A stretch of DNA of 64,000 bases from Cetorhinus maximus (taxonomy: Eukaryota). The stretch's first letter is position 1. Every line of letters starts with the position of its first letter. This document shows positions 1 through 64,000 of this stretch, piece after piece. The translations under genes and the position numbers were made by a program. The stretch is from the NCBI RefSeq assembly GCF_964194155.1, contig NC_135901.1:22444001-22508000 (forward strand), given 5' to 3'. The notes beneath the pieces are model-generated. The model was not told the DNA's origin. It worked only from the letters and a program-made list of their open reading frames with translations, and did no database searches.

Positions 1-893
1 ATATGGGTAGGAAAATAAATTGTGAAGAAGACATGAGGCTACAAAAGGATACAAATAGGTTAGGTGAGTGGGCAAAAATCTGGCAAATGGAGTATAATGT
101 GGGAAAATGTGACATTGTCCATGTTGGCAGGACGAATAAAAAAGAAGCATATTATTTAAATGGTGAGAGATTGCAGAGCTCTGAGATTCAGAGGGATCTG
201 GGTGTCCTAGTGCATGAATCGCAAAAGGTTAGTGTGCAGGTACAGCAAGTAATTAGTAAAGCTGAAAGAATGTTATCTTTCATTGCAAGGGAAATTGAAT
301 ACAAGAGTAGAGAGGTTATGCTTCAGTTATACAGAGCCCACATCTGGAGTACTATGTGTAATCTTGGTGTCCTTATTTAAGGAAAGATGTAAATGCATTG
401 GAAGCAGTTCAGTGAAGGTTTAGTTGATCAATACCAGGAATGGGCGGGTTGTCTTATGAGGAAAGGTTGGACAGACTAGGCTTGTATCTGCTGGAGTTTA
501 GAAGGGTAAGAGGCAATTTGATTGAAACACATAAGATATTGAGGGGTCTTGTCAAGGTGGGTGTGGAAAGGATGTTTTCTCTTCTGAGAGAATCTTGAAC
601 TAGGGGCCACTGTTTAAGGGGTCGCCCATTTAAGTCAGAGATGAGGAATTATTTTTTCTCTCATAGGGTTGTGAGACTTTGGAATTCTCTTCCTCAAAAG
701 GCAGTTGAGACAGAGTCTTTGAATATATTTAAGGCAGAGGGTAGATAGATTCTTGATAAGCAAGGGGGTGAAAGGTTATCGAGGTTGGCAGGAATGTGTA
801 GTTGAGATTACAATCAGATCAGCCATGATCTTATTGAATGGCGGAACAAGCCCGAGGGGCCAAGTGGCCTTCTCCTGCTCCTAATTCGTATGT
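1..893 (+). mobile_element. CR1 LINE, 3' fragment (RT C-terminus + 3' UTR)
   Basis: ORF 3..380 WAKIWQMEYNVGKC...RDLGVLV is typical CR1 ORF2. It ends in the 3' UTR motif gatcagccatgatcttattgaatggcgg...ctcctgctcctaattcgtatg. Confidence 0.9.
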
Positions 894-904
894 GCGTATA
901 TAAG

Positions 905-960
905 TTAATAAACCATTTCAAAGGGCTGCTGTTTAATATTCTGGATAAATGTCACATAGT
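905..960 (+). other. 3' UTR module of a zinc-finger gene lying upstream of the window, interrupted by the CR1
   Basis: ttaataaac...gtttaatattctggataaatgtca matches the 3' UTR block after the ZF ORFs (e.g. 9383-9430, 32946-32995). Confidence 0.55.
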
Positions 961-2339
961 ATGTCAAACTTTGTTTTTCACACATTGTTGTACAATTTTG
1001 TCTTTCCCACCTGAGTGTTTAACATCACCTGGCTGGAGCTCAGAAAGGACAATCTGGGGGAGGATCATATGGCAGGAATAGAACTTCAGCCTGGACACAG
1101 TCCTTCAGGGTCACACTGAGAGGGACAAATGACACTTTGGTCTTTCTCATATTTCTTCAATGACAGCAAAACCCACATGTGGATTAATCCTGAGGTGTGA
1201 GAAATGTGTCACAGCCACTTCTCTGCAGTACGTACAGACTAAAGATGACCAAGGTCAGGCTGTGGAGTCCAAGGCCACATAGAAAAATGGATGGAAAAAT
1301 TCAAACTTCCTGTAAATCTAACTCTCCGATTTCTGTTTTGTAACCATCGTGTTTCAAAGCTGCTAGGCAGAGAGCAGAATGCTCCTTTACAATTGTGGTT
1401 GTACAACCTGAGTCAGGCAGTCTGGAAACGTGCTGTTAAATCAGAGATTGGTGTAAAACTGTGCTCTGTTCCTGACTGAAACTGAAATGGCAGGAATAAG
1501 TCTCCAGTTTAAAAATGACTGGTGATTATTCTGTGAAGTTTTTAAGATTTATTGGTGGCAGTCCTGAGTCCACTACTTTAAGCCAATGTCAACAACAACT
1601 TGTATTGATATAGCACCTTTAACATAGTAAAATGTAGCTAAAAATAAATAGTGTAAAGTCTGTCTTAAAATAACACGAGGAATTCACAGGATCCTTTTAA
1701 CTCCTGGGACAATTATACAACAGACATTTGATCTCCAGATAAAGAAGGACCTACACCATGTTTCCAAGAATTCCCTGCTATATTGATGTGTGTGTGTGTT
1801 AGATCCCAGGATTTTGTTGCAGTCTTCCTCCAGTATTAACTGTACTTCCCAATTTGGTAATCAATTAATTCATAAATAAATCAGTTCATCACTTCCTCAT
1901 GTCATTGTACACTCTGCTACTAAATTAAAGATTAAATGAACTGTACAACAAAGTTTTATTAACTGGGAATTCTTATCTGTGATTTACTGTAATTCTGCTC
2001 CCAAATTTTAAAATTGGGTTTCTGATTTCTGAGTCCAAATCGTTTGTATAAATTTGAATAACAGTGGTTCCAGCATTGCTCCCTGTGGAACATCAATTCC
2101 CACCTTTTACCAGTCTGGGTTGCTACTCTTAACCTCTTCTCTCTGTTTTCTGTTTTGTAACCTGCTTGTTATCCATAACAGTGTGTACAAGGTGACCAAA
2201 ATCAGGCTGTGTGGAGTGAAGGGCCAGGCAGCAGATGGATGGAAAGTTGGCTACAAAACCGAAATCAGAGAGTTAGATTTACAGGGAGTTTGGAGCCATC
2301 TTTTCATCCATTCTGCTCTGTGGCCTGACCTTCACTGAG

Positions 2340-3058
2340 ACCATCAATATCAGGGGAATTATCCATAATACCAATAGGAAAGTTGGGGCTGCAATTATGC
2401 AAAGATGTCATGTATTGTCCAAAATCTCCCACCAGGGCTGATCACCAGGGTGGCCATAGATCACCTAATATCTATTGGTGGCTTAGCTTTTTGTCATTGT
2501 GTCTGTTCAAGATGTTATCCATTATAGACTAAGGTTCAGAGAAAGTGCTGGAATTAGATAGTCAAAACTGCTTTGAGTCCCTGGAGGGTGATATTTACTT
2601 GAATTTCTATAACTTTTTGGTCCTTACAGACACATACTTTTTCACCAGTCTTAGTCAGTATTCGGGTTGGCGGTGTGAGGCAAAACCTGGTCCACCTGAC
2701 CGATAGGACGTGTATCCATGTGGGTTTGTGTGTGTGTGTGTGTTGTGTCAAACCAAACGGAAGGTCCAACTTCCTTTGTAACAACATGAAGAGTCTTTTT
2801 TTTCAAGATCCCTTCCTTTCCCCTCACTATTATCCTCAGTTCAGAAAATCCTTGTGTACATCATCCTCCAGCATGCTACTGTCTTTACTAAATACTTCCA
2901 TCGGTCTTACTAACAGATAGGAATGGGATCACTGATATCACAGGAACAATTTCTGAAATGCTGTCATTCTGATTTTAAAGCTTCCTGGAGTAAGACATTG
3001 ATCCAGATCTTCCCACCTAACACCAATCCTTATCCCCATCTGAGTTCCAGATTTTAAG
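2340..3058 (-). mobile_element. Degenerate env-like (retroviral/LTR-element glycoprotein) relic, copy 1
   Basis: Minus-strand translation gives FCLTP...VNITLQG and DQPWWEILDNT*HLCIIAAPTFLLVLWIIPLILMV. Homologous to 50900-51840 and 43700-43930. Confidence 0.4.
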
Positions 3059-3068
3059 GTGATTGTCC

Positions 3069-3406
3069 CATATGTTTAGCATCTGTCCATCTGTGAGAGA
3101 TGATGGGAATGCAGCCTCAGAACTTTGGTGATATCAGATGAGATGATCTGCTACACTTCATCTGATGGCCGAACAAGCTGATTCTGTAAAGGCAAAACTG
3201 CCTCATATGAAGGTATTCCTGACTCGTGTTGTGGGATGATCTCTGCTGACACCTTGTTTGTCTGTGTTGGAGTTTCTGAAATGACATGTCGCTGTGGTGG
3301 TGAACTCCTGCCCACAGCTGGTGTTTCCAATTGCATCAATCATCAGTTAGCTTCCCACTTGTCGTGATTAATGTTGAGGGCTTTCATGTCTCATCTTTGA
3401 AGCTTT
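3069..3406 (-). mobile_element. RTE-clade LINE 3' fragment with target-site duplication
   Basis: Degenerate RDMKALNINHDKWE...WKHQLWAGV C-terminus. TSD gtgattgt at 3059-3066 and 3407-3414. The site is empty in the paralogous segment at ~50890-50915. Confidence 0.7.
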
Positions 3407-3669
3407 GTGATTGTACAATATAGAAAACATGTTTAACCTCTTTAAACCTGGTTCAGCACATCCCCTGTACACACGTTACAACAAATTGTTTTTGAGATCA
3501 GTTTTTCCTTTACATTCTGTGTTGTTTTGAATATCAACCTTCTCCCTGACCTGTCCTAACCCCCCTGCCGATTCATTTATTAAAACCTCGTTCTAATGGT
3601 GAATTCCCTGTCTGCCCAGTTATTCCTTTAAGTTTGTGCCTTGTTTCACCATGTTCCCACATTTCAGTA

Positions 3670-4270
3670 ACAAATGTTGAAATATTTGCTCCACACCCAC
3701 AGGGTTTCACTGTTTAAAGTCACAAGCAGAAAGGTCCAGTTTTCTCCTGGAGTTTGAGGCAAATCAGCTTTCAAAATGATGCAGAGTCTCAGCAAATGAG
3801 GGAGATCCTGGTTAAGCCCCGCCCCTCATTCACTCCAATTGGCTGGAGGGCCAGCCGCTCCCCTTTTGTTCCTGCAGTCCTGCCACCTCTTCCTATTGGT
3901 CCAGAGCTGCCATCAATTACCCAGGCATTGTGACGGGAGCATGCGCAGTGTGGCTGCTGGAGCTGGACATCAGTGAGCAGGTGTAATCCCGCCTCGCGTT
4001 TGGAACATGCGCAGTGTGTGAGGGCGAAGGAAAGCTGCTTGTTTGTCAGGTCCGCAGCCGGTAAAATAAAGTCGGAATTGAGGGAGAGATGGAGCCGGCG
4101 GGTGGACGGGCAGGCTTCGTAAACACCTTGAGCCGTTCTTAAACCAGGATAACGAGCTACCGGTTCCTCGTTGGTATCTGTGGGCGGCAGTTGCCCCGAT
4201 CCGCGTCCCTCGGTGAGAGGCCCGGATTAACGGCCGCCATCTTGTGCAACGGTGCGCATGCGCAGTCATC
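3670..4270 (+). promoter_or_regulatory. CpG promoter module of ZF gene A1
   Basis: GC box gccccgcccc (~3816), inverted CCAAT boxes (attgg ~3838, ~3895), NRF1-like catgcgca (~3940, ~4006, ~4257) and YY1-like ggccgccatctt (~4232). The module recurs at 22880, 50230 and 59110. Confidence 0.7.
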
Positions 4271-4299
4271 CCTGTCCCTGTCAGCAGAAGAGAATGTTG

Positions 4300-4592
4300 T
4301 GCATTTCTATCCTGGATTGATAGGAATGGATTTTGGAAACTATCTTTACAGTGGGTTAGAAGGGGAGGATTTACACACAGCAAATTCAAATCAAGAGAAA
4401 TGTTTGTCCTTTTTCAGTTTCCATCCTGGATGTATTATTGTAAACTTACATGGCACTGGAAGTGGAGGATTGACAGACGGGAAACTCAAACCAAACATCT
4501 GACAGTCATTCGATTCATCAGAACCTGAATATCACCAAAGTTTGAATGTAGAAGTGAAACAGCTTGTCTGTAGGCAAAGATTTCAGGTAAGC
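4300..4592 (+). other. Tandem partial copies of the ZF coding-exon acceptor/leader; probable non-coding exon
   Basis: tttacag|tgggttagaaggggaggattt and gaaactcaaaccaaacatc...cctgaatatca match the acceptor/leader at 8020. Ends in a donor-like cag|gtaagc (4587). Confidence 0.5.
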
Positions 4593-4599
4593 ATGCGAA

Positions 4600-6800
4600 T
4601 AATGAACTCCAGTGTGGTAAGAATGGATCTGACCCAGTTAAGTTGGAATCAAAGGTTGGCAGGTGAAACTGGAATTGAAAAATTGGCTGCTTTGAAAAAA
4701 GAGATAGTTTGGACATAGTTAGGATACATTCCCACGAGGCAAAAGATAGGGGAAAGAAATCCAAGCTCTCACAATGACAAAAACAACAGAGATTAAGATG
4801 AAGAAGAAAAAGTGTACTTTATTGCAGATGTCAGGTGTAAAGTAGAACTTAGCTGAATAAAAAAGGTTCAGAGCAGAATTGGAAAAGCAATTAAGAGAAG
4901 CAAAGAGAGAGTATGTAAAGAGATTGATGGCTAACATAGAAAGAAATTAAAATGTCTTCTATAGACATACAAAGGATGATGAAGGGATGAGTGGGGCTGA
5001 TTTGGAACCACAATGTGATTTACACATGGAGGCAGGGGGCATGGCTGAGGTATTAAATTAATACTTTGCACCTGTATTTACTAAAGAAAAAGCCATTGCA
5101 CAGGTCATGGTGAAAGAGCAGGTAGTTGAGACCCCTGAAGGTTTTAAAATTGATGAGATATTGGATAGGCTGTCTGTACTTAAAATAGACAATGTACCAG
5201 GATGGTTTGCATCCACGGATATTGAGGGAAGTGAGAGTGGGAATTGTGGAGGCACTGGCCAGAACTTTTCAATCTTCCTTATACTTGGGTAATGTCAGAG
5301 GACTGGAGAATTCCAAAGATTCCACCCTTGTTCAGAAAGGGTCTAAATATAAGCTCAGCAGCTACAGGTCTATCAGTTTAACTTCTGTGGTGTGGAAGCT
5401 TCTAGAAACGATAATTCAGGATAAAATTAATAACGGAAAATCATGTTTATCTAAAATAAAAACAAAGTTCTGTAAAAACTCTGCAAGTCAGGCAGCATCT
5501 GTAGTGAGAGAAACAGAGTTAATGTTTCGAGTCCGATATGACTCTTTCTCAGAATCGTCTTATCTAACTTGCTTGAGTTTTTTGATGAGGCATCAGAGAG
5601 GGGTGATGAGGGTAATTCTGTTTATGTGGTGTAGATGGACTTCCAAAAGGCATTTGATAAAGTGCTGCACAACAGACTTGTGAGAAAAGTTACAGCTCAT
5701 GTGATCAAAGGGACAGTAACAACATGGATACGGAATTGGCTGAGCGCCTGGAAACAAAGAGTAGTGGTGCAGTGGTTAATGGTTGTTTTTCGGACTGGAC
5801 GAAGATTTATAGTGGAGTTCCCAAGGGATCAGCATTAGGAGCTCTGCTATTCCTGAAAAAATATTAATGATCTACACCTTGGTATACAGGGCTCAGTTTC
5901 AAAATTCACAAACATTACAAAACTTGGAAGCATTGTGAACTGTGAGGACAATAGTGTGGAACTTCAAAAGGACATAGACAGGATGGACAAGTAGCAGATG
6001 AAATGTAATGCAGAGAAGTGTGACATGATTCATTCTGGTCAGAAGAACGTTGGGAGACAATAGAAAAGAAAGAATACAAGTCTAAAGTGGGTATAGGAGC
6101 AGAGACACCTGGATGTATATGTGTATATGTTGAAGGTGGCAGGGCAGGTTGAGAAAGCAGTTCATAAAGCATACAGTATCCTGGGGTTTATTAATGGGGA
6201 CATTGAGTGCAAGAGCAAAATTGTTATGTTAAACTTGGATGCAAGACTGGTTCGGCCTCAACTGGGGTATTGTGTCTATTTCTGGGCACCACACTTTGGG
6301 AAGGATGTGAAGGCATTAGCGAGAGTGCAGAAAAGATTCATGAGAATGACGTCCCTCATCCCTGGGACCAGTTACAAATATAAATTAGAGAAGTCCGGAC
6401 CGTTCTCCTTGGAGAAGAGAAGGTTGAGAGGAGATTTGATAGAGGTGTCATGAGGGGCTTGGACAGAGTGAACAGGGAAAAGCTGCTGTCATTGGTGGGA
6501 GGATGGAGATTCAGAGGACACAGATTGAAGGGAATTGGGGAAAGAAGCAATGGTCATATGAGAAAAACTTTATCACACGCCAGTGTTTAGACTCTGGAAT
6601 GCACTGCCTGAGAGTGTGATGGAGGCAGATTCCATCGAGGCATTCGAGAGGAAATGATTATATTGTTTGAAAAGGAAGAATGTGCGGGGTTACAGGGAGA
6701 AGGCAGAGGAGTGGCACACGGTGGATATCTGCTTTAGGGAGCCAGAACAGACACAAAGGGCTGAATGGCCTCCTTCTGTGCTGTAATTATTCTGTGATCC
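4600..6800 (+). mobile_element. CR1 LINE, degraded ORF2 (RT) and 3' end
   Basis: Fragments DGLHPRILREV, YRSISLTSVVWKLLE, MDFQKAFDKV, LVRPQLGYCVYFWAP, LEKRRLRGDLIEV, with many frameshifts. Confidence 0.9.
5455..5555 (-). mobile_element. Penelope-like element 3' tail with degenerate hammerhead motif, nested in CR1
   Basis: Minus strand ctgagaa-a-gagtc-atatcg-gactc-gaaac-attaac followed by cagatgctgcctgacttgcagag, as in the tail of the GIY-YIG fragment at 40309. Confidence 0.7.
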
Positions 6801-6804
6801 TGAA

Positions 6805-7195
6805 GCAGTGTAACTGGAAAAGCACTGAGACACACAAACCCTGGAGCACACCTGGAGAACCGTGTTCAGTTCTGGGCAGCAAACCTTAGGAAGCAAACCT
6901 TGGAGGGAGTGTGGCACAGATTTACCTGAATAATATCCGAACCTGAAGGGTTAAATTACAAGGCGAGATTGCACGCAAGAGTCACCGAGACATTATGACA
7001 TAGAGGAGGCCATTCGGCCCATTGAGTCCATGCCAACTCTCCAGAGCAATCCAGTCAGTCCCATTTCCTTGCTCTATCTCTGTATTCTTGCAGATTTATT
7101 TCCCTCAAGTGTTTATCCAATTTCCTTTTGAGATCATTCACCGTGTCCATTGCCACCCCCCCTCATAGGCAGCAAGTTCCAGCTCATTATCACTC
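6805..7195 (+). repeat. Composite direct repeat, copy 1 (ZF-leader fragment + CR1 fragments)
   Basis: Collinear with 9822-10230: ...actggaaaagcactgagacac...gagcacacctg...tgttcagttctgggca...gggttaaattaca...gagtccatgcca...tttatttccctca. Confidence 0.7.
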
Positions 7196-7199
7196 ATTC

Positions 7200-7440
7200 T
7201 CAGAGGGCCAATAGGCTGTGGAATTCTCTTCCCCTGAGACCAGTGGGGCTGGGTCATTGAATATATTCAAGGCTGAGTTATATCGATTCTCGTTTGACAA
7301 AGGAGTCGCAGGTTATAGGAGATAAATAGGAAAATAGAGTTGAGGCCGCAATCAGATCAGCCATGATCTTATCAAATGGTGGAGCAGGTTTGAGGGGCCG
7401 AATGGCCTACTGTTGCTCCTAATTCCAATGTTTATATGTA
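7200..7440 (+). mobile_element. CR1 3' end
   Basis: tggaattctcttccc...aatcagatcagccatgatctt...ggcctactgttgctcctaatt. Confidence 0.8.
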
Positions 7441-7539
7441 TGGAAACTCAGTACAGTCATGCCAGGGAGAGGGTGTTCAGCAATTGAAATCATTGAGGAC
7501 TCTGATCTCTGGGAAGGAAAGAAACCCTGGGAGGTGGGC

Positions 7540-7880
7540 GTGGAGGATTCAGAAACACTCATTGGAGACCCCAAACCCCTAATAAGAGCCTGCAGGTCCT
7601 GCGTTTGCAGCTCTGGGGTTTCTTCCCAGGAGCAGGCCCAGGTTAACGGCCGTCATCTTGGTTCATCTGGGAGCAGACGCATGTATGGCCACCTTGGTGA
7701 TGCAACAGAGAGTGGACGGGACTTGAGGGTGTCTGTGACCAGGAGGGAAAATGATTAGTTCATTCATTTTATTGTCAGTCTGCAGACAGGAGCTGGAGAA
7801 CTGAACCCAGGCAGAGGAGAGGGAGGGAGAAAACTGGGAGTGGAGGAAAGAAATGGTGGAGATGGTGAGATGGGTTTGGA
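7540..7880 (+). promoter_or_regulatory. YY1-containing 5' module preceding type A coding exons
   Basis: cctgcaggtcc...caggcccaggttaacggccgtcatcttg...gagaactgaacccag. Homologous to 27575-27770, 42180-42460 and 49350-49600 (-). Confidence 0.55.
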
Positions 7881-8373
7881 AAGAGGGAGAGTGTGTGGGA
7901 CGGGGATTTACAGCTTTGGAGGAACAAAAGAAAAAACAATATTCCATTAAAACTAGAATTGTCTGTTCTGAATTTCCATCCCGGACTGACAGTGATGACT
8001 TTTATAAACTCGTTTTCCAGGGTATTAGAAGGGAAGGATTTGCAGATGTGAAACTCAAACCAAACATCTTCTGACAGTCACTCGATTCACCAGGACCTGA
8101 ATTCCCTCAGACTTTGAATGTGGAAGGAGAAATGTTTGTCTGTTCTGTCAGTGGGGAAAGATACTGAACTTCAGTATCACTGGAAAAACACCGAGACACA
8201 CACACACCCGAGTGAGAGTGTTCAGTGAATTGACTGTGGAAAGAGCTTTAACCAGTTAAACAACCTGAAAAAGCATCACCATTCACAGTGAGGAGAAACC
8301 ATACACATGTTCTGTGTCTGGAGAAGGTTTCAACTGATCATTCAACCTGGAGTGACACAAGGACACCCATACT

Positions 8374-9276
8374 ATGGAGAAACCATGGAAATGTGAGGAC
8401 TGTGGGAAAGGATTCAGTTACCCATCCCTGCTGGAAAACCATCGACGCAGTCACACAGGGGAAAGGCCATTCATCTGCTCTGTGTGTGGGGAGGGATTTA
8501 CTCAGTCATCTGGCCTTTGGTCACACCAACGAATTCACACTGAGGAGAAGCTATTCAGCTGCACTTCCTGTGGAAAGAGGTTCAGACACTCTTCAGCACT
8601 CACTGTACACCAACGCACTCACACTGGGGAGAGGCCATTCACCTGCTCCGAGTGTGGGAAGGGATTTACTCAGTCATTCCACCTTCTAACACACCAGCGA
8701 GTTCACACTGGAGAGAGGCTGTTCACTTGCTCTGTATGTGGGAAAGGATTCACTGGATCATCCCACCTGCTGTCACACCAGCGAATTCACATTGAAGAGA
8801 AACCATTCAGTTGCACTTCCTGTAGAAAGAGTTTCAGACAGGCATCCTCCCTCATTTTACACCAGCGAGTTCACACTGGGGAGAGACCATTCATCTGCTC
8901 CGAGTGTGGGAAGGGATTCACAGTTTTACCCACCCTGCTGAGACACCAGCGAATTCACACTGGGGAGAAGCCATTTAGCTGCACATCCTGTGGGAAGAGT
9001 TTCAGGCAGTCATCCAACCTCACTGCTCACCAACGCACTCACACTGCAGAGAAACCGTTCACATGCTCCGTATGTGGGAAAGGATTCAGTCGGTCATCCA
9101 ACCTCACCGCACACCAGCCAGTTCACACTGGGGAGAGGCCGTTCACTTGCTCGCTGTGTGGGAAGGGATTTGCAAAGTCTTTCAACCTACTGACCCACCA
9201 ACGCACTCACACTGAGAAGAGGTTATTCAACTCTCGGTGTGTGGGAAGGGATTCACTCAGTCACAATGCCTCCTGA
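8374..9276 (+). CDS. Tandem C2H2 zinc-finger protein A1 (10 fingers; 11th frameshifted), no N-terminal effector domain
   Basis: 300-aa ORF of CxxC...HxxxH repeats with TGE(R/K)PF linkers. Splice acceptor ttttccag at 8020, AATAAA at 9521. A 1-bp deletion near 9232 shifts the last finger (ancestral stop about 9297). Confidence 0.85.
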
Positions 9277-9821
9277 GACATCGGCAAGTTCATAAGTGAC
9301 TGCAGGGGTTGGATCCTGCTGTTCTTGCTGCTTGTAAGCTTGTTTAGTATTGATAGTCTGGCAATATTTTGTTTCTGCTGATGTTAACAACCCTATAACT
9401 GGCTGGAGTTTAATATTCTGGAGATGTCACTGATTTTCAGGACTGCAGTGTCCCTTTTTAAAAGCACCATCTGTGATCCTTCCTTTTAATTTTAAAAACT
9501 TTCAGTAGGAACCCCTTGACAATAAAATTATGAACTTTTACTACAATCGTAAATTGATATTTGATGAAAAATCTACAATTCAGTGTCTGAAAGATTTAAC
9601 TGCAGGGATCTAAATATTTTTTTTCAATGCCAATGGGAAGAGGATAACCAGGGAAAGAGTAGGGCCCATTAGGGACCAATGGGCCTTGACATCTTGACCA
9701 ACATTCAAGGCTATGGGCCAAGCGCTGGTAAATGGGATTAGGTAGGTAGGTCAGGTGTTTCTCACGTGTTGGTGAAGACTCAATGGGCCGAAGAGCCTCT
9801 TCTGCACTGTGTGATTCTGAG

Positions 9822-10230
9822 AAGATTTCAGGTGTGACTGGAAAAATGCTGAGACACTCAAACCCTGGTTAGAGCACACCTGAAGAACAGTGTTCAGTTC
9901 TGGGCAACAAACATCAGGAAGGATAGAATGGCCTTGGAGGGAGTGTAGCACATATTTACCTGAGTGATCTGAGCTCCAAGGGTTAAATTACAGAATGAGA
10001 TTACACAGAAGAGTTACAGAGTCATTATGGCACAGAGGAAGCCATTAGGCTCAGTGAGTCCATGCCAGCTATGTAGAGCAATCCAATCAGTCCCATTCCC
10101 CTGCTCTATCCCCGTATCCTTGCAAGTTTATTTCCCTCATGCTTCTGTCCACTTTCCTTTTGAAATTACTCACCATGTCCATTTCCACCCCCCTCATAGG
10201 CAGTAACCTCCAGGTCATTACCACTCACTG
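9822..10230 (+). repeat. Composite direct repeat, copy 2
   Basis: Collinear with 6805-7195. Confidence 0.7.
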
Positions 10231-11035
10231 TATAAAAATATTCTTCCTCACATCTCCCGCACTTTTTACCCAAAATCTTAAACCTCTGTCCTTGAGTCCT
10301 TGTACGATCAGCTGATGGGAATAGCTTTTCTTTGTCCACCATATCTAAACCTGTCATAATCTTGTACACTTCTACCAATCTCCCCTCAACCTCCTTTGCA
10401 GGAACCATTCTGGTAAATCTCCTCTGTGCCTTCTCAATGACCTTCACATCCTCCCTAAAGTGAGGAGACCAGAACTGGATGCAGTTCTCAAATTGTGGCC
10501 TAACCAGAGCTTCATAAAGAATTCAACATAACTTCCCTGTTTTTGTTCTCAATATCACCATTTATGAAGCTCAAGATCTAATCGTCTTTGCTAATCACTC
10601 TCTTAATACATTCTGTCACCTTCAGAGATCAAAGTCATGAAGCCTCAGGCCCCTCTGTCCCTGCACACTCTTTAGAGCTGTGCCATGAATAATATTTTCC
10701 CTCTCCCTATTCCTCCTGATAAAATACATCACCTCGCTGTGAGGGTTGTAATCCCTGGAATTTATAAGATTAAGAGCTGATTTGATCAAAGTTTTTGGGA
10801 TATTAATTGGAACTGACAGGATAGATAGAGAGGAACTATTTCCACTGGTTGGGGAATCTAGGACGAGTGGGTGGAGGCTAAATATAGAATCAGGTTCTAG
10901 CGCCTTTTCAGGGAGAGAGTTCCCGATCAGAACAACTCTCTGTTGGTGCACTTCCCTGTTTTTGTACTCAGTACCTCTATTTATGAAGCCCAAGACCCCA
11001 TATGCTTCACTGATACCCCCTCAATCTGTTCTGCC
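10020..11035. mobile_element. CR1 3' fragments in both orientations
   Basis: ORFs KAQRRFTRMVP...VEVYKIMTGLD (-), GFINRGTEYKNRE (-) and DRIDREELFPLVGESRT (+). Confidence 0.8.
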
Positions 11036-11039
11036 ATAG

Positions 11040-12133
11040 GAAATTGGTCCCACAAATGGTTTAATCATCACTCGTACTCACAAAGCCTACATAATGATAC
11101 AAGATTTAAAATAGTTCCTGTACTATGTGCCCTGAATACCACACACCAATCCCCAAGGTTATGTCATCCCATCTTCAAGCACCTTGATGTTCAGATGATA
11201 AGGGAATTATCCGGGGATTTCAGAAGTCAGAATGCAGGGAGAGAGATAGGTGGACTATGACCACCCAATAGCCAAGACCCCGGTGTTAGGCAGTTTTGGG
11301 AAAACACCGCGATCGTCCCTGTGATAGTGACACCAGTAAAAAGGGTGGAGGGAAGAGAGGGATCAGTGACTGGGCTGGAATAGGGGCCACGGCTGGCACG
11401 GCCGCTGGGAAGCACTTAGACATAGAGAATATGTGGGAACAGGATGAGGCTGTGAGGCAGCAATGGACAGGAATCTTCAGTAAAAGAAATAAAAGGCAGA
11501 GAGATGAAATCCTGGAACAACAAGGAGTGAAATCCAGAAAAGAGATGGTGGACGGACTGATCGAGAGAAAGGGAACGGTCAGTGAGATCATTCAGCAGAA
11601 TAAGATTGAGGTGAAAAGTCAGAACATGTCTAAAGTTGTTCCCTGTGTGATGTAAGGAGGGTTTTTATTGGATCAGGTACAACAAGGCCAGGAGTACATT
11701 GAGAAACAATAGAGAGTCCAACAATAGAGAGCCCAAAGGGTCTGGAGCGGGGAGTTAATAAACCCAGGGAATCACAGGGCCGGTAGGACATTGAAAAACA
11801 ATAGAGAGCTCAAAGGGTCTGGAGGGGGAGAGTTAATAAACTCAGGGAATCACAGGCTGCACAAACTTCAAGTGTGAGCCCAGACCCATTTTAAAACAGT
11901 GAACAAATAAATCCCTGATTTTACTGAGACTCTTTTCCGTGTCCCAGCTCCTGTAAATACTGACGGGAAAGGGACCGGAATCTCCGGAGGCTCCACTCCG
12001 CTGGCTGCTCATGAGGAAGTGATCTCCGATCAGATTAATGTGCTTCTGCTGTGAGTATTTAATAAAGTGTCCAAACCTCTCATTGTGCTTCCTGTCCAAT
12101 ATCCCCCTCATCCATGGATCTTCTGTTTTACCA
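11040..12133 (+). mobile_element. LTR/ERV-like sequence (5' boundary uncertain; may start at tgtaagg 11651)
   Basis: Near-tandem direct repeats of about 70-85 bp (11696-11780 / 11788-11856), TATA-like tgtaaata (~11952), AATAAA at 12061 and terminal ...ttttacca. Confidence 0.45.
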
Positions 12134-12270
12134 ACTGGGGGAAAGAAAATGCCCGTTCACAGATTGGTCTCGATGGCGGCTGGTTTACCCAGAATCCCCA
12201 TGGGTCAGAAAGTCCCCTGTCAATGAGAACGGGAACCCATAGCGCCGGAATAAGGGCCGGGCTGTGCTCT
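12134..12270 (+). promoter_or_regulatory. Short CpG-containing promoter remnant upstream of B1
   Basis: attgg (CCAAT), gatggcggc (YY1-like) and ttacccagaatcccc (ZNF143/Staf-like) within ~130 bp. Confidence 0.35.
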
Positions 12271-12990
12271 GAGGCAGGGGCACAGCTGTGCGATGTTACT
12301 CAGGTGGAAATGGGTGGTTTTAGTGATCTGTAGTCAGAAGCTCAGTTTGGGCTGAAATATGACAACAAGATTGCGAATATTCTGGTTCAGCCTCAGAGAG
12401 CTGGTTAGGGAGTGGAGACAATGGCTTTCATTTTCCCAACGTTTAAATGGAGGGAATTTCTGCTCATCCAGTACTGGATGTCAGACAAGTCAGGACGGTG
12501 CGTGAGTTGGAGGTGATGGTGTTCAATGACACCTGTTACCTTCGTCCTTCTAGGTGGAGGAGGTTGAGGGTTTGGGAGATTCTGCCAAAGTTCTGGTCGA
12601 GCTGAAGATGTATTAAACACATCTTCACCCCCTGAATCGCCCACCTCTCTCTCTCATCCCATGGAGGCCAGAATCTTGTATAGGCCCAGACTGGGTGGCA
12701 GGTTCCCTTCCCTGAAGGACATTAGTGAACCAGTTGAATTTTTAGGACAATCCAGCAGTTTTCATGGTCACTTTTTCCTAGTGCTGGCCCCACAAATTAC
12801 TAGATTCATTCAGCTCAGTTTCACAACCTGTTTTTGTGGGTTCTCTCTCACTCCCTTTTTTCTGTTTTAAATCAGTTTCACAGGGGATTAGAAGGGGAGG
12901 ATTTGCAGTCAGGAAGCAGAAACAAAACATCACAGCAGAATCTGACAGTCACCCAATTTATCGTAACCTGAATATCATTTGATTTTGAAC

Positions 12991-13548
12991 ATGGAAAGAA
13001 AAAGCACCGTTCACATTGCGGAGAAACAGTACACGTGCTCTCTGTGTGGACGAGGCTTCAACCAATCATCTGGCCTGTCAAGACACAAGCGCAGCCACAC
13101 CAGGGAAAAACCGTGGAAATGTGGGGACTGTGGGAAGGGATTCAGATTCCCGTCTGAGTTGGAAATGCTTCGGCGCAGTCACACTGGGGAGAAGCCGTTC
13201 ACCTGCTCCACGTGTGGGAAGGGATTTACTCTTTCATCCAACCTGCTGAGCCACCAGCGAGTTCACACTGACGAGAGACCTTTTAAATGCCTAGACTGTG
13301 GGAAGTGCTTTAAAAGTTCCTGGGAGCTGATGTACCATCAGTGTGTTCACACTGACAAGAGACCATTTAAATGCTCTCACTGCGGGACTGGGTTCAGGCG
13401 ATCATCTCAACTCATTGTACACCAGCGAATTCACACTGGGCAGAGGCTGTTCACCTGCTCCACTTGTGGGAAGGGATTCACTCATTCACCCCACCTGCTG
13501 AGACATCAGCGAGTTCACACGGGGGAAGAGACCGTTCATCTGCTCTGA
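12991..13548 (+). CDS. C2H2 zinc-finger gene B1, truncated to 6 fingers by a frameshift (possible pseudogene)
   Basis: ATG at 12991 after acceptor tttcacag (12883). Finger 2 has lost a His (LEMLRRSH). A +1 insertion at ~13526 (gggggaagag) shifts the frame; four more fingers follow out of frame to ~13861, the last with CGA>TGA. Confidence 0.7.
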
Positions 13549-14059
13549 GTGTAGGAAGGGTTTCACTCGGTCATCCCACCTGCTGACACACCAGCGAGTT
13601 CACACTGGGGAGAGTCCATTTAGCTGCCCCCAGTGTCGGAAGGGATTCACTCAGTTATCTAGCCTGCTGAGACACCAGCAAATTCACAATGGGAAGAGGC
13701 CATTTTCCTGCCCTCAGTGTGGGAAGAGATTCACTACGTCATCCAACCTGCTGACACACCAACGAATTCACACTGGAGAGAGGCCATTCACCTGCGCCCA
13801 GTGTGGGAAGAGATTCACTCATTCACCCCACCTGCTGAGACACCAGTGAATTCACAAGTAACGACAGTGATGGGATTTTGCTGTTCATCACATCTAGGAC
13901 TGAATCATGTTCATTGGGGTCTGTTTCTGCTGATGTTAATAAACTACAGCCCACTTACAGGGTCTAATCTGGCGAAAAGTCAAATAAATTAGTTTTGTGT
14001 TAAAGACACAGTGTGTTGAATCTTTTTAATATCACTAACACAAGTTAGTTCCTTTTGAA

Positions 14060-15085
14060 GGGCTCTCCGTCTCCCCTGTCTCCTCCATCCTCACCTCCAA
14101 CAACAAGTGTGAGGAGCTCATGGAGCTTCTTTGTCACTAAGATTGAGACAATCCGATCAGCTGCCTCTGCTGCTTCCCTCCCTTCCACTCGCCCTCCCTA
14201 AAGTTCCCCCTTACCTGAGCCCTGAACCTTTCTGTCATTTCCCTCCCATCTCCCCTCATGCCCTCTCAGAGCTCATCTTGTCCATGAAACCCACCTCCTG
14301 CTTCATCGACCCTACTCCCACTAAACTGCTGATCACTCAACTTCCCAATGTCCACTGACTATGTTAATAGTTTTCTCTCTCAGGTACTGTCCCTCTCTCC
14401 TTCAGATTTCCCATCATTATACCCTTCTCAAAAAACAAATGCTTGACCCACTGTCTTTCCAAACTATTGCCCCATCTCCAGCCTCCCTTTCCTCTCCAAA
14501 GTCCTTGAATATGTTGTCACTTCCCAAATCTGTGCCCATTTTTCCCAGAACCCCATGTTTGAATCCCTCCAATCAGGTTTTTGCCCCTGCCACAGTGCTG
14601 AAACAACTCTTATCAAAGTCACAAATGACACTCTATGTGACTGTGACAAAGATAAACTCGCCCTTCTCATCCTTGACCTGCCTGCAGCCTTTGACAATGT
14701 TGACCACATCATTCTGCACCTTCGCCTCTCTCCTGTCGTCCAGCTGGGTGGGGCTGCTCTCTCCTGGTTCCATTCTTCTCTATCTAATCATAGCCAGAGA
14801 CTCACTTACAATGTCTTCCCTTTCCAATCCCACAGTTATCTCTGGTGTCCCCAAAGGATCCAGCCTTGGTCTCCTCTTATTTCTCATTAACCTGCTCCAC
14901 ACAATGACATCATCTGAAAACACTGTCAGTTCTCACATTTACACTGACAGCTCCCAGCTCTGCCTCACCACCACCTCTCTCGACTTCTCCACTTTTGGTA
15001 AGTTATCAGACTGTTTGATATCTGGTGGTGGATGTGCAGAAATTTCTTCAAATTAAACATTGGGAAGACTGAAGTCATTGTCTGA
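14060..15085 (+). mobile_element. L2 LINE RT fragment
   Basis: MFESLQSGFCPCHSAETTLIKVTND...LILDLPAAFDNVDH and SGVPKGSSLGLLLFLI. Confidence 0.85.
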
Positions 15086-15544
15086 ATGACTGGTAGAAGC
15101 AGATTCAGTAGTAACTTTGAAAAGTGATTTTAATTTCAACTTAATAAGTAAAGATTTGGAGGGTGATCGGAAAAGGGCAGGGAAGTGCGACAGATTTGTA
15201 ACATTTTCAGAGACAGGACAGGCACAATGGGCTGAATGGCCGCCATCCGTGCTCTATGAGATTCTATCATATGTTTATTATGAATCGTTCCATTATTATA
15301 GATGACAGAATGTCATCAAACCACAGCAGAGGAGGCCATTTGGCCTATCGAATCTGTGCTGACAAATTCAGCAAGCGACCCAGTTAGTCCCACTCCCCCA
15401 TTCTTTACCCCATCTGAGCATCATTTCTCCTTCAAGAATTTATTCGATTCCCTTTTGAAGGTCACTCTTGAATCTGTATCCATCCGATAGTGAATTCCAA
15501 ATTCTTACCACTTGTTACTGAAAAGATTTCCTCATGATGCTAGC

Positions 15545-15665
15545 ATAAAAGCAAAATATTGCAGATATTGGGTGTCTGAAATAAAACAGGAAATGCTGGG
15601 AAAACTCAGCAGGTCTGACAGCGCCTGTGGAGAGAGAGAAACAGGGTTAACATTTCGAGTCCATG
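15545..15665 (-). mobile_element. Penelope-like 3' tail
   Basis: aaaagcaaaatattgcagat...aaaactcagcaggtctgacagc...gttaacatttcgagtcc. Confidence 0.65.
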
Positions 15666-16949
15666 TATCACTCTCCTTCATTGCACAATACCAAATATAG
15701 AATAGCCTGTTCCCTAGTCGGTTCCTCGACATTCGAGTCTAAAAAAAATCTTGTACACTCCAGGAATTCATCCACCACAGTAATATTGCTAATTTGGTTT
15801 GCCCAACCCATATGCAGCTTAAAGTCACCACTGAATACCATAGCACCCTTGTTACATGCATCTCTAATTTCCTGTTTAATACTGTCCCCCACCTGATCAC
15901 TACTGTTTGGAAGCCTACAGACAACACCCAATAATGTTTTCTTCCCATTGTTACTTCTTAGCTCCACCCATTCTGATTCTACGTCTAAATTTTCTGAGCC
16001 AATTTCCTCTCTCATTATCGCACTGAATTTGTCTTTAACTAACAATGCCACACCACCTCCTTTTCCATTTTTCCTGTCTGTCCCTAATATCGAGTATGCT
16101 TGGATTTTCAGTTCCCAGCCTTGGTCACCCTGCAGCCATGTCTCATAAAACACAATCATATTGTATCTGTTTACATCTACTTGCACTGTTAATCCATCTA
16201 CCTTATTGCGAATGTTCTGTGCTTTAGACTTTTTAACATTTTTGCACATTTTTTTTGTACTATGGCTCTATTTACTGCTAACCCTTGTTTCCTCTGCCTT
16301 CCACTTTTGCTTTCTACTTTTCTGTCTCTCATTCCAATCTTTGTTTCCCTCTCTTGTGTCTCCCCGCTCCGTTTCCCATCCCCCTGCCAGTCTAGTTTAA
16401 ACCCTCCCCCACAGTACTAGCAAACACCCCAGCGAGGATATTGGTTGCAATCCTACTGGGGTGCAACCCATCCACCTTGTACAGGTTCCATCTTCCCCAG
16501 AATCAGTCCCAATGTCTCAGCAATCTAAATCCCTCCCTCCTGCACCATCTCTCCAGCCATGAATTAATCTGGTATATTCTCCTATTCCTGATCTTACCAG
16601 CATGTGGCACTTGGAGCAATCCTGATTCCAGGGGAATCCTGGAGGCCTTGCTTTTTAATTTATTTCCGAGCTCCCTATATTCTGCTTTCAGGACCTCATC
16701 CCACTTTTTACCTACATCATTGGTACCTATATGGACCATGATTTCTGGCTGTTCACCCATCCCTTCAGAATGTCCTGAGCCACTCAGTGGCATCCTTGAT
16801 GCTGGCACCAGGGAGACAACATACCATGCTGGTGTCACGTCTGCAGCCGCAGAAACGTCTGTCTGTTCCCCTTATGATTGAATCCCCTGTCAATATTTCT
16901 CTTGTGCTCTCCCCACCTTGTGCAGCTGAGCCACTCGTGATGCCGCAGA

Positions 16950-17305
16950 CTTTATTTAATTCATTCATGGGATGTGGGCGTCACTGGCTGGGTCAGCATT
17001 TATTGCCCATCCCTAATTGTCCTTTTCAGAGGGCATTTAAGAGTCAACCACATTGCTGTGGGTCTGGAGTCACATGTAGGCCAGACCAAGTAAGGATGAC
17101 AGATTTTCTTCCCTAAAGGGACATTAGTGAACCAAATGGGTTTTCACAACTATCGACAATGGTTTCATGGTCTTTAGACTTTTTAAATTCTAGACTGTTT
17201 ATCAAATTCAAATTCCGTGGCGGGATTCAAACCCAGGTCCGCAGAGCATTACACTGGGTGTCTGGATTATTCGTCCAGCGACAATACCACTACACCATTG
17301 CATCC
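16950..17305 (-). mobile_element. tRNA-derived SINE inserted in CR1 ORF1
   Basis: Minus strand A-box tggtgtagtgg and B-box ggtttgaatccc. 3' tail tagggatgggcaataaatgctg...cacatcccatgaatgaat is shared with the LINE tails at 17730 and 61870. Confidence 0.75.
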
Positions 17306-17729
17306 TCTTTGCTTGGACCCAGGGACCCCTGCACTACCTGCTTAATGCTTTTACTCTGTCTGGCAGTCACCCAATCACTTTCTGCCTGTGTACTCTTTAC
17401 CTGCGGTATGACCACCTTACTGTATGATCTCTTATTTGCTTTTGCTCCACAGTAACTCCAGCTCCAGCTCTGAAACGTGGATTTTGAGTAGCTGCAACTG
17501 GAGACATTTCCTGCATACTTGGTCACCTGGAGACTGGAAGTGTCCCTGACTTCCCACATCACACAGGAGGAGCATTCCACTTGGCCGAGCTGCCCTGCCA
17601 TGACTTAACTGTATAAGACAGCTAACTAATGGACTAGCTGCAGCTGCAAGCAGAGCCTGTATAATCTTGGTTTTAAAGCTGGGCTAAATCTCACTTTCTC
17701 CCAACCCAAAAAGTAACTTTTAGCAACAC

Positions 17730-18010
17730 TTAGAAGGACAAGGGCAGCAGACAGAGGGGAACACCACCACCTGGAAGTTCCCTTCCAAGCCACTCACCAT
17801 CCTAACTTGGAAATATGTTGCCATTCCTTCACTGTTACTGGATAAAAATCCTGGAATTCCTCCCTAACAGCACTGTGGGTGTACCTACACCATGTGGACG
17901 ACAGTGGCTCAAGAAAGCAGTTCACCACCACCTTCTCAAGGGCATTTAGGGATGGGCAATAAATGCTGGCCTAGCCAGCGATTCCCACATCCCATAAATG
18001 AACAAAAAAA
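17730..18010 (+). mobile_element. LINE 3' tail (partner of the SINE tail)
   Basis: agaaggacaagggcagcag...caccatcctaacttggaaatat...gggatgggcaataaatgctggcc. Same family as 19230-19550 and 61870-62360. Confidence 0.7.
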
Positions 18011-18559
18011 TTTAAAGAATGGTTAGACTTTAGAGAGAAATTAATCCTTAAAAGTCCCTCTCTTACCAAATGCCAACTTTAGCACTCCAGTGCAACCCAA
18101 AGCAACACTCCAGTGAAGATAAAAGCATAACTATCGATGGCTTGCTTTTATGCTGCCTGAATCTAGCTTCTGAAAACCTGTTTAAGTCAGTTAACTAATT
18201 AACTTGCTGCAGCTGCAAACAGAGCCTGTATAACCCGTTTTAAAGCTGGACTAAAACTCAACTTCTCCCAACCCAAAGAACAACTTTTAGTTAGTTGCTA
18301 AATTAAAGAAAGATTATACTTTTAATAGAAATTAACCCTTAAAAGTCCCTCTCTCATCAAACTCCAGCTGAAGCACTCTGATGCACCCCAAAGCAGCCCT
18401 CCTGTGCAGACCAGTGAGGGTGATAATGGAACATTTTTATATCAAAGTGCAGTGATACCTGATCACCTATTGAGTGAGTGAGCCTATAACAGTGTTATTC
18501 AAATAATCACAGCTACTGCAGGTGATTCTCTGGCTGCAATTTAATAAGAAAGGAATCAG

Positions 18560-19230
18560 GAGCGTGATGTCCCATCTAGCTGGGCACCAGTGGAGGGGCA
18601 TTGGGGGAGGATGGTTTGGTTCTTGGTGTCAATGACTGCAGAGAGGCCGAGAAGGACAAGGAGGGAGAGTTCATCTTGGTGACATGGAATGTAAGTTGTG
18701 ATTCTAAGAGCTCATTCAACACTGTGACAGGGGCAACAGTCATATTGGGGGGATTCAAAAATTGAATTCCTGGAAAGATGGGCATGGATTTGGGAAGTGA
18801 CAAGGACTTTGGATGCAAAAGGGAGGTTGGAGATGGGGTGGGAGTTTGTAAATATGTTGTAGTCAAGGGTTGGTTTCATTGAGGAGGGGCTGATGATGGC
18901 AGATTTGAAGGACAGAGGGACAGGACCTGAAGAGAGAAAACCATTAACAATGTCAGTGAAAATGGGGAAGTTGGAAGTTCAGCAGATTAGTGAGAATAGG
19001 GTCAATGGAGCAGGAGGTGGTTCTCATGGACAAGATGAGCTCTGAGAGGGCATGAGGAGAGATGGCAGATAAACGTAAGAAATATGTGAGTTCAGGGCTA
19101 GGAGAAGGAGCAGCTTGAGAGGAAGTTCAGCCCGGTGTGTTAGTAGAAGGGAGCAAAGCAGCAAAGGCAGTTGATAGGATTGTCTTAATCATAGTGACAA
19201 AGAAACTCCATGAGCTCCTCGCACTTGTTT
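18560..19230 (-). mobile_element. L2 fragment, orthologous to the L2 downstream of B1
   Basis: Reverse complement matches 14100-14750 (aacaagtgcgaggagctcatggag...ttgtcactatgatt). Confidence 0.75.
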
Positions 19231-19550
19231 TTTTCTAATTCAATCATTGGATGTGGGCATCGCAGTCGAGGCCAGCATTTATTGCTCATCCCTAATTTCC
19301 CTTGAGAAAGTGAGGGTGAGCTGCCTTTTTAAGGCAGCCCTGTGGTGTAGGTACACCCACAGTGCTGTTAGAAGGGAGTTCCAAGATTTTGACCCAGTGA
19401 CAGTGAAGGAACTGCGATATATTTCCAAGTCAGGATGGTAAGTGGCTTGGAGGGGAACTTCCAGGTGATGATGTTCCCATCTATCTGCTTGCCTTGTCCT
19501 TCTAGGTGGTAGCGGTCGTGGGTTCAGAAGGTGCTGTCTAAGGAGCCTGG
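19230..19550 (-). mobile_element. LINE 3' tail inserted into the L2
   Basis: LLRQHLLNPRPLPPRRTR...SFTVTGSKSWNSL. Confidence 0.7.
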
Positions 19551-19785
19551 TGAGTTGGAGTTTGAGAACAGAGGAGACAGGAAAGGAAGAGCATTTCAAA
19601 GGAATTAACTTGTGTTATAGATATTAAAAAGACTCGGCACACTGTGTGTTTAACACAAAGCTGATTTATTTTAATTATATCCAGAATATTGACACCTATA
19701 ACTAGGCTGGAGGTTATTAACATCAGCAGAAAAAGAGCCCAATTTAGTCCTGGATGTGATTAGCAGCAAAATCCAATCACTATAC

Positions 19786-20907
19786 TTACTTGTGAACTCG
19801 CTGGTGTGTCAGCAGGGTGGATGACTGAGTGAATCCCTTCCCACACTCAGAGCAGGTGAATGGTCTCTCCCCAGTGTGAACTCGCTGGTGCTCAGTGAGG
19901 TGAGATGATCTCCTGAACCCAGTCCCACAGTGAGAGCACCTGAATGGTCTCTCGTCAGTGTGAACACGTTGATGGGACATTAAGACCCCGGAACTTTTAT
20001 AGCACTTCCCGCAGTCTGGGCATTTAAAAGGTCTCTCCCCAGTGTGACCTCGCTGGTGTATCAGCAACCTGGAGGACTGAGTGAATCCCTTCCCACACAC
20101 GTGGCAAGAGAATGGCCACTCCCCAGTGTGAACTTGCTGATGTGTCAGCAGGTCGGATGTCCGAGTGAATCCCTTCCCGCACTTGGAGCAGATGAACGGC
20201 CTCTTCCCAGTGTGAACTTGCTGATGTATCAGCAAGGTGGATAACTGCGTGAATCCCTTCCCACAATCAGAGCAGGTAAACGGTGTCTCCCCAGTGTGAA
20301 TGCGCCGGTGTGTCACCAGGTGGGATGACCGAGTGAATCCCTTCCCACACTCGGGGCAGGTGAATGGTCTCTCTCCAGTGTGAAGTCGTTGGTGTACAGT
20401 GAGTTGAGATGACCACCTGAACCCAGTCCCGCAGTGAGAGCACCTGAACGGTCTCTCATCAGTGTGAACATTTTGATGGGACATCAAGTCCCCAGAACTT
20501 TTGAAGCACTTCCCACAGTCTGGACATTTAAAACGTGTCTCGTCAGTGTGAATGCGCCGGTGTGTCAGCAGGTTGGATGACTGACTGAATCCCTTCCCAC
20601 ACTCAGAGCAGGTGAACGGCCTCTCCCCAGTATGAACTCGCTGGTGTCTTGTCAGGTGGCATGATCGAGTGAAACCTATCCCGCAGTCAGAGCAGGTGAA
20701 TGGCCTCTCCCCAGTGTGACTGCGCCTGTGACTTTCCAGCTGAACTGGATAATTATATCCCTTCCCACAGTCTCCACATTTCCACAGTTTCTCCCTGTTG
20801 TGACTACATTTGTGTTTTGATAGGTTAGATGATCGGCTGAAGCCTCGTCCACACACAGAACACGTGTACGGTTTCTCTCCACTGTGAACGGTGCTTTTTC
20901 CTTCCAT
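19786..20907 (-). CDS. Tandem C2H2 zinc-finger protein B2 (13 fingers)
   Basis: Intact ORF from the ATG at 20907 ([13 protein letters not shown]). All C/H ligands are present. Two copies of the KCPDC/RCSHC finger pair. Confidence 0.9.
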
Positions 20908-21439
20908 GTTCAAATTCCGATGATATTCTGGTTATGATAAATTGGGTGACTCTGTCAGATCCCAATGTGATGTTTGGTTTCAGCTTCCTGACTGCAAATC
21001 CTTCCCTTCCAATATCCTGTGAAATTGATATAAAACAGAAAAAGAGAGTGAGACAGAACCCAGAAGACACAAAGTTAGGTTGTGAAATTGAGCTGAATGA
21101 ATCTGGTAATTTGTGGGGCCGGCACCAGGAAAAATTGACCATGAAAACTGCTGGATTGTCGTAAAAACCCAACTGGTTCACTGCTGTCCTTCAGGGTGGG
21201 AATCTGGTCTGGGCCTAAACAAGACTCTGGTTCTATTTGTGGAGAGAGGGTGTGTGTGAGATAAAGAGAGGTGAGAGGCAGGTGGTGAAGGGGAAAAATT
21301 TGATATCTATAATTTCACAAGAACGTTGACAGAAGCACCCAAACCCTCAGATTCCAACACCTAGACAGACCAGGGTATGTGAACACCAGCACCTCCAAGT
21401 TCCCACCCAAGTCACGCACCATCCTGACTTGTCTGACGT

Positions 21440-22440
21440 CAAGTACGGGATGCGCAGAAATTTCCTCTGAAGCTGAACCAGATTGTTCACAACCATGGTG
21501 TCATATTTGACTCCCAGATGAGCTTCCAACCAGATATCCACATCATCACCAAGGCCGCCTATTTCTACCTCAGTAATATGGCCTGACTCCACCCGAGCCT
21601 CAGTTTATATCCCGCAGAAGCCATTATCTATTCCTTTGTTACCGCAAGGCTAAACTATCCTAACACACTCCCAGTCAGCCTTCAACATTAAACCATCCCC
21701 CTCCACCCCCATAATCTTGAGGTCGTTCAAAGCTCTGTTGCTTGTGTGTTTAGTCGCACTGTCTTGTTCACCCACTGCCACTGTGCTTGCTGACCTACAA
21801 AGGCTCCCAGTTAAGAAGCACCAACTTTTAAAATTCTCAAACAAAAACAAAAATAGCTGGAAAAACTCAGCAGGTCTGACAGCATCTGCAGAGAAGAATA
21901 CAGTTAACGTTTCGAGTCCGTGTGACTCTTCATCAAAACTAAGGAGAAATAGAAATGAGGTGAAATATAAGCTGGTTGAGGGGGGTGGGACAGGTAGAGC
22001 TGGATAGAGGGCCAGTGATAGGTGGAGGCAAAGAAGAGATTGCCAAAGATGTCATAGACAAAAGGACAAAGGATAAGGTTCTCATCCTTGTTTTCCTCCA
22101 TGGTTATGATCATTCCTGTCTCCACAATCTCCACAACCAGCCACACAATCTCCAAGATCTCTCCACTCATCTAATTCCAGCCTCTTGAGAATTCCCAATT
22201 TTAATCGCCATCAGTGACTGTTCCTTCCATTGCCTAGGCCACAAGCTCTGGAATTTCCTTCTTAAACCTCTCTGCCTCTCCACGTCATTTTCTTCCTATA
22301 AGATATTCCTTAAAACCTATCTCTTTTGGTCACCTGCCCTAATATCTCCTTATGTGGCTGTGGCAAATGTTACTTTGTAACATTTATGTGAAATGCATTG
22401 GAAAGTTTTATACTGTTTAGGGCACAATATAAATACAAAT
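21440..22440 (+). mobile_element. L2 3' fragment in the B2 intron
   Basis: gctgaaccagattgttcacaacc...catcaccaaggccgcctatttc...aagctctggaatttcc...ccctaatatctccttatgtggc. Confidence 0.75.
21840..22075 (-). mobile_element. Penelope-like 3' region with hammerhead motif, nested in L2
   Basis: Minus strand ttgatga-a-gagtc-acacg-gactc-gaaac-gtt-aac (21902-21940). Confidence 0.75.
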
Positions 22441-22569
22441 GATTGTCACTGACTTGGACATATACCATTGTTCTGCCTCATCAATAAGACATTGTAACTC
22501 AAAGTATGAAGCAGCTTGATGGACAATTGTTCACATTTTGTCACTGGAAAAATTTCAATAACATTGCTC

Positions 22570-23040
22570 CCTACAAAGATGGAGGCCGCGCATGCGCCCT
22601 GCTGCAAATTGCCCCCAATAAAGATGGCGGCCATTAATCCGGGTCTGGAACTGGGAGAAAGCGGCGGCCCTGCTCTGTGCAAAAGAGGGGAACGATCCCG
22701 GGTACCGGTTGGTTGTTTTTTGAGGTTTACGGTCTACATAACATTTACGAAGCCTATTCAACCACCGGCATGATTCTGCCATCGCTCCACCCCACCATCT
22801 CACCCTCTTCGCCTTTACCGAATGCGAATCCGAGATAAAAAGCTTCTCTCCATCGCCATTAATCACACTGCGCATGCTTCACTCAGCCCAGCCCTGCCCC
22901 GCCCCTTATTCACTCCGATTGGTTGGAGGACCAGCCGCTTCGACGCGCCTACAGCCCCGCCCTCTCCTTTCCTATTGGTCTGGATCTGCCGTCAATCAGC
23001 CAAGCATTGTGAGTTGTCAGGTGAGAGGTCACTTTCGTGA
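22570..23040. promoter_or_regulatory. CpG promoter of B2, apparently bidirectional
   Basis: aagatggcggcc (22621), gcgcatgcgc (~22588), GC boxes and two attgg CCAAT boxes (22890-22980). Confidence 0.65.
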
Positions 23041-23049
23041 GCCGGTTAA

Positions 23050-26000
23050 TAAAAACATAGGAATTAGAAGCAGGAATAGGCCGTTAAGCTCTTCGAGCCT
23101 GCGCCGCCATTCAATATGATCATGGCTGGTCTTCTATCTTAATGCCATACTCCCACTCTCTCCCCATACTCCTTGACGCCTTTAGAGTTTAGAAATCTGT
23201 CTGTTTCCTTCTGAAATATATTCAGTGACTTTGCCACCGCAGCCCCCTGTGATAGAGAGTTCCACAGGTTGACCACCCTTTGAGTGAAAAAATTTCTCCT
23301 CATTTCAATTCTAAATGGCCTACCCCGTATCCTGAGATTGTGACCCCTTGTTCTAGACCCCACCGACCCACCCCCACCTCCCTGCCCCCCGCCACCAGGC
23401 AGAGGAAACGTCATCCCTGCATCCAGTCTGTCCAGCCCTGTCAGAATTTTATACGTTTCAATGAAATCCCCTCTCATTCTTCTAAACTCCAATAAATACA
23501 GGCTTTGTTGGCTCAATCTGTCCTCATACAACAATCCTGCCATCCCAGGAATCAGTCTGGTCAACCTTCGCTGCACCCCCTCTATGGCAAGTATATCCTT
23601 TGTTAGGTGAGGAGACAAAACTTCACACAATACTCCAGGTGTGATCTTACCAAGGCCCTGTATAACTGCAGTAAGACATCCTTGTTCCTGTACTCAAGTC
23701 CTCTCGCAATGAAGGCCAGCATACCATTTGCCTTAACAGCTCGCTGCACCTGCATGCTTGCTTTCAGTGATTGGTGTACAAGGACACCCAGGTCCCTTTG
23801 TACATCTACAGTTCCCAATGTATCACCATTTAAATAATACTCTGCCATTCTGTTTTTCCTACCAAAGTGAATAACTTCACACTTATCCATGTTATACTGC
23901 ATCTGCTGTGTATTTGCCCACTCACTCGACTTGTCTAAATCACCTTGAAGCCTCTTGACATCCTCCTCACCACTCACATTTCCACCTAGTTTTGTGTGGT
24001 CAGCAAACTTGGAAATATTACATTTGTTTCCCTCCTCCAAATCATTGATATATACGGTGAATAGCTGGGGCCCAAGCACTGATCCCTGCGGTACCCCACT
24101 AGTTACCACCTGCTATTCCAAAAAAGACCCATTTACTCCTACTCTCTGTTCTGTCCACTAACCAGTTCTCAATCCATACCAATATATTACCCCCAATCCC
24201 ATGTGCTTTAATTTTGCACACTAACCTCTTATGTGGGACTTTAACCTTTCTGAAAATCCAAATACACCACATCCACTGGTTCTCCCTTATCTATTCTGCT
24301 AGTCATGTCCTCTAAAAACTCCAGGAGGTTTGTCAAACACGATTGCCCTTTCATAAATCCATGTTGACTTTGTCTAATCCTGTTGATATTTTCCAAAGAT
24401 CCAGTTATCACGTCCTTCATAATAGATTCTAGCATTTTCCCTACCACAGATGTTAGGCTAACCGGTCTGTAATTCCGTTTCTTCCCTCTTTTTTTAAATC
24501 GTGGGGTTACATTTGCCACCTTCCAGTCTGCCGGGACTATTCCAGAATCTACAGAATTTTGGAAGATGACAACCAGCGCATCCACTATTTCCATGGCCAC
24601 CTCCTTTAGTACCCTGGGATATAGATTATCAGGCCCTGGGGATTTAGCAGCTTTCAGTCCCATTAATTTCTCCAGCACTGTTTTTTTTAAGTAATACTAA
24701 TTTCCTTCAATTCCTCCTTCTCATTAGACCTTTGGTTCCCTAGTATTTCTTGGAAGTTATTTGTGTCTTCCTCCATGAAGACAGAACTAATGTAGTTGTT
24801 TAATTGCACTGCCATATCCTTGTTCTCTATTATAAATTCTCCTATTTCGGACTGTAAGTGACCTACATTTGTCTTCACTAATCTTTTTCTTCTTACATGC
24901 TTGTAGAAGCTTTTATAGTCCTCTTTTATGTTCCTTGCAAGTTTACGCTCATACTCTATTTTCCCCTCTTAATCTCTTGGGCCTCCTTTGCTGAATTCTA
25001 AATTGCTCCCAATCCTCAGGCTTGTTATTTTTTCAAGCAACTTTATATGACTAGTCTTTGGATCTAATACTACACTTCATTTGTTTTGTTAGCCATGGTT
25101 GGGCCACTTTGTGGTTTTGCACCAGAAAGGAATATATAACTGTTGCAATGCATACATTCATTCTTTATATATTAGCTATTGCCTATCCACCATCATCCCT
25201 TTTAATGACATTCCCCAATTTATCTTAGCCAGCTCACACCTTATACCCTTGACTTCCCTTTGTTTAGATTTAGGACCTGAGTTTCAAATTGGACTACTTT
25301 ATTTTCCAACCTAAGGAAGAATTCTCTCATGTTATGGTCACTGTTCCCTAAAGGACCCCACACCACAAGATTATTAATTAACCCCTTCTCATTGCACAAA
25401 ACCAAATCCAAGATAGCCTGTTCCCTAGTTGGTTCTTCAACATACTGGTCTAAAAAAAATCTCATACAGACTCCAAGAATTCATCCGCCACAATGTTATT
25501 GCTGATTTGGTTTGCCCAGTCTATATTAGATTAAAGTCACCCATGATTACTGTAGCACCATTGTTATATGCATCTCTAATTTCCTTTTTAATACTGTCCC
25601 CTGCCTTACCACTACTATTTGGAGGCCTGTACACAACTCCCACTAATGTTTTCCACCCCTTGTTGCTTCTTAGCTCCACCCAGACTGATTCTACAACTAG
25701 ATTTTCTCAGCCGATATCCTCTCTCACTATTGCACTGATTTCATCCTTAACTAACAATACCACTCCACATTCTTTTCCTTTGTGCCTGCCCTTCCTAAAT
25801 ATGGAATACCCTTGGATATTCCGTTCCCAGCCTTGGTCACCCTGCAGCTGTGCATTTGTAATCACAATCAAATCATAGCTGTTTACTTTTATTTGCACTA
25901 TTAATTCATCTACCGTATTGTGAATGCTCCATGCATTCAGAGCCAGTGCCTTTGGAGTTGTCTTTATTCACATCTTCTTTTGTACTATTGCCCTATTTGC

Positions 26001-26110
26001 TGCTATCCCCCGTTTCCTCAGCCTTCCACTTTTGCTTTTTACTTCCCTGTCTTTCATGTCTATCTTTGTCTCCCTCTTCTGTGTCTCCCACTCAGGTTCC
26101 CATCCCCCTG
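23050..26110 (-). mobile_element. CR1 LINE, near-complete degraded ORF2 (EN+RT) with 3' end
   Basis: GDQGWERNIQGY, KSPGPDNLYPRVLKE, NYRPVSLTSVVGK, VYLDFQK, SGVPQGSVLGPQLF, FADHTKL, RRMRGDFIETYKIL. Confidence 0.92.
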
Positions 26111-26114
26111 GAGT

Positions 26115-26295
26115 CTGTGGGCTGTAGTGCAGATGCCAATGATTGTGATTTGGGGGATCCCATGGAATCCCCTCTGGGGCAGCTTTCCTGGTGAGCCAGT
26201 CTGCCTGGTTATTACCATCACCCTCTTCACTAACTCCTGCTGCTGATGTACCTTCACCTTACAAACAGCAATTTGTCCTGGACACTTACCAGCAA
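26115..26295 (+). repeat. Unclassified ~170-bp duplicated segment (second copy 40040-40205)
   Basis: tgccaatgatt...ggatcccatggaatcccctctgg...ctgcctggttattaccatca...aatttgtcctggacac is present at both sites. Confidence 0.75.
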
Positions 26296-27364
26296 CATCC
26301 CGAATCATTCAGAGTTTGTAGTGGTGACTGAGTGGTTTCCTTTCTGTTGTCGAGAAGCCATATGTTTTTTGCCAGGACGAAAGATTCTGCATGAGGGAAT
26401 TACAACTAGAGGAGCTTTCAGAATAGTGGTGCTTCTCTCAGTAACGGTTTGAAGGGCTGTGATGATGCTTTCTAGGCTGAATATTGTGGTGGTTATTTAA
26501 TAAGAATATTACAGCTGTCATGAGGAATCAAAGACACAGAACAAGTCTGGCACAGACTTTGTTTATAAAACAAAGATCCATCCAGATGAACAATGGAGTC
26601 TAACAATGATGTGGCTTTTACTGTTTCATTGTACATGGCCCCTTTCACCTGACATGTATGTGAGGTTCTTTCATACTGCAACATCCCAGCCAATTCTTAA
26701 TTGTGAGGTTGCAGGATATTAATTCATCTACTCTATTACATCAGCGATACTCCCTTAATTGACCTTGTATTAAAAATGTCACTGTGGTATGTGGGGTATG
26801 TAGAATTATTGAATTAAACTCTACCAGGTAACTCTGTGCGCTTAATTAACCAGTGAGCTCTTCATATCTGCTTAGTACACTGGGCAATCGATCTTTGCAC
26901 AAGGGTGAGTATGTCTAAGAGCTGTCCAATTGGAAAATCTTCTCCATTCACCTCTTGCATTACGACAGCAGACTGACAGCAGACTGCTCTGACTCCACCA
27001 GCAGGGCTGTGAAATCAATTTTAAAATCTTGCAAAGAGCCAGCACAGGCATGATGGGCCAAATGGTTTCCACCTGAGCTGTATCATTCTATAAAGCAGTG
27101 AATATTCAGTATCTGGAGATAAATGAGAGAGGAACCATTAAGAAAAGCTTTATAAGTTCTGCGTAGTTCCACAGCAGAGCAACGGTTTGAATCACTGAGA
27201 AATAGAACATAGCATTTGCACCCGTTCTCAAGCATGTATGTGATTTCTTAAGTTAACGTATCCCAATTTTTAACAAAATTATTTTTCATTCCGTGTTTGG
27301 AGAATCAATGGCGCTACTGTTACCCAATATGCTCGGCGGCTGTGAATGTGCCTTATTAACGGTA

Positions 27365-27805
27365 CAGGAGCCCAGTGCGCAGGTGCAATGCTGGATTCCA
27401 TCTCGGGCATGCGCAGTGTCACTTTGATCAGAGCCCTGTGAGTGCTTTGGACGGTTTTTTCAGCGGGTAAGAGCTGGTGGGGCAGAGTGAGGAACAGAGC
27501 CGGGAGTCCTGGGTGGGGCGGGTGGAGAGAGGGGAGATTTTATAAACAGCCGCTGGAGGCCGTAAACTCCGAATTAGACCCTGCAGGTCCGGCGTTTGTA
27601 CTTCCGGGGCTTTTTCTCTGGAACAGGCCCAGATTAACGACCACCATCTTTGTTCAGCGCTGAGCAGAGCGCGTGCGCAGCAATCTTGGTGACGCAACAG
27701 AGGGTGGGCGGGGCTCCAGGTTCCCGGTAAGCAGCAGATTGACAGGTCCGGGTTAACGGCCGCCATCTTTCCAGGAGCCAGGTGCTTTAGGACGCATGCG
27801 CAGCG
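27365..27805 (+). promoter_or_regulatory. CpG promoter/first-exon module of B3
   Basis: cagtgcgcaggtgca, gcatgcgcag (twice), ggggcgggtgg and taacggccgccatctt. Same module as 33340 and 42020. Confidence 0.65.
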
Positions 27806-27819
27806 ATCCTAAGAACGGA

Positions 27820-28285
27820 AGACATCAGAATTCGGAGCAGGAATAGGCCATTCGGTCCATCGAGCCTGCTCCACTGATGAAATAAACTCATGGCTGATCT
27901 GATTGTTCCTCCTGCCCCCATAATCCTTGAGTCCCTTCTAGACTGAGCTTCCATTGCTCATTGGGGAAGAGAATTCCACAGACGAATGACCTTCTGAGAG
28001 AAGAAATTTCTCCTCATCTCAGTGTTAAATGGGAGACTTCTTAGTTTTAAACACTGCCCCTTAGTTCTAGATTCTTCCTATGAGGGGAAACACCTTTCAG
28101 CATCTATCTGTCTAGAGCCCTCAGAATCTTATATATTTCAATAAAATCTTCTCCCATTCTTATAACTCCAATGAGTACAACCTCTAACCTTGCTTCAAAC
28201 GACAAACTCCCTCATCCCAAGAATGAGACTAGTGAACCTTTACTGAACTGCCTCCTGTGCAAATAATAAGTCTTAAGTATTCCTG
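27820..28285 (-). mobile_element. CR1 3' end
   Basis: ggagcaggaataggccattcgg...gaagaaatttctcctcatctc...ccctcagaatcttatat. Confidence 0.8.
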
Positions 28286-28499
28286 GGACTGGAAAAAGGA
28301 GGGAATGTTGTGAATTTCTATCCTGGACTAACAGTGATGGATTTTGGAAACTTTTTACAGGGGGTTAGAAGGGGAGGATTTACACACAGCAAGCACAATT
28401 CAAGAGAAAGGTTTGTCTATTCTGAATTTCTAACCGCTACTGACACTTATGACTCTTGTAATCTCCTTTCACAGGGAGCTAAAGATTTGAAAACTGTGA

Positions 28500-28597
28500 T
28501 ATTTTTCTCTGACTCAGTGCTTCTGATATCTTTCCAACTGCAGGCTCCAGCAGGAGATTTTAAATTTGAATACAGTGAAATTGTTTCGGAGGTGAGT
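28500..28597 (+). other. Putative short non-coding exon conserved in type B genes
   Basis: cagtgcttctgatatctttcca.ctgcaggctccagcaggagattttaaa...gag|gtgagt. Paralogous copies on the - strand at ~58205-58290 and ~63665-63755. Confidence 0.45.
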
Positions 28598-29589
28598 ACT
28601 ATTGAACATTCATCTACACTTTGGAGCTTTTAGTGCTGTGCTCTGGCTCCATGGCTCTGGAGCTTGTGTGGCCCCTGTGGATCTGAATCCATGTCCATCT
28701 ATTGCTCTGTTTCACCTCTGCCCTCCCTGATCACCTTTCTGCCATGGTCTAACTTCCTCTGCCTGTAATAATGGTTGTAATTTAACCATGTTTGGTATTT
28801 TACTGTTCTTTCTACAGTTACTGCCTGACCTGCTGAGTACTTCCAGCATTTGCTCTTTTTATTTCAGTTTTACAGCAGCTGCAGTATTTTACTTTTTTAT
28901 TCCAAGTGTTTCCCTCAGAACTGAGTCTAGAAACACAGATAGACCAATTAAGAACTGATTGGTAATGGGCTGGGTGTTGGTGCAAAGGTTGATCCTCAGC
29001 CCCCAGAATGGGTCCTTTTTCACAGAATCATTGAATGGTTACAATACTGAAGGAGGCCATTTAGCCCATCGTACCCGTGCTGGCTCTCTGCAAGAGCAGA
29101 TCAGTTAGTCCCACTACCCTGCCCTTTCCTCATAGCCCAGTAGTTTTTTTTCTCTCTCCAGGATCTTATCTAATTCCCTTTGTTTTGTTGCATTAGTTTG
29201 AGCTGGAGTGGAGATGGAGGAGAAGCTGCTGGGTTTAACCTCAAGGACTTTGGAAGCTAGTTGGGAGCAACGATTTTAGTTGTGAAACTGTCAAGGGAGG
29301 AAGATTCCAGGGGAGGTCTGGTTGCTAAACGGACATTTAGGAACAAGCATTTCTTTAGATGCTTCAATCTATTTTACATATACATATTTTAAAAGTTTGT
29401 GGAATTTGGGTGACACCAACAAGACCAGCAGCAGATATTGTCAATCCCCAGTTATCTGTGGAGAAGATGATGTTTGACCTTCTTGAACCGCTGCAGTCGG
29501 TATGGTGAAGGTGCTTCCACAATGCTGTTCGGTAAGGAGTTACAGGTTATTCACCCAGTGGTGATGAAGGAATGGCGATATATGTCCAA

Positions 29590-30240
29590 ATCAATGACAA
29601 TGATTAGCATTTATATTGTGTCTTTTACATAATAAAACTTTCCAAGACATTCACTGAAATATTACTAAGCAACATGAGACACCGAGTCACAAGGTGATAT
29701 TAGAGCAGGCGACCAGAAGCTTAGTCAATGAGGTAAAGAAGTGGAGAGATTAAAGGAGGAAATTCCAGAACTTGGGCCTCGGCAACTGAAGCAATGGCCA
29801 CCATTGCTGATATGATTAAAATGTGGAATGCTCATGATGCTGCAATTAGATGAGCGCAGGTATCTCAAAAGGTTATGTGACTGGAGGAGATTACAGAGAT
29901 ACGGATGGGTAAATCTAGAGGTAACAAAGGAATGGAGGAGAGTTTCAGAAGCAGATGAGCTGAGACTAGGAAAGAGCCGAGCAATGTTACTGAGGTGGAA
30001 ATAGGCGATCTTGGTGATGATGCGGATCAGTGGTCAGAAGCTCAGTTTGGGGTAAAAGATGACAGCGATCTTGTGAACAGTCTGGTTCAGCTTCAGACAG
30101 TTTCTGGGGAGAGGGATGGAGTCCAGTGGTTATTGAGTGGAGTTTGCAGCAGGGACTGAAGACAATGGCAATCATGTTCCCAGTATTTAATTGAAGGAAA
30201 TTTCTGTTCACCCAGGACTGGATGTTAGACAAGTCAGGAT
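29590..30240 (-). mobile_element. L2 3' fragment in the B3 intron
   Basis: SNIQSWVNRNFLQLNTG. Same fragment and position as in the B1, B2, B4 and B5 introns. Confidence 0.75.
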
Positions 30241-30389
30241 GTTGTCTAAGTTGAAGGGAAACTTGCAGGCGATGATGTTCACATACACCTTCTACCTTGG
30301 TCCTTCCAGGTGGTTGAGCTTGACGCTTTGGGAGATTCTGTTACCTTTTGGCCAAACTGTAGATTTGTAAAAGGACTCTCTCATCCGCT

Positions 30390-30655
30390 GCCTCTCTCTT
30401 TCATCTGCTGCCTCTCTCTCTCTCTTTCTCTTTCTCCCTCTCTCTACCTCTCTTTCTATATCTCTATTTCTCTCTCTCGCTCGCATACTCTCTCGCGCGC
30501 GCGCTCTCTCTCTCTCGCGCGCTCTCTCTCTCGCGCGCTCTCTCTCTTGCGCACGCTCTCTCTCTCTCGCGCTCGCTCTCTCTCTCGCGCTCGCTCTCTC
30601 TCTCGCGCTGTCTCACGCGCTCTCTCTCTCTCGCACTCTCTCGCTCTCTCTCTTT
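30390..30655. repeat. Mixed (TC)n/(GC)n microsatellite
   Basis: ctctctcgcgcgcgctctctctctctcgcgc... visible directly. Confidence 0.95.
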
Positions 30656-30990
30656 TTCCTCCTAGAGTGTCCAAAGTCCTCTTTAGGTCCAGACTGGGTG
30701 ACAGTTTCCCTTCCCTGAAGGACATTAATGAATCAGTTGGGTTTTTATGACAGCCCTTCAGCTTTCATGGTCTTTTTTCCGACTGCAAGTCCCATAAATT
30801 CATTCAGCACAATTTCACTGTCTGTCTTTGTGTTTTTGTGGGTTCTCTGTGACTCTTTTTTTTCTGTTTTAAATTTCACAGGGTATTAGAAGGGAAGGAT
30901 TTGCAGTCGGGAAATTGAAACCAAACATCACATCAGGATCTGACGGAGTTGCCCAATTTATATTAACGTGAATATTATCGGATTTTGAAT

Positions 30991-32112
30991 ATGGAAGGGA
31001 AAAGCACCATCCACAATGGAGAGAAACCGTACATGTGTTCTGTGTGTGGACGAGGCTTCAGCCGATCATCTGGCCTGTCGAGACACAAGTACAGTCACAC
31101 TAGGGAGAAACCATGGAAATATGAGGACTGTGGGAAGGGATTCACTCATTCATCCGCCCTGCAGAATCACCAGCGAATTCACACTGGGGAGAGACCATTC
31201 ACCTGTTCCGAGTGTGGGAAGGGATTCACTCGGTCAGCCACCCTGCTGAATCATCGGCGAGTTCACACTGGGGAGAGGCCATTCACCTGCTCCGAGTGTG
31301 GGAAGGGATTCACTCAGTCATCCCACTTGTTGACACACCAGCGTGATCACACTGGGGAGAGACCATTCACCTGTTCTGTGTGTGGGAAGGGATTCACTCG
31401 GTCATCCCACCTGTTGACACACCAGCGTGATCACACTGGGGAGAGACCATTCACCTGCTCTGTATGTGGGAAAGGATTCATTCAATTATCCAACCTGTTG
31501 GCTCACCGGCAGGTTCATACTGGGGAGAGGCCGTTCACCTGCTCTGAGTGTGGGAAGGGATTCACTCAATCCGGCAGCCTGCATTTACACAAGCTCACTC
31601 ACACTGGGGAGAGACCATTCACCTGCTCAGAGTGTGAGAAGGGATTCACTCGGTCATCCGACTTGCTTATACACCAGCGAGTTCACACTGATGAAAGGCC
31701 TTTTAAATGCCCAGATTGTGGGAAGTGCTATAAAAGTTCCGGGCAATTGATCTCGCACCAACGTGTTCACACTGAGGAGAGACCATTCAAGTGCTCTCAC
31801 TGTGGGACTGGGTTCAGGCGATCAACAAACCTCACTGTACACCAACGAAATCACACTGGGGAGAGACCATTCACCTGCTCTGAATGCGGGAAGGGATTCT
31901 CTGATTTATCCACCCTTCTGAAACACCAGCGCGCGCACACTGGAGAGAGGCCATTCACCTGCCCTGAGTGTGGGAAGGGATTCACTCAGTCAGCCAACCT
32001 GCTGAGGCACCAGCGGATTCACACTGGGGAGAGGCCATTCACCTGCTCCGAGTGTGGGAAGGGATTCACTGACTTGTCCAACCTGCTGAGACACCAGCGA
32101 GTTCATGAGTAA
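30991..32112 (+). CDS. Tandem C2H2 zinc-finger protein B3 (13 fingers; finger 2 has C>Y)
   Basis: Intact ORF from the ATG at 30991 after acceptor tttcacag (30881). Finger 2 reads WKYEDC. Confidence 0.9.
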
Positions 32113-32171
32113 CTACCATGATTTGATTTTGTTGTTAACCACATCCAGGAATGAACCATGTTCATTGGGAT

Positions 32172-32924
32172 ATGTTTTTTTCTTCTTCCTCTTCCTCCCA
32201 TTTTATTTGTGGTCACCACAATGCTGCTTGATCACCTTCTCTATCTCCTCCTGTCAGTCACTCATTCCTCTTCCAATCCCACTGCATTTCTGTCTCTGGC
32301 CACCACATCTTTCCATCTGGTCTTAGACCTTTGTCTTCTCCTTCTTCCTGACAGTCCCATGTCCATCACTCACCTCACCACATTTCCTCTCTCTCTCCAC
32401 AACAAACGACCAGACCATTTCAATCTCTTCTCAGCTACATTCTTTGATGTTTCCACAATCTTCACTGACCCCCTTATGTACTGGTTTCTAATCCTGTCCT
32501 TTCTTGTCACTCCACACATCCATCTCAGCATTTGTATCTCGTTAGTATCCAGTCGTTGTCCTCTCTTCTTGATATTGTCCAAGTTACCCCAGGTATTTGA
32601 AACTACTCATGTTGTCCAAGTCTTCACCTATCATCTTTACACCTTCACTCTGATTGTCTTCCTTAGGCTCAAACTGACAGTCGATGGATTGGGTCTTTGG
32701 TTCACTAATGTCCTTCAGGGAAGGAAATCTGTATGGACTCGAAACATTAACTTGGTTTTTCTATTTCCACTGATGCTGCTAGACCTGCTGAGTTTTTTCA
32801 GCATTTTCTGGTTTTATTTCAGTTTCCCAGCATTCATCGTATTTTGCTTTTATTTAAAACAATCTCCATATTGTATTGACCTTCCCGGTATTACTCCATC
32901 ACTTGTCTCAAAACAAAAATAGCT
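32172..32924 (-). mobile_element. RTE-clade 3' fragment, with nested SINE/Penelope pieces, inserted in the B3 3' UTR
   Basis: QMLRWMCGVTRKDRIRNQYIRG. TSD ttgggat at 32165-32171 and 32925-32931, after which the 3' UTR consensus resumes. Confidence 0.75.
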
Positions 32925-33334
32925 TTGGGATCTGTTTCTGCTGATGTTAATAAACTCTATCCCGGTTATATGTGTTAATACTCTGGATAAAAGTCAAATA
33001 AATCAGCTTTAACAGACAGTATGATGAGTCATTTTGATATCTCTCACAAATTAGTGCCTTGTATAGGTCTCTCCCTCTCCCCTGTCTCTTCCTCCTCACC
33101 AACAAGTGTGAGGAGCTCATGGTGCTTCTTTGTCTCTAAGATTGAAACAATCTGATCAGCTGCCACTTCCTCTTCCCTCCCCCCCATAGCCCACCAGGAA
33201 AAACTTCGCCTCAAGATCGGCCCAGCTGTAGCCCTTGGGATACCGAGACATTGATTTTCAGTCAGCAGCTCAAGCTGTCAATGGCGGTTTATTTACCCAC
33301 AACACGCCTCGCTGCAGAAAGTCTATCCACGACG

Positions 33335-33750
33335 ATAGGAGTCCAGTGCGCAGGTGCAGTGTGGCTGTGCGCTCTGAGCATGCTCAGTGTCAGTCATGGT
33401 GACAGAGCGAGGAGGAGCGGACGGTTCGTGAGGCGGGACGAGATTGTGTGCACAGGGTAGGCATGGAAACCGCGGCTGGACTAGGAACTGGATCAATTTC
33501 TGGGGTAGGCTCTATGCCCTGAATAAGAGGCCATTGGCCCCGCGATGACAAGGCCGAGTAGCGGGCTTACTGGCCGCCATATTGCGAGTTAGGACGGATC
33601 AGGGAGGCGAAGTTTCCTCACCGGTGACGGCCCGGGTTATCCAGGCAACAGGCCGCCATCTTGAGAGAGGAAGGCGGGGCTTGTTCAGGGAGCGAGGCGC
33701 ATGGGCGGCCATCTTGGTGAGGGAAGAGGGAGTGGGCGGGGATTGTTCGG
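33335..33750 (+). promoter_or_regulatory. CpG promoter/first-exon module of A2
   Basis: cagtgcgcaggtgca, three YY1-like ggccgccat(a/c)tt / ggccatcttg sites and ggcgggg GC boxes. Confidence 0.65.
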
Positions 33751-33759
33751 TGAGAGGGA

Positions 33760-36700
33760 ATTAGGAGCAGGAATAGGCCATTCGGCCCTTCGAGCCTGCT
33801 CCACCATTCAATAAGATCATGGCTGATCTGACTGTAACCTCCAGTTCACAGAGATAAAAACAAAAAGCTACTGCGGATGCTGGAAATCCAAAACAAAAAC
33901 AGAATTACCTGGAAAAACTCAGCAGGTCTGGCAGCATCGGTGGAGAAGAAAACAGTTGACGTTTCGAGTCCTCATGACCCTTCGGCAGAACTGATGTATA
34001 GTTAGGAGAGAGGTGAAATATAAGCTGGTCTAAGGTGGGGGGTGGGGGGAGAGAGAAGTTGAGGGTGGGGTGGTTGTAGGGATAAGCAAGCAGTGATAGG
34101 AGCAGATAATCAAAAGATGTCACAGACAAAAGGATCAAAGAGATGTTGAAGGTGGTGATATTATCTAAGAAAAGTGCTAATTAAGAATGGATGGCAGGAT
34201 ACTCAAGGTACAGCTCTAGTGGGGGTGGGGTGGAAAGACTAACAAAGTATTAGTTGTAGATTTAAAAATAATGGAAATAGGTGGGAAAAGAAGAATCTAT
34301 ATAAATTATTGAAAAAAAGGGAGGGGGAAGAAACGGGGTGGGGATGGCATTCTGTCTTCCCCTGAAATCTTACACCCCCTTGTTAGTCAAGAGTCTATAT
34401 AACTTTTGCCTTAGAAGTATTGATAGACCCAGTCTCCACCGCTCTCTGGGGAAACAAATTCCAAAGATTCACGACCCTTTGAGAGAAAAAAAATTCTCAT
34501 CTCTGCCTTAAATAGGAGGCCTCTTAGTTTTAAGCTGTGTCCTCTATTTCTAGTCTCCCCCACAAGGGGAAACATCATTTCAGCATCCATCCTGTAAAGG
34601 GCTTTCAGGACCTGAGATGTTTCAATAAGATCACCTCTCATTCTTCTGAACTCCAATGTATACTGGACCAGCCTGTTCAACTTTTCCTCATAAAATAACC
34701 CCAATCCCAATTATCAGCTGAGTGAACCTTCTCTGAACTGCTTCTAACGCATTTATGCCCCTTTCTTGAAAATGGATACCAAAACTGTACACAGTGCTCT
34801 AGATGTGGTCTTACTAACAACCTGTCCAACTGTAGCAAAACATCCCAACTTTTATATTCCATTTCCCTTGCAAGAAGCCAAAACGTTCAATTTGCCTTCC
34901 TAATCACTTGCTGTGCCTACACAACAACATTTTGTTATTCAGATACAGGACACCCAGATCCCTCTGTATCTCAGAGTTCTACAGTCTCTCTCCATTTAAA
35001 TAATATGCTGCTCTTCTATTCTTCCTGCCAAAGTGCACAGGTCCACATTTTACTCCATCTGCCAAATTTTTGCCCACTCACTTAACCTGTCTATATTACT
35101 TGACAGACTCCTTATGATTTTTTGGCAAATTGCACCCCTACCTATCTTTGTGTCATCAGCAGATTTAGCAACCATACATTCAGCCCCGTCATCCAAGCCA
35201 TTAATATAGGTTGTAGATAGTTGAAGCCCAGTCCTCATCCCTGTGGCACTTCACTTGTTACATTTTGCTAACCCAAAAATGATCCATTTATGCCAACTCT
35301 CTGTTTCCTGTTAGCTAATCGATCCTCTAGCCATGCTAATATGTTATCCCGAACACCATGAGCTTATTTTGTATAGTAACCTTTGATGTGGCACCTTGTC
35401 AATCCTGGAAATCTAGTACATCACATCCACAGATTCTCCTTTATCCACAATGCTTGTTACTTCCTCAAGCCAATTTCCCTTTCACAAAACCCTGTTGACT
35501 CTGCCTGATTGCATTGAGATTTTCCAATTGCTCCACTATAACCTTCTTAATGATAGATTCCAGCATTTCCCCAGTGACACATGTTAAGCTTGTTGGGCTG
35601 TAATTTCCTGCTTTCTGTCCCCCTGTGTTGAATGAAGGTGTTACCTTAGGAATTTTCCAATCTGTTGGGATCATTCCAGAATCCAGGGAATTTTGGAAAA
35701 TTAAAACAAATGCATCTACTGTCTGAGCAACTACTTCGTTTAAGACCCGAAGGTGAAGACCATCAGGACCCAGGGATTTTTCAACTTTTAGTTCTAATAA
35801 TTTTCTCAGTGCTCTTTCCCTGGTGATTGTAATTGTTTTAAGTCCCTCCCTTCCTTTCACCTCTACAGTGAAGATGCAAAATATGTGTTCACTTCATCTT
35901 CCATTTCCTTATTTTCCATTATTAATTCCCAGACTCGTCCTGTAGAGGACCAATGTTCACTTTACCTCTTTTCCTTTTTGAATACCCATAGAAGCTCTTA
36001 CAATCTGCTTTCACATTTCCAGCCAGCTTTCTCTTGTACTCTAAATTCTTCCTCATTTTTTAGCCATTCTTTGCTTTTTCTATATTCTGTCCAATCTTCT
36101 AACCTGCCACTAATCTTCACATAATTGTATGCTTTTTCTTTCAATTTGGTACTATCTTAAACTGCCTTAGTTAGCCACGTATTGTAAGTCTTTCCCCTAG
36201 AGTCTTTTTTCTCAATGGAATGTATCTTTCTGAGTATTATGAAACATCTCCTTAAATATCTGCCATTTCATCTCTAGTGACTTAACACTTAGTCTAATTT
36301 CCCAGTTCGCTTTAGCCAGCTCTATCTTCATACCCTCATAATTGTCCTTATTTAAGTTCAAAACACTAGTCTTAGACCCATTCTTCTCTCCCTCGAACTG
36401 AATACAAAATTCAATCATATTATGATCACTGCTACCTTGGGGCACCTTTACTATGAGGCCATTAATTAATCCCTTCCCATTACACATTACCAGATCCAGA
36501 ATAGCCTGCTTTCTGATTGTGTGCAGCACATGCTGCTCTAAGAAATTGTTCCGAAAACACCCGATGAACTCATCTTCCAGGTTAACTTTGCCATTCGGAT
36601 TCATCCAATCTATATGTAGGTTAAAATCACCCATGATTGTTGCTGTATTTTTGTCACCATTATTTCTTAAAAGCAAAAAACTGCGGATGCTGGAAATCCA

Positions 36701-37050
36701 AAACAAAAATAAATATAAAAATACCTGGATTATACCTTGATTAATACCTACCATTATTTCTTCCTGGATACCCCGTCCTACAGTGTGTTTACTGTTAGGG
36801 GGCCTATAAACTACTCCCACAAGTGACTTCCTACCTTTACTATTTCTTATCACTACCCAATCTGATTCTACATCTTGATCTCCAGAACTAAGGTCGTCTG
36901 TCTCTGTTGTACTAATGTCATCCTTAACTGACAGATCTACCCATCCACCTTTTCCTAATTTCCTGTCCTTCTGAAACATCATGAGCCCTTGAATATTCAG
37001 GTCCCAGCCTTTGCCACCTTGAAGCTATGTCTCTGTAATAGCTTTCAGAT
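33760..37050 (-). mobile_element. CR1 LINE degraded ORF2, split by Penelope-like insertions
   Basis: VGVVYRPPNS...GDFN...SSDHNMIEF; GPDGLHLRVL; ADDTKIG; RPHLEHCVQFW; RRMRGDLIE. Confidence 0.9.
33852..34350 (-). mobile_element. Penelope-like 3' region with hammerhead motif (GUC triplet)
   Basis: Minus strand agtt-ctgccga-a-gggtc-atgag-gactc-gaaac-gtc-aact (33954-33992). Body matches 40500-41010. Confidence 0.75.
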
Positions 37051-37074
37051 CACAATACCTCTTCCCAGTATGTA

Positions 37075-37630
37075 CAGTTTTGTATTGTGTACAGTTTTGG
37101 TGTCCTTGGAGCTATTCCCAAGAGTAACTTGGGAGCAGTTCAGAGAAGGATCACCAGGCTGATTCCTGGGATGAAGATGTTGTCTTATGAGGAAATGTTG
37201 GGCCTGTACTCATAGGAGTTTAGAAGAATGAGAGGTGATCTTACTGAAACCTATAAGATTCTGAGGGGGGTTGACAGGGTAGATAAAGAGAGGCTGTTTC
37301 CCCTCGTGGGGGATTCTAAAACTAGGGGAGCAGAGCCTCAAAATAAGGGGTCTCTCATTTAACATGGAATTGAGGAGAAATTTCTTCTATCAGAGGGCCA
37401 TTATTCTGTGGAATTCTCTTCCCCAGAGAGTAATGGAGGCCAAGTCATTGAATATATTCAAGGCTGAGTTATACAGACTTTTGATTGACAAGAGAGTCAA
37501 GGGTCATGGGTGACAGGCAGGAAATTGGAGTTAAGGTCACAATCAGATCAACCATGATCCTATTGAATGGAAGAGCAGGCTCGATGGGCCAAATGGCCTA
37601 CTCTTGCTCGTATTTCTTATGATGTTATGA
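37075..37630 (+). mobile_element. CR1 3' fragment
   Basis: ggagtttagaagaatgagaggtgatctt...caatcagatcaaccatgatcc...(tatga)n tail. Confidence 0.85.
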
Positions 37631-38186
37631 TCTTTGTGCTGAGGACAGAAAGCAGTGTGTATTGATCCGTCAATCAGCTTGAAGCAGCATTTTCAGGTGA
37701 ATGGGGAGGGTGTATATTAGGTACAGCAGAGTGAGAATGGAGGGAGAGGGTGTGGGGCAGAGATTTAAAGCTTTTGGGGAATGAGAGAGGAAAGAATGAT
37801 CCATAGAAACTGGAATTGTCTGTTCTGAATTTCCATCCTGTATTGACGGTGTTGACTTTCTGTAAATTCGTTTTACAGGATATTAGAAGGGGAGATTTGG
37901 AGACAGAAATCACAAAACAAATGTCATATCGCGATCTGACATCACTTGATTCGTTGAGATGTGAATACCATTGGCCATTTTAACATCAGTTTGACTGGAA
38001 CAGCACCAAGTCTCACACCCAAGTAAGAGTGTTCTAGTGCACTGACTGTGGAAAGAGCTCTAACCAGTTACACTGCCTGAAAAACATCACACCATTCACA
38101 GTAGGGAGACCCTGTACATGTGTTCTGTGTGTGGACGAGGCTTCAACTGATTATCCAACCGGGAGAGACAAAAAGACACCAGCACC

Positions 38187-38945
38187 ATGGAGAAACCATG
38201 GAAATGTGGGGACTGTGGGAAGGGATTCAGATCCCCGTCTGAGCTGGAAACTCATCGACGCAGTCACACCGGGGAGAGACCATTCATCTGCTCCAAGTGT
38301 GGGAAGGGATTTGCTCAGTCATCCACACTGCTGACACACCAGCGAGTTCACAGCAGAGAGAGGCCATTCATCTGTTCTCAATGTGGGAAAGGATTCACTA
38401 ATTCATCCCTTCTCCTGAGACACCAGCGAGTTCACACTGGGGAGAGGCCGTTCACTTGCTCTGACTGTGGGAAAGGATTTAAAGATTCATCCACACTGCG
38501 GACACACCAGCGAGTTCACAGCGGAGAGAAACCATTCATCTGCTGTGTGTGTGGGAAGGGATTCACTCAGTCTTCAAATCTGCTGAAGCACCGGCAAGTT
38601 CACTCCGGGCAGAAGCCGTTCACCTGCTCTGAGTGTGGGAAGGGATTCAGTGATTCTTTTCACCTGCTGAGACACCAGAGAGTTCACACTGGGGAGAGGC
38701 AGTTCACCTGTTCTGTGTGTGGGAAGGGATTAACTCATTCATCCACGCTGCTGGCACACCAGCGAGTTCACACAGGGGAAAGGTCGTTCACCTGCTCTGT
38801 GTGTGGGAAGGGATTCACTCAGTCTTCCAATCTGCTGAAACACTGGAGAGTTCACTCCGGGCAGAAACCATTCGCCTGCTCTGAGTGTGGGAAGGGATTC
38901 AGTGATTCTGCTGTTATTGCTGCTGCTAATCACATCCAGGACTGA
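38187..38945 (+). CDS. Tandem C2H2 zinc-finger protein A2 (8 complete fingers + truncated 9th)
   Basis: agcaccATGG start, acceptor ttttacag at 37878. The last finger is fused to 3' UTR sequence ([15 protein letters not shown]). Confidence 0.85.
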
Positions 38946-39149
38946 ACCACGTTCCTTCTGACAGTTGGTGAAGTGGGAGGGTCAGTGCTGGACTGGCCGG
39001 TTTCATGACTTTCCTTCCAGTGGACTGATGCTCTTTGAGCCTGGGAGTGCACATTTCCAGTGAAATGATCAACGAAGGAAGATGAAGTACATTTATTTTA
39101 TCCTGGATAGTAAATAGTGTTTTTCCTATACTACAGGTGTCTTATCTTG

Positions 39150-39720
39150 TTTTTCACCTGTCTTTGTTTCGAGGGTTGCCACACCATGAATAATCTTTCT
39201 CCACTGATTTCTATTCTCTGCTGCCCTCACTGCCTGTCCCATTGAGAGGTCAGTCCACCTTCTGATATTATCCAACTATTCCATCTTGGGTCTTCCTTGT
39301 GCACATTTTCCAGGTGTATGTTCTTGCATTACCTCTTTTTGCAAACACTCGCCTCCTGTTCACATCACGAGTCCAAACTCTGTGAGCTTCCCTGATATTA
39401 CTGCCTCAAACAAGTTCCTCTTAACACCAGCTTTAACGAGCACCCACTTGTCTGTCCTCCTCGCCGTCCATGACACACGGAATATCCGTCTGAGGCCTTT
39501 CATTTCAAAAGCTCTCATTCGAGCCTCATTCTTCTTGATGGCCCAGCTTTCACACTCGTACATTGTCACCGGCCACACAAGGGCTTTCACAAGACACATG
39601 TTTGTTGTAATCGAGATGCTGTGGCTGCTCCATACTCTGTTAAGTGAGCTCATAATGCCAGGACCCTTGCTAAGTCTGGCCCAAATTTCTTTGGTGACTC
39701 TGTACCTACCACTACAGGGA
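39150..39720 (-). mobile_element. RTE/BovB-like LINE 3' end
   Basis: LVKALVWPVTMYECESWAIKK...RAFEMKGLRRIFRVSWTARRT. Confidence 0.8.
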
Positions 39721-40205
39721 GATATAAAATAAATATGTTTGTCCCTGTTCCATTGACTCTACAGCACAGGGCCAGGCCAGTCACCTCAGCTGACTGTGTG
39801 TCAGTATTTATGCTCCACATGATACTCCTCTCACCCCTCTTCACTTCCCCCATCAGCATATCCTTTTATTCCTTTCTCCCTCATTTATGTATCTAGCTTC
39901 TCCTTAAATGTATTCACCTCAACCATTCGCTCTGGTAGCGAATTCCACATTCTCACCACTCGCTGGGTAAAGAAGTTTTTCATGAAATCCCTATTTGGAT
40001 TATTGAACCCCTTCATAATCTTAAACTCTTTAGTCAGGTCACAGTGCCAATGATTATGTTTTGGGTGGATCCCATGGAATCCCCTCTGGAGCAGCTTCCC
40101 TGGTGAGTCAGTCTGCCTGGTTATTACCATCAACCTCTTCACTAACTCTGCTGCTGATGTACCTTCACCTTGCAAATAGTAATTTGTCCTGGACACATAC
40201 TAGCA

Positions 40206-41253
40206 TGTCCCAGTTCTCCACCCTGGGATTCCTTGTATGAACAGGGTGGGATGTGTTTTCAGACAGGATGTCCCAGTTCTCCACCCTGGGATTCTGAGTA
40301 TGAACAGGGAGAATACCTTCGGTCTGTCCGCAAGCATGACCCAGACCTCCCTGTCGCTTGCCATTTCAACACTCCACCCTGCTCTCATGCCCTCATATCC
40401 GTCCTTGGCCTGCTGCAATGTTCCAGTGAAGCTCAACGCAAACTGGAGGAACATCACCTCATCTTCCGGACTGAATATTAAGTTCAACAATTTTAGATCA
40501 AGAATTCTCTCCTCCATCCCCACCCCCTTTCTGATCCCCCTTTTTTCCCCAATAATTGATATAGATTTTTATTTTCCCACCTATTTCCGTTATTTTTAAA
40601 TGTATTGCCATCCATTGTTTTATCTCTACCTTTTAGCCTATTTCGATCCCTTCCCTTCATCCCACCCCACCCCCACTAGGGCTATCTGTACCTTGCTTGT
40701 CCTGCTTTATACCAATTAGCACATTCCTTAGATAATATCACCACCTTCAACACCTCTTTGTTCTTTTGTCTTTGACATCTTTTGGCTATCTCCACCTATC
40801 ACTGGCCCTCTATCCAGCTCTACCTGTCCCACCCCCCTTAAACCAGCTTATATTTCACCTCTTCTATTTTTACTTAGTTCTGTTGAAGGATCATATGGAC
40901 TCGAAACGTTAACTGTGTTCCTCTTCGCAGATGCTGCCAGACCTGCTGAGTTCTTCCAGGTATTTTTATTTTTGTTTTGGATTTCCAGCATCTGCAGTTT
41001 TTTGCTTTTACATTATAGGAACAGGGTGGGATGTGTTTGGAGACAGGATGTCCCAGTTCTCCACACTGGGATTCTCAGTATGAACAGGGTGCGATGTGTT
41101 TTGAGACAGGATGTCCCAGTTCTCCACACTGGGATTCTCAGTATGAACAGTGTAGGATGTGTTTGGAGACAGGATGTCCCAGTTCTCCACACTGGGATTC
41201 TCAGTATGAACAGGGTGGGATGTGTTTGGAGACAGGATGTCCCAGTTCTCCAC
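40206..41253. repeat. 63-bp hairpin-containing minisatellite (~1.6 copies at 40206-40308 and ~3.7 copies at 41019-41253)
   Basis: Unit gaacagggtgggatgtgtttggagacaggatgtcccagttctccacactgggattctcagtat, starting at 41019, 41082, 41145 and 41208. Confidence 0.95.
40309..41010 (+). mobile_element. Penelope-like element 3' fragment (GIY-YIG C-terminus + tail with hammerhead motif)
   Basis: EYLRSVRKHDPDLPVACHFN...QRKLEEHHLIFR; agttctgttgaaggatcatatggactcgaaacgttaact at 40876-40914. Confidence 0.85.
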
Positions 41254-41359
41254 CTTTAAAGGGACAAGGAGAGGACCAGATGGATAGAATGGTGATGCTT
41301 TATGACATCAGTGCAGTGCCTGGGATCTCACCTCCCTGAACCCTGCTCGATATTGGCTG

Positions 41360-41636
41360 GGAGGGTTTGATGGGACAGTGCAGAAAGAGTTTTACTCTCT
41401 TATTAAAACCGTGCTGTACCTGCTCTGTGGCACTGTTTGATGTGGCACATTGTGGGAGTTTTTATCTGGAGCTAGCCTGGGCTGTACTTGCCCTGGGTGT
41501 GTTTGATGGGATGATTTAGAGGGAGCTTTGCTCACTATCTAATTCCAACACTTGTACCTACCTTGGGAATATTTGATGGGAAAGTGTAAAGGGACCTTTA
41601 CTCTGTTTTTAACACGTGTTGTACCTGCCCTGAGTG
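41360..41636. repeat. Degenerate ~65-70-bp tandem satellite (~4 copies)
   Basis: Recurring gtttgatggga...gagggagctttactct...gctgtacctgccctggg. Confidence 0.75.
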
Positions 41637-42019
41637 AATTCCACATTGGAACAGGCATATTAAATTCTCTCACCTTGAGAAATGCTTTAAAAGATTAAAG
41701 TAGTTAATTCACAATACATTCCTAATAGAGAGAGGCTGTTTAAATATCCTATGTACGGAAAGAAATGAGACACCAGTTCATCTATGACTGCAGGTGTTGG
41801 TTTCTGCTGTGATTCATCTCATTCAGGCCTGTACCATGTCAGAGTTCCAGTGAACTTGAATATCTGTGAGACTTTTAAAATTAATTTTATTGATTTAATT
41901 AATTCGTGCATCTCAATGGCATCACAGAGATCAACCATTATTTACTATTTGGGATTTTCAATGTCAGGGTTTTTGCCCAACAATCACCGCAGAAGGAAAT
42001 GTGCCCTGTTCACTCCACA

Positions 42020-42460
42020 CAAGCTCAGTGTACAGGTGCAGTGCTGGACAGTATCTGAAGCATGCCCAGTGTTGCTTTGACCAGAACCATGCAAGTGCTG
42101 GATGCGCTCTTCAGGCAAGTGAGCTGGTGGCATGCAGGGGATCAAGGCTTTAGAAAAACCTGGTGAAGGCCACAAGACCTGAATAAGAACCTGCAGGGCC
42201 CACATTTGCCACTCTGGGGTTTTTTCCCGGGAACAGGCCCAGGTTGATAGCTGCCATCTTGCTTCAGGAAGTAGCCCAGCAAATGCGTGGCCATCTTGGT
42301 GAGGGAACAGGGAGTGGGTGGGGCTTCAGGGTCCCAGTGACCAGGAGAGAAAATTATTAAGTCATTGATTTCATTACCAGTCTGCACACAAGTGAGAACT
42401 GAACCCAGCCAGAGTAGAAGGAGGGAGAAAACTGGGGAGTGGAGGAAAGGAGTGGTGCAA
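42020..42460 (+). promoter_or_regulatory. CpG-decayed copy of the promoter module
   Basis: tgtacaggtgca, catgcccagt and tgatagctgccatctt, versus tgcgcaggtgca, catgcgcagt and taacggccgccatctt at 27365-27805. Confidence 0.55.
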
Positions 42461-42494
42461 TGAGTTTGGTTCTCATCACAAGGAGTAAAGCAGC

Positions 42495-42900
42495 AAGACG
42501 CACAGCCAAGTGAGAGTGTTCCAGTGCACTGGCTGTGGAAAGAGCTTTAACCAGTTCCACAGCCTGAACAACATCACACCATTCACAGCAGAGAGAAACC
42601 ATACACGTGTTTTGTGTGTGTGGACCAGGTTTCAACTGGTTATCCAACTTAGAGAGACACAAGGACACTGACAACATGGAGAATCTGTGAAAATGTGAGG
42701 ACTGTGGGAAGGAATTCAATTATCCAAGCTGGAAAGTAATTGGCGAACTCTCACAGGGGAGAGGCCATTCACTTAACCTGTCTGCTGGAAAGGATTCACT
42801 TAGTCATCTCGCCTGCTGTTACACCAGCAAGTTCACACAGGGGAGAGGCTAGTCACCTGCTGTTTGCATGGGAAAAGAATCAGTCAGTCATTTACCAGCT
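42495..42900 (+). pseudogene. Type A zinc-finger pseudogene A3psi
   Basis: Leader fingers, then atg gag aat ctg TGA aaa tgt (MEKPWKC>MENL*KC), followed by 2-3 frameshifted fingers. The acceptor module is deleted. Confidence 0.8.
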
Positions 42901-43950
42901 TCCTATGTTGAAATAAATTTGATAATGGATCCACTGCTTTTCAGAGATCTCTGGATTAATTTCAAATTGTAACAGGATGTTGGCCTCTAAAAGGCTAATT
43001 ATACATTGTGTTCTTACACAATTATCTGTACCCAGACCCCTTCAAACAAGCTCAGAAAGTAGGAAACAATGGGTTGCTGTTTAATGTTTATTTCTATTAC
43101 ACAAGTGACTACATACTGAGACTATGAGATTACTGGATACTCACGGGAGGAATCATCAGAAAGAGTTGTGAGTGCGATCAGCACATCGTTCTAAACTGGT
43201 TACCCTGGTCAAAGTTAGATCAGGTCAAGAGCCCCAAGCTTTTGTGTATTGAACCATTTTTGTTTTAGTAAGGTCTTGCTAACTTGACAACAAATATCAA
43301 CATCTTCTGTTTTTGTAAATTAAAATGGAAAAAGATCAATCTAATAAACTCATCTTGTAAATGATTTAATCCTCTTTAAGTGAGTCTGAGAGATAATGTA
43401 ATTTCTTTTGTCACAGTTTGTGCCTGAAAATCTCATATCTTTCTGAGAGACTTAATAATGTCTTTGTATTGAGTTCATCCCCTGACCCTCTGGCTCAGTG
43501 TCGAGAACATACATTATCTGTCCTTTCAGATCATTGATCTATTCCTGTCTAATCTTATCCTCAATAGGATCTTCTGCTTCTATTACAAATTCATACCTTT
43601 GAGAAATGTTTAATAAAGCTATCAGATCTTCCTCACCTGGCCTCCCTCTGTCTACATTCCCCACCTTGAGGTTCAAGAATGTTATTCCTTTTGTAGCTTC
43701 AAAGCTTCACATTTGGTCAGTGCAAGCATTTCCAGTATATTCTTTCCCCTTGTAATCTGTCTTTGAATCCTCTTCATCAACCAGGCCATGAACATTAGGG
43801 GAATTAGCATAATCATAGTAATACCAAGAGGAAATTAGGGGCAGTGATTATCCAGGGATGTTGTCCTGTATTTCACATTATCTGCCAGTGGAGCTGATCA
43901 CCCCGTGTAACAATGAACCACTCAATGTTAACAGTAGGAGGGTGAATTTA
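42900..43950 (-). repeat. ZF 3'-flank module containing the env-like transmembrane relic, copy 2
   Basis: Inverted homolog of 51600-52241 + 53186-53620. Translates to NTGQHPWIITAPNFLLVL/MLIPLMFMAWLMKRIQRQ. Confidence 0.6.
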
Positions 43951-44269
43951 ACGTGGTTAATTCTATCCTGATTGTTTTAAAGTCTGTTTCTTGATGGAGT
44001 ATGTGTCAATGCACTGATAATATAAAAAGTCTCATTCTACTAACCACATTAATCAGTTTATGTTGTTGTGTTGTTGAGTTCCTGAGCATGTCTGGGACTC
44101 ATTCCTCAGAGCAGGTTCACCATGCATTTCCACATGTTAATTACATCACATGTAACAAATCACATTTGCACACACACACCAGTATCCCAACATCATGCTA
44201 CACATGCCGTCTCATACAAGCCACTCTTGCCTTTTAGGTAAACTTACCAAAAAGGAGGGTGTCTGACGA

Positions 44270-44930
44270 TCTTGGTTTTTCTCCCCACTGCATGGTGCAA
44301 TGCCTCAGGTACTGACCAGACTATTAAATGCAGTTACCTTGAAAAGTTCAGAGGCAAGGATACAAACATCTTCAACAAAAGGCTATCAATATACTAGTCT
44401 CATCTACACTTTCCATTCTTCCACTTAAATGTACACAGATACCAGCTTGATCTATTATCTTGAACTATGCCCAGGATGAGTTACAACGTTCATTTGTTGG
44501 TATGATTGTCTCTCTATTTTATTCTAAGTAGGCCATCCCATTAATCACCATTCTATCTCACTCATGAGCCCTGGGGGAACTTTACTGTCCAACTCAATAG
44601 TCACATAATATGGTGTTTTTACATCAGAGATAGAAGTACTTGCAATCAGTTTAGACCTAACTCCCATACCTCCTGTTATCAAACATTTTGTCTTGAAAGA
44701 TAACAAGTGGGATAAATCCAAACCTTTAAAAGGCAGTCTTTAGTTCAAATCACCACAGTGAACAGGAGTTAACAACTTCTCTTGTTTGCAGAAAGGTTGG
44801 AGCAAATGTTCTCAAATGTGTACAATTGTATCAACTTTACATAATTTTTCAGATCAAAGATGAACCAAACGCCATTTTTGTTTCTCCAATTCTTTTGGTA
44901 TTTCTCACAGCTCTTTTGTTCTCTCTTCAG
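44270..44930 (-). pseudogene. Possible degenerate trypsin-like (FAM111-like) serine protease relic
   Basis: In one frame PYYVTIELDSKVPPGL...MNVVTHPGHSS...AFNS, then EALHHAVG after a frameshift. Many stops. Confidence 0.3.
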
Positions 44931-44935
44931 ATTAC

Positions 44936-46340
44936 TGTTACAATCCCAGCTGATGTTAATACTGGACAATACGATCCCAGAGTGAATCCTGGTTTGACAG
45001 ATCCTACATTTTTTTGAAGAAACTGTGAAGGAAAGTTCGTCAACAGGAGTCTGTTGATGAACTTCTAATGCAAGGAATAAACTATTTATTAAACAAGAAA
45101 AAATGAACTATATTACACGAGACAGAAAGATTGGAAAGATTTCAATACCAACAAAAAAAGACACTTCAGATTTATGCTATTCCTTTACCACAAAAATATC
45201 TTTACAGACACATAAACCACTGAAGAGTTACCACTAGCTTGACACAAAAGCCTCTTGCTTGGGGCTGGCACAGTTGCAAACAGTTTTCTTCTGGTGAATT
45301 CCTGAGCATTCACTCGATGCTTATCACCCAACTTGTATCTCTCCCCGAGACACCCAAAAAACACACTCTAAACTCATTGCTTCTTCAACTGCAAAGTGAA
45401 CAAATGAGTTCCCTAAACTCCATCTTCCAGTAGCACCTCTGCTAAACTGATTACTTTACTGAGTTCTATAACTGATAATTCAGTTAACTGCTGTTCCCAA
45501 TAGTCTTACAATTTTTCTTTTCAGAGAGCTTAAAATTCCTGTGTTCTCTCTTTGACGCACTCTGAATTCTCGATGACAGATGCAACCAAAGCAGATTCCT
45601 TGGATTTCTCAGCAACCCACCCAGACACTTGTCACACTGTGATCCAACTGATCTCACTGAAACTGTCTTTCTCATGAGGGTTTCCAATCTCCACATCTGA
45701 AGATCTCACCTTGGAATTCATTCCAAAAGTCACTCCCACTCGGGGCAGTTTCAACAATGTCCCACCTCACAGGTTTTCAATCTCTCCTTTGAAGATTCCT
45801 TTCCCCTGGATTCTCGAGTACACTCAAGCATCACATTCGAAGCACAATTTCAGATCTTTGGCTGTACCAAGCAGAAAACCACTGCTTCAAAGAGGTATCC
45901 AACAGCCCACAACATGGAGTCACTGACCTTCGGCAACCTCCTCGGATCTTCAGGGCTTCTCTCAAGTCCACTTCACTACAAGTCTGCTCACTGCAGCTTC
46001 TTATTTAACTCTGAGCCTATTTATATGCTCCTTTCCTTTACCTTATTTAAGGGGACCTATTCCTGTCCCCTATCTTCATCCCTTACCTGGAACTACCTTT
46101 TGGGACCTCTCCCTGATTTGGGAACTTCTCCCTCTCCCATGTCCTGCTCCCTGGGACATCTACAAGATAATGGCGCTCCATCTCAGGTCATCTGACATGC
46201 ATTTCCAAACTGGAGTTCCTGGCCTCTGAACCAAAGAAGGTGAGTTGAGCTTTCATCACACGCCTTTGCAAATGACTGTAATATAACTGAAGAAAATTAA
46301 AAATAAATAAGTTAGCATTGAAGCTTCAACCTTCTTAGAC
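44936..46340. mobile_element. LTR-like insertion (boundaries uncertain)
   Basis: Starts tgttaca, has tttatt at ~45085 (minus-strand AATAAA), is non-coding with C/T-skewed composition. No clean TSD. Confidence 0.4.
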
Positions 46341-46554
46341 CAAAAGAGTCAAAGAGGGTGGAGCTCCCTACAGCTTGTAAGTTCCGGATCATAACTTCAA
46401 GGCTGCAGCTTATCTTTAGGGAATCCAACTTTTCGGTGCCTTTTGCAGTTCTACAAGTAAATTGTAATTCATGCTAAAAGGTTTACTTTCACTCAGTAAT
46501 TATAATGTTTCACTTTTCTCAGCACATAAGCTGGCAGCATTTTAAATCCCAATT

Positions 46555-47520
46555 GTACGCTTCTCTTGTAGCTGGTGCATGGAGAAGGAAATTTCCACTG
46601 TAGATCTGCCAGCACAGAAACTGCACTGTTTTCCTGGATACACTCGGTCTGCAAAAAGATAAAGTGTTTAAGCATGACCATAGTGTAGGTCTTCTCCGTG
46701 ACGCTAAGGAGTGAGATGCCTCGCTAATTGTTGCAATCTCCTCTTTCACCTTTGTTTTTGTATATTGTGATGACTTCTGCATCATGCATGTCCTGTGGAA
46801 CAGATGCTACCTTCCAGAGAAGGAGGTGCTCACAATATCTGGAACTTCCTGTACCTGAGCAGTTTGGTTGGAATTCCATCCTTGCCGGGTGCTTTTCTGC
46901 TTGCTAAGAATAATTGGGCCTGGTCAAGCTCAAATGATGTGGGGTCTTTATCCAACTCAACTATGATGGGAAGTTGCAGGAGAGAGTCAAACAGACTGGG
47001 AGATGTCTGTCTCACGGGGGTACAGCTCACAATTGTGTTCAGCCCAGTGGGACATCTGTTTACTTCTGTCAGTGAGTATGTCACCATCCGTGATTTCAGG
47101 GGTCAACTTTGGTGATGGTCGGACCAAGTGCCCTTTTGATCCCATCATACATTGCACATGTATTTCCATTGTCACAGGCAATTTGGATTTCTTGACATAG
47201 GCTGATCCAGTATTTATTTATACCGTATCTCCCTGTCTTTTGCATAATCATCTTGGCTACTTTCAATTCATGCCGTGTTCTAGCTATTGGTTTATGTTGT
47301 GCATCAGGTGGGCTTTGCTTTTTGCTTCAATGATAGATGCCATCTCTGCTGAGTCGGTCGCAAACCAGTCTTTGTTGTGGGTTCCACCTTTACCAAATGT
47401 TGCTGCTGCTGTGTCAGAAATGATTGAACTCAGCGACTTCCAAGCTTCATCAATATCAATGTTGATTGATGAAGCTTTTATTGATGTGCCTGTAAAATAT
47501 TTCACTATTTTGTTTAACAT
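46555..47520 (-). mobile_element. RTE-clade LINE internal RT fragment
   Basis: KAPGKDGIP; DAEVITIYKNKGERGDCNN*RGISLLSV; QCSFCAGRSTV...QLQEK. Confidence 0.8.
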
Positions 47521-47924
47521 TCCTTCTTAATTTGATTTCATGATCAAGATATCGTTGAAGAATGTGCAAGTCAGTAAGAATTGTCAGCAAGGATTAATCA
47601 ACACTTTATAACTGGAAATGTTAATCACTGGAACCTTTCTGACACTGAATTGTAGATTTTGCATCAAATATCAATTTAGGATTGAAGTAAAATCCAAAAT
47701 TTTATTGTAAACTAGTTCCCGGGGAGAGTTCTTGTATTCAGGGGAAAGACCACAAATGGTGCTTTTAAAAAAGGACATTGCAGCCCTGAAATTCAGTGAC
47801 ATCTCCAGAATATTAAACTCCAGCCACGGTTGTTAACATCAGCAGAAACTAACCTAATATTGTCAGGCTATCAGTCCTGGGTGTGATTAACAGCAGCAAT
47901 AACAGCAGTGTCCAACCGCTGTAA

Positions 47925-48515
47925 TCACTTGTGAATGCACTCGTGTCTCAGTAGGTGTTGTGACTGAGTGAATCCCGACCCACACAAGGAGCAGGTGAAC
48001 GGTCTGTCCCTGGTGTGAACTCGCTGATGTGTCAGCAGTTGAGATGACCAATGGAATCCCTTCCCACACACGGAGCAGGTGAATGGCTTCTCCCTAGTGT
48101 GAGTACGTTGGTGATCATTGAGGTCAGTTGACTGCCTGAAACTCTTTCCACAGGAAGTACAGCTGAATGGATTCTCCTTCGTGTGCTTTTGGTGGTGTGA
48201 CTGGAGGGCAAATACCTGAGTGAATCCCTTCCCACACACGAAGCAAGTGAATGGTCTCCCACCCGTGTGAATTCGCTGGTGTTCAGTGAGGATGGATGAA
48301 GACTTGAACCTCTCTCCACAGGTTGTGCAGCTGAATGGCTTTTTCTCAGTGTGAACTCGCTGGTGTGACCGAAGGCCGGATGACCGAGTGAATCCCTTCC
48401 CACACACTGAACAGCTGAATGGCTTCTCCCCAGTGTGAATGCGTTGATGGATTTCCAGCCGGGATGAATAGGTGAATCCTTTACCACAGTCCTTACATTT
48501 CCATGGTTTCTCCAT
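47925..48515 (-). CDS. Tandem C2H2 zinc-finger protein A4 (7 fingers), closest paralog of A1
   Basis: ggcaccATGG start; FSCTSC/FSCTTC fingers as in A1. 3' UTR 47640-47920 matches 9300-9595. AATAAA on the - strand at 47701-47706. Confidence 0.85.
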   Translation of the reverse strand: MEKPWKCKDCGKGFTYSSRLEIHQRIHTGEKPFSCSVCGKGFTRSSGLRSHQRVHTEKKPFSCTTCGERFKSSSILTEHQRIHTGGRPFTCFVCGKGFTQVFALQSHHQKHTKENPFSCTSCGKSFRQSTDLNDHQRTHTREKPFTCSVCGKGFHWSSQLLTHQRVHTRDRPFTCSLCGSGFTQSQHLLRHECIHK

Positions 48516-49339
48516 GGTGCCGGTATTTTTTCTCTCTCTCCAGGCTGGACAATCAGTTGAACCTTTACCACATCACAACATGTGCACAGTTTCTCCCCAC
48601 TGTGAATGATCTGATGTTTTTTCAGGCTGTGTAACTGGTTAAAGCTCTTTCCACAGTCAATTCACTGGAACACTCTCACTCGGGTGTATGTGTCTTGGTG
48701 ATTTTCCAGTCATAATGTTTGAAACATTTCCCCACATACAGAACAGATAAACATTTCTCCTTCCACATTGAAAGCCTGATGATATTCAGGTCCTGATGAA
48801 TCGAGTGACTCTGTCAGACCATGCTGTGATGTTAGATTGATTTACAGGCTTCCAGTCTGTAAATCCACCCATTCTAATACCCTGGAAAAGGAATTTACAA
48901 AACTCATCACTGTGAATACAGGATAGAAATTCTGAACAGACAAATCTAGTTTCTATGGAATATGCTATCCTTTCGTTCCTGCAAAGCAGTAAATCGTCAT
49001 CCCTCACAGTCTCCCTCCTCCCCATGCTGGAATCCAAACCCCAGAGTGACCAACTGTACAGTATTTTACAGAATTGTCCCATATTTGAGAGTCAACTGTC
49101 CAGGTGCCGGAACACTGTTTGTCCCACAAATTGGACCTTTCTGGTCGCGCCCTATGCAGTACCCTGAGGCCTACTGCTTCTGTATTCAAACAGCTCCGGC
49201 AGCTAATTCCCCTCATTACCTCCACCCCCACCCCACCCCTCACCAACTCTGGCAGCACCCCACACAGCATCCCACCACCCACTTGTATGGACTCCCATGG
49301 CAGGCTGTCCCTCAATTTTCTCCATAAGAGTTGGTTATC

Positions 49340-50510
49340 CTGCCAAACCCATCACACCATTCCTTTCCTCACTCCCAGTTTTATCCCTCTCTGTACTCTG
49401 GCTGGGTTCCGTTCTCAAATACCTGTGTGGAAAGTGAGAATATCATCAATGAATCGATCATTTTCTCTCCTGGTCACTGGGACCCTGAAGCCCCGCCCAC
49501 TCTCTGATGTTTCGCCAAGATGGCCGCACAGAAAGTTGAAAGTCCCAGAGCTGCAAACACGGGACCTGCAGGTTCTTGTTAGGGGTTTGGGGCCTCCAGC
49601 GAGTGTTTCTGAATCCTTCCCTCCCACAGATCAGATTCCTCATTGATTGGAGCCCAAAGTGTAACCTCTTATTTATTGTCCCCCCTCTCCCATCCTCTGA
49701 TGTGAACCATCCTCCACTCGCTGACCCAGGATGGTGGCCGTTTACCTGGGCCTGTTCCCGGGAGGGAGAAGCCCCGCAGCTGCAAACCAGGAGCTGATAA
49801 TTATTCATAACGGTTACTCCAGCTCACAATACCCGGGGAGTGATTGACGGGACGGACGGACCAATAGGAAGAGTAGATGGGGCTGGAGGACCGAACGAGA
49901 GAGCCTGGTCCTCCAACCAATCGGAGAGAATGAGGGGCGGGGTTGAGTCATTGTCTCCGCAGGCTCCCAGCTGCACATTGTCCCCGATAAAGGTAGCGGC
50001 CGTTAACCGGGGCCTGTGTCGGGGTAAAGCCCGAGCAGTTGTAGCCGGTTCAAATCATACACGAGCTTCGGATTCGGGACTTGCAGCCTAGACGAGGTGT
50101 TTATGAATCCTCCCAACCCACCCGCCGATTCCTTCCCTCCTTCATGACCCAGCCGGCGATAACTCACCGGCTGAGAATTTCGATACAACCATCTCAGTTC
50201 ATCACCATCATCGGCAGTGCGCATGCTCTAGCTCACACTGCTCGGCTGATTGGCAGCAGCTCCGGACCAATAGGTAGAGGGGACGGGGCTGGAGGACTGC
50301 GTGCAATGGAGTGAGCGGCTGGTCCTCCGACCAATCGGAATGAATGAGGGTCGGGGCTGAGCCCGGATCTCCTTCATTGGCTGAGACTCTGCATCATTTT
50401 GGAAGCTGATTTGTCTCAAACTCCAGGAGAAAAGTGGACCTTTCTGTTTGTGGCTTGAAACAGATGAAACCCTGTGGGTGTGGAGCAAAAATTTCAACAT
50501 TTGTTAGTGA
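49340..50510 (-). promoter_or_regulatory. CpG promoter and 5' modules of A4 (CCAAT/GC block duplicated)
   Basis: 50230-50510 is the reverse complement of 3670-3950. A second CCAAT/GC block lies at 49840-49945, and aagatggccg at ~49517. Confidence 0.7.
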
Positions 50511-50784
50511 ACTGATGGGAACATGATGAAACATGCAGAACTAATTCAAGGGCTGACTTCAAGGAATAACTGGGCAAGCAGGGAATGTCACTATTAGAGC
50601 AAGGAGAATCCCTGTTTTCAATAAATGAACAGCAGAAGGGTTAGGACAGGTTAGGGAGAAGGTTCATACTGTTCATATATATACAGCAACAACTGGTATC
50701 GAAGACAATCTCTTGCAGTTTGTGTGCATGGGGTGTGGGTGCTCAATCAGGTTTAACGGGGTTAAATGATATATGTTTCCTTGA

Positions 50785-50885
50785 CAAAAACAAAAATTGC
50801 TAGAAAAACTCAGCAGGCCTGACAGCATCTGTGGAGAGAAAGATAGAGTTAACGTTTCGAGTCCATGTGACTCTTCTTCAGAACT
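50785..50885 (-). mobile_element. Penelope-like tail carrying the best-preserved minimal hammerhead core
   Basis: agtt-ctgaaga-a-gagtc-acatg-gactc-gaaac-gtt-aact (50847-50885). Confidence 0.75.
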
Positions 50886-50899
50886 TGTTTCCTAAATTG

Positions 50900-51840
50900 G
50901 ACAATCACATTAAAATGTTGAACTCAGATGGGAATATGTATTGGTGTGAGGTGGGAAGATCTGGTTCCACGTACTCCTTATGGCAAGCCTTAAAATCAAA
51001 GTGACAGTATTTCAGAACTGATTCCTGTGTTAGCAGCTATCCCCTTGCTAACTGTTGGTAAGACCAATGGAAGTCTTTAAAGTAAAGTGGAGACCATAGA
51101 TGAGTTGGAGGATGATGTATACAAGGAATTTGTAAACTAACTGAGGATGATAGTGAGGGGAAAGGAAGGGATCTGGAAAGTAGCAGACAGTTTATGTTGT
51201 TCCAGGAGAAGTGGGGCCTGGTTGTGTAGATGTCAGGTTTTACACAGCACACGGTCAGCCTATAGCGTCACTCTGGATGAAGAATCTCTGAATGGTACCA
51301 TTCAAATCATTCAGTGAGATTCTAGGAGAACTAACATTGTCTGCTCAGAGAGGGGAAGGTTTGTTTTACAGTTAATGAGAAACAGCACACACGCTCACAG
51401 ACACCCACACACAGAAACCTGCACACAGGCACACATATACCCATAACACACAACCACACACTCAAACACAGAGACCCACATTCACACTCACACAGGCATA
51501 GATTATCCTCCAGTGATTCTGAGTGGTTTTGGCCATACAATTTCACGGTTTTCTCTGAAGCTTAAATCAATATTGAACAACATCTGGGACGCAGGAAACA
51601 ACAAGCAATAACATTTGAGTGATCTATTGTCACCCTGGGTGATCATCCCTGGTTGGAGATAGGGTAAAATACAGAAGAACATCCCTGGATAATCACAGCA
51701 TCTACTTTCCTCCTAGCATTACAGATGATGCTAATTCCTCTTCTATTGATGGTCTGCGGGATGGAAAGAATTCTAAGACAGGTTACAAGGAGAAAGAATA
51801 TAATGGAAATGTTTGCACTGACCAGAGAAAAGCTTTGAAG
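50900..51840 (+). mobile_element. Degenerate env-like relic, copy 3
   Basis: From 51623: SIVTLGDHPWLEIG*NTEEHPWIITASTFLLALQMMLIPLLLMVCGMERILRQVTRRK, i.e. a hydrophobic helix followed by a basic tail. Confidence 0.45.
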
Positions 51841-52241
51841 CTACAAAAGGAAGAATCTTCTTGAGCCTCGAGGTGGGGAATGTAGACAGTGGGAGGCCAG
51901 GTGAGGAAGACTCGAATAATTCTAATAACTCTATTAAACATTTCTCATAGTACAGACACTTACACACATTAAACTAAGAATCTGCAATAGAAGTAGGCTC
52001 TAGGAGGTCATACTGAGGATAAGATTAGAGCCTGTGAACAGACACCAGTACATTAATGATCTGGAAGAACAGACAACATATGTTCTCGGCACCGAGCCAG
52101 AGGGTCAGGAGATGAACTGAATACAAAGACATTATTAAGTCTCTCAGAACGAGATCAGATGTTCAGGTAGAAACCATGAGAAGAGCAATGACGATATCGC
52201 ACATATTCACTAACGAGGATTACATCATTTACGAGATGAAA

Positions 52242-53185
52242 TGTTATGATATGGCAGGTGGTATTTGCCAGACTGACTAAATACACAAGGGAACCTTGGC
52301 CACACTAGCACAATGGTTTTGCAATTTGTATTTATTACCAGAAGATTTGTGCACTGATTCAGAAGTGATACGTCCACTGACAGCTTTAGAGATTTTGGAA
52401 ATCAAATTAAAACATTTATTAACAAAAGAAAAGAGTAAATCACATACACAAGATTACAGTTACATGGATACTTCATATTATAACAATTTCCAAAGTTCCT
52501 AGTTAACCAGACTCCAGATTCCTAGTTAACCAGACACCCCCTTTAAGGCAACAGTCCAAAATAGATTTTAAATTTATTGTGACAATCCAGCAAGGTTACC
52601 CACTCAACAGTGGTGTTCCAAAGGCTTTTAACACAACTTTGGCTACAGGAACACTTTCTGCAAAGTGGCTAGAGGCTTTTCTCCAAGTTGGTTTTACACT
52701 TGTACCTTTCAGATATTACACGGCCACCCCACACACAGCCTTTCCTCCTTCTTTAAATATATTTCTTCCTCTTTAATCTCTAAACCCCATTGTTCCTTCA
52801 TGTCTTTGGCATTTACTTTTTCCATAATATGAAAATCTTTTATGTTGTCAATATGGCCAACACTTCTGGGAAAACTCAACATAATAACCTGCCTTATTTA
52901 TTTTGTTAGTTGTCAACATCTCATCATGTATTTTTGAAAACCAAACACCACTGCACATATCTTAAAATGCAAATTCCATCTGCCAAGGCTTTACCCTATT
53001 TCATTCATTAGCATTTCACATGCCCTTTTTATATGTGACTCCTTTGATAATTTGAACGTTGCAGTCTATCCATCTCTAATTTAATTAAATCAGCCACGCA
53101 GACAGAACCATCCACACATACAAACATAAGCCTACTTCACAATACCCCACAATAATATTATGAAAAATATGATAGTTTCGTGACA
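52242..53185 (-). mobile_element. Solo LTR-like element (944 bp)
   Basis: TG...CA ends with an imperfect inverted repeat (tgttatga / tcgtgaca) and minus-strand AATAAA at ~52415. Absent from the paralogous segment at ~43350. No clear TSD. Confidence 0.65.
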
Positions 53186-53619
53186 TATTTAAAGGGTTAC
53201 TGTATTCTGTTTGATAAACAAATAACCAGAATGTGTTGACAAGTTATCATCAAGTTAGCGAAACGTTACTAAAGTCAAAAAGGATCAATACACAAAAGCT
53301 TGGAGTTGTTGACAATGTCTACCTTCAATCAGACTGATCAGATTCGAATAATGTGCTCACAACTCTTTCTGATGAGTCCTCCAGTGAGTATCCAGTAATC
53401 TCATGGTCTCTGTGTGTAACGGGTTATGTACTAGAAAAAAATAACATTAAACCAATGTCTCAGTGTTCCCTAGTTTCCGAGCTTGTTTAAAGGGAGACAG
53501 ATAATTCTGTAAAAACACAAAATGCATTTAGCTTTTAGGGAGCAACACTCTAACAATTTGAAATGAATTCCAGGATCTCTGTTAAGTACAATATCCATTA
53601 TCAGGAAATGTGTTTCCAG

Positions 53620-54591
53620 ACAGGAAGCAGGTGAATAGCCTCATTCCACTTTGTCATTGACATTTTTACAGTTTTCATGATGATCAAATCCCTTTACAAG
53701 GAGATATACACACACACACACACACAGAAACATCCACTATTCAGTGTGAACTCACTGATGAGTCAGAAGTTTAAACGACTGAGTGAATCCCTTCCCACAC
53801 AAGGAGCAGGTGAACAGCCTCAGCCCAGTGTGAATTTGCTGCTCTGTCCAGAGATTGGATGAATTAATGAATCCAATCTTACGTTCATATCACCTGCACA
53901 GTCTTTTCCCAGTGAGAACATGTTGGTGATTCATCAGGTCAGTTGATTCCGTGAAACTCTTTCGAGTTATCAACAGTCACAGATTGCAACTCTTTCGAGT
54001 ACAATCACAGTTCTTGGTTTCCGGGAGTGGGACATGAACCCACAACCCTCTGATTCAAAGGCGAGGGTGCTATGAACTGAGCCACAGCTGACACCTCTAA
54101 GATAATGAGAGAAGGTGGTGTAAGTAATTTGAGATCCAATTAAGTTAACCAATTGTCATGTTACAACAAGCCCCACTCAGAGCAGGCAAATGGCGTCTCG
54201 CCAGTGTGAACTCTCTGGTGTGTCAGCAAGTTAGATGACTTAATGAATCCCTACCCACAATCGGAGCAAGTGAATGACTGTCCATCAGCAGGCTGTATGA
54301 CTGAGTGAATCCCCACCCACACGTGGAGCAGGTGATTGGTCTCTCTCCAGTGAGAACGTGCTGGTATTTGAGAAGGGTGCATGTCTGATCAACTCTCTTC
54401 CCACATCCTGAGCATGGGACAGCCTCTCCCCAATGTGACTGCGCTGGTGGACAGTGAAATGAGATGACTGCCTGAACTCAGTCCCACAGTGGGAGCACTT
54501 GCAAGGTTTCATATCAGTGAGCATTTTGGTGGAACATCAGGTCTCCAGAGCTTTTATAGCACTTCCTGCAGCCTGGGCATTTAAAAGGTCT
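53620..54591 (-). pseudogene. Decayed zinc fingers now in the 3' UTR of B4
   Basis: After the TAG the array continues (RPFKCPGCRKCYKSSGDLMFH..., KCSHCGTEFRQSSH...) with stops, frameshifts and insertions. Confidence 0.8.
54020..54095 (-). mobile_element. tRNA-derived SINE head
   Basis: gtgtcagctgtggctcagttcatagcac...gggttcatgtcccactcc (A-box- and B-box-like). Confidence 0.6.
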
Positions 54592-55632
54592 CTAGTCAGT
54601 GTGAACCTGTTGGTGTTTCAGTAAATTGGATGAGGTAGTGAATCCCTTCCCACAATTGCAGCAGGTGAATGGCCTCTCCCCAGTGTGAACTCGCTGGTGG
54701 GTCAGCAAGTGTGATAAGCAAGTGAATCCTTTCCCACACACAGAGCAGGTGAATGGCCTCTCCCCAGTGTGAATTCGTTGGTGCATCAGCAGGCGGGATG
54801 AAATACTGAATCCCTTCCCACATTCAGAGCAGGTGAAAGGACTCTCCCCAGTGTGACTGTGCTGATGTACAGTGAGTTCAAATGATCGCCTGAACCCAGT
54901 GCCACATTGAAAGCACCTGAACGGTCTCTCATCAGTGTGAACACGTTGATGGGACATCAGTTCCCCAGAACTTTTATAGCACTTCACGCAGTCTGGGCAT
55001 TTAAAAGGTCTCTCAGCAGTGTGAACTCGCTGGTGCGTCAGCAGGCGTGATGAACATGTGAATCCCTTCCCACACTTGGAGCAGGTGAATGGCCTCTCCC
55101 CAGTGTGACTGCACTGGTGAGTGAGCAGGTGGGATGACTGAGTGAATCCCTTCCCACAGTCAGAGCAACTGAACGGTCTCTCCCCAGTGTGAGTGCGCTG
55201 GTGGGCTCGCAGTTGGGATGACTGAGTGAATCCCTTCCCACAGTCAGAGCAGATGAATGGCCTCTCCCCAGTGTGAATTCGCTGGTGTGTCAGCAGGTGA
55301 AATGAGGTAGTGAATCCTTTCCCACACTTGGAGCAGGTGAATGGTCTCTCCCCATTGTGATCTCGCTGGTGTTTCAGCAAGCTGGATGAGTGAGTGAATC
55401 TCTTCCCACACTCAGAGCAGGTGAACGGCTTCTCCCCAGTGTGAGTGCATCGATGAGTTTCCAGGTCAGACGGGTAATTGAATCCCCTCCCACAGTCCTC
55501 ACATTTCCATAGTTTCTCCATTGTATGACTGCACTTGTGTTTCGACAGGCCAGATGATCGGCTGAAGCCTCGTCCACACACAGAACATGTGTACAGTTTA
55601 TCTCCACTGTGAACGGTGCTTTTTCCTTCCAT
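54592..55632 (-). CDS. Tandem C2H2 zinc-finger protein B4 (12 fingers)
   Basis: Intact ORF from the ATG at 55632. Terminates at GAG>TAG inside a TDERP linker. Confidence 0.88.
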
Positions 55633-55979
55633 GTTCAAAATCAAATGATATTCCCGTTATGATAAATTTGAAGGCTGCATCAGATCCTGATGTGATGTTT
55701 GGTTTGAGTTTCCTCACTGCAAATCCTTCCCTTCTAGCACCCTGTGAAATTAATTTAAAATAGAAAAAAGACAGTGAGAGAGAACCTACAAAAGCACAAA
55801 GAGAGAAATAGAGTGAGAGAGAGGGATGGAGCAGCAGGGGGCAAGGAGAAGGATTTTAAATATTTACAACTTGACCAGAACTTTGACAGAACCTGCCAAA
55901 CTTTCAAACTCCACCACCCAGAAGGACCAGGGTAACAGGTGTATGTGAACACCATCACCTACAAGTCACTCACGGTCTT

Positions 55980-56990
55980 GACTTGTCTGACATCCAGTAA
56001 TGGATGAACAAAAATTTACTCCATTAAAATATTGGGAAGCCCAAAGCCTCTGTCTTCAGTCCTCACTACAAACTCCATTTCCAACCACCGACTCCATCCT
56101 GCTCCCTGGAACTGTGTGAGGCTGAATCAGACTGTTCACAACCTCGGTGTCATATTTCACCCAAAGATGAGCTTTCAACCACATATCCACATCACCAAAA
56201 CCGCCTATTTTCACCTCAGTAACATTGCCCGACTCTATCCTAGTTTCAGCTCATCTGCTGCTGAAACCGTCACCCATTCCTTTGTTACCTCTAGGCTTAA
56301 CTATCCTAATGTACTCCCAGGCAGCCTCCCACATTCAACTTCCTCTAATGTTGAGCTCACCCAGAGCTCCATTGCCATGTGCTTCCTTGCACCAAGTCAT
56401 ATATGTCCATCACCCCTATGCTCACTGACTTACAAAAGCTCCCATTTAATAAGTACCTACATTTTTAAATTCTCATGCACGTTTTCAATTTCCTCCATGC
56501 TCCCTATCTTTGTAATCTCCTCCATGCTCTTGTCCCTCCCTGTCTCTGTAATCTCCTCCATACTCTTGTCCATCCCTGGCTCTGTAATCTCCTCCACACT
56601 CCTGTCCGTCCCTGTGTCTGTAATCCCCTCCATGCTCTTGTCCCTCACTGTCTCTCTAATCTCCTCCAGTCACACAATCCTCTGAAATATCTGCGCCCTT
56701 ATAATTCCAGCCTGCTGACCACTCCTGATTTTAATCGCTCCACTGTTGGTGGCCCTTCTTTCAGTTGCCAAGGCCACAAGCTCTTGAATTTCCTCCTTAA
56801 ACCTCTCCGTCCCTCTACCTCGCTTTCCTCCTTTATAATACTCCTTAAAACCTACCTCTGACCAAGCTTTTGGTCACTTGCCCTAATATCGCCTTATGTG
56901 GCTCGTTGTCAAATGTTCTTTTGTAAAATTTATGTGAAACATCTTGGAACATTGTATTGCATCAAAAGCACGACATAAGTACAAATTAGT
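55980..56990 (+). mobile_element. L2 3' fragment in the B4 intron
   Basis: LNQTVHNLGVIF...ITKTAYFHLSNIARL...HSFVTSRLNY. Confidence 0.85.
56490..56670. repeat. 36-bp tandem repeat (~5 copies) inside L2
   Basis: tgtaatctcctccatgctcttgtccctccctgtctc starting at 56511, 56547, 56583, 56619 and 56655. Confidence 0.9.
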
Positions 56991-57928
56991 ATTGTTGACT
57001 TGGACATATATGGCCTTCATCATCACTGGGTAAATAACCTGTAACTCCTTATCTAACATCTTTGTGGGAGCACCTTCGCCACACGGACTGCAGCGGTTCA
57101 AGAAGGTCAAACCTCAGCTTCTCCACAGGCAACTGGGGATTTGTAATATCTGCTGCTGGTCCTGTTGGTGAAAGGACAGGGGCATGGGACTAGCTGATTT
57201 GCCCTTGTCAAGAGCCAGCCTGAGCACAACGTGCTAAATAGTCTTCTTCTGTATTGTAATCACTCAATGATTCTATGACTCAATGAAAAAGAACCCACGC
57301 TGGAGGCCAGAAATCAACTTCTGCCACCAAAGCCCACCGTGATGCAACCCAGCTCTTAATCAGTCTGTCTGTGTTTCCAGACTTGGTTCTCTGAGTGATG
57401 CCTGGAATAAAATAATAGCAAAATACTGCAGCTGCTGGAAATCTGAAATAAAAATAAAAAACGCCGGGAATACTCAGCAGGTCGGGCAATTTCTTTGGAG
57501 CGAGAAACAGCATTAACATTTCAGGATGCGCAGAATGAATTACGGGGAATAAAAATGGTGCAGAATTTGACGGGCAGTATTAGGTCATAAGTGGAAGAGA
57601 AATGGACAATAGCGCAGGTTAAACAAGACGTGACGATGAAAGATCATGTGGGAAGATGGAATGGTTGGGGGATGGGCAGCAGTGGAACCTCATTTAAACA
57701 TAGTCAATGGAAGTAACTGTAAAATACTAAACATAACTACAATACATTCATTATCAGAGGCAGAGGAAGTTAGATAATGGCAGAGAGGTGATCAGGGAGG
57801 GCAGAGGTGAAATAGACCAATGGATGGACATGGGTTCAGTTCCACTGAAAAGGAGCCAAACTAGCCCCAGAGATGTGGAACTTCATACAAATAACAGAGC
57901 ATAGAACTAAAAGCTCTAAATTGCAGAT

Positions 57929-58184
57929 CTTCTTATTGTGTCCACGAACAGTCTATACATGGCCCAGCCAGAACTGGACACATTTTTGCACCTTGTTGTT
58001 GAACTCGGCAAGATCTGCAACAGTGTAGGGTTCCTCTAGTGATAGGCATTGCAGGAGATGTTGCATAGTCTGTGGCTCAGTTCCACATTCACAAGTTGTC
58101 GGGCTGGTTGTATATCCCCATTTGCTTAGTGACACCTTTGAACAACCTACACTAGTCCTAAGTTGGTTAAGGCACTTCCAGGTT
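57929..58184 (-). mobile_element. Vingi/Ingi-like LINE 3' end with 10-bp TSD
   Basis: WKCLNQLRTSVG...KWGY...CECGTEPQTMQHLLQC. TSD aattgcagat at 57919-57928 and 58185-58194. Confidence 0.75.
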
Positions 58185-58755
58185 AATTGCAGATGAATGG
58201 TCAGAAATACCACTGAAACAATTTCAGTTTTCAATTTTAAAATCCCCTGCTGTAGCCTGTAGGTGGCAAGATATCAGAAGCACTGGAGTCCGAGAAAAAT
58301 CTCAGTTGAGGAAATACCCACGAACTCCAGCCGGAAAAAACATCTATTAACCACTACTGTTTGTTACCTGTCACTCAGCCAATTCCGTATCCTTGTCGTT
58401 CGTGTCCCTTTTATTCCATGAGCTAGAAGTTTGCTCTCAGCTTAAAGTCTGTTGTGTGACACTGTATCAAATGTCTTTTGGAAATCCACGTATATCACAT
58501 CATTGCTCACATTAACCCTCTCTGTTACCAATTCAAAAAACTCCCACAAGTTAGTTAATTATGATATTAAACAGTCTCCCCTCCTGCTTCCTGTAAAGTT
58601 AATGATGATTTTTTTTATAAACAAATGCATCAGTGTCAATCCAGGATAGAAATTCACACCATTCCCTCCTCCTGCTCCAGGATCAGTAAAGTTAGTTAAA
58701 GATGATTTCTCATTAACAAATCCATTGCTGCATTTCCTTCCTTTACCCACATTTG

Positions 58756-58891
58756 ATAAAAGCAAAAAACTGCGGATGCTGGAAATCCAAAACAAAAACA
58801 AAAATACCTGGAAAAACTCAGCAGGTCTGGCAGCATCTCCGGAGAGGAACACAGGTTAACGTTTCGAGTCCGTATGACTCTTCAGCAGAAC
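58756..58891 (-). mobile_element. Penelope-like tail with hammerhead motif
   Basis: gtt-ctgctga-a-gagtc-atacg-gactc-gaaac-gtt-aac (58854-58891). Confidence 0.75.
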
Positions 58892-58899
58892 GAAGTAAA

Positions 58900-59400
58900 A
58901 ATCCACTCGGGCCTGGCACCGGGAGAAAGTCCGCAGCTGCCGTTCCGTTCGGTGCAAAGGCACTTTCTTATTGGGGGCGTTGAGGCCTCCACTGGGTATT
59001 TGTGAAGCCTCCCCTCCCACCCACTACCCCTAACGCTGCCTCCGCTTATCCGCCTCCTTCCCGCCTGAAGATGAAGCAAACAAGCGTCTGTCCCTGGACA
59101 TCACCCGCACTGCGCATGCTCCAGATCACAAAGACAGGGGAGTGATTGACGGCAGCTCAGGACCAATAGGAAGAAGGGGCGGGACTGGAGGACCGAGCGG
59201 GAGAGCTGGTCATCCAACCAATCGGAGTGAATGAGGGGCGGGGCTGATCCCGGATCTCCCTCATTGGTTGAAACGCTGCATCATTTTTAAAGCTGATTTG
59301 TCTTAAACTCCAGGAGAAAACTGGACCTTTCTGTTTGTGGCTTTAACCAGATGAAACCCTGTGGGTGTGGAGCAAACATTTCAACATTTATTAGTGAAAT
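58900..59400 (-). promoter_or_regulatory. CpG promoter of B4
   Basis: tgcgcatgc (~59111), ccaat (twice) and ggggcggg (twice). 59220-59400 is the reverse complement of 3670-3845. Confidence 0.7.
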
Positions 59401-59469
59401 GGATTCATTCAGGACAGACAGCAGGGATGATTTATTTGCAGTGTAGTGAGAAAGGGAGAAAATGACCAC

Positions 59470-60440
59470 GAACTGAATAATCACTAACAGGATATTCATC
59501 TCCTCTCTCCGCAGCAGATGAGCAGTGGGTGGAGACAAGTAACGTTATGGAGGTGGAGATATGTGGTATTTGTGATGGTGTGGATAAGTGGTGGGAAAGT
59601 CATCTTGGGATCAAATAGACATCAAGATTCTGAACAGTGTGATTCAGCCTCAAGACAGTTCCTAGAGAGGGATGGACTTGGTCGTTAGGGAACAGAATTT
59701 GTAGTGGTGACTGTAGACAATAGCTTTGGTCTTCCCAATTGTTAATCGGAGGAAATTTCTGCTCATCCAGTACTGGATGTTGGATAATCGGTTTGATAAT
59801 TAAGTAACAGTGGAGGAATGAAGAGGGATGGTGCTGAAGTAGAGCTGGGCATTGTCAGTGTTCATGTGAAAACTAACAAGGTGCTTTTGGGTGGTGTCGC
59901 CTAGTGGCAGCATGTAGATGAGAAATAGGAGGGACCAAGTCTCGATCCTTGGGGGACACCAAGTTCAAGGTCCTTGCAGAGGAAAAGCAGGTTGGAGATG
60001 GGGCAGTAGTTTGCAAGGATGGTGGGGGTCAAGGGTTGCTTTTTTTCAGGATGGTGATGATGGTGGATTTAGAGGTGAGAGGGACAATATCAAAAGAGAG
60101 AGACAACCATAAACAGTATTAGCTAAAATGGGGAAAATGGAGCGTCAGCAGTGTAGTGTGATTAGGAGTGAGGGACTAGGAGGTAGGTCTCATGGATAAG
60201 ATGAGCTCTGACGGGTGTTGATGGGAGATAGGAGAGAAACGGGGGAAAGATGCAAGTTCAGTGCTAAGACAAGGAGGAACTTTGGAGACAGTTTGGCCCG
60301 GTGGGATAGTGGAAGGGAGGGAAACAGCAGATGCAGCTGATCAGATTGTCCGAATCTTAGTGATGGAGAAGCTCCATGAGCTCCTCACACTTATTGTTCG
60401 AGGTGAGGATGAAGGAGATGGGGAGAGGGAGAGCATTTCA
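59470..60440 (-). mobile_element. L2 fragment downstream of B5psi
   Basis: Same 5' junction as the L2 after B1, B2 and B3 (caataagtgtgaggagctcatggagcttct). Confidence 0.75.
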
Positions 60441-60634
60441 AAAGAAACTAACTTGTGTTGAGATAGTAAAATGATTTGCCACACTGTGTTTAACACAAAA
60501 TGAATATATTTCACTTTTATCCAGAATATTAACCCCAATAACTGGGCTAGAGTTTATTAACATCAGCAAAAATAGACTACAATGAACATGGTTCAGTCCT
60601 GAATATGATTAACAGCAGAATCCAACCCCTGCAG

Positions 60635-61414
60635 TCACTCATGAACTCGCCGGTGTTTCAGCAGGTGGGATGACTGAGTGAATCTCTTCCCACACTCAGG
60701 GCAAATGAATGGCCTCTCCCCAGTGTGAACTTGCTGATGTCTCAGCAGGGTGGAGGACTGAGTGAATCCCTTCCCACACTCAGAGCGGGTAAACGGCCTC
60801 TCCCTCGTGTGGATGTACTGGTGTGTAGAGAGTTGAGATGATTGCCTGAACCCAGTCCCACAGTGAGAGCACATGAACAGTTTCTCATCAGTGTGAACAC
60901 GTTGATGAAGCATCAGTTCACTGGTACTTTTAAAGCACTTCCCACAGTCCAGGCATTTAAAATGTCTCTCCTTAGTGTGAACACGTTGATGGGACATCAG
61001 TTCCCAGGAACTTTTATAGCACTTCCCACAGACTAAGCATTTAAAAGGTCTCTCGCCAGTGTGAACACGCTGGTGCGTCAGGAGTTGCGATGACTGTGTG
61101 AATCGTTTCACACAGTCAGAGCAGGTGAATGGCCTCTCCCCAGTGTGAACTCGCTGATGCTTCAACAGGTTGTTTGACTTTGTGAATCCCTTCCCACACT
61201 CAGAGCAGGTGAACGGTCTCTCTCCAGTGTGACTGCGTCAATGAGTTTCCAGTTCAGACGGGTAACTGAATCCCTTCCCACAGTCCCCACATTTCCACAG
61301 CCTCTCCCTGTTGTGACCGCACTTGTGTTTGTCAGATGATCGGCTGAAGTCTCGTCCACACACAGAACACGTGTACGGTTTCTCCCCACTGTGAACAGTG
61401 ATTTTTCCTTCCAT
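60635..61414 (-). pseudogene. Type B zinc-finger pseudogene B5psi (9 fingers)
   Basis: ATG at 61414. Finger 1 has a 6-nt deletion, finger 2 has CGA>TGA (61238-61240) and finger 8 has C>R. Confidence 0.8.
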
Positions 61415-61869
61415 GTTCTAAGTCCAGTAAATTGGGTGACTTCACCAGATCCTGATGTGATGTTAGGTTTGAGTTTCCCAACTGCAAATCCTCCCCTTCT
61501 AATCCCCTGTGAAATTGATTTAAAACAGAGAAAAGGGAGTGAGAGAGAATCCACAAAAACACAAAGGTGGATTGTGAAATTGAACTGAATAAATCGAGTA
61601 ATTTGTGGGGCCAGCACTAGGAAAACGTGACCATTAAAGAAGCCAATTGTCATAAAAACCCAACTGGTTCACTAATGTCCATCAGGGAAGGGAATCTGTC
61701 ACCCAGCCCGGACCTACACAAGACTCTGGCCTCCATGAGAGGAGAGAGAGGGGTTGGAGACGCAGGAGGTAAGCGAGAGAGATTTTATTTTTCTACAACT
61801 CAGACAGAACTTTGACAGAATACCCCAAACCCTTAAACTCCACATCAAGAAGGACCAGGGTCGCAGGTG

Positions 61870-62360
61870 CACGTGGATGAGTGCAGCTCCCACAACACTC
61901 AAGAAGCTTGGCACTGTCCAGGACAAAGCAGTCCGCTTGATTGGCACCACATTCACAAACATTCACTCCCTCCACCACCAATGCACAGTGACAGCAGTGT
62001 GTACCATCTACAAGATGCACTGCAGGGATTCACCAAGGCTCCTTTGACAGCACCTTCCAAACCCATGACCACTACCACCTAGAAGGACAAGGGCAGCAGT
62101 TAGGTGGAAACACCACCAACTGGAAGCTCCCCTCCAAGTCACTCACCATCCTGACTTGGAAATATATCGGCCATTCCTTCACTGTCGCTGGGTCAAAATC
62201 CTGGACCTCCCTCCCTAACAGCACTGTGAGTGCACTTACACCACATGGACTGCAGCGGTTCAAGAAGACAGCTCACTACCACCTTCTCAAGGGCAACTAG
62301 GGATGGGCAATAAATGCTGGCGCAGCCAGTGAAGCCAGCATCCCGTGAATGAATTTTTAA
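61870..62360 (+). mobile_element. LINE 3' end (SINE-partner family)
   Basis: WMSAAPTTLKKLGTVQDKAVRLIG...LHHQCTV and the tail gggatgggcaataaatgctgg...gaatgaat. Confidence 0.75.
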
Positions 62361-62369
62361 AAATCCTTA

Positions 62370-62930
62370 GTTGCCTCTGGATTTAACTATCCTCACTCAC
62401 TTCAAGCCGGCCTCGCACATTCAACCTCCCTGTAATCTTGAGGTTATCCAAAACTCTGCTGTGTGTTTACTCACACCAAGTCTTGTTCACGCTTCAGCCC
62501 TGTGCTCACTGGCCTACAAACGTCTCATTTAAGAAGCACCAAAATTTAAAATTTGTCATCCTTGTTTTCAAATCCTCCCCATGGTTGCATTCATCCCTAT
62601 CTCTGTGATCTCCTCCAGCCACACAAACCTCTGAGATACCTGCACTGCTCTAATTCTGGCGTCCTGAGAATTCCTGATTTTACTCACTCCCACCTTGCTT
62701 GCCAAGGCCATAACCTGTGGAATTTCCTCCTCAACCTCTCCACCTCTCTCCCACTCTGTTGTTCTTTAAGATACTCTTTAAAAACTAACTCTTTGACCAA
62801 ACTAGTTGTCATCTGCCCTAACATCTCCATATGTGGGCTTGGTGTCAAATCTTGCTTTAGAACACTCCTGTGAAACACACATTGGAAAGTTGTATTCATA
62901 TGAACGGTGCTATATAAATACATGTTGTTG
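62370..62930 (+). mobile_element. L2 3' fragment in the B5psi intron
   Basis: Matches 56290-56990 and 21640-22440. Confidence 0.7.
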
Positions 62931-63889
62931 TTGCTGTTTTACATATATCACCGTTCCTTCATTTCTGGCTGAAAATCCTATAACTCCTTACCTAACATAT
63001 GGTAGGAACACTTTCACCACACAGACAGCAGCGGGTCAAGAAGGTCAAACATCTTCTCCACAGGTAACTGGGGACTGGTAATATATGCTGATCTTGTGGG
63101 ACTAACCGATCAGATCTTGTAGAGAGAGCCAGCATGGGCACAATGAGTTAAAGAGCCTCCTTCTATATGACTTGAAGAAAATGGACCTGTAGTGGAGTAC
63201 AGGGGCGAACGTCTGCCACCAATGCCTATCCTGCTACAAACTAGCTCTGGGTTGGTCTGTATGTGTTTCAAGACTCGGTTCTGCAAATAAAGCCTGCAAT
63301 AAAACAAAAGGAAAAGAAATGAATTATAGTGCAAGTAAAACAATTCCTGAATATAAAAGATTCTGTGGGAAGATAAAGCTGGGAAGCCAGCAGCACATGG
63401 TCAGGGATGGCCAGTGGTGGAAGCCTCAATTAGACATGATCAGCATAACTATCAGTAAATACTAAACATGGTTAAAACACACCCATTAGAAGAGACAGAG
63501 GAAGTTAGTCAATGGTAGAAAGATGATCAGGGAGGGCAGAGATGAAACAGAGGACATGTACTCAGATCCACAGTAAAGGAGCCACACCAGCCCCAGAGCC
63601 ATGGAACCTCTCACAGATAACGGAGCACAGAACTTAAAGCTCTAAAATGCAGATGAATGGTCAAAATACTCACCTCTGAAACAACTCCACTGTTTTCAAT
63701 TTTAAAATCTCCTGCTGGAGCCTGCAGCTGGAAAGATATCAGAAGCACTGGAGTCAGAGAAAAATCTCCCAGTTGAGAAAATACCGGGGGAGCAGGGTGA
63801 TGTCACCGTGCAATTGTCGGCGTGTGATGACATCACAGACACGAACACAGAACATCTGGGTCTGTGCAAACCAGTGATCATCACACATT

Positions 63890-64000
63890 ATGAAGGATGT
63901 GAGGGCCCTTGAGAGGGTGCAGGGGAGATTTACCAGAATGGTTCCAGGAATGAGGGATTATAGTTGCAAGGTTAGGTTGGAGAAATCGGGATTATTGTTC
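63890..64000 (+). mobile_element. CR1 fragment (runs off the window)
   Basis: gaaggatgtgagggcccttgagagggtgcaggggagatttaccagaatggttccagg. Confidence 0.75.

Follow-up and report, generated by a model that had tools for sequence, protein, structure and literature searches.

A large family of zinc-finger-only proteins in this shark carries, at or near the start of its finger arrays, a distinctive finger (the lead or WKC finger) whose non-contact surface is under purifying selection, above all at the Glu at helix position +5 (Glu+5), and whose base-contacting positions diversify like those of other fingers. We put the chances at about even that this finger is two-faced, reading DNA and likely docking a partner protein shared by the family.

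Zinc-finger loci in the window

The window, that is, the whole 64-kb stretch of DNA analysed, contains nine zinc-finger loci, all at the positions given by an earlier sequence-only reading, whose quoted recognition helices were also correct.

8374..9276, + strand: A1 open reading frame (300 aa, 10 fingers, the final finger frameshifted); lead WKC finger 8386-8454
12884..13849, + strand: B1, likely a pseudogene; acceptor 12884, ATG 12991, WKC finger 13114-13182 with a His-to-Leu change; frameshift after 185 aa, near 13530
19786..20907, - strand: B2 open reading frame (373 aa, 13 fingers, intact); the WKC finger is finger 2, 20784-20716; acceptor 21016
30991..32112, + strand: B3 open reading frame (373 aa, open frame); acceptor 30882
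38187..38945, + strand: A2 open reading frame (252 aa, 8 fingers); lead WKC finger 38199-38267; acceptor 37879
42400..42900, + strand: A3 relic; A-type 5' end decayed, Trp codon changed to a stop, frameshifts, acceptor not found
47925..48515, - strand: A4 open reading frame (196 aa, 7 fingers); lead finger 48503-48435; acceptor 48881
54592..55632, - strand: B4 open reading frame (346 aa, 12 fingers, then a stop, past which decayed fingers run on to ~53.7 kb); WKC finger 55509-55441; acceptor 55741
60635..61414, - strand: B5, likely a pseudogene; ATG 61414, stop within the WKC finger after 58 aa; acceptor 61506

The signature had been described as kept near the N-terminus of both subfamilies. 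This is so in full for four of the nine loci (A1, A2, B2 and B4), which have the Trp, the Pro at helix position +1 (Pro+1), Glu+5 and intact C2H2 ligands, but the finger is altered in A4 (Trp and Glu+5 present, Pro+1 absent), B1, B3, B5 and A3. B3 does have the intact reading frame ascribed to it, but its finger was not simply lost: in the hybrid finger 2 (31114-31182), a WKY N-terminal half is joined to an ordinary helix and the first Cys is gone. B3 and at least one other hybrid copy keep open frames without the helix signature.

Family size and the lead-finger signature

The genes lie in clusters, and a single exon of each encodes C2H2 fingers in tandem, joined by TGEKP-type linkers. An exact 29-nt signature pattern has 1,058 matches genome-wide and a control pattern none; most of the 150 matches listed in the search of the shark's own genome lie on contig C24, the home of the window family. 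Of 18 single 10-kb pieces taken between 1 and 63 Mb, a number of them picked at known matches, 12 contain fingers, and we estimate that the chromosome carries ~2,500 gene copies. Because the first own-genome search was biased toward its query, we drew the statistics from contiguous blocks, which were initially anchored by means of the acceptor and UTR. From 185 acceptor matches, 116 were kept (37 were not anchorable, 5 were duplicates and 27 poorly anchored), and of 104 long open reading frames, 78 had an acceptor close by as well as a Met and a lead finger; 76 of these genes make up 38 pairs.

Trp, Pro+1 and Glu+5 are present in 54, 50 and 56 of 57 lead fingers, as against 1, 16 and 10 of 597 other fingers of the same genes, which, with the genome-wide matches, places the distinctiveness of the WKC signature far beyond chance. 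The lead finger is first or second in 83 of 86 long reading frames with a Met before the first finger (1.86 Mb), as scored by a profile trained on the gene set also used for the signature and entropy counts, and occurs once in 81 of these and twice in 2. Three N-terminal layouts (A, B and C) differ in which upstream fingers were lost or decayed, and each retains the lead finger; a second finger type with a fixed signature is found in 37 of the 78 genes.

The lead finger has the ordinary beta-beta-alpha fold, Pro standing where the helix begins, and profile and ESM Atlas searches returned only plain zf-C2H2 and generic C2H2 clusters, respectively. A UBZ-type function was considered and rejected, as none of five lead fingers match zf_UBZ (E up to 1); two of five ordinary fingers match it weakly.

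The Trp, Pro and Glu had all been called unusual, and here the three residues part company. Glu+5 is tightly held and is biased toward intact copies (56/57 intact versus 28/33 broken, p=0.024), a contrast shared by the last His (p=0.016). Trp is present in 32/33 broken and 54/57 intact copies, Pro+1 in 31/33 and 50/57. Among proteins fetched by a search ranked by finger number, mostly long fused gene models used after parsing, Glu+5 is found in 30 of 33 W-x-C fingers, the three misses being unrelated, non-WKC fingers. Glu+5 is conserved across sharks and rays, the rays Narcine and Amblyraja having Pro+1 as well. Trp and Pro are weak evidence, because neither is under significant constraint (p ~0.06 and ~0.15 in the 38 pairs), Pro+1 occurs in two fingers of ZFP568, a DNA-bound KRAB protein, and Trp is replaced by Tyr in two rays.

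Selection on the lead finger

To assess selection on the lead finger, we compared it with collinear ordinary fingers in the 38 independent paralog pairs. At non-core, non-contact surface positions, the synonymous-normalised ratio is 0.62 [0.49-0.76] in the lead finger versus 0.89 [0.81-0.97] in ordinary fingers. We quote synonymous-normalised values because the UTR baseline is more conserved than the distal intron; plain Nei-Gojobori estimates, which gave 0.49 for a decayed finger in the UTR and so understate omega here, gave way to a context-aware expectation and a codon model. The latter, run for 47 A-type genes on a tree built from their UTRs only, puts surface omega at 0.39 for the lead finger versus 0.95-1.12 for the three fingers that follow, and the lead-finger value was the lower one in all 49 subsamples. 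Over both methods, the lead-finger surface stands at 0.4-0.6 and the ordinary surface at 0.9-1.1. Shuffling of fingers inflates the ratios of ordinary fingers; for the 12 closest pairs, the figures are 8/15.6 for lead versus 122/121.5 for ordinary fingers, the counts being small. The suspicion that the WKC finger might be no more constrained than others is thus not borne out. The KSS and FRC finger classes, which are defined by sequence, have surface ratios about as low (12 and 6 pairs, respectively).

The constrained surface lies away from the base-contacting positions and is strongest at Glu+5, with one amino-acid change versus 9.6 expected (p=7e-4), about as tight as the zinc ligands. The Lys after Trp (2 changes versus 8.6 expected) and Arg+9 (8.5 versus 18.5) follow, and Ser+2, like Trp and Pro, is not significant in these 38 pairs; 23 positions were tested, and the strong signal rests on few sites. 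Positions +5 and +9 presumably point away from DNA, by Zif268 geometry.

The finger had also been called invariant, and a clean split had been proposed between one protein-binding finger and the variable, DNA-reading ones. The first description is wrong and the second unsupported, as the lead finger's own helix positions -1, +3 and +6 diversify. Their ratio (1.60 [1.34-1.93]) is not different from that of ordinary fingers (1.84 [1.60-2.09]), with omega of 1.5-1.6 versus ~1.8-3, and in the 57 intact genes the entropies at -1 and +3 are 2.52 and 2.74 bits versus 2.79 and 2.77 in the next finger. This diversifying selection is partly inflated by finger shuffling, the values being ~1 or below in the 12 closest pairs. 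None of 18 unmatched fingers in close pairs is the lead finger, a result to which we give no weight, as the genes had been selected for having it.

Upstream exons and the search for an effector domain

A polypyrimidine-AG acceptor is common to all eight non-relic loci, 209-378 nt 5' of the Trp codon, and an upstream exon therefore likely exists; the description of these genes as single-coding-exon loci applies to their coding part only. Predicted leader features in the window are as follows.

8021..8373, + strand: predicted 5'UTR part of the A1 finger exon (acceptor 8021, spacer, decayed fingers with stops and frameshifts)
3801..4400, + strand: CpG island, predicted promoter and short first exon of A1 (putative assignment); GT donor after 4060
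22601..23200, - strand: CpG island, predicted promoter and first exon of B2 (putative); GT donor after 22819
27301..28000, + strand: CpG island, predicted promoter and first exon of B3 (putative); donor after 27466
33201..33900, + strand: CpG island, predicted promoter and first exon of A2 (putative); donor after 33456
49701..50400, - strand: CpG island, predicted promoter and first exon of A4 (putative); donor after 50168
58801..59300, - strand: CpG island upstream of B4, predicted promoter; the homologous place is without a canonical donor

We treat the first exons as predictions, because the promoter-motif-plus-donor pattern is found in only 20 of 78 genes versus 8 on the antisense control.

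The claim that the genes have no upstream effector domain agrees with our searches, in which no known domain could be joined in frame through the shared acceptor, the leader being interrupted by stops and frameshifts. The frame from acceptor to finger is closed in 64 of 66 genes and open in two, and the open stretch before the first finger is at most 52 aa in 100 of 104 long reading frames. KRAB has no match on C24 and four on other contigs, and SCAN has none on C24 among 150 scored matches of 4,987 candidates. The best 25 Pfam matches of each of four window proteins are to finger-type families only. The 4 kb upstream of the 78 genes hold no sense-specific conserved peptide except retroelement or intron sequence, and this and the closed leader speak indirectly against a FiNZ-type coding exon upstream of the array. 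As predicted from genomic reading frames, the proteins would consist of C2H2 fingers only. Separately, KRAB-like loci are present on another contig, C34.

Alternative explanations

An ordinary DNA-reading finger fitted to the first position of the array could account for much of this pattern, with Glu+5, Arg+8/+9 and the aromatic residue stabilising an uncapped terminal finger or setting the DNA register, and the proteins working by binding alone or recruiting partners through generic finger surfaces. We rate this a serious contender, if on balance an unlikely one. It fits the diversifying contact positions, the canonical fold and a Pro+1 compatible with DNA reading in ZFP568; Glu+5 and Arg+9, both constrained, lie four residues apart on one helix, and Glu+5 with Arg+8/+9 could form an intrahelical salt bridge. 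However, in B-type genes (14 of 78) the finger is second rather than terminal and Glu+5 is still present, other fingers fold without this residue, and surface salt bridges are usually less constrained than zinc ligands, a level that Glu+5 matches. In favour of binding alone, finger-only ZNF146/OZF is described as binding LINE-1 without an identifiable extra domain (PMC8896011). The signature might instead be historical, the first repeat having escaped shuffling and the 5' ends having been homogenised by gene conversion, so that ancestral residues persist with no special function. The 5'UTR and nearby intron are indeed more alike (0.82-0.92) than the distal intron (0.70-0.85), most signature residues, Trp and Pro+1 among them, are equally common in broken and intact copies, and other finger classes have fixed signatures too. 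Yet synonymous sites of the lead finger diverge at 1.4 times the UTR rate, the same as in ordinary fingers, and codons -2, -1, +3 and +6 change freely while +5 does not; conversion can neither single out codons nor favour synonymous change, and Glu+5 persists as far as the rays. We consider history improbable as the full account and largely refuted for Glu+5; for Trp and Pro it may stand as the explanation.

An effector domain of KRAB or FiNZ type could also sit on an unseen upstream exon, spliced in frame through another, more proximal acceptor, which would make the lead finger secondary. The conserved acceptor does point to upstream exons, the leader resembles a decayed coding spacer that is still open in the two genes mentioned, and small distant exons are described as often missed in such families (PMC2604467). 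Against it stand a stop 17 codons before Trp in 44 of 55 A-type genes and start codons with a purine at -3 in 78 of 78 and G at +4 in 76 of 78, in addition to the KRAB, SCAN and upstream-peptide results, and we would be surprised if it proved correct.

We favour the reading in which the lead finger both contacts DNA and docks a partner. Its base-contacting positions would diversify as in other fingers, and a few residues, above all Glu+5, would be kept by purifying selection as a likely docking site, through which the family could recruit chromatin machinery without a KRAB-type domain. Transcripts would begin with a short, non-coding exon located in a CpG island and be translated from a strong-Kozak ATG. 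By analogy with other zinc-finger families, the bound protein would be repressive, and the targets may be transposons.

Significance

The zinc-finger repertoires of cartilaginous fish rank with the largest yet counted, shark ZNF open reading frames numbering 703-3,586 (PMC10547256 supplement), yet these fish are reported to be without KRAB-domain families (PMC8455134), which raises the question of how their fingers act on chromatin. That question is now narrowed to a 23-residue finger and one mutable residue, Glu+5. If Glu+5 marks a docking site, an effector function arose within a finger that reads DNA, and thousands of copies of it followed; if it does not, the WKC finger is still a reliable annotation marker for the family across sharks and rays. 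KRAB and FiNZ might even be joined, in sharks and rays, by a third zinc-finger silencing system of vertebrates, with thousands of finger-only proteins whose first finger recruits a corepressor through its Glu+5 face yet reads DNA, and whose variable fingers target transposons, but we advance this only tentatively and think it rather unlikely to hold as a whole. The literature covered, which excluded subscription journals and supplement files 3-5 of PMC10547256 (these files could bear on novelty), contained no paper on the WKC finger or the family structure.

Comparison with known systems

Like the KRAB-ZF genes described in tetrapods and lobe-finned fish, the shark genes are clustered, evolve by birth and death, carry their fingers on one large 3' exon, diversify at -1, +3 and +6 and vary in finger number (7-24) (PMC2604467, PMC10547256). 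They differ in having no KRAB exon, any upstream exon not being joinable in frame, and in that their conserved N-terminal element is itself a finger with contact positions still diversifying. The cyprinid FiNZ-ZNFs of zebrafish chromosome 4q, as described by Wells et al. (2023, PMC10547256), resemble the shark family in packing hundreds or even thousands of genes onto a single chromosome, in their layout of two exons and in a lineage-specific conserved N-terminal feature. FiNZ, however, is an acidic domain of 28 aa with a coding exon to itself, whereas the shark first exon is predicted to be non-coding, and transposable element (TE) derepression has been demonstrated for FiNZ, whereas the shark family is known here from sequence alone; the seven species with predicted TE binding given in that study include no shark (PMC10547256). 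ZNF146/OZF also has C2H2 fingers only, without KRAB, and binds LINE-1, but is a single conserved mammalian gene rather than an expanding family (PMC8896011). Drosophila Kipferl is a single ZAD-ZNF gene with a proven partner, and the shark finger is likened to it by concept, not by sequence; its finger 4 binds the Rhino chromodomain, so that one finger within a DNA-binding array docks a heterochromatin protein (PMC11245307), and the shark lead finger may work in a similar way.

Zinc finger loci and family extent

Six-frame translation bore out the nine zinc finger loci of the window (A1-A4 and B1-B5, the letters denoting N-terminal layouts) and the recognition helices quoted in the sequence-only reading, with open frames of 7-13 fingers and clean or near-clean ends in A1, A2, A4, B2 and B3. 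B4 has a stop after 12 fingers, B1 is frameshifted, A3 is a relic, and B5 has a stop within its lead finger, the conserved N-terminal C2H2 finger marked by Trp, Pro+1 and Glu+5 (helix numbering). Only A1, A2, B2 and B4 combine these three residues with all four zinc ligands. B3 was thought to have lost this finger; the signature helix is indeed gone, but a hybrid finger remains (WKY N-terminal half, ordinary helix), which may reflect a crossover within the finger. B2 and B3 (19786-32112) lie head to head, and between them are a pair of CpG islands and one LINE fragment. Such fragments, located between zinc finger genes, are no evidence of targeting; similar pieces recur across the window.

23139-24696 (-), broken LINE-type reverse transcriptase/endonuclease fragment
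36212-37024 (-), broken LINE-type reverse transcriptase/endonuclease fragment

Genome-wide, an exact 29-nt lead-finger pattern has 1,058 matches (control 0) and recovers 48 of 116 anchored lead fingers, from which the family is estimated at roughly 2,500 copies, pseudogenes and unplaced contigs included. At least 7 in-frame fingers are retained by 57 of the 116 anchored loci, and ORFs of 7 or more fingers number 104 in 1.864 Mb of contiguous blocks; where such an ORF has a Met before its first finger, the lead finger is first or second (83/86). Finger number already differs in 7 of the 12 closest gene pairs sampled. The blocks at 22.24-22.44 and 24.3-24.5 Mb of contig C24, on which the window occupies 22,444,001-22,508,000, are recent segmental duplicates, with a UTR divergence of 1-5%.

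The lead finger is found in Mustelus, Scyliorhinus, Heterodontus, Chiloscyllium, Cetorhinus, Pristiophorus, Carcharodon and the ray Pristis, and in Narcine and Amblyraja with Tyr replacing Trp and Pro+1, Glu+5 and HRR retained. Among 150 library proteins, a sample that is not neutral since it was drawn with the lead-finger profile, Pro+1 accompanies Glu+5 in 6 of 3,590 non-Trp fingers: three from Narcine/Amblyraja, two shark-type lead fingers and one from a lungfish protein (P0156). The lungfish finger opens a finger run, and is either a chance resemblance or a deeper homologue. The family is real, large, elasmobranch-wide and most likely finger-only, and its lead finger is under selective constraint.

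Gene anatomy

A polypyrimidine-AG acceptor is common to the eight loci of the window other than the relic. The leader after it resembles decayed coding spacer and has in-frame stops or frameshifts in 8/8. Six acceptors have a CpG island about 1-4.5 kb upstream, and in 5 of these 6 islands a GT donor soon follows a GCATGCGCA-type motif; such motifs go by the names NRF1 and YY1. Because the motif and donor pattern occurs in 20 of 78 sampled genes vs 8 antisense, these first exons are predictions. The start ATG has a purine at -3 in 78/78 genes and G at +4 in 76/78. In A-type genes the start Met lies in the old linker directly before the lead finger, the 5'UTR contains about three decayed zinc fingers and possibly short upstream ORFs, and a common stop precedes the Trp codon by 17 codons (44 of 55 sampled genes). 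B-type genes retain one finger ahead of the lead finger and C-type genes none. Short, duplicated acceptor-like stubs without fingers are possible extra non-coding exons.

8021-8373, A-type 5'UTR with decayed fingers
37879-38186, A-type 5'UTR with decayed fingers
48516-48881, A-type 5'UTR with decayed fingers
~4330-4500, acceptor-like stub just downstream of a CpG island
28350, acceptor-like stub just downstream of a CpG island

Profile searches found no KRAB match on C24 (four in the genome, on two other contigs only), and none of the 150 SCAN matches scored falls on C24. On another contig (C34, 9.12-9.40 Mb), three KRAB-like matches exceed the Pfam cut-off and fall within 280 kb; they may be PRDM9-related. 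Given the closed leader frame and these searches, the proteins most likely consist, as judged from sequence, of zinc fingers only. The description of single coding exons with no upstream effector holds for the coding part, and no known effector domain could be joined in frame through the shared acceptor; that acceptor points to a likely upstream exon, predicted to be non-coding.

Selection on the lead finger

When upstream sequence, and not the finger itself, serves to anchor the loci, Trp, Pro+1 and Glu+5 occur in 54, 50 and 56 of 57 intact lead fingers vs 1, 16 and 10 of 597 other fingers of the same genes. The lead finger is not invariant, as had been proposed, its positions -1 and +3 being as variable as those of the next finger. 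In a check along the lines proposed, made on sampled genes, its surface (non-core, non-contact) positions proved more constrained than those of ordinary fingers; the three tests agree, but overlap in genes and are not independent of each other. Across 23 independent A-type pairs, judged against context-aware neutral rates taken from the UTR, the lead-finger surface has 47 amino-acid-changing differences vs 89.6 expected, and Glu+5 none vs 6.4. For 38 pairs of all types, matched collinearly on third codon positions, the synonymous-normalised surface ratio is 0.62 [0.49-0.76] vs 0.89 [0.81-0.97] in ordinary fingers, and the contact ratio (-1/+3/+6) 1.60 vs 1.84, a difference that is not significant; Glu+5 changes once vs 9.6 expected (p = 7e-4), the Lys after Trp 2 vs 8.6 and Arg+9 8.5 vs 18.5, with Trp (4.5 vs 8.9), Pro+1 (7 vs 10.9) and Ser+2 not significant. 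A codon model for 47 A-type genes, on a tree built only from UTR sequence, gives a surface omega of 0.39 vs 0.95-1.12 and a contact omega of 1.48 vs 1.8-3.0 in ordinary fingers, the surface contrast recurring in 49/49 subsamples. Glu+5 is relaxed in broken copies (28/33 vs 56/57 intact, p = 0.024); Trp and Pro show no relaxation in the same comparison.

The KSS finger is a second type with a fixed signature; an FRC finger usually comes next (both classes defined by sequence). Of the 78 sampled genes, 37 carry a KSS finger, most of them B and C types, and it also appears surface-constrained in the few pairs available. What sets the lead finger apart is mainly that it is near-universal, single and N-terminal.

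20532-20380 (-), KSS and FRC finger pair
20028-19876 (-), KSS and FRC finger pair
31702-31854, KSS and FRC finger pair
55005-54853 (-), KSS and FRC finger pair

A proposed two-faced finger and its alternatives

The lead finger likely still reads DNA. The structural model of the finger is canonical and confident (pLDDT 91.5), with Pro+1 at the start of the helix, and mouse ZFP568 has the same residue in two of its fingers (PDB 5V3M, a DNA-bound entry). Trp, Pro+1 and Glu+5 are found in only 1, 4 and 6 of 289 fingers from other animals; being uncommon makes them good markers but does not prove that they do anything other than serve DNA reading. Pfam assigns a plain C2H2 finger rather than a UBZ.

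The proposed split between an invariant protein-binding finger and variable DNA-reading fingers is not supported, since the lead finger's own contact positions vary. The most economical reading, to which we give an even chance, is a two-faced finger in which variable base contacts would coexist with a small conserved face (Glu+5, Arg+9 and the Lys after the aromatic residue), likely binding a partner that all paralogs share and that is most plausibly a protein. An effector role is plausible; only analogy with the KRAB and FiNZ families would suggest a corepressor as this partner and transposons as the targets. A structural capping role for the finger is a doubtful alternative. Mere history is improbable: similarity across the A-type 5'UTR and the final ~200 nt of the intron is 0.82-0.92, vs 0.70-0.85 for the distal intron (C24 26.9-31.1 Mb blocks, L001-L040 and L061-L100), a likeness that may stem from gene conversion or an RNA/DNA element, and high UTR identity suggests conversion of 5' ends, but synonymous divergence relative to UTR is equal in lead (1.42x) and ordinary fingers (1.45x), and 5'-end conversion is therefore not the explanation of the constraint. 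We give equally little credence to a hidden upstream exon. Small exons may be concealed in finger-only predictions, as noted in PMC2604467; of the 66 sampled genes with a located acceptor, 2 have an open frame from it to the fingers. These two genes (blocks at 44.75-44.85 Mb, L191-L200, and 22.24-22.44 Mb, L101-L120) may point to an upstream exon that was ancestrally read in frame, or may be open by chance.

Relation to known systems

Our search of the open-access literature found no paper on the lead finger. KRAB-domain families are reported missing in cartilaginous fish in PMC8455134, and PMC11603059 proposes TRIM33 as the cofactor in fish. FiNZ is described by Wells et al. (PMC10547256), where the supplement gives shark and ray ZNF ORF counts and the word 'shark' is absent from the main text. 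The shark finger-only family belongs to neither the KRAB nor the FiNZ families; its precedents are OZF (ZNF146), a finger-only LINE-1 binder (PMC8896011), and Drosophila Kipferl, in which one finger docks the Rhino chromodomain (PMC11245307).
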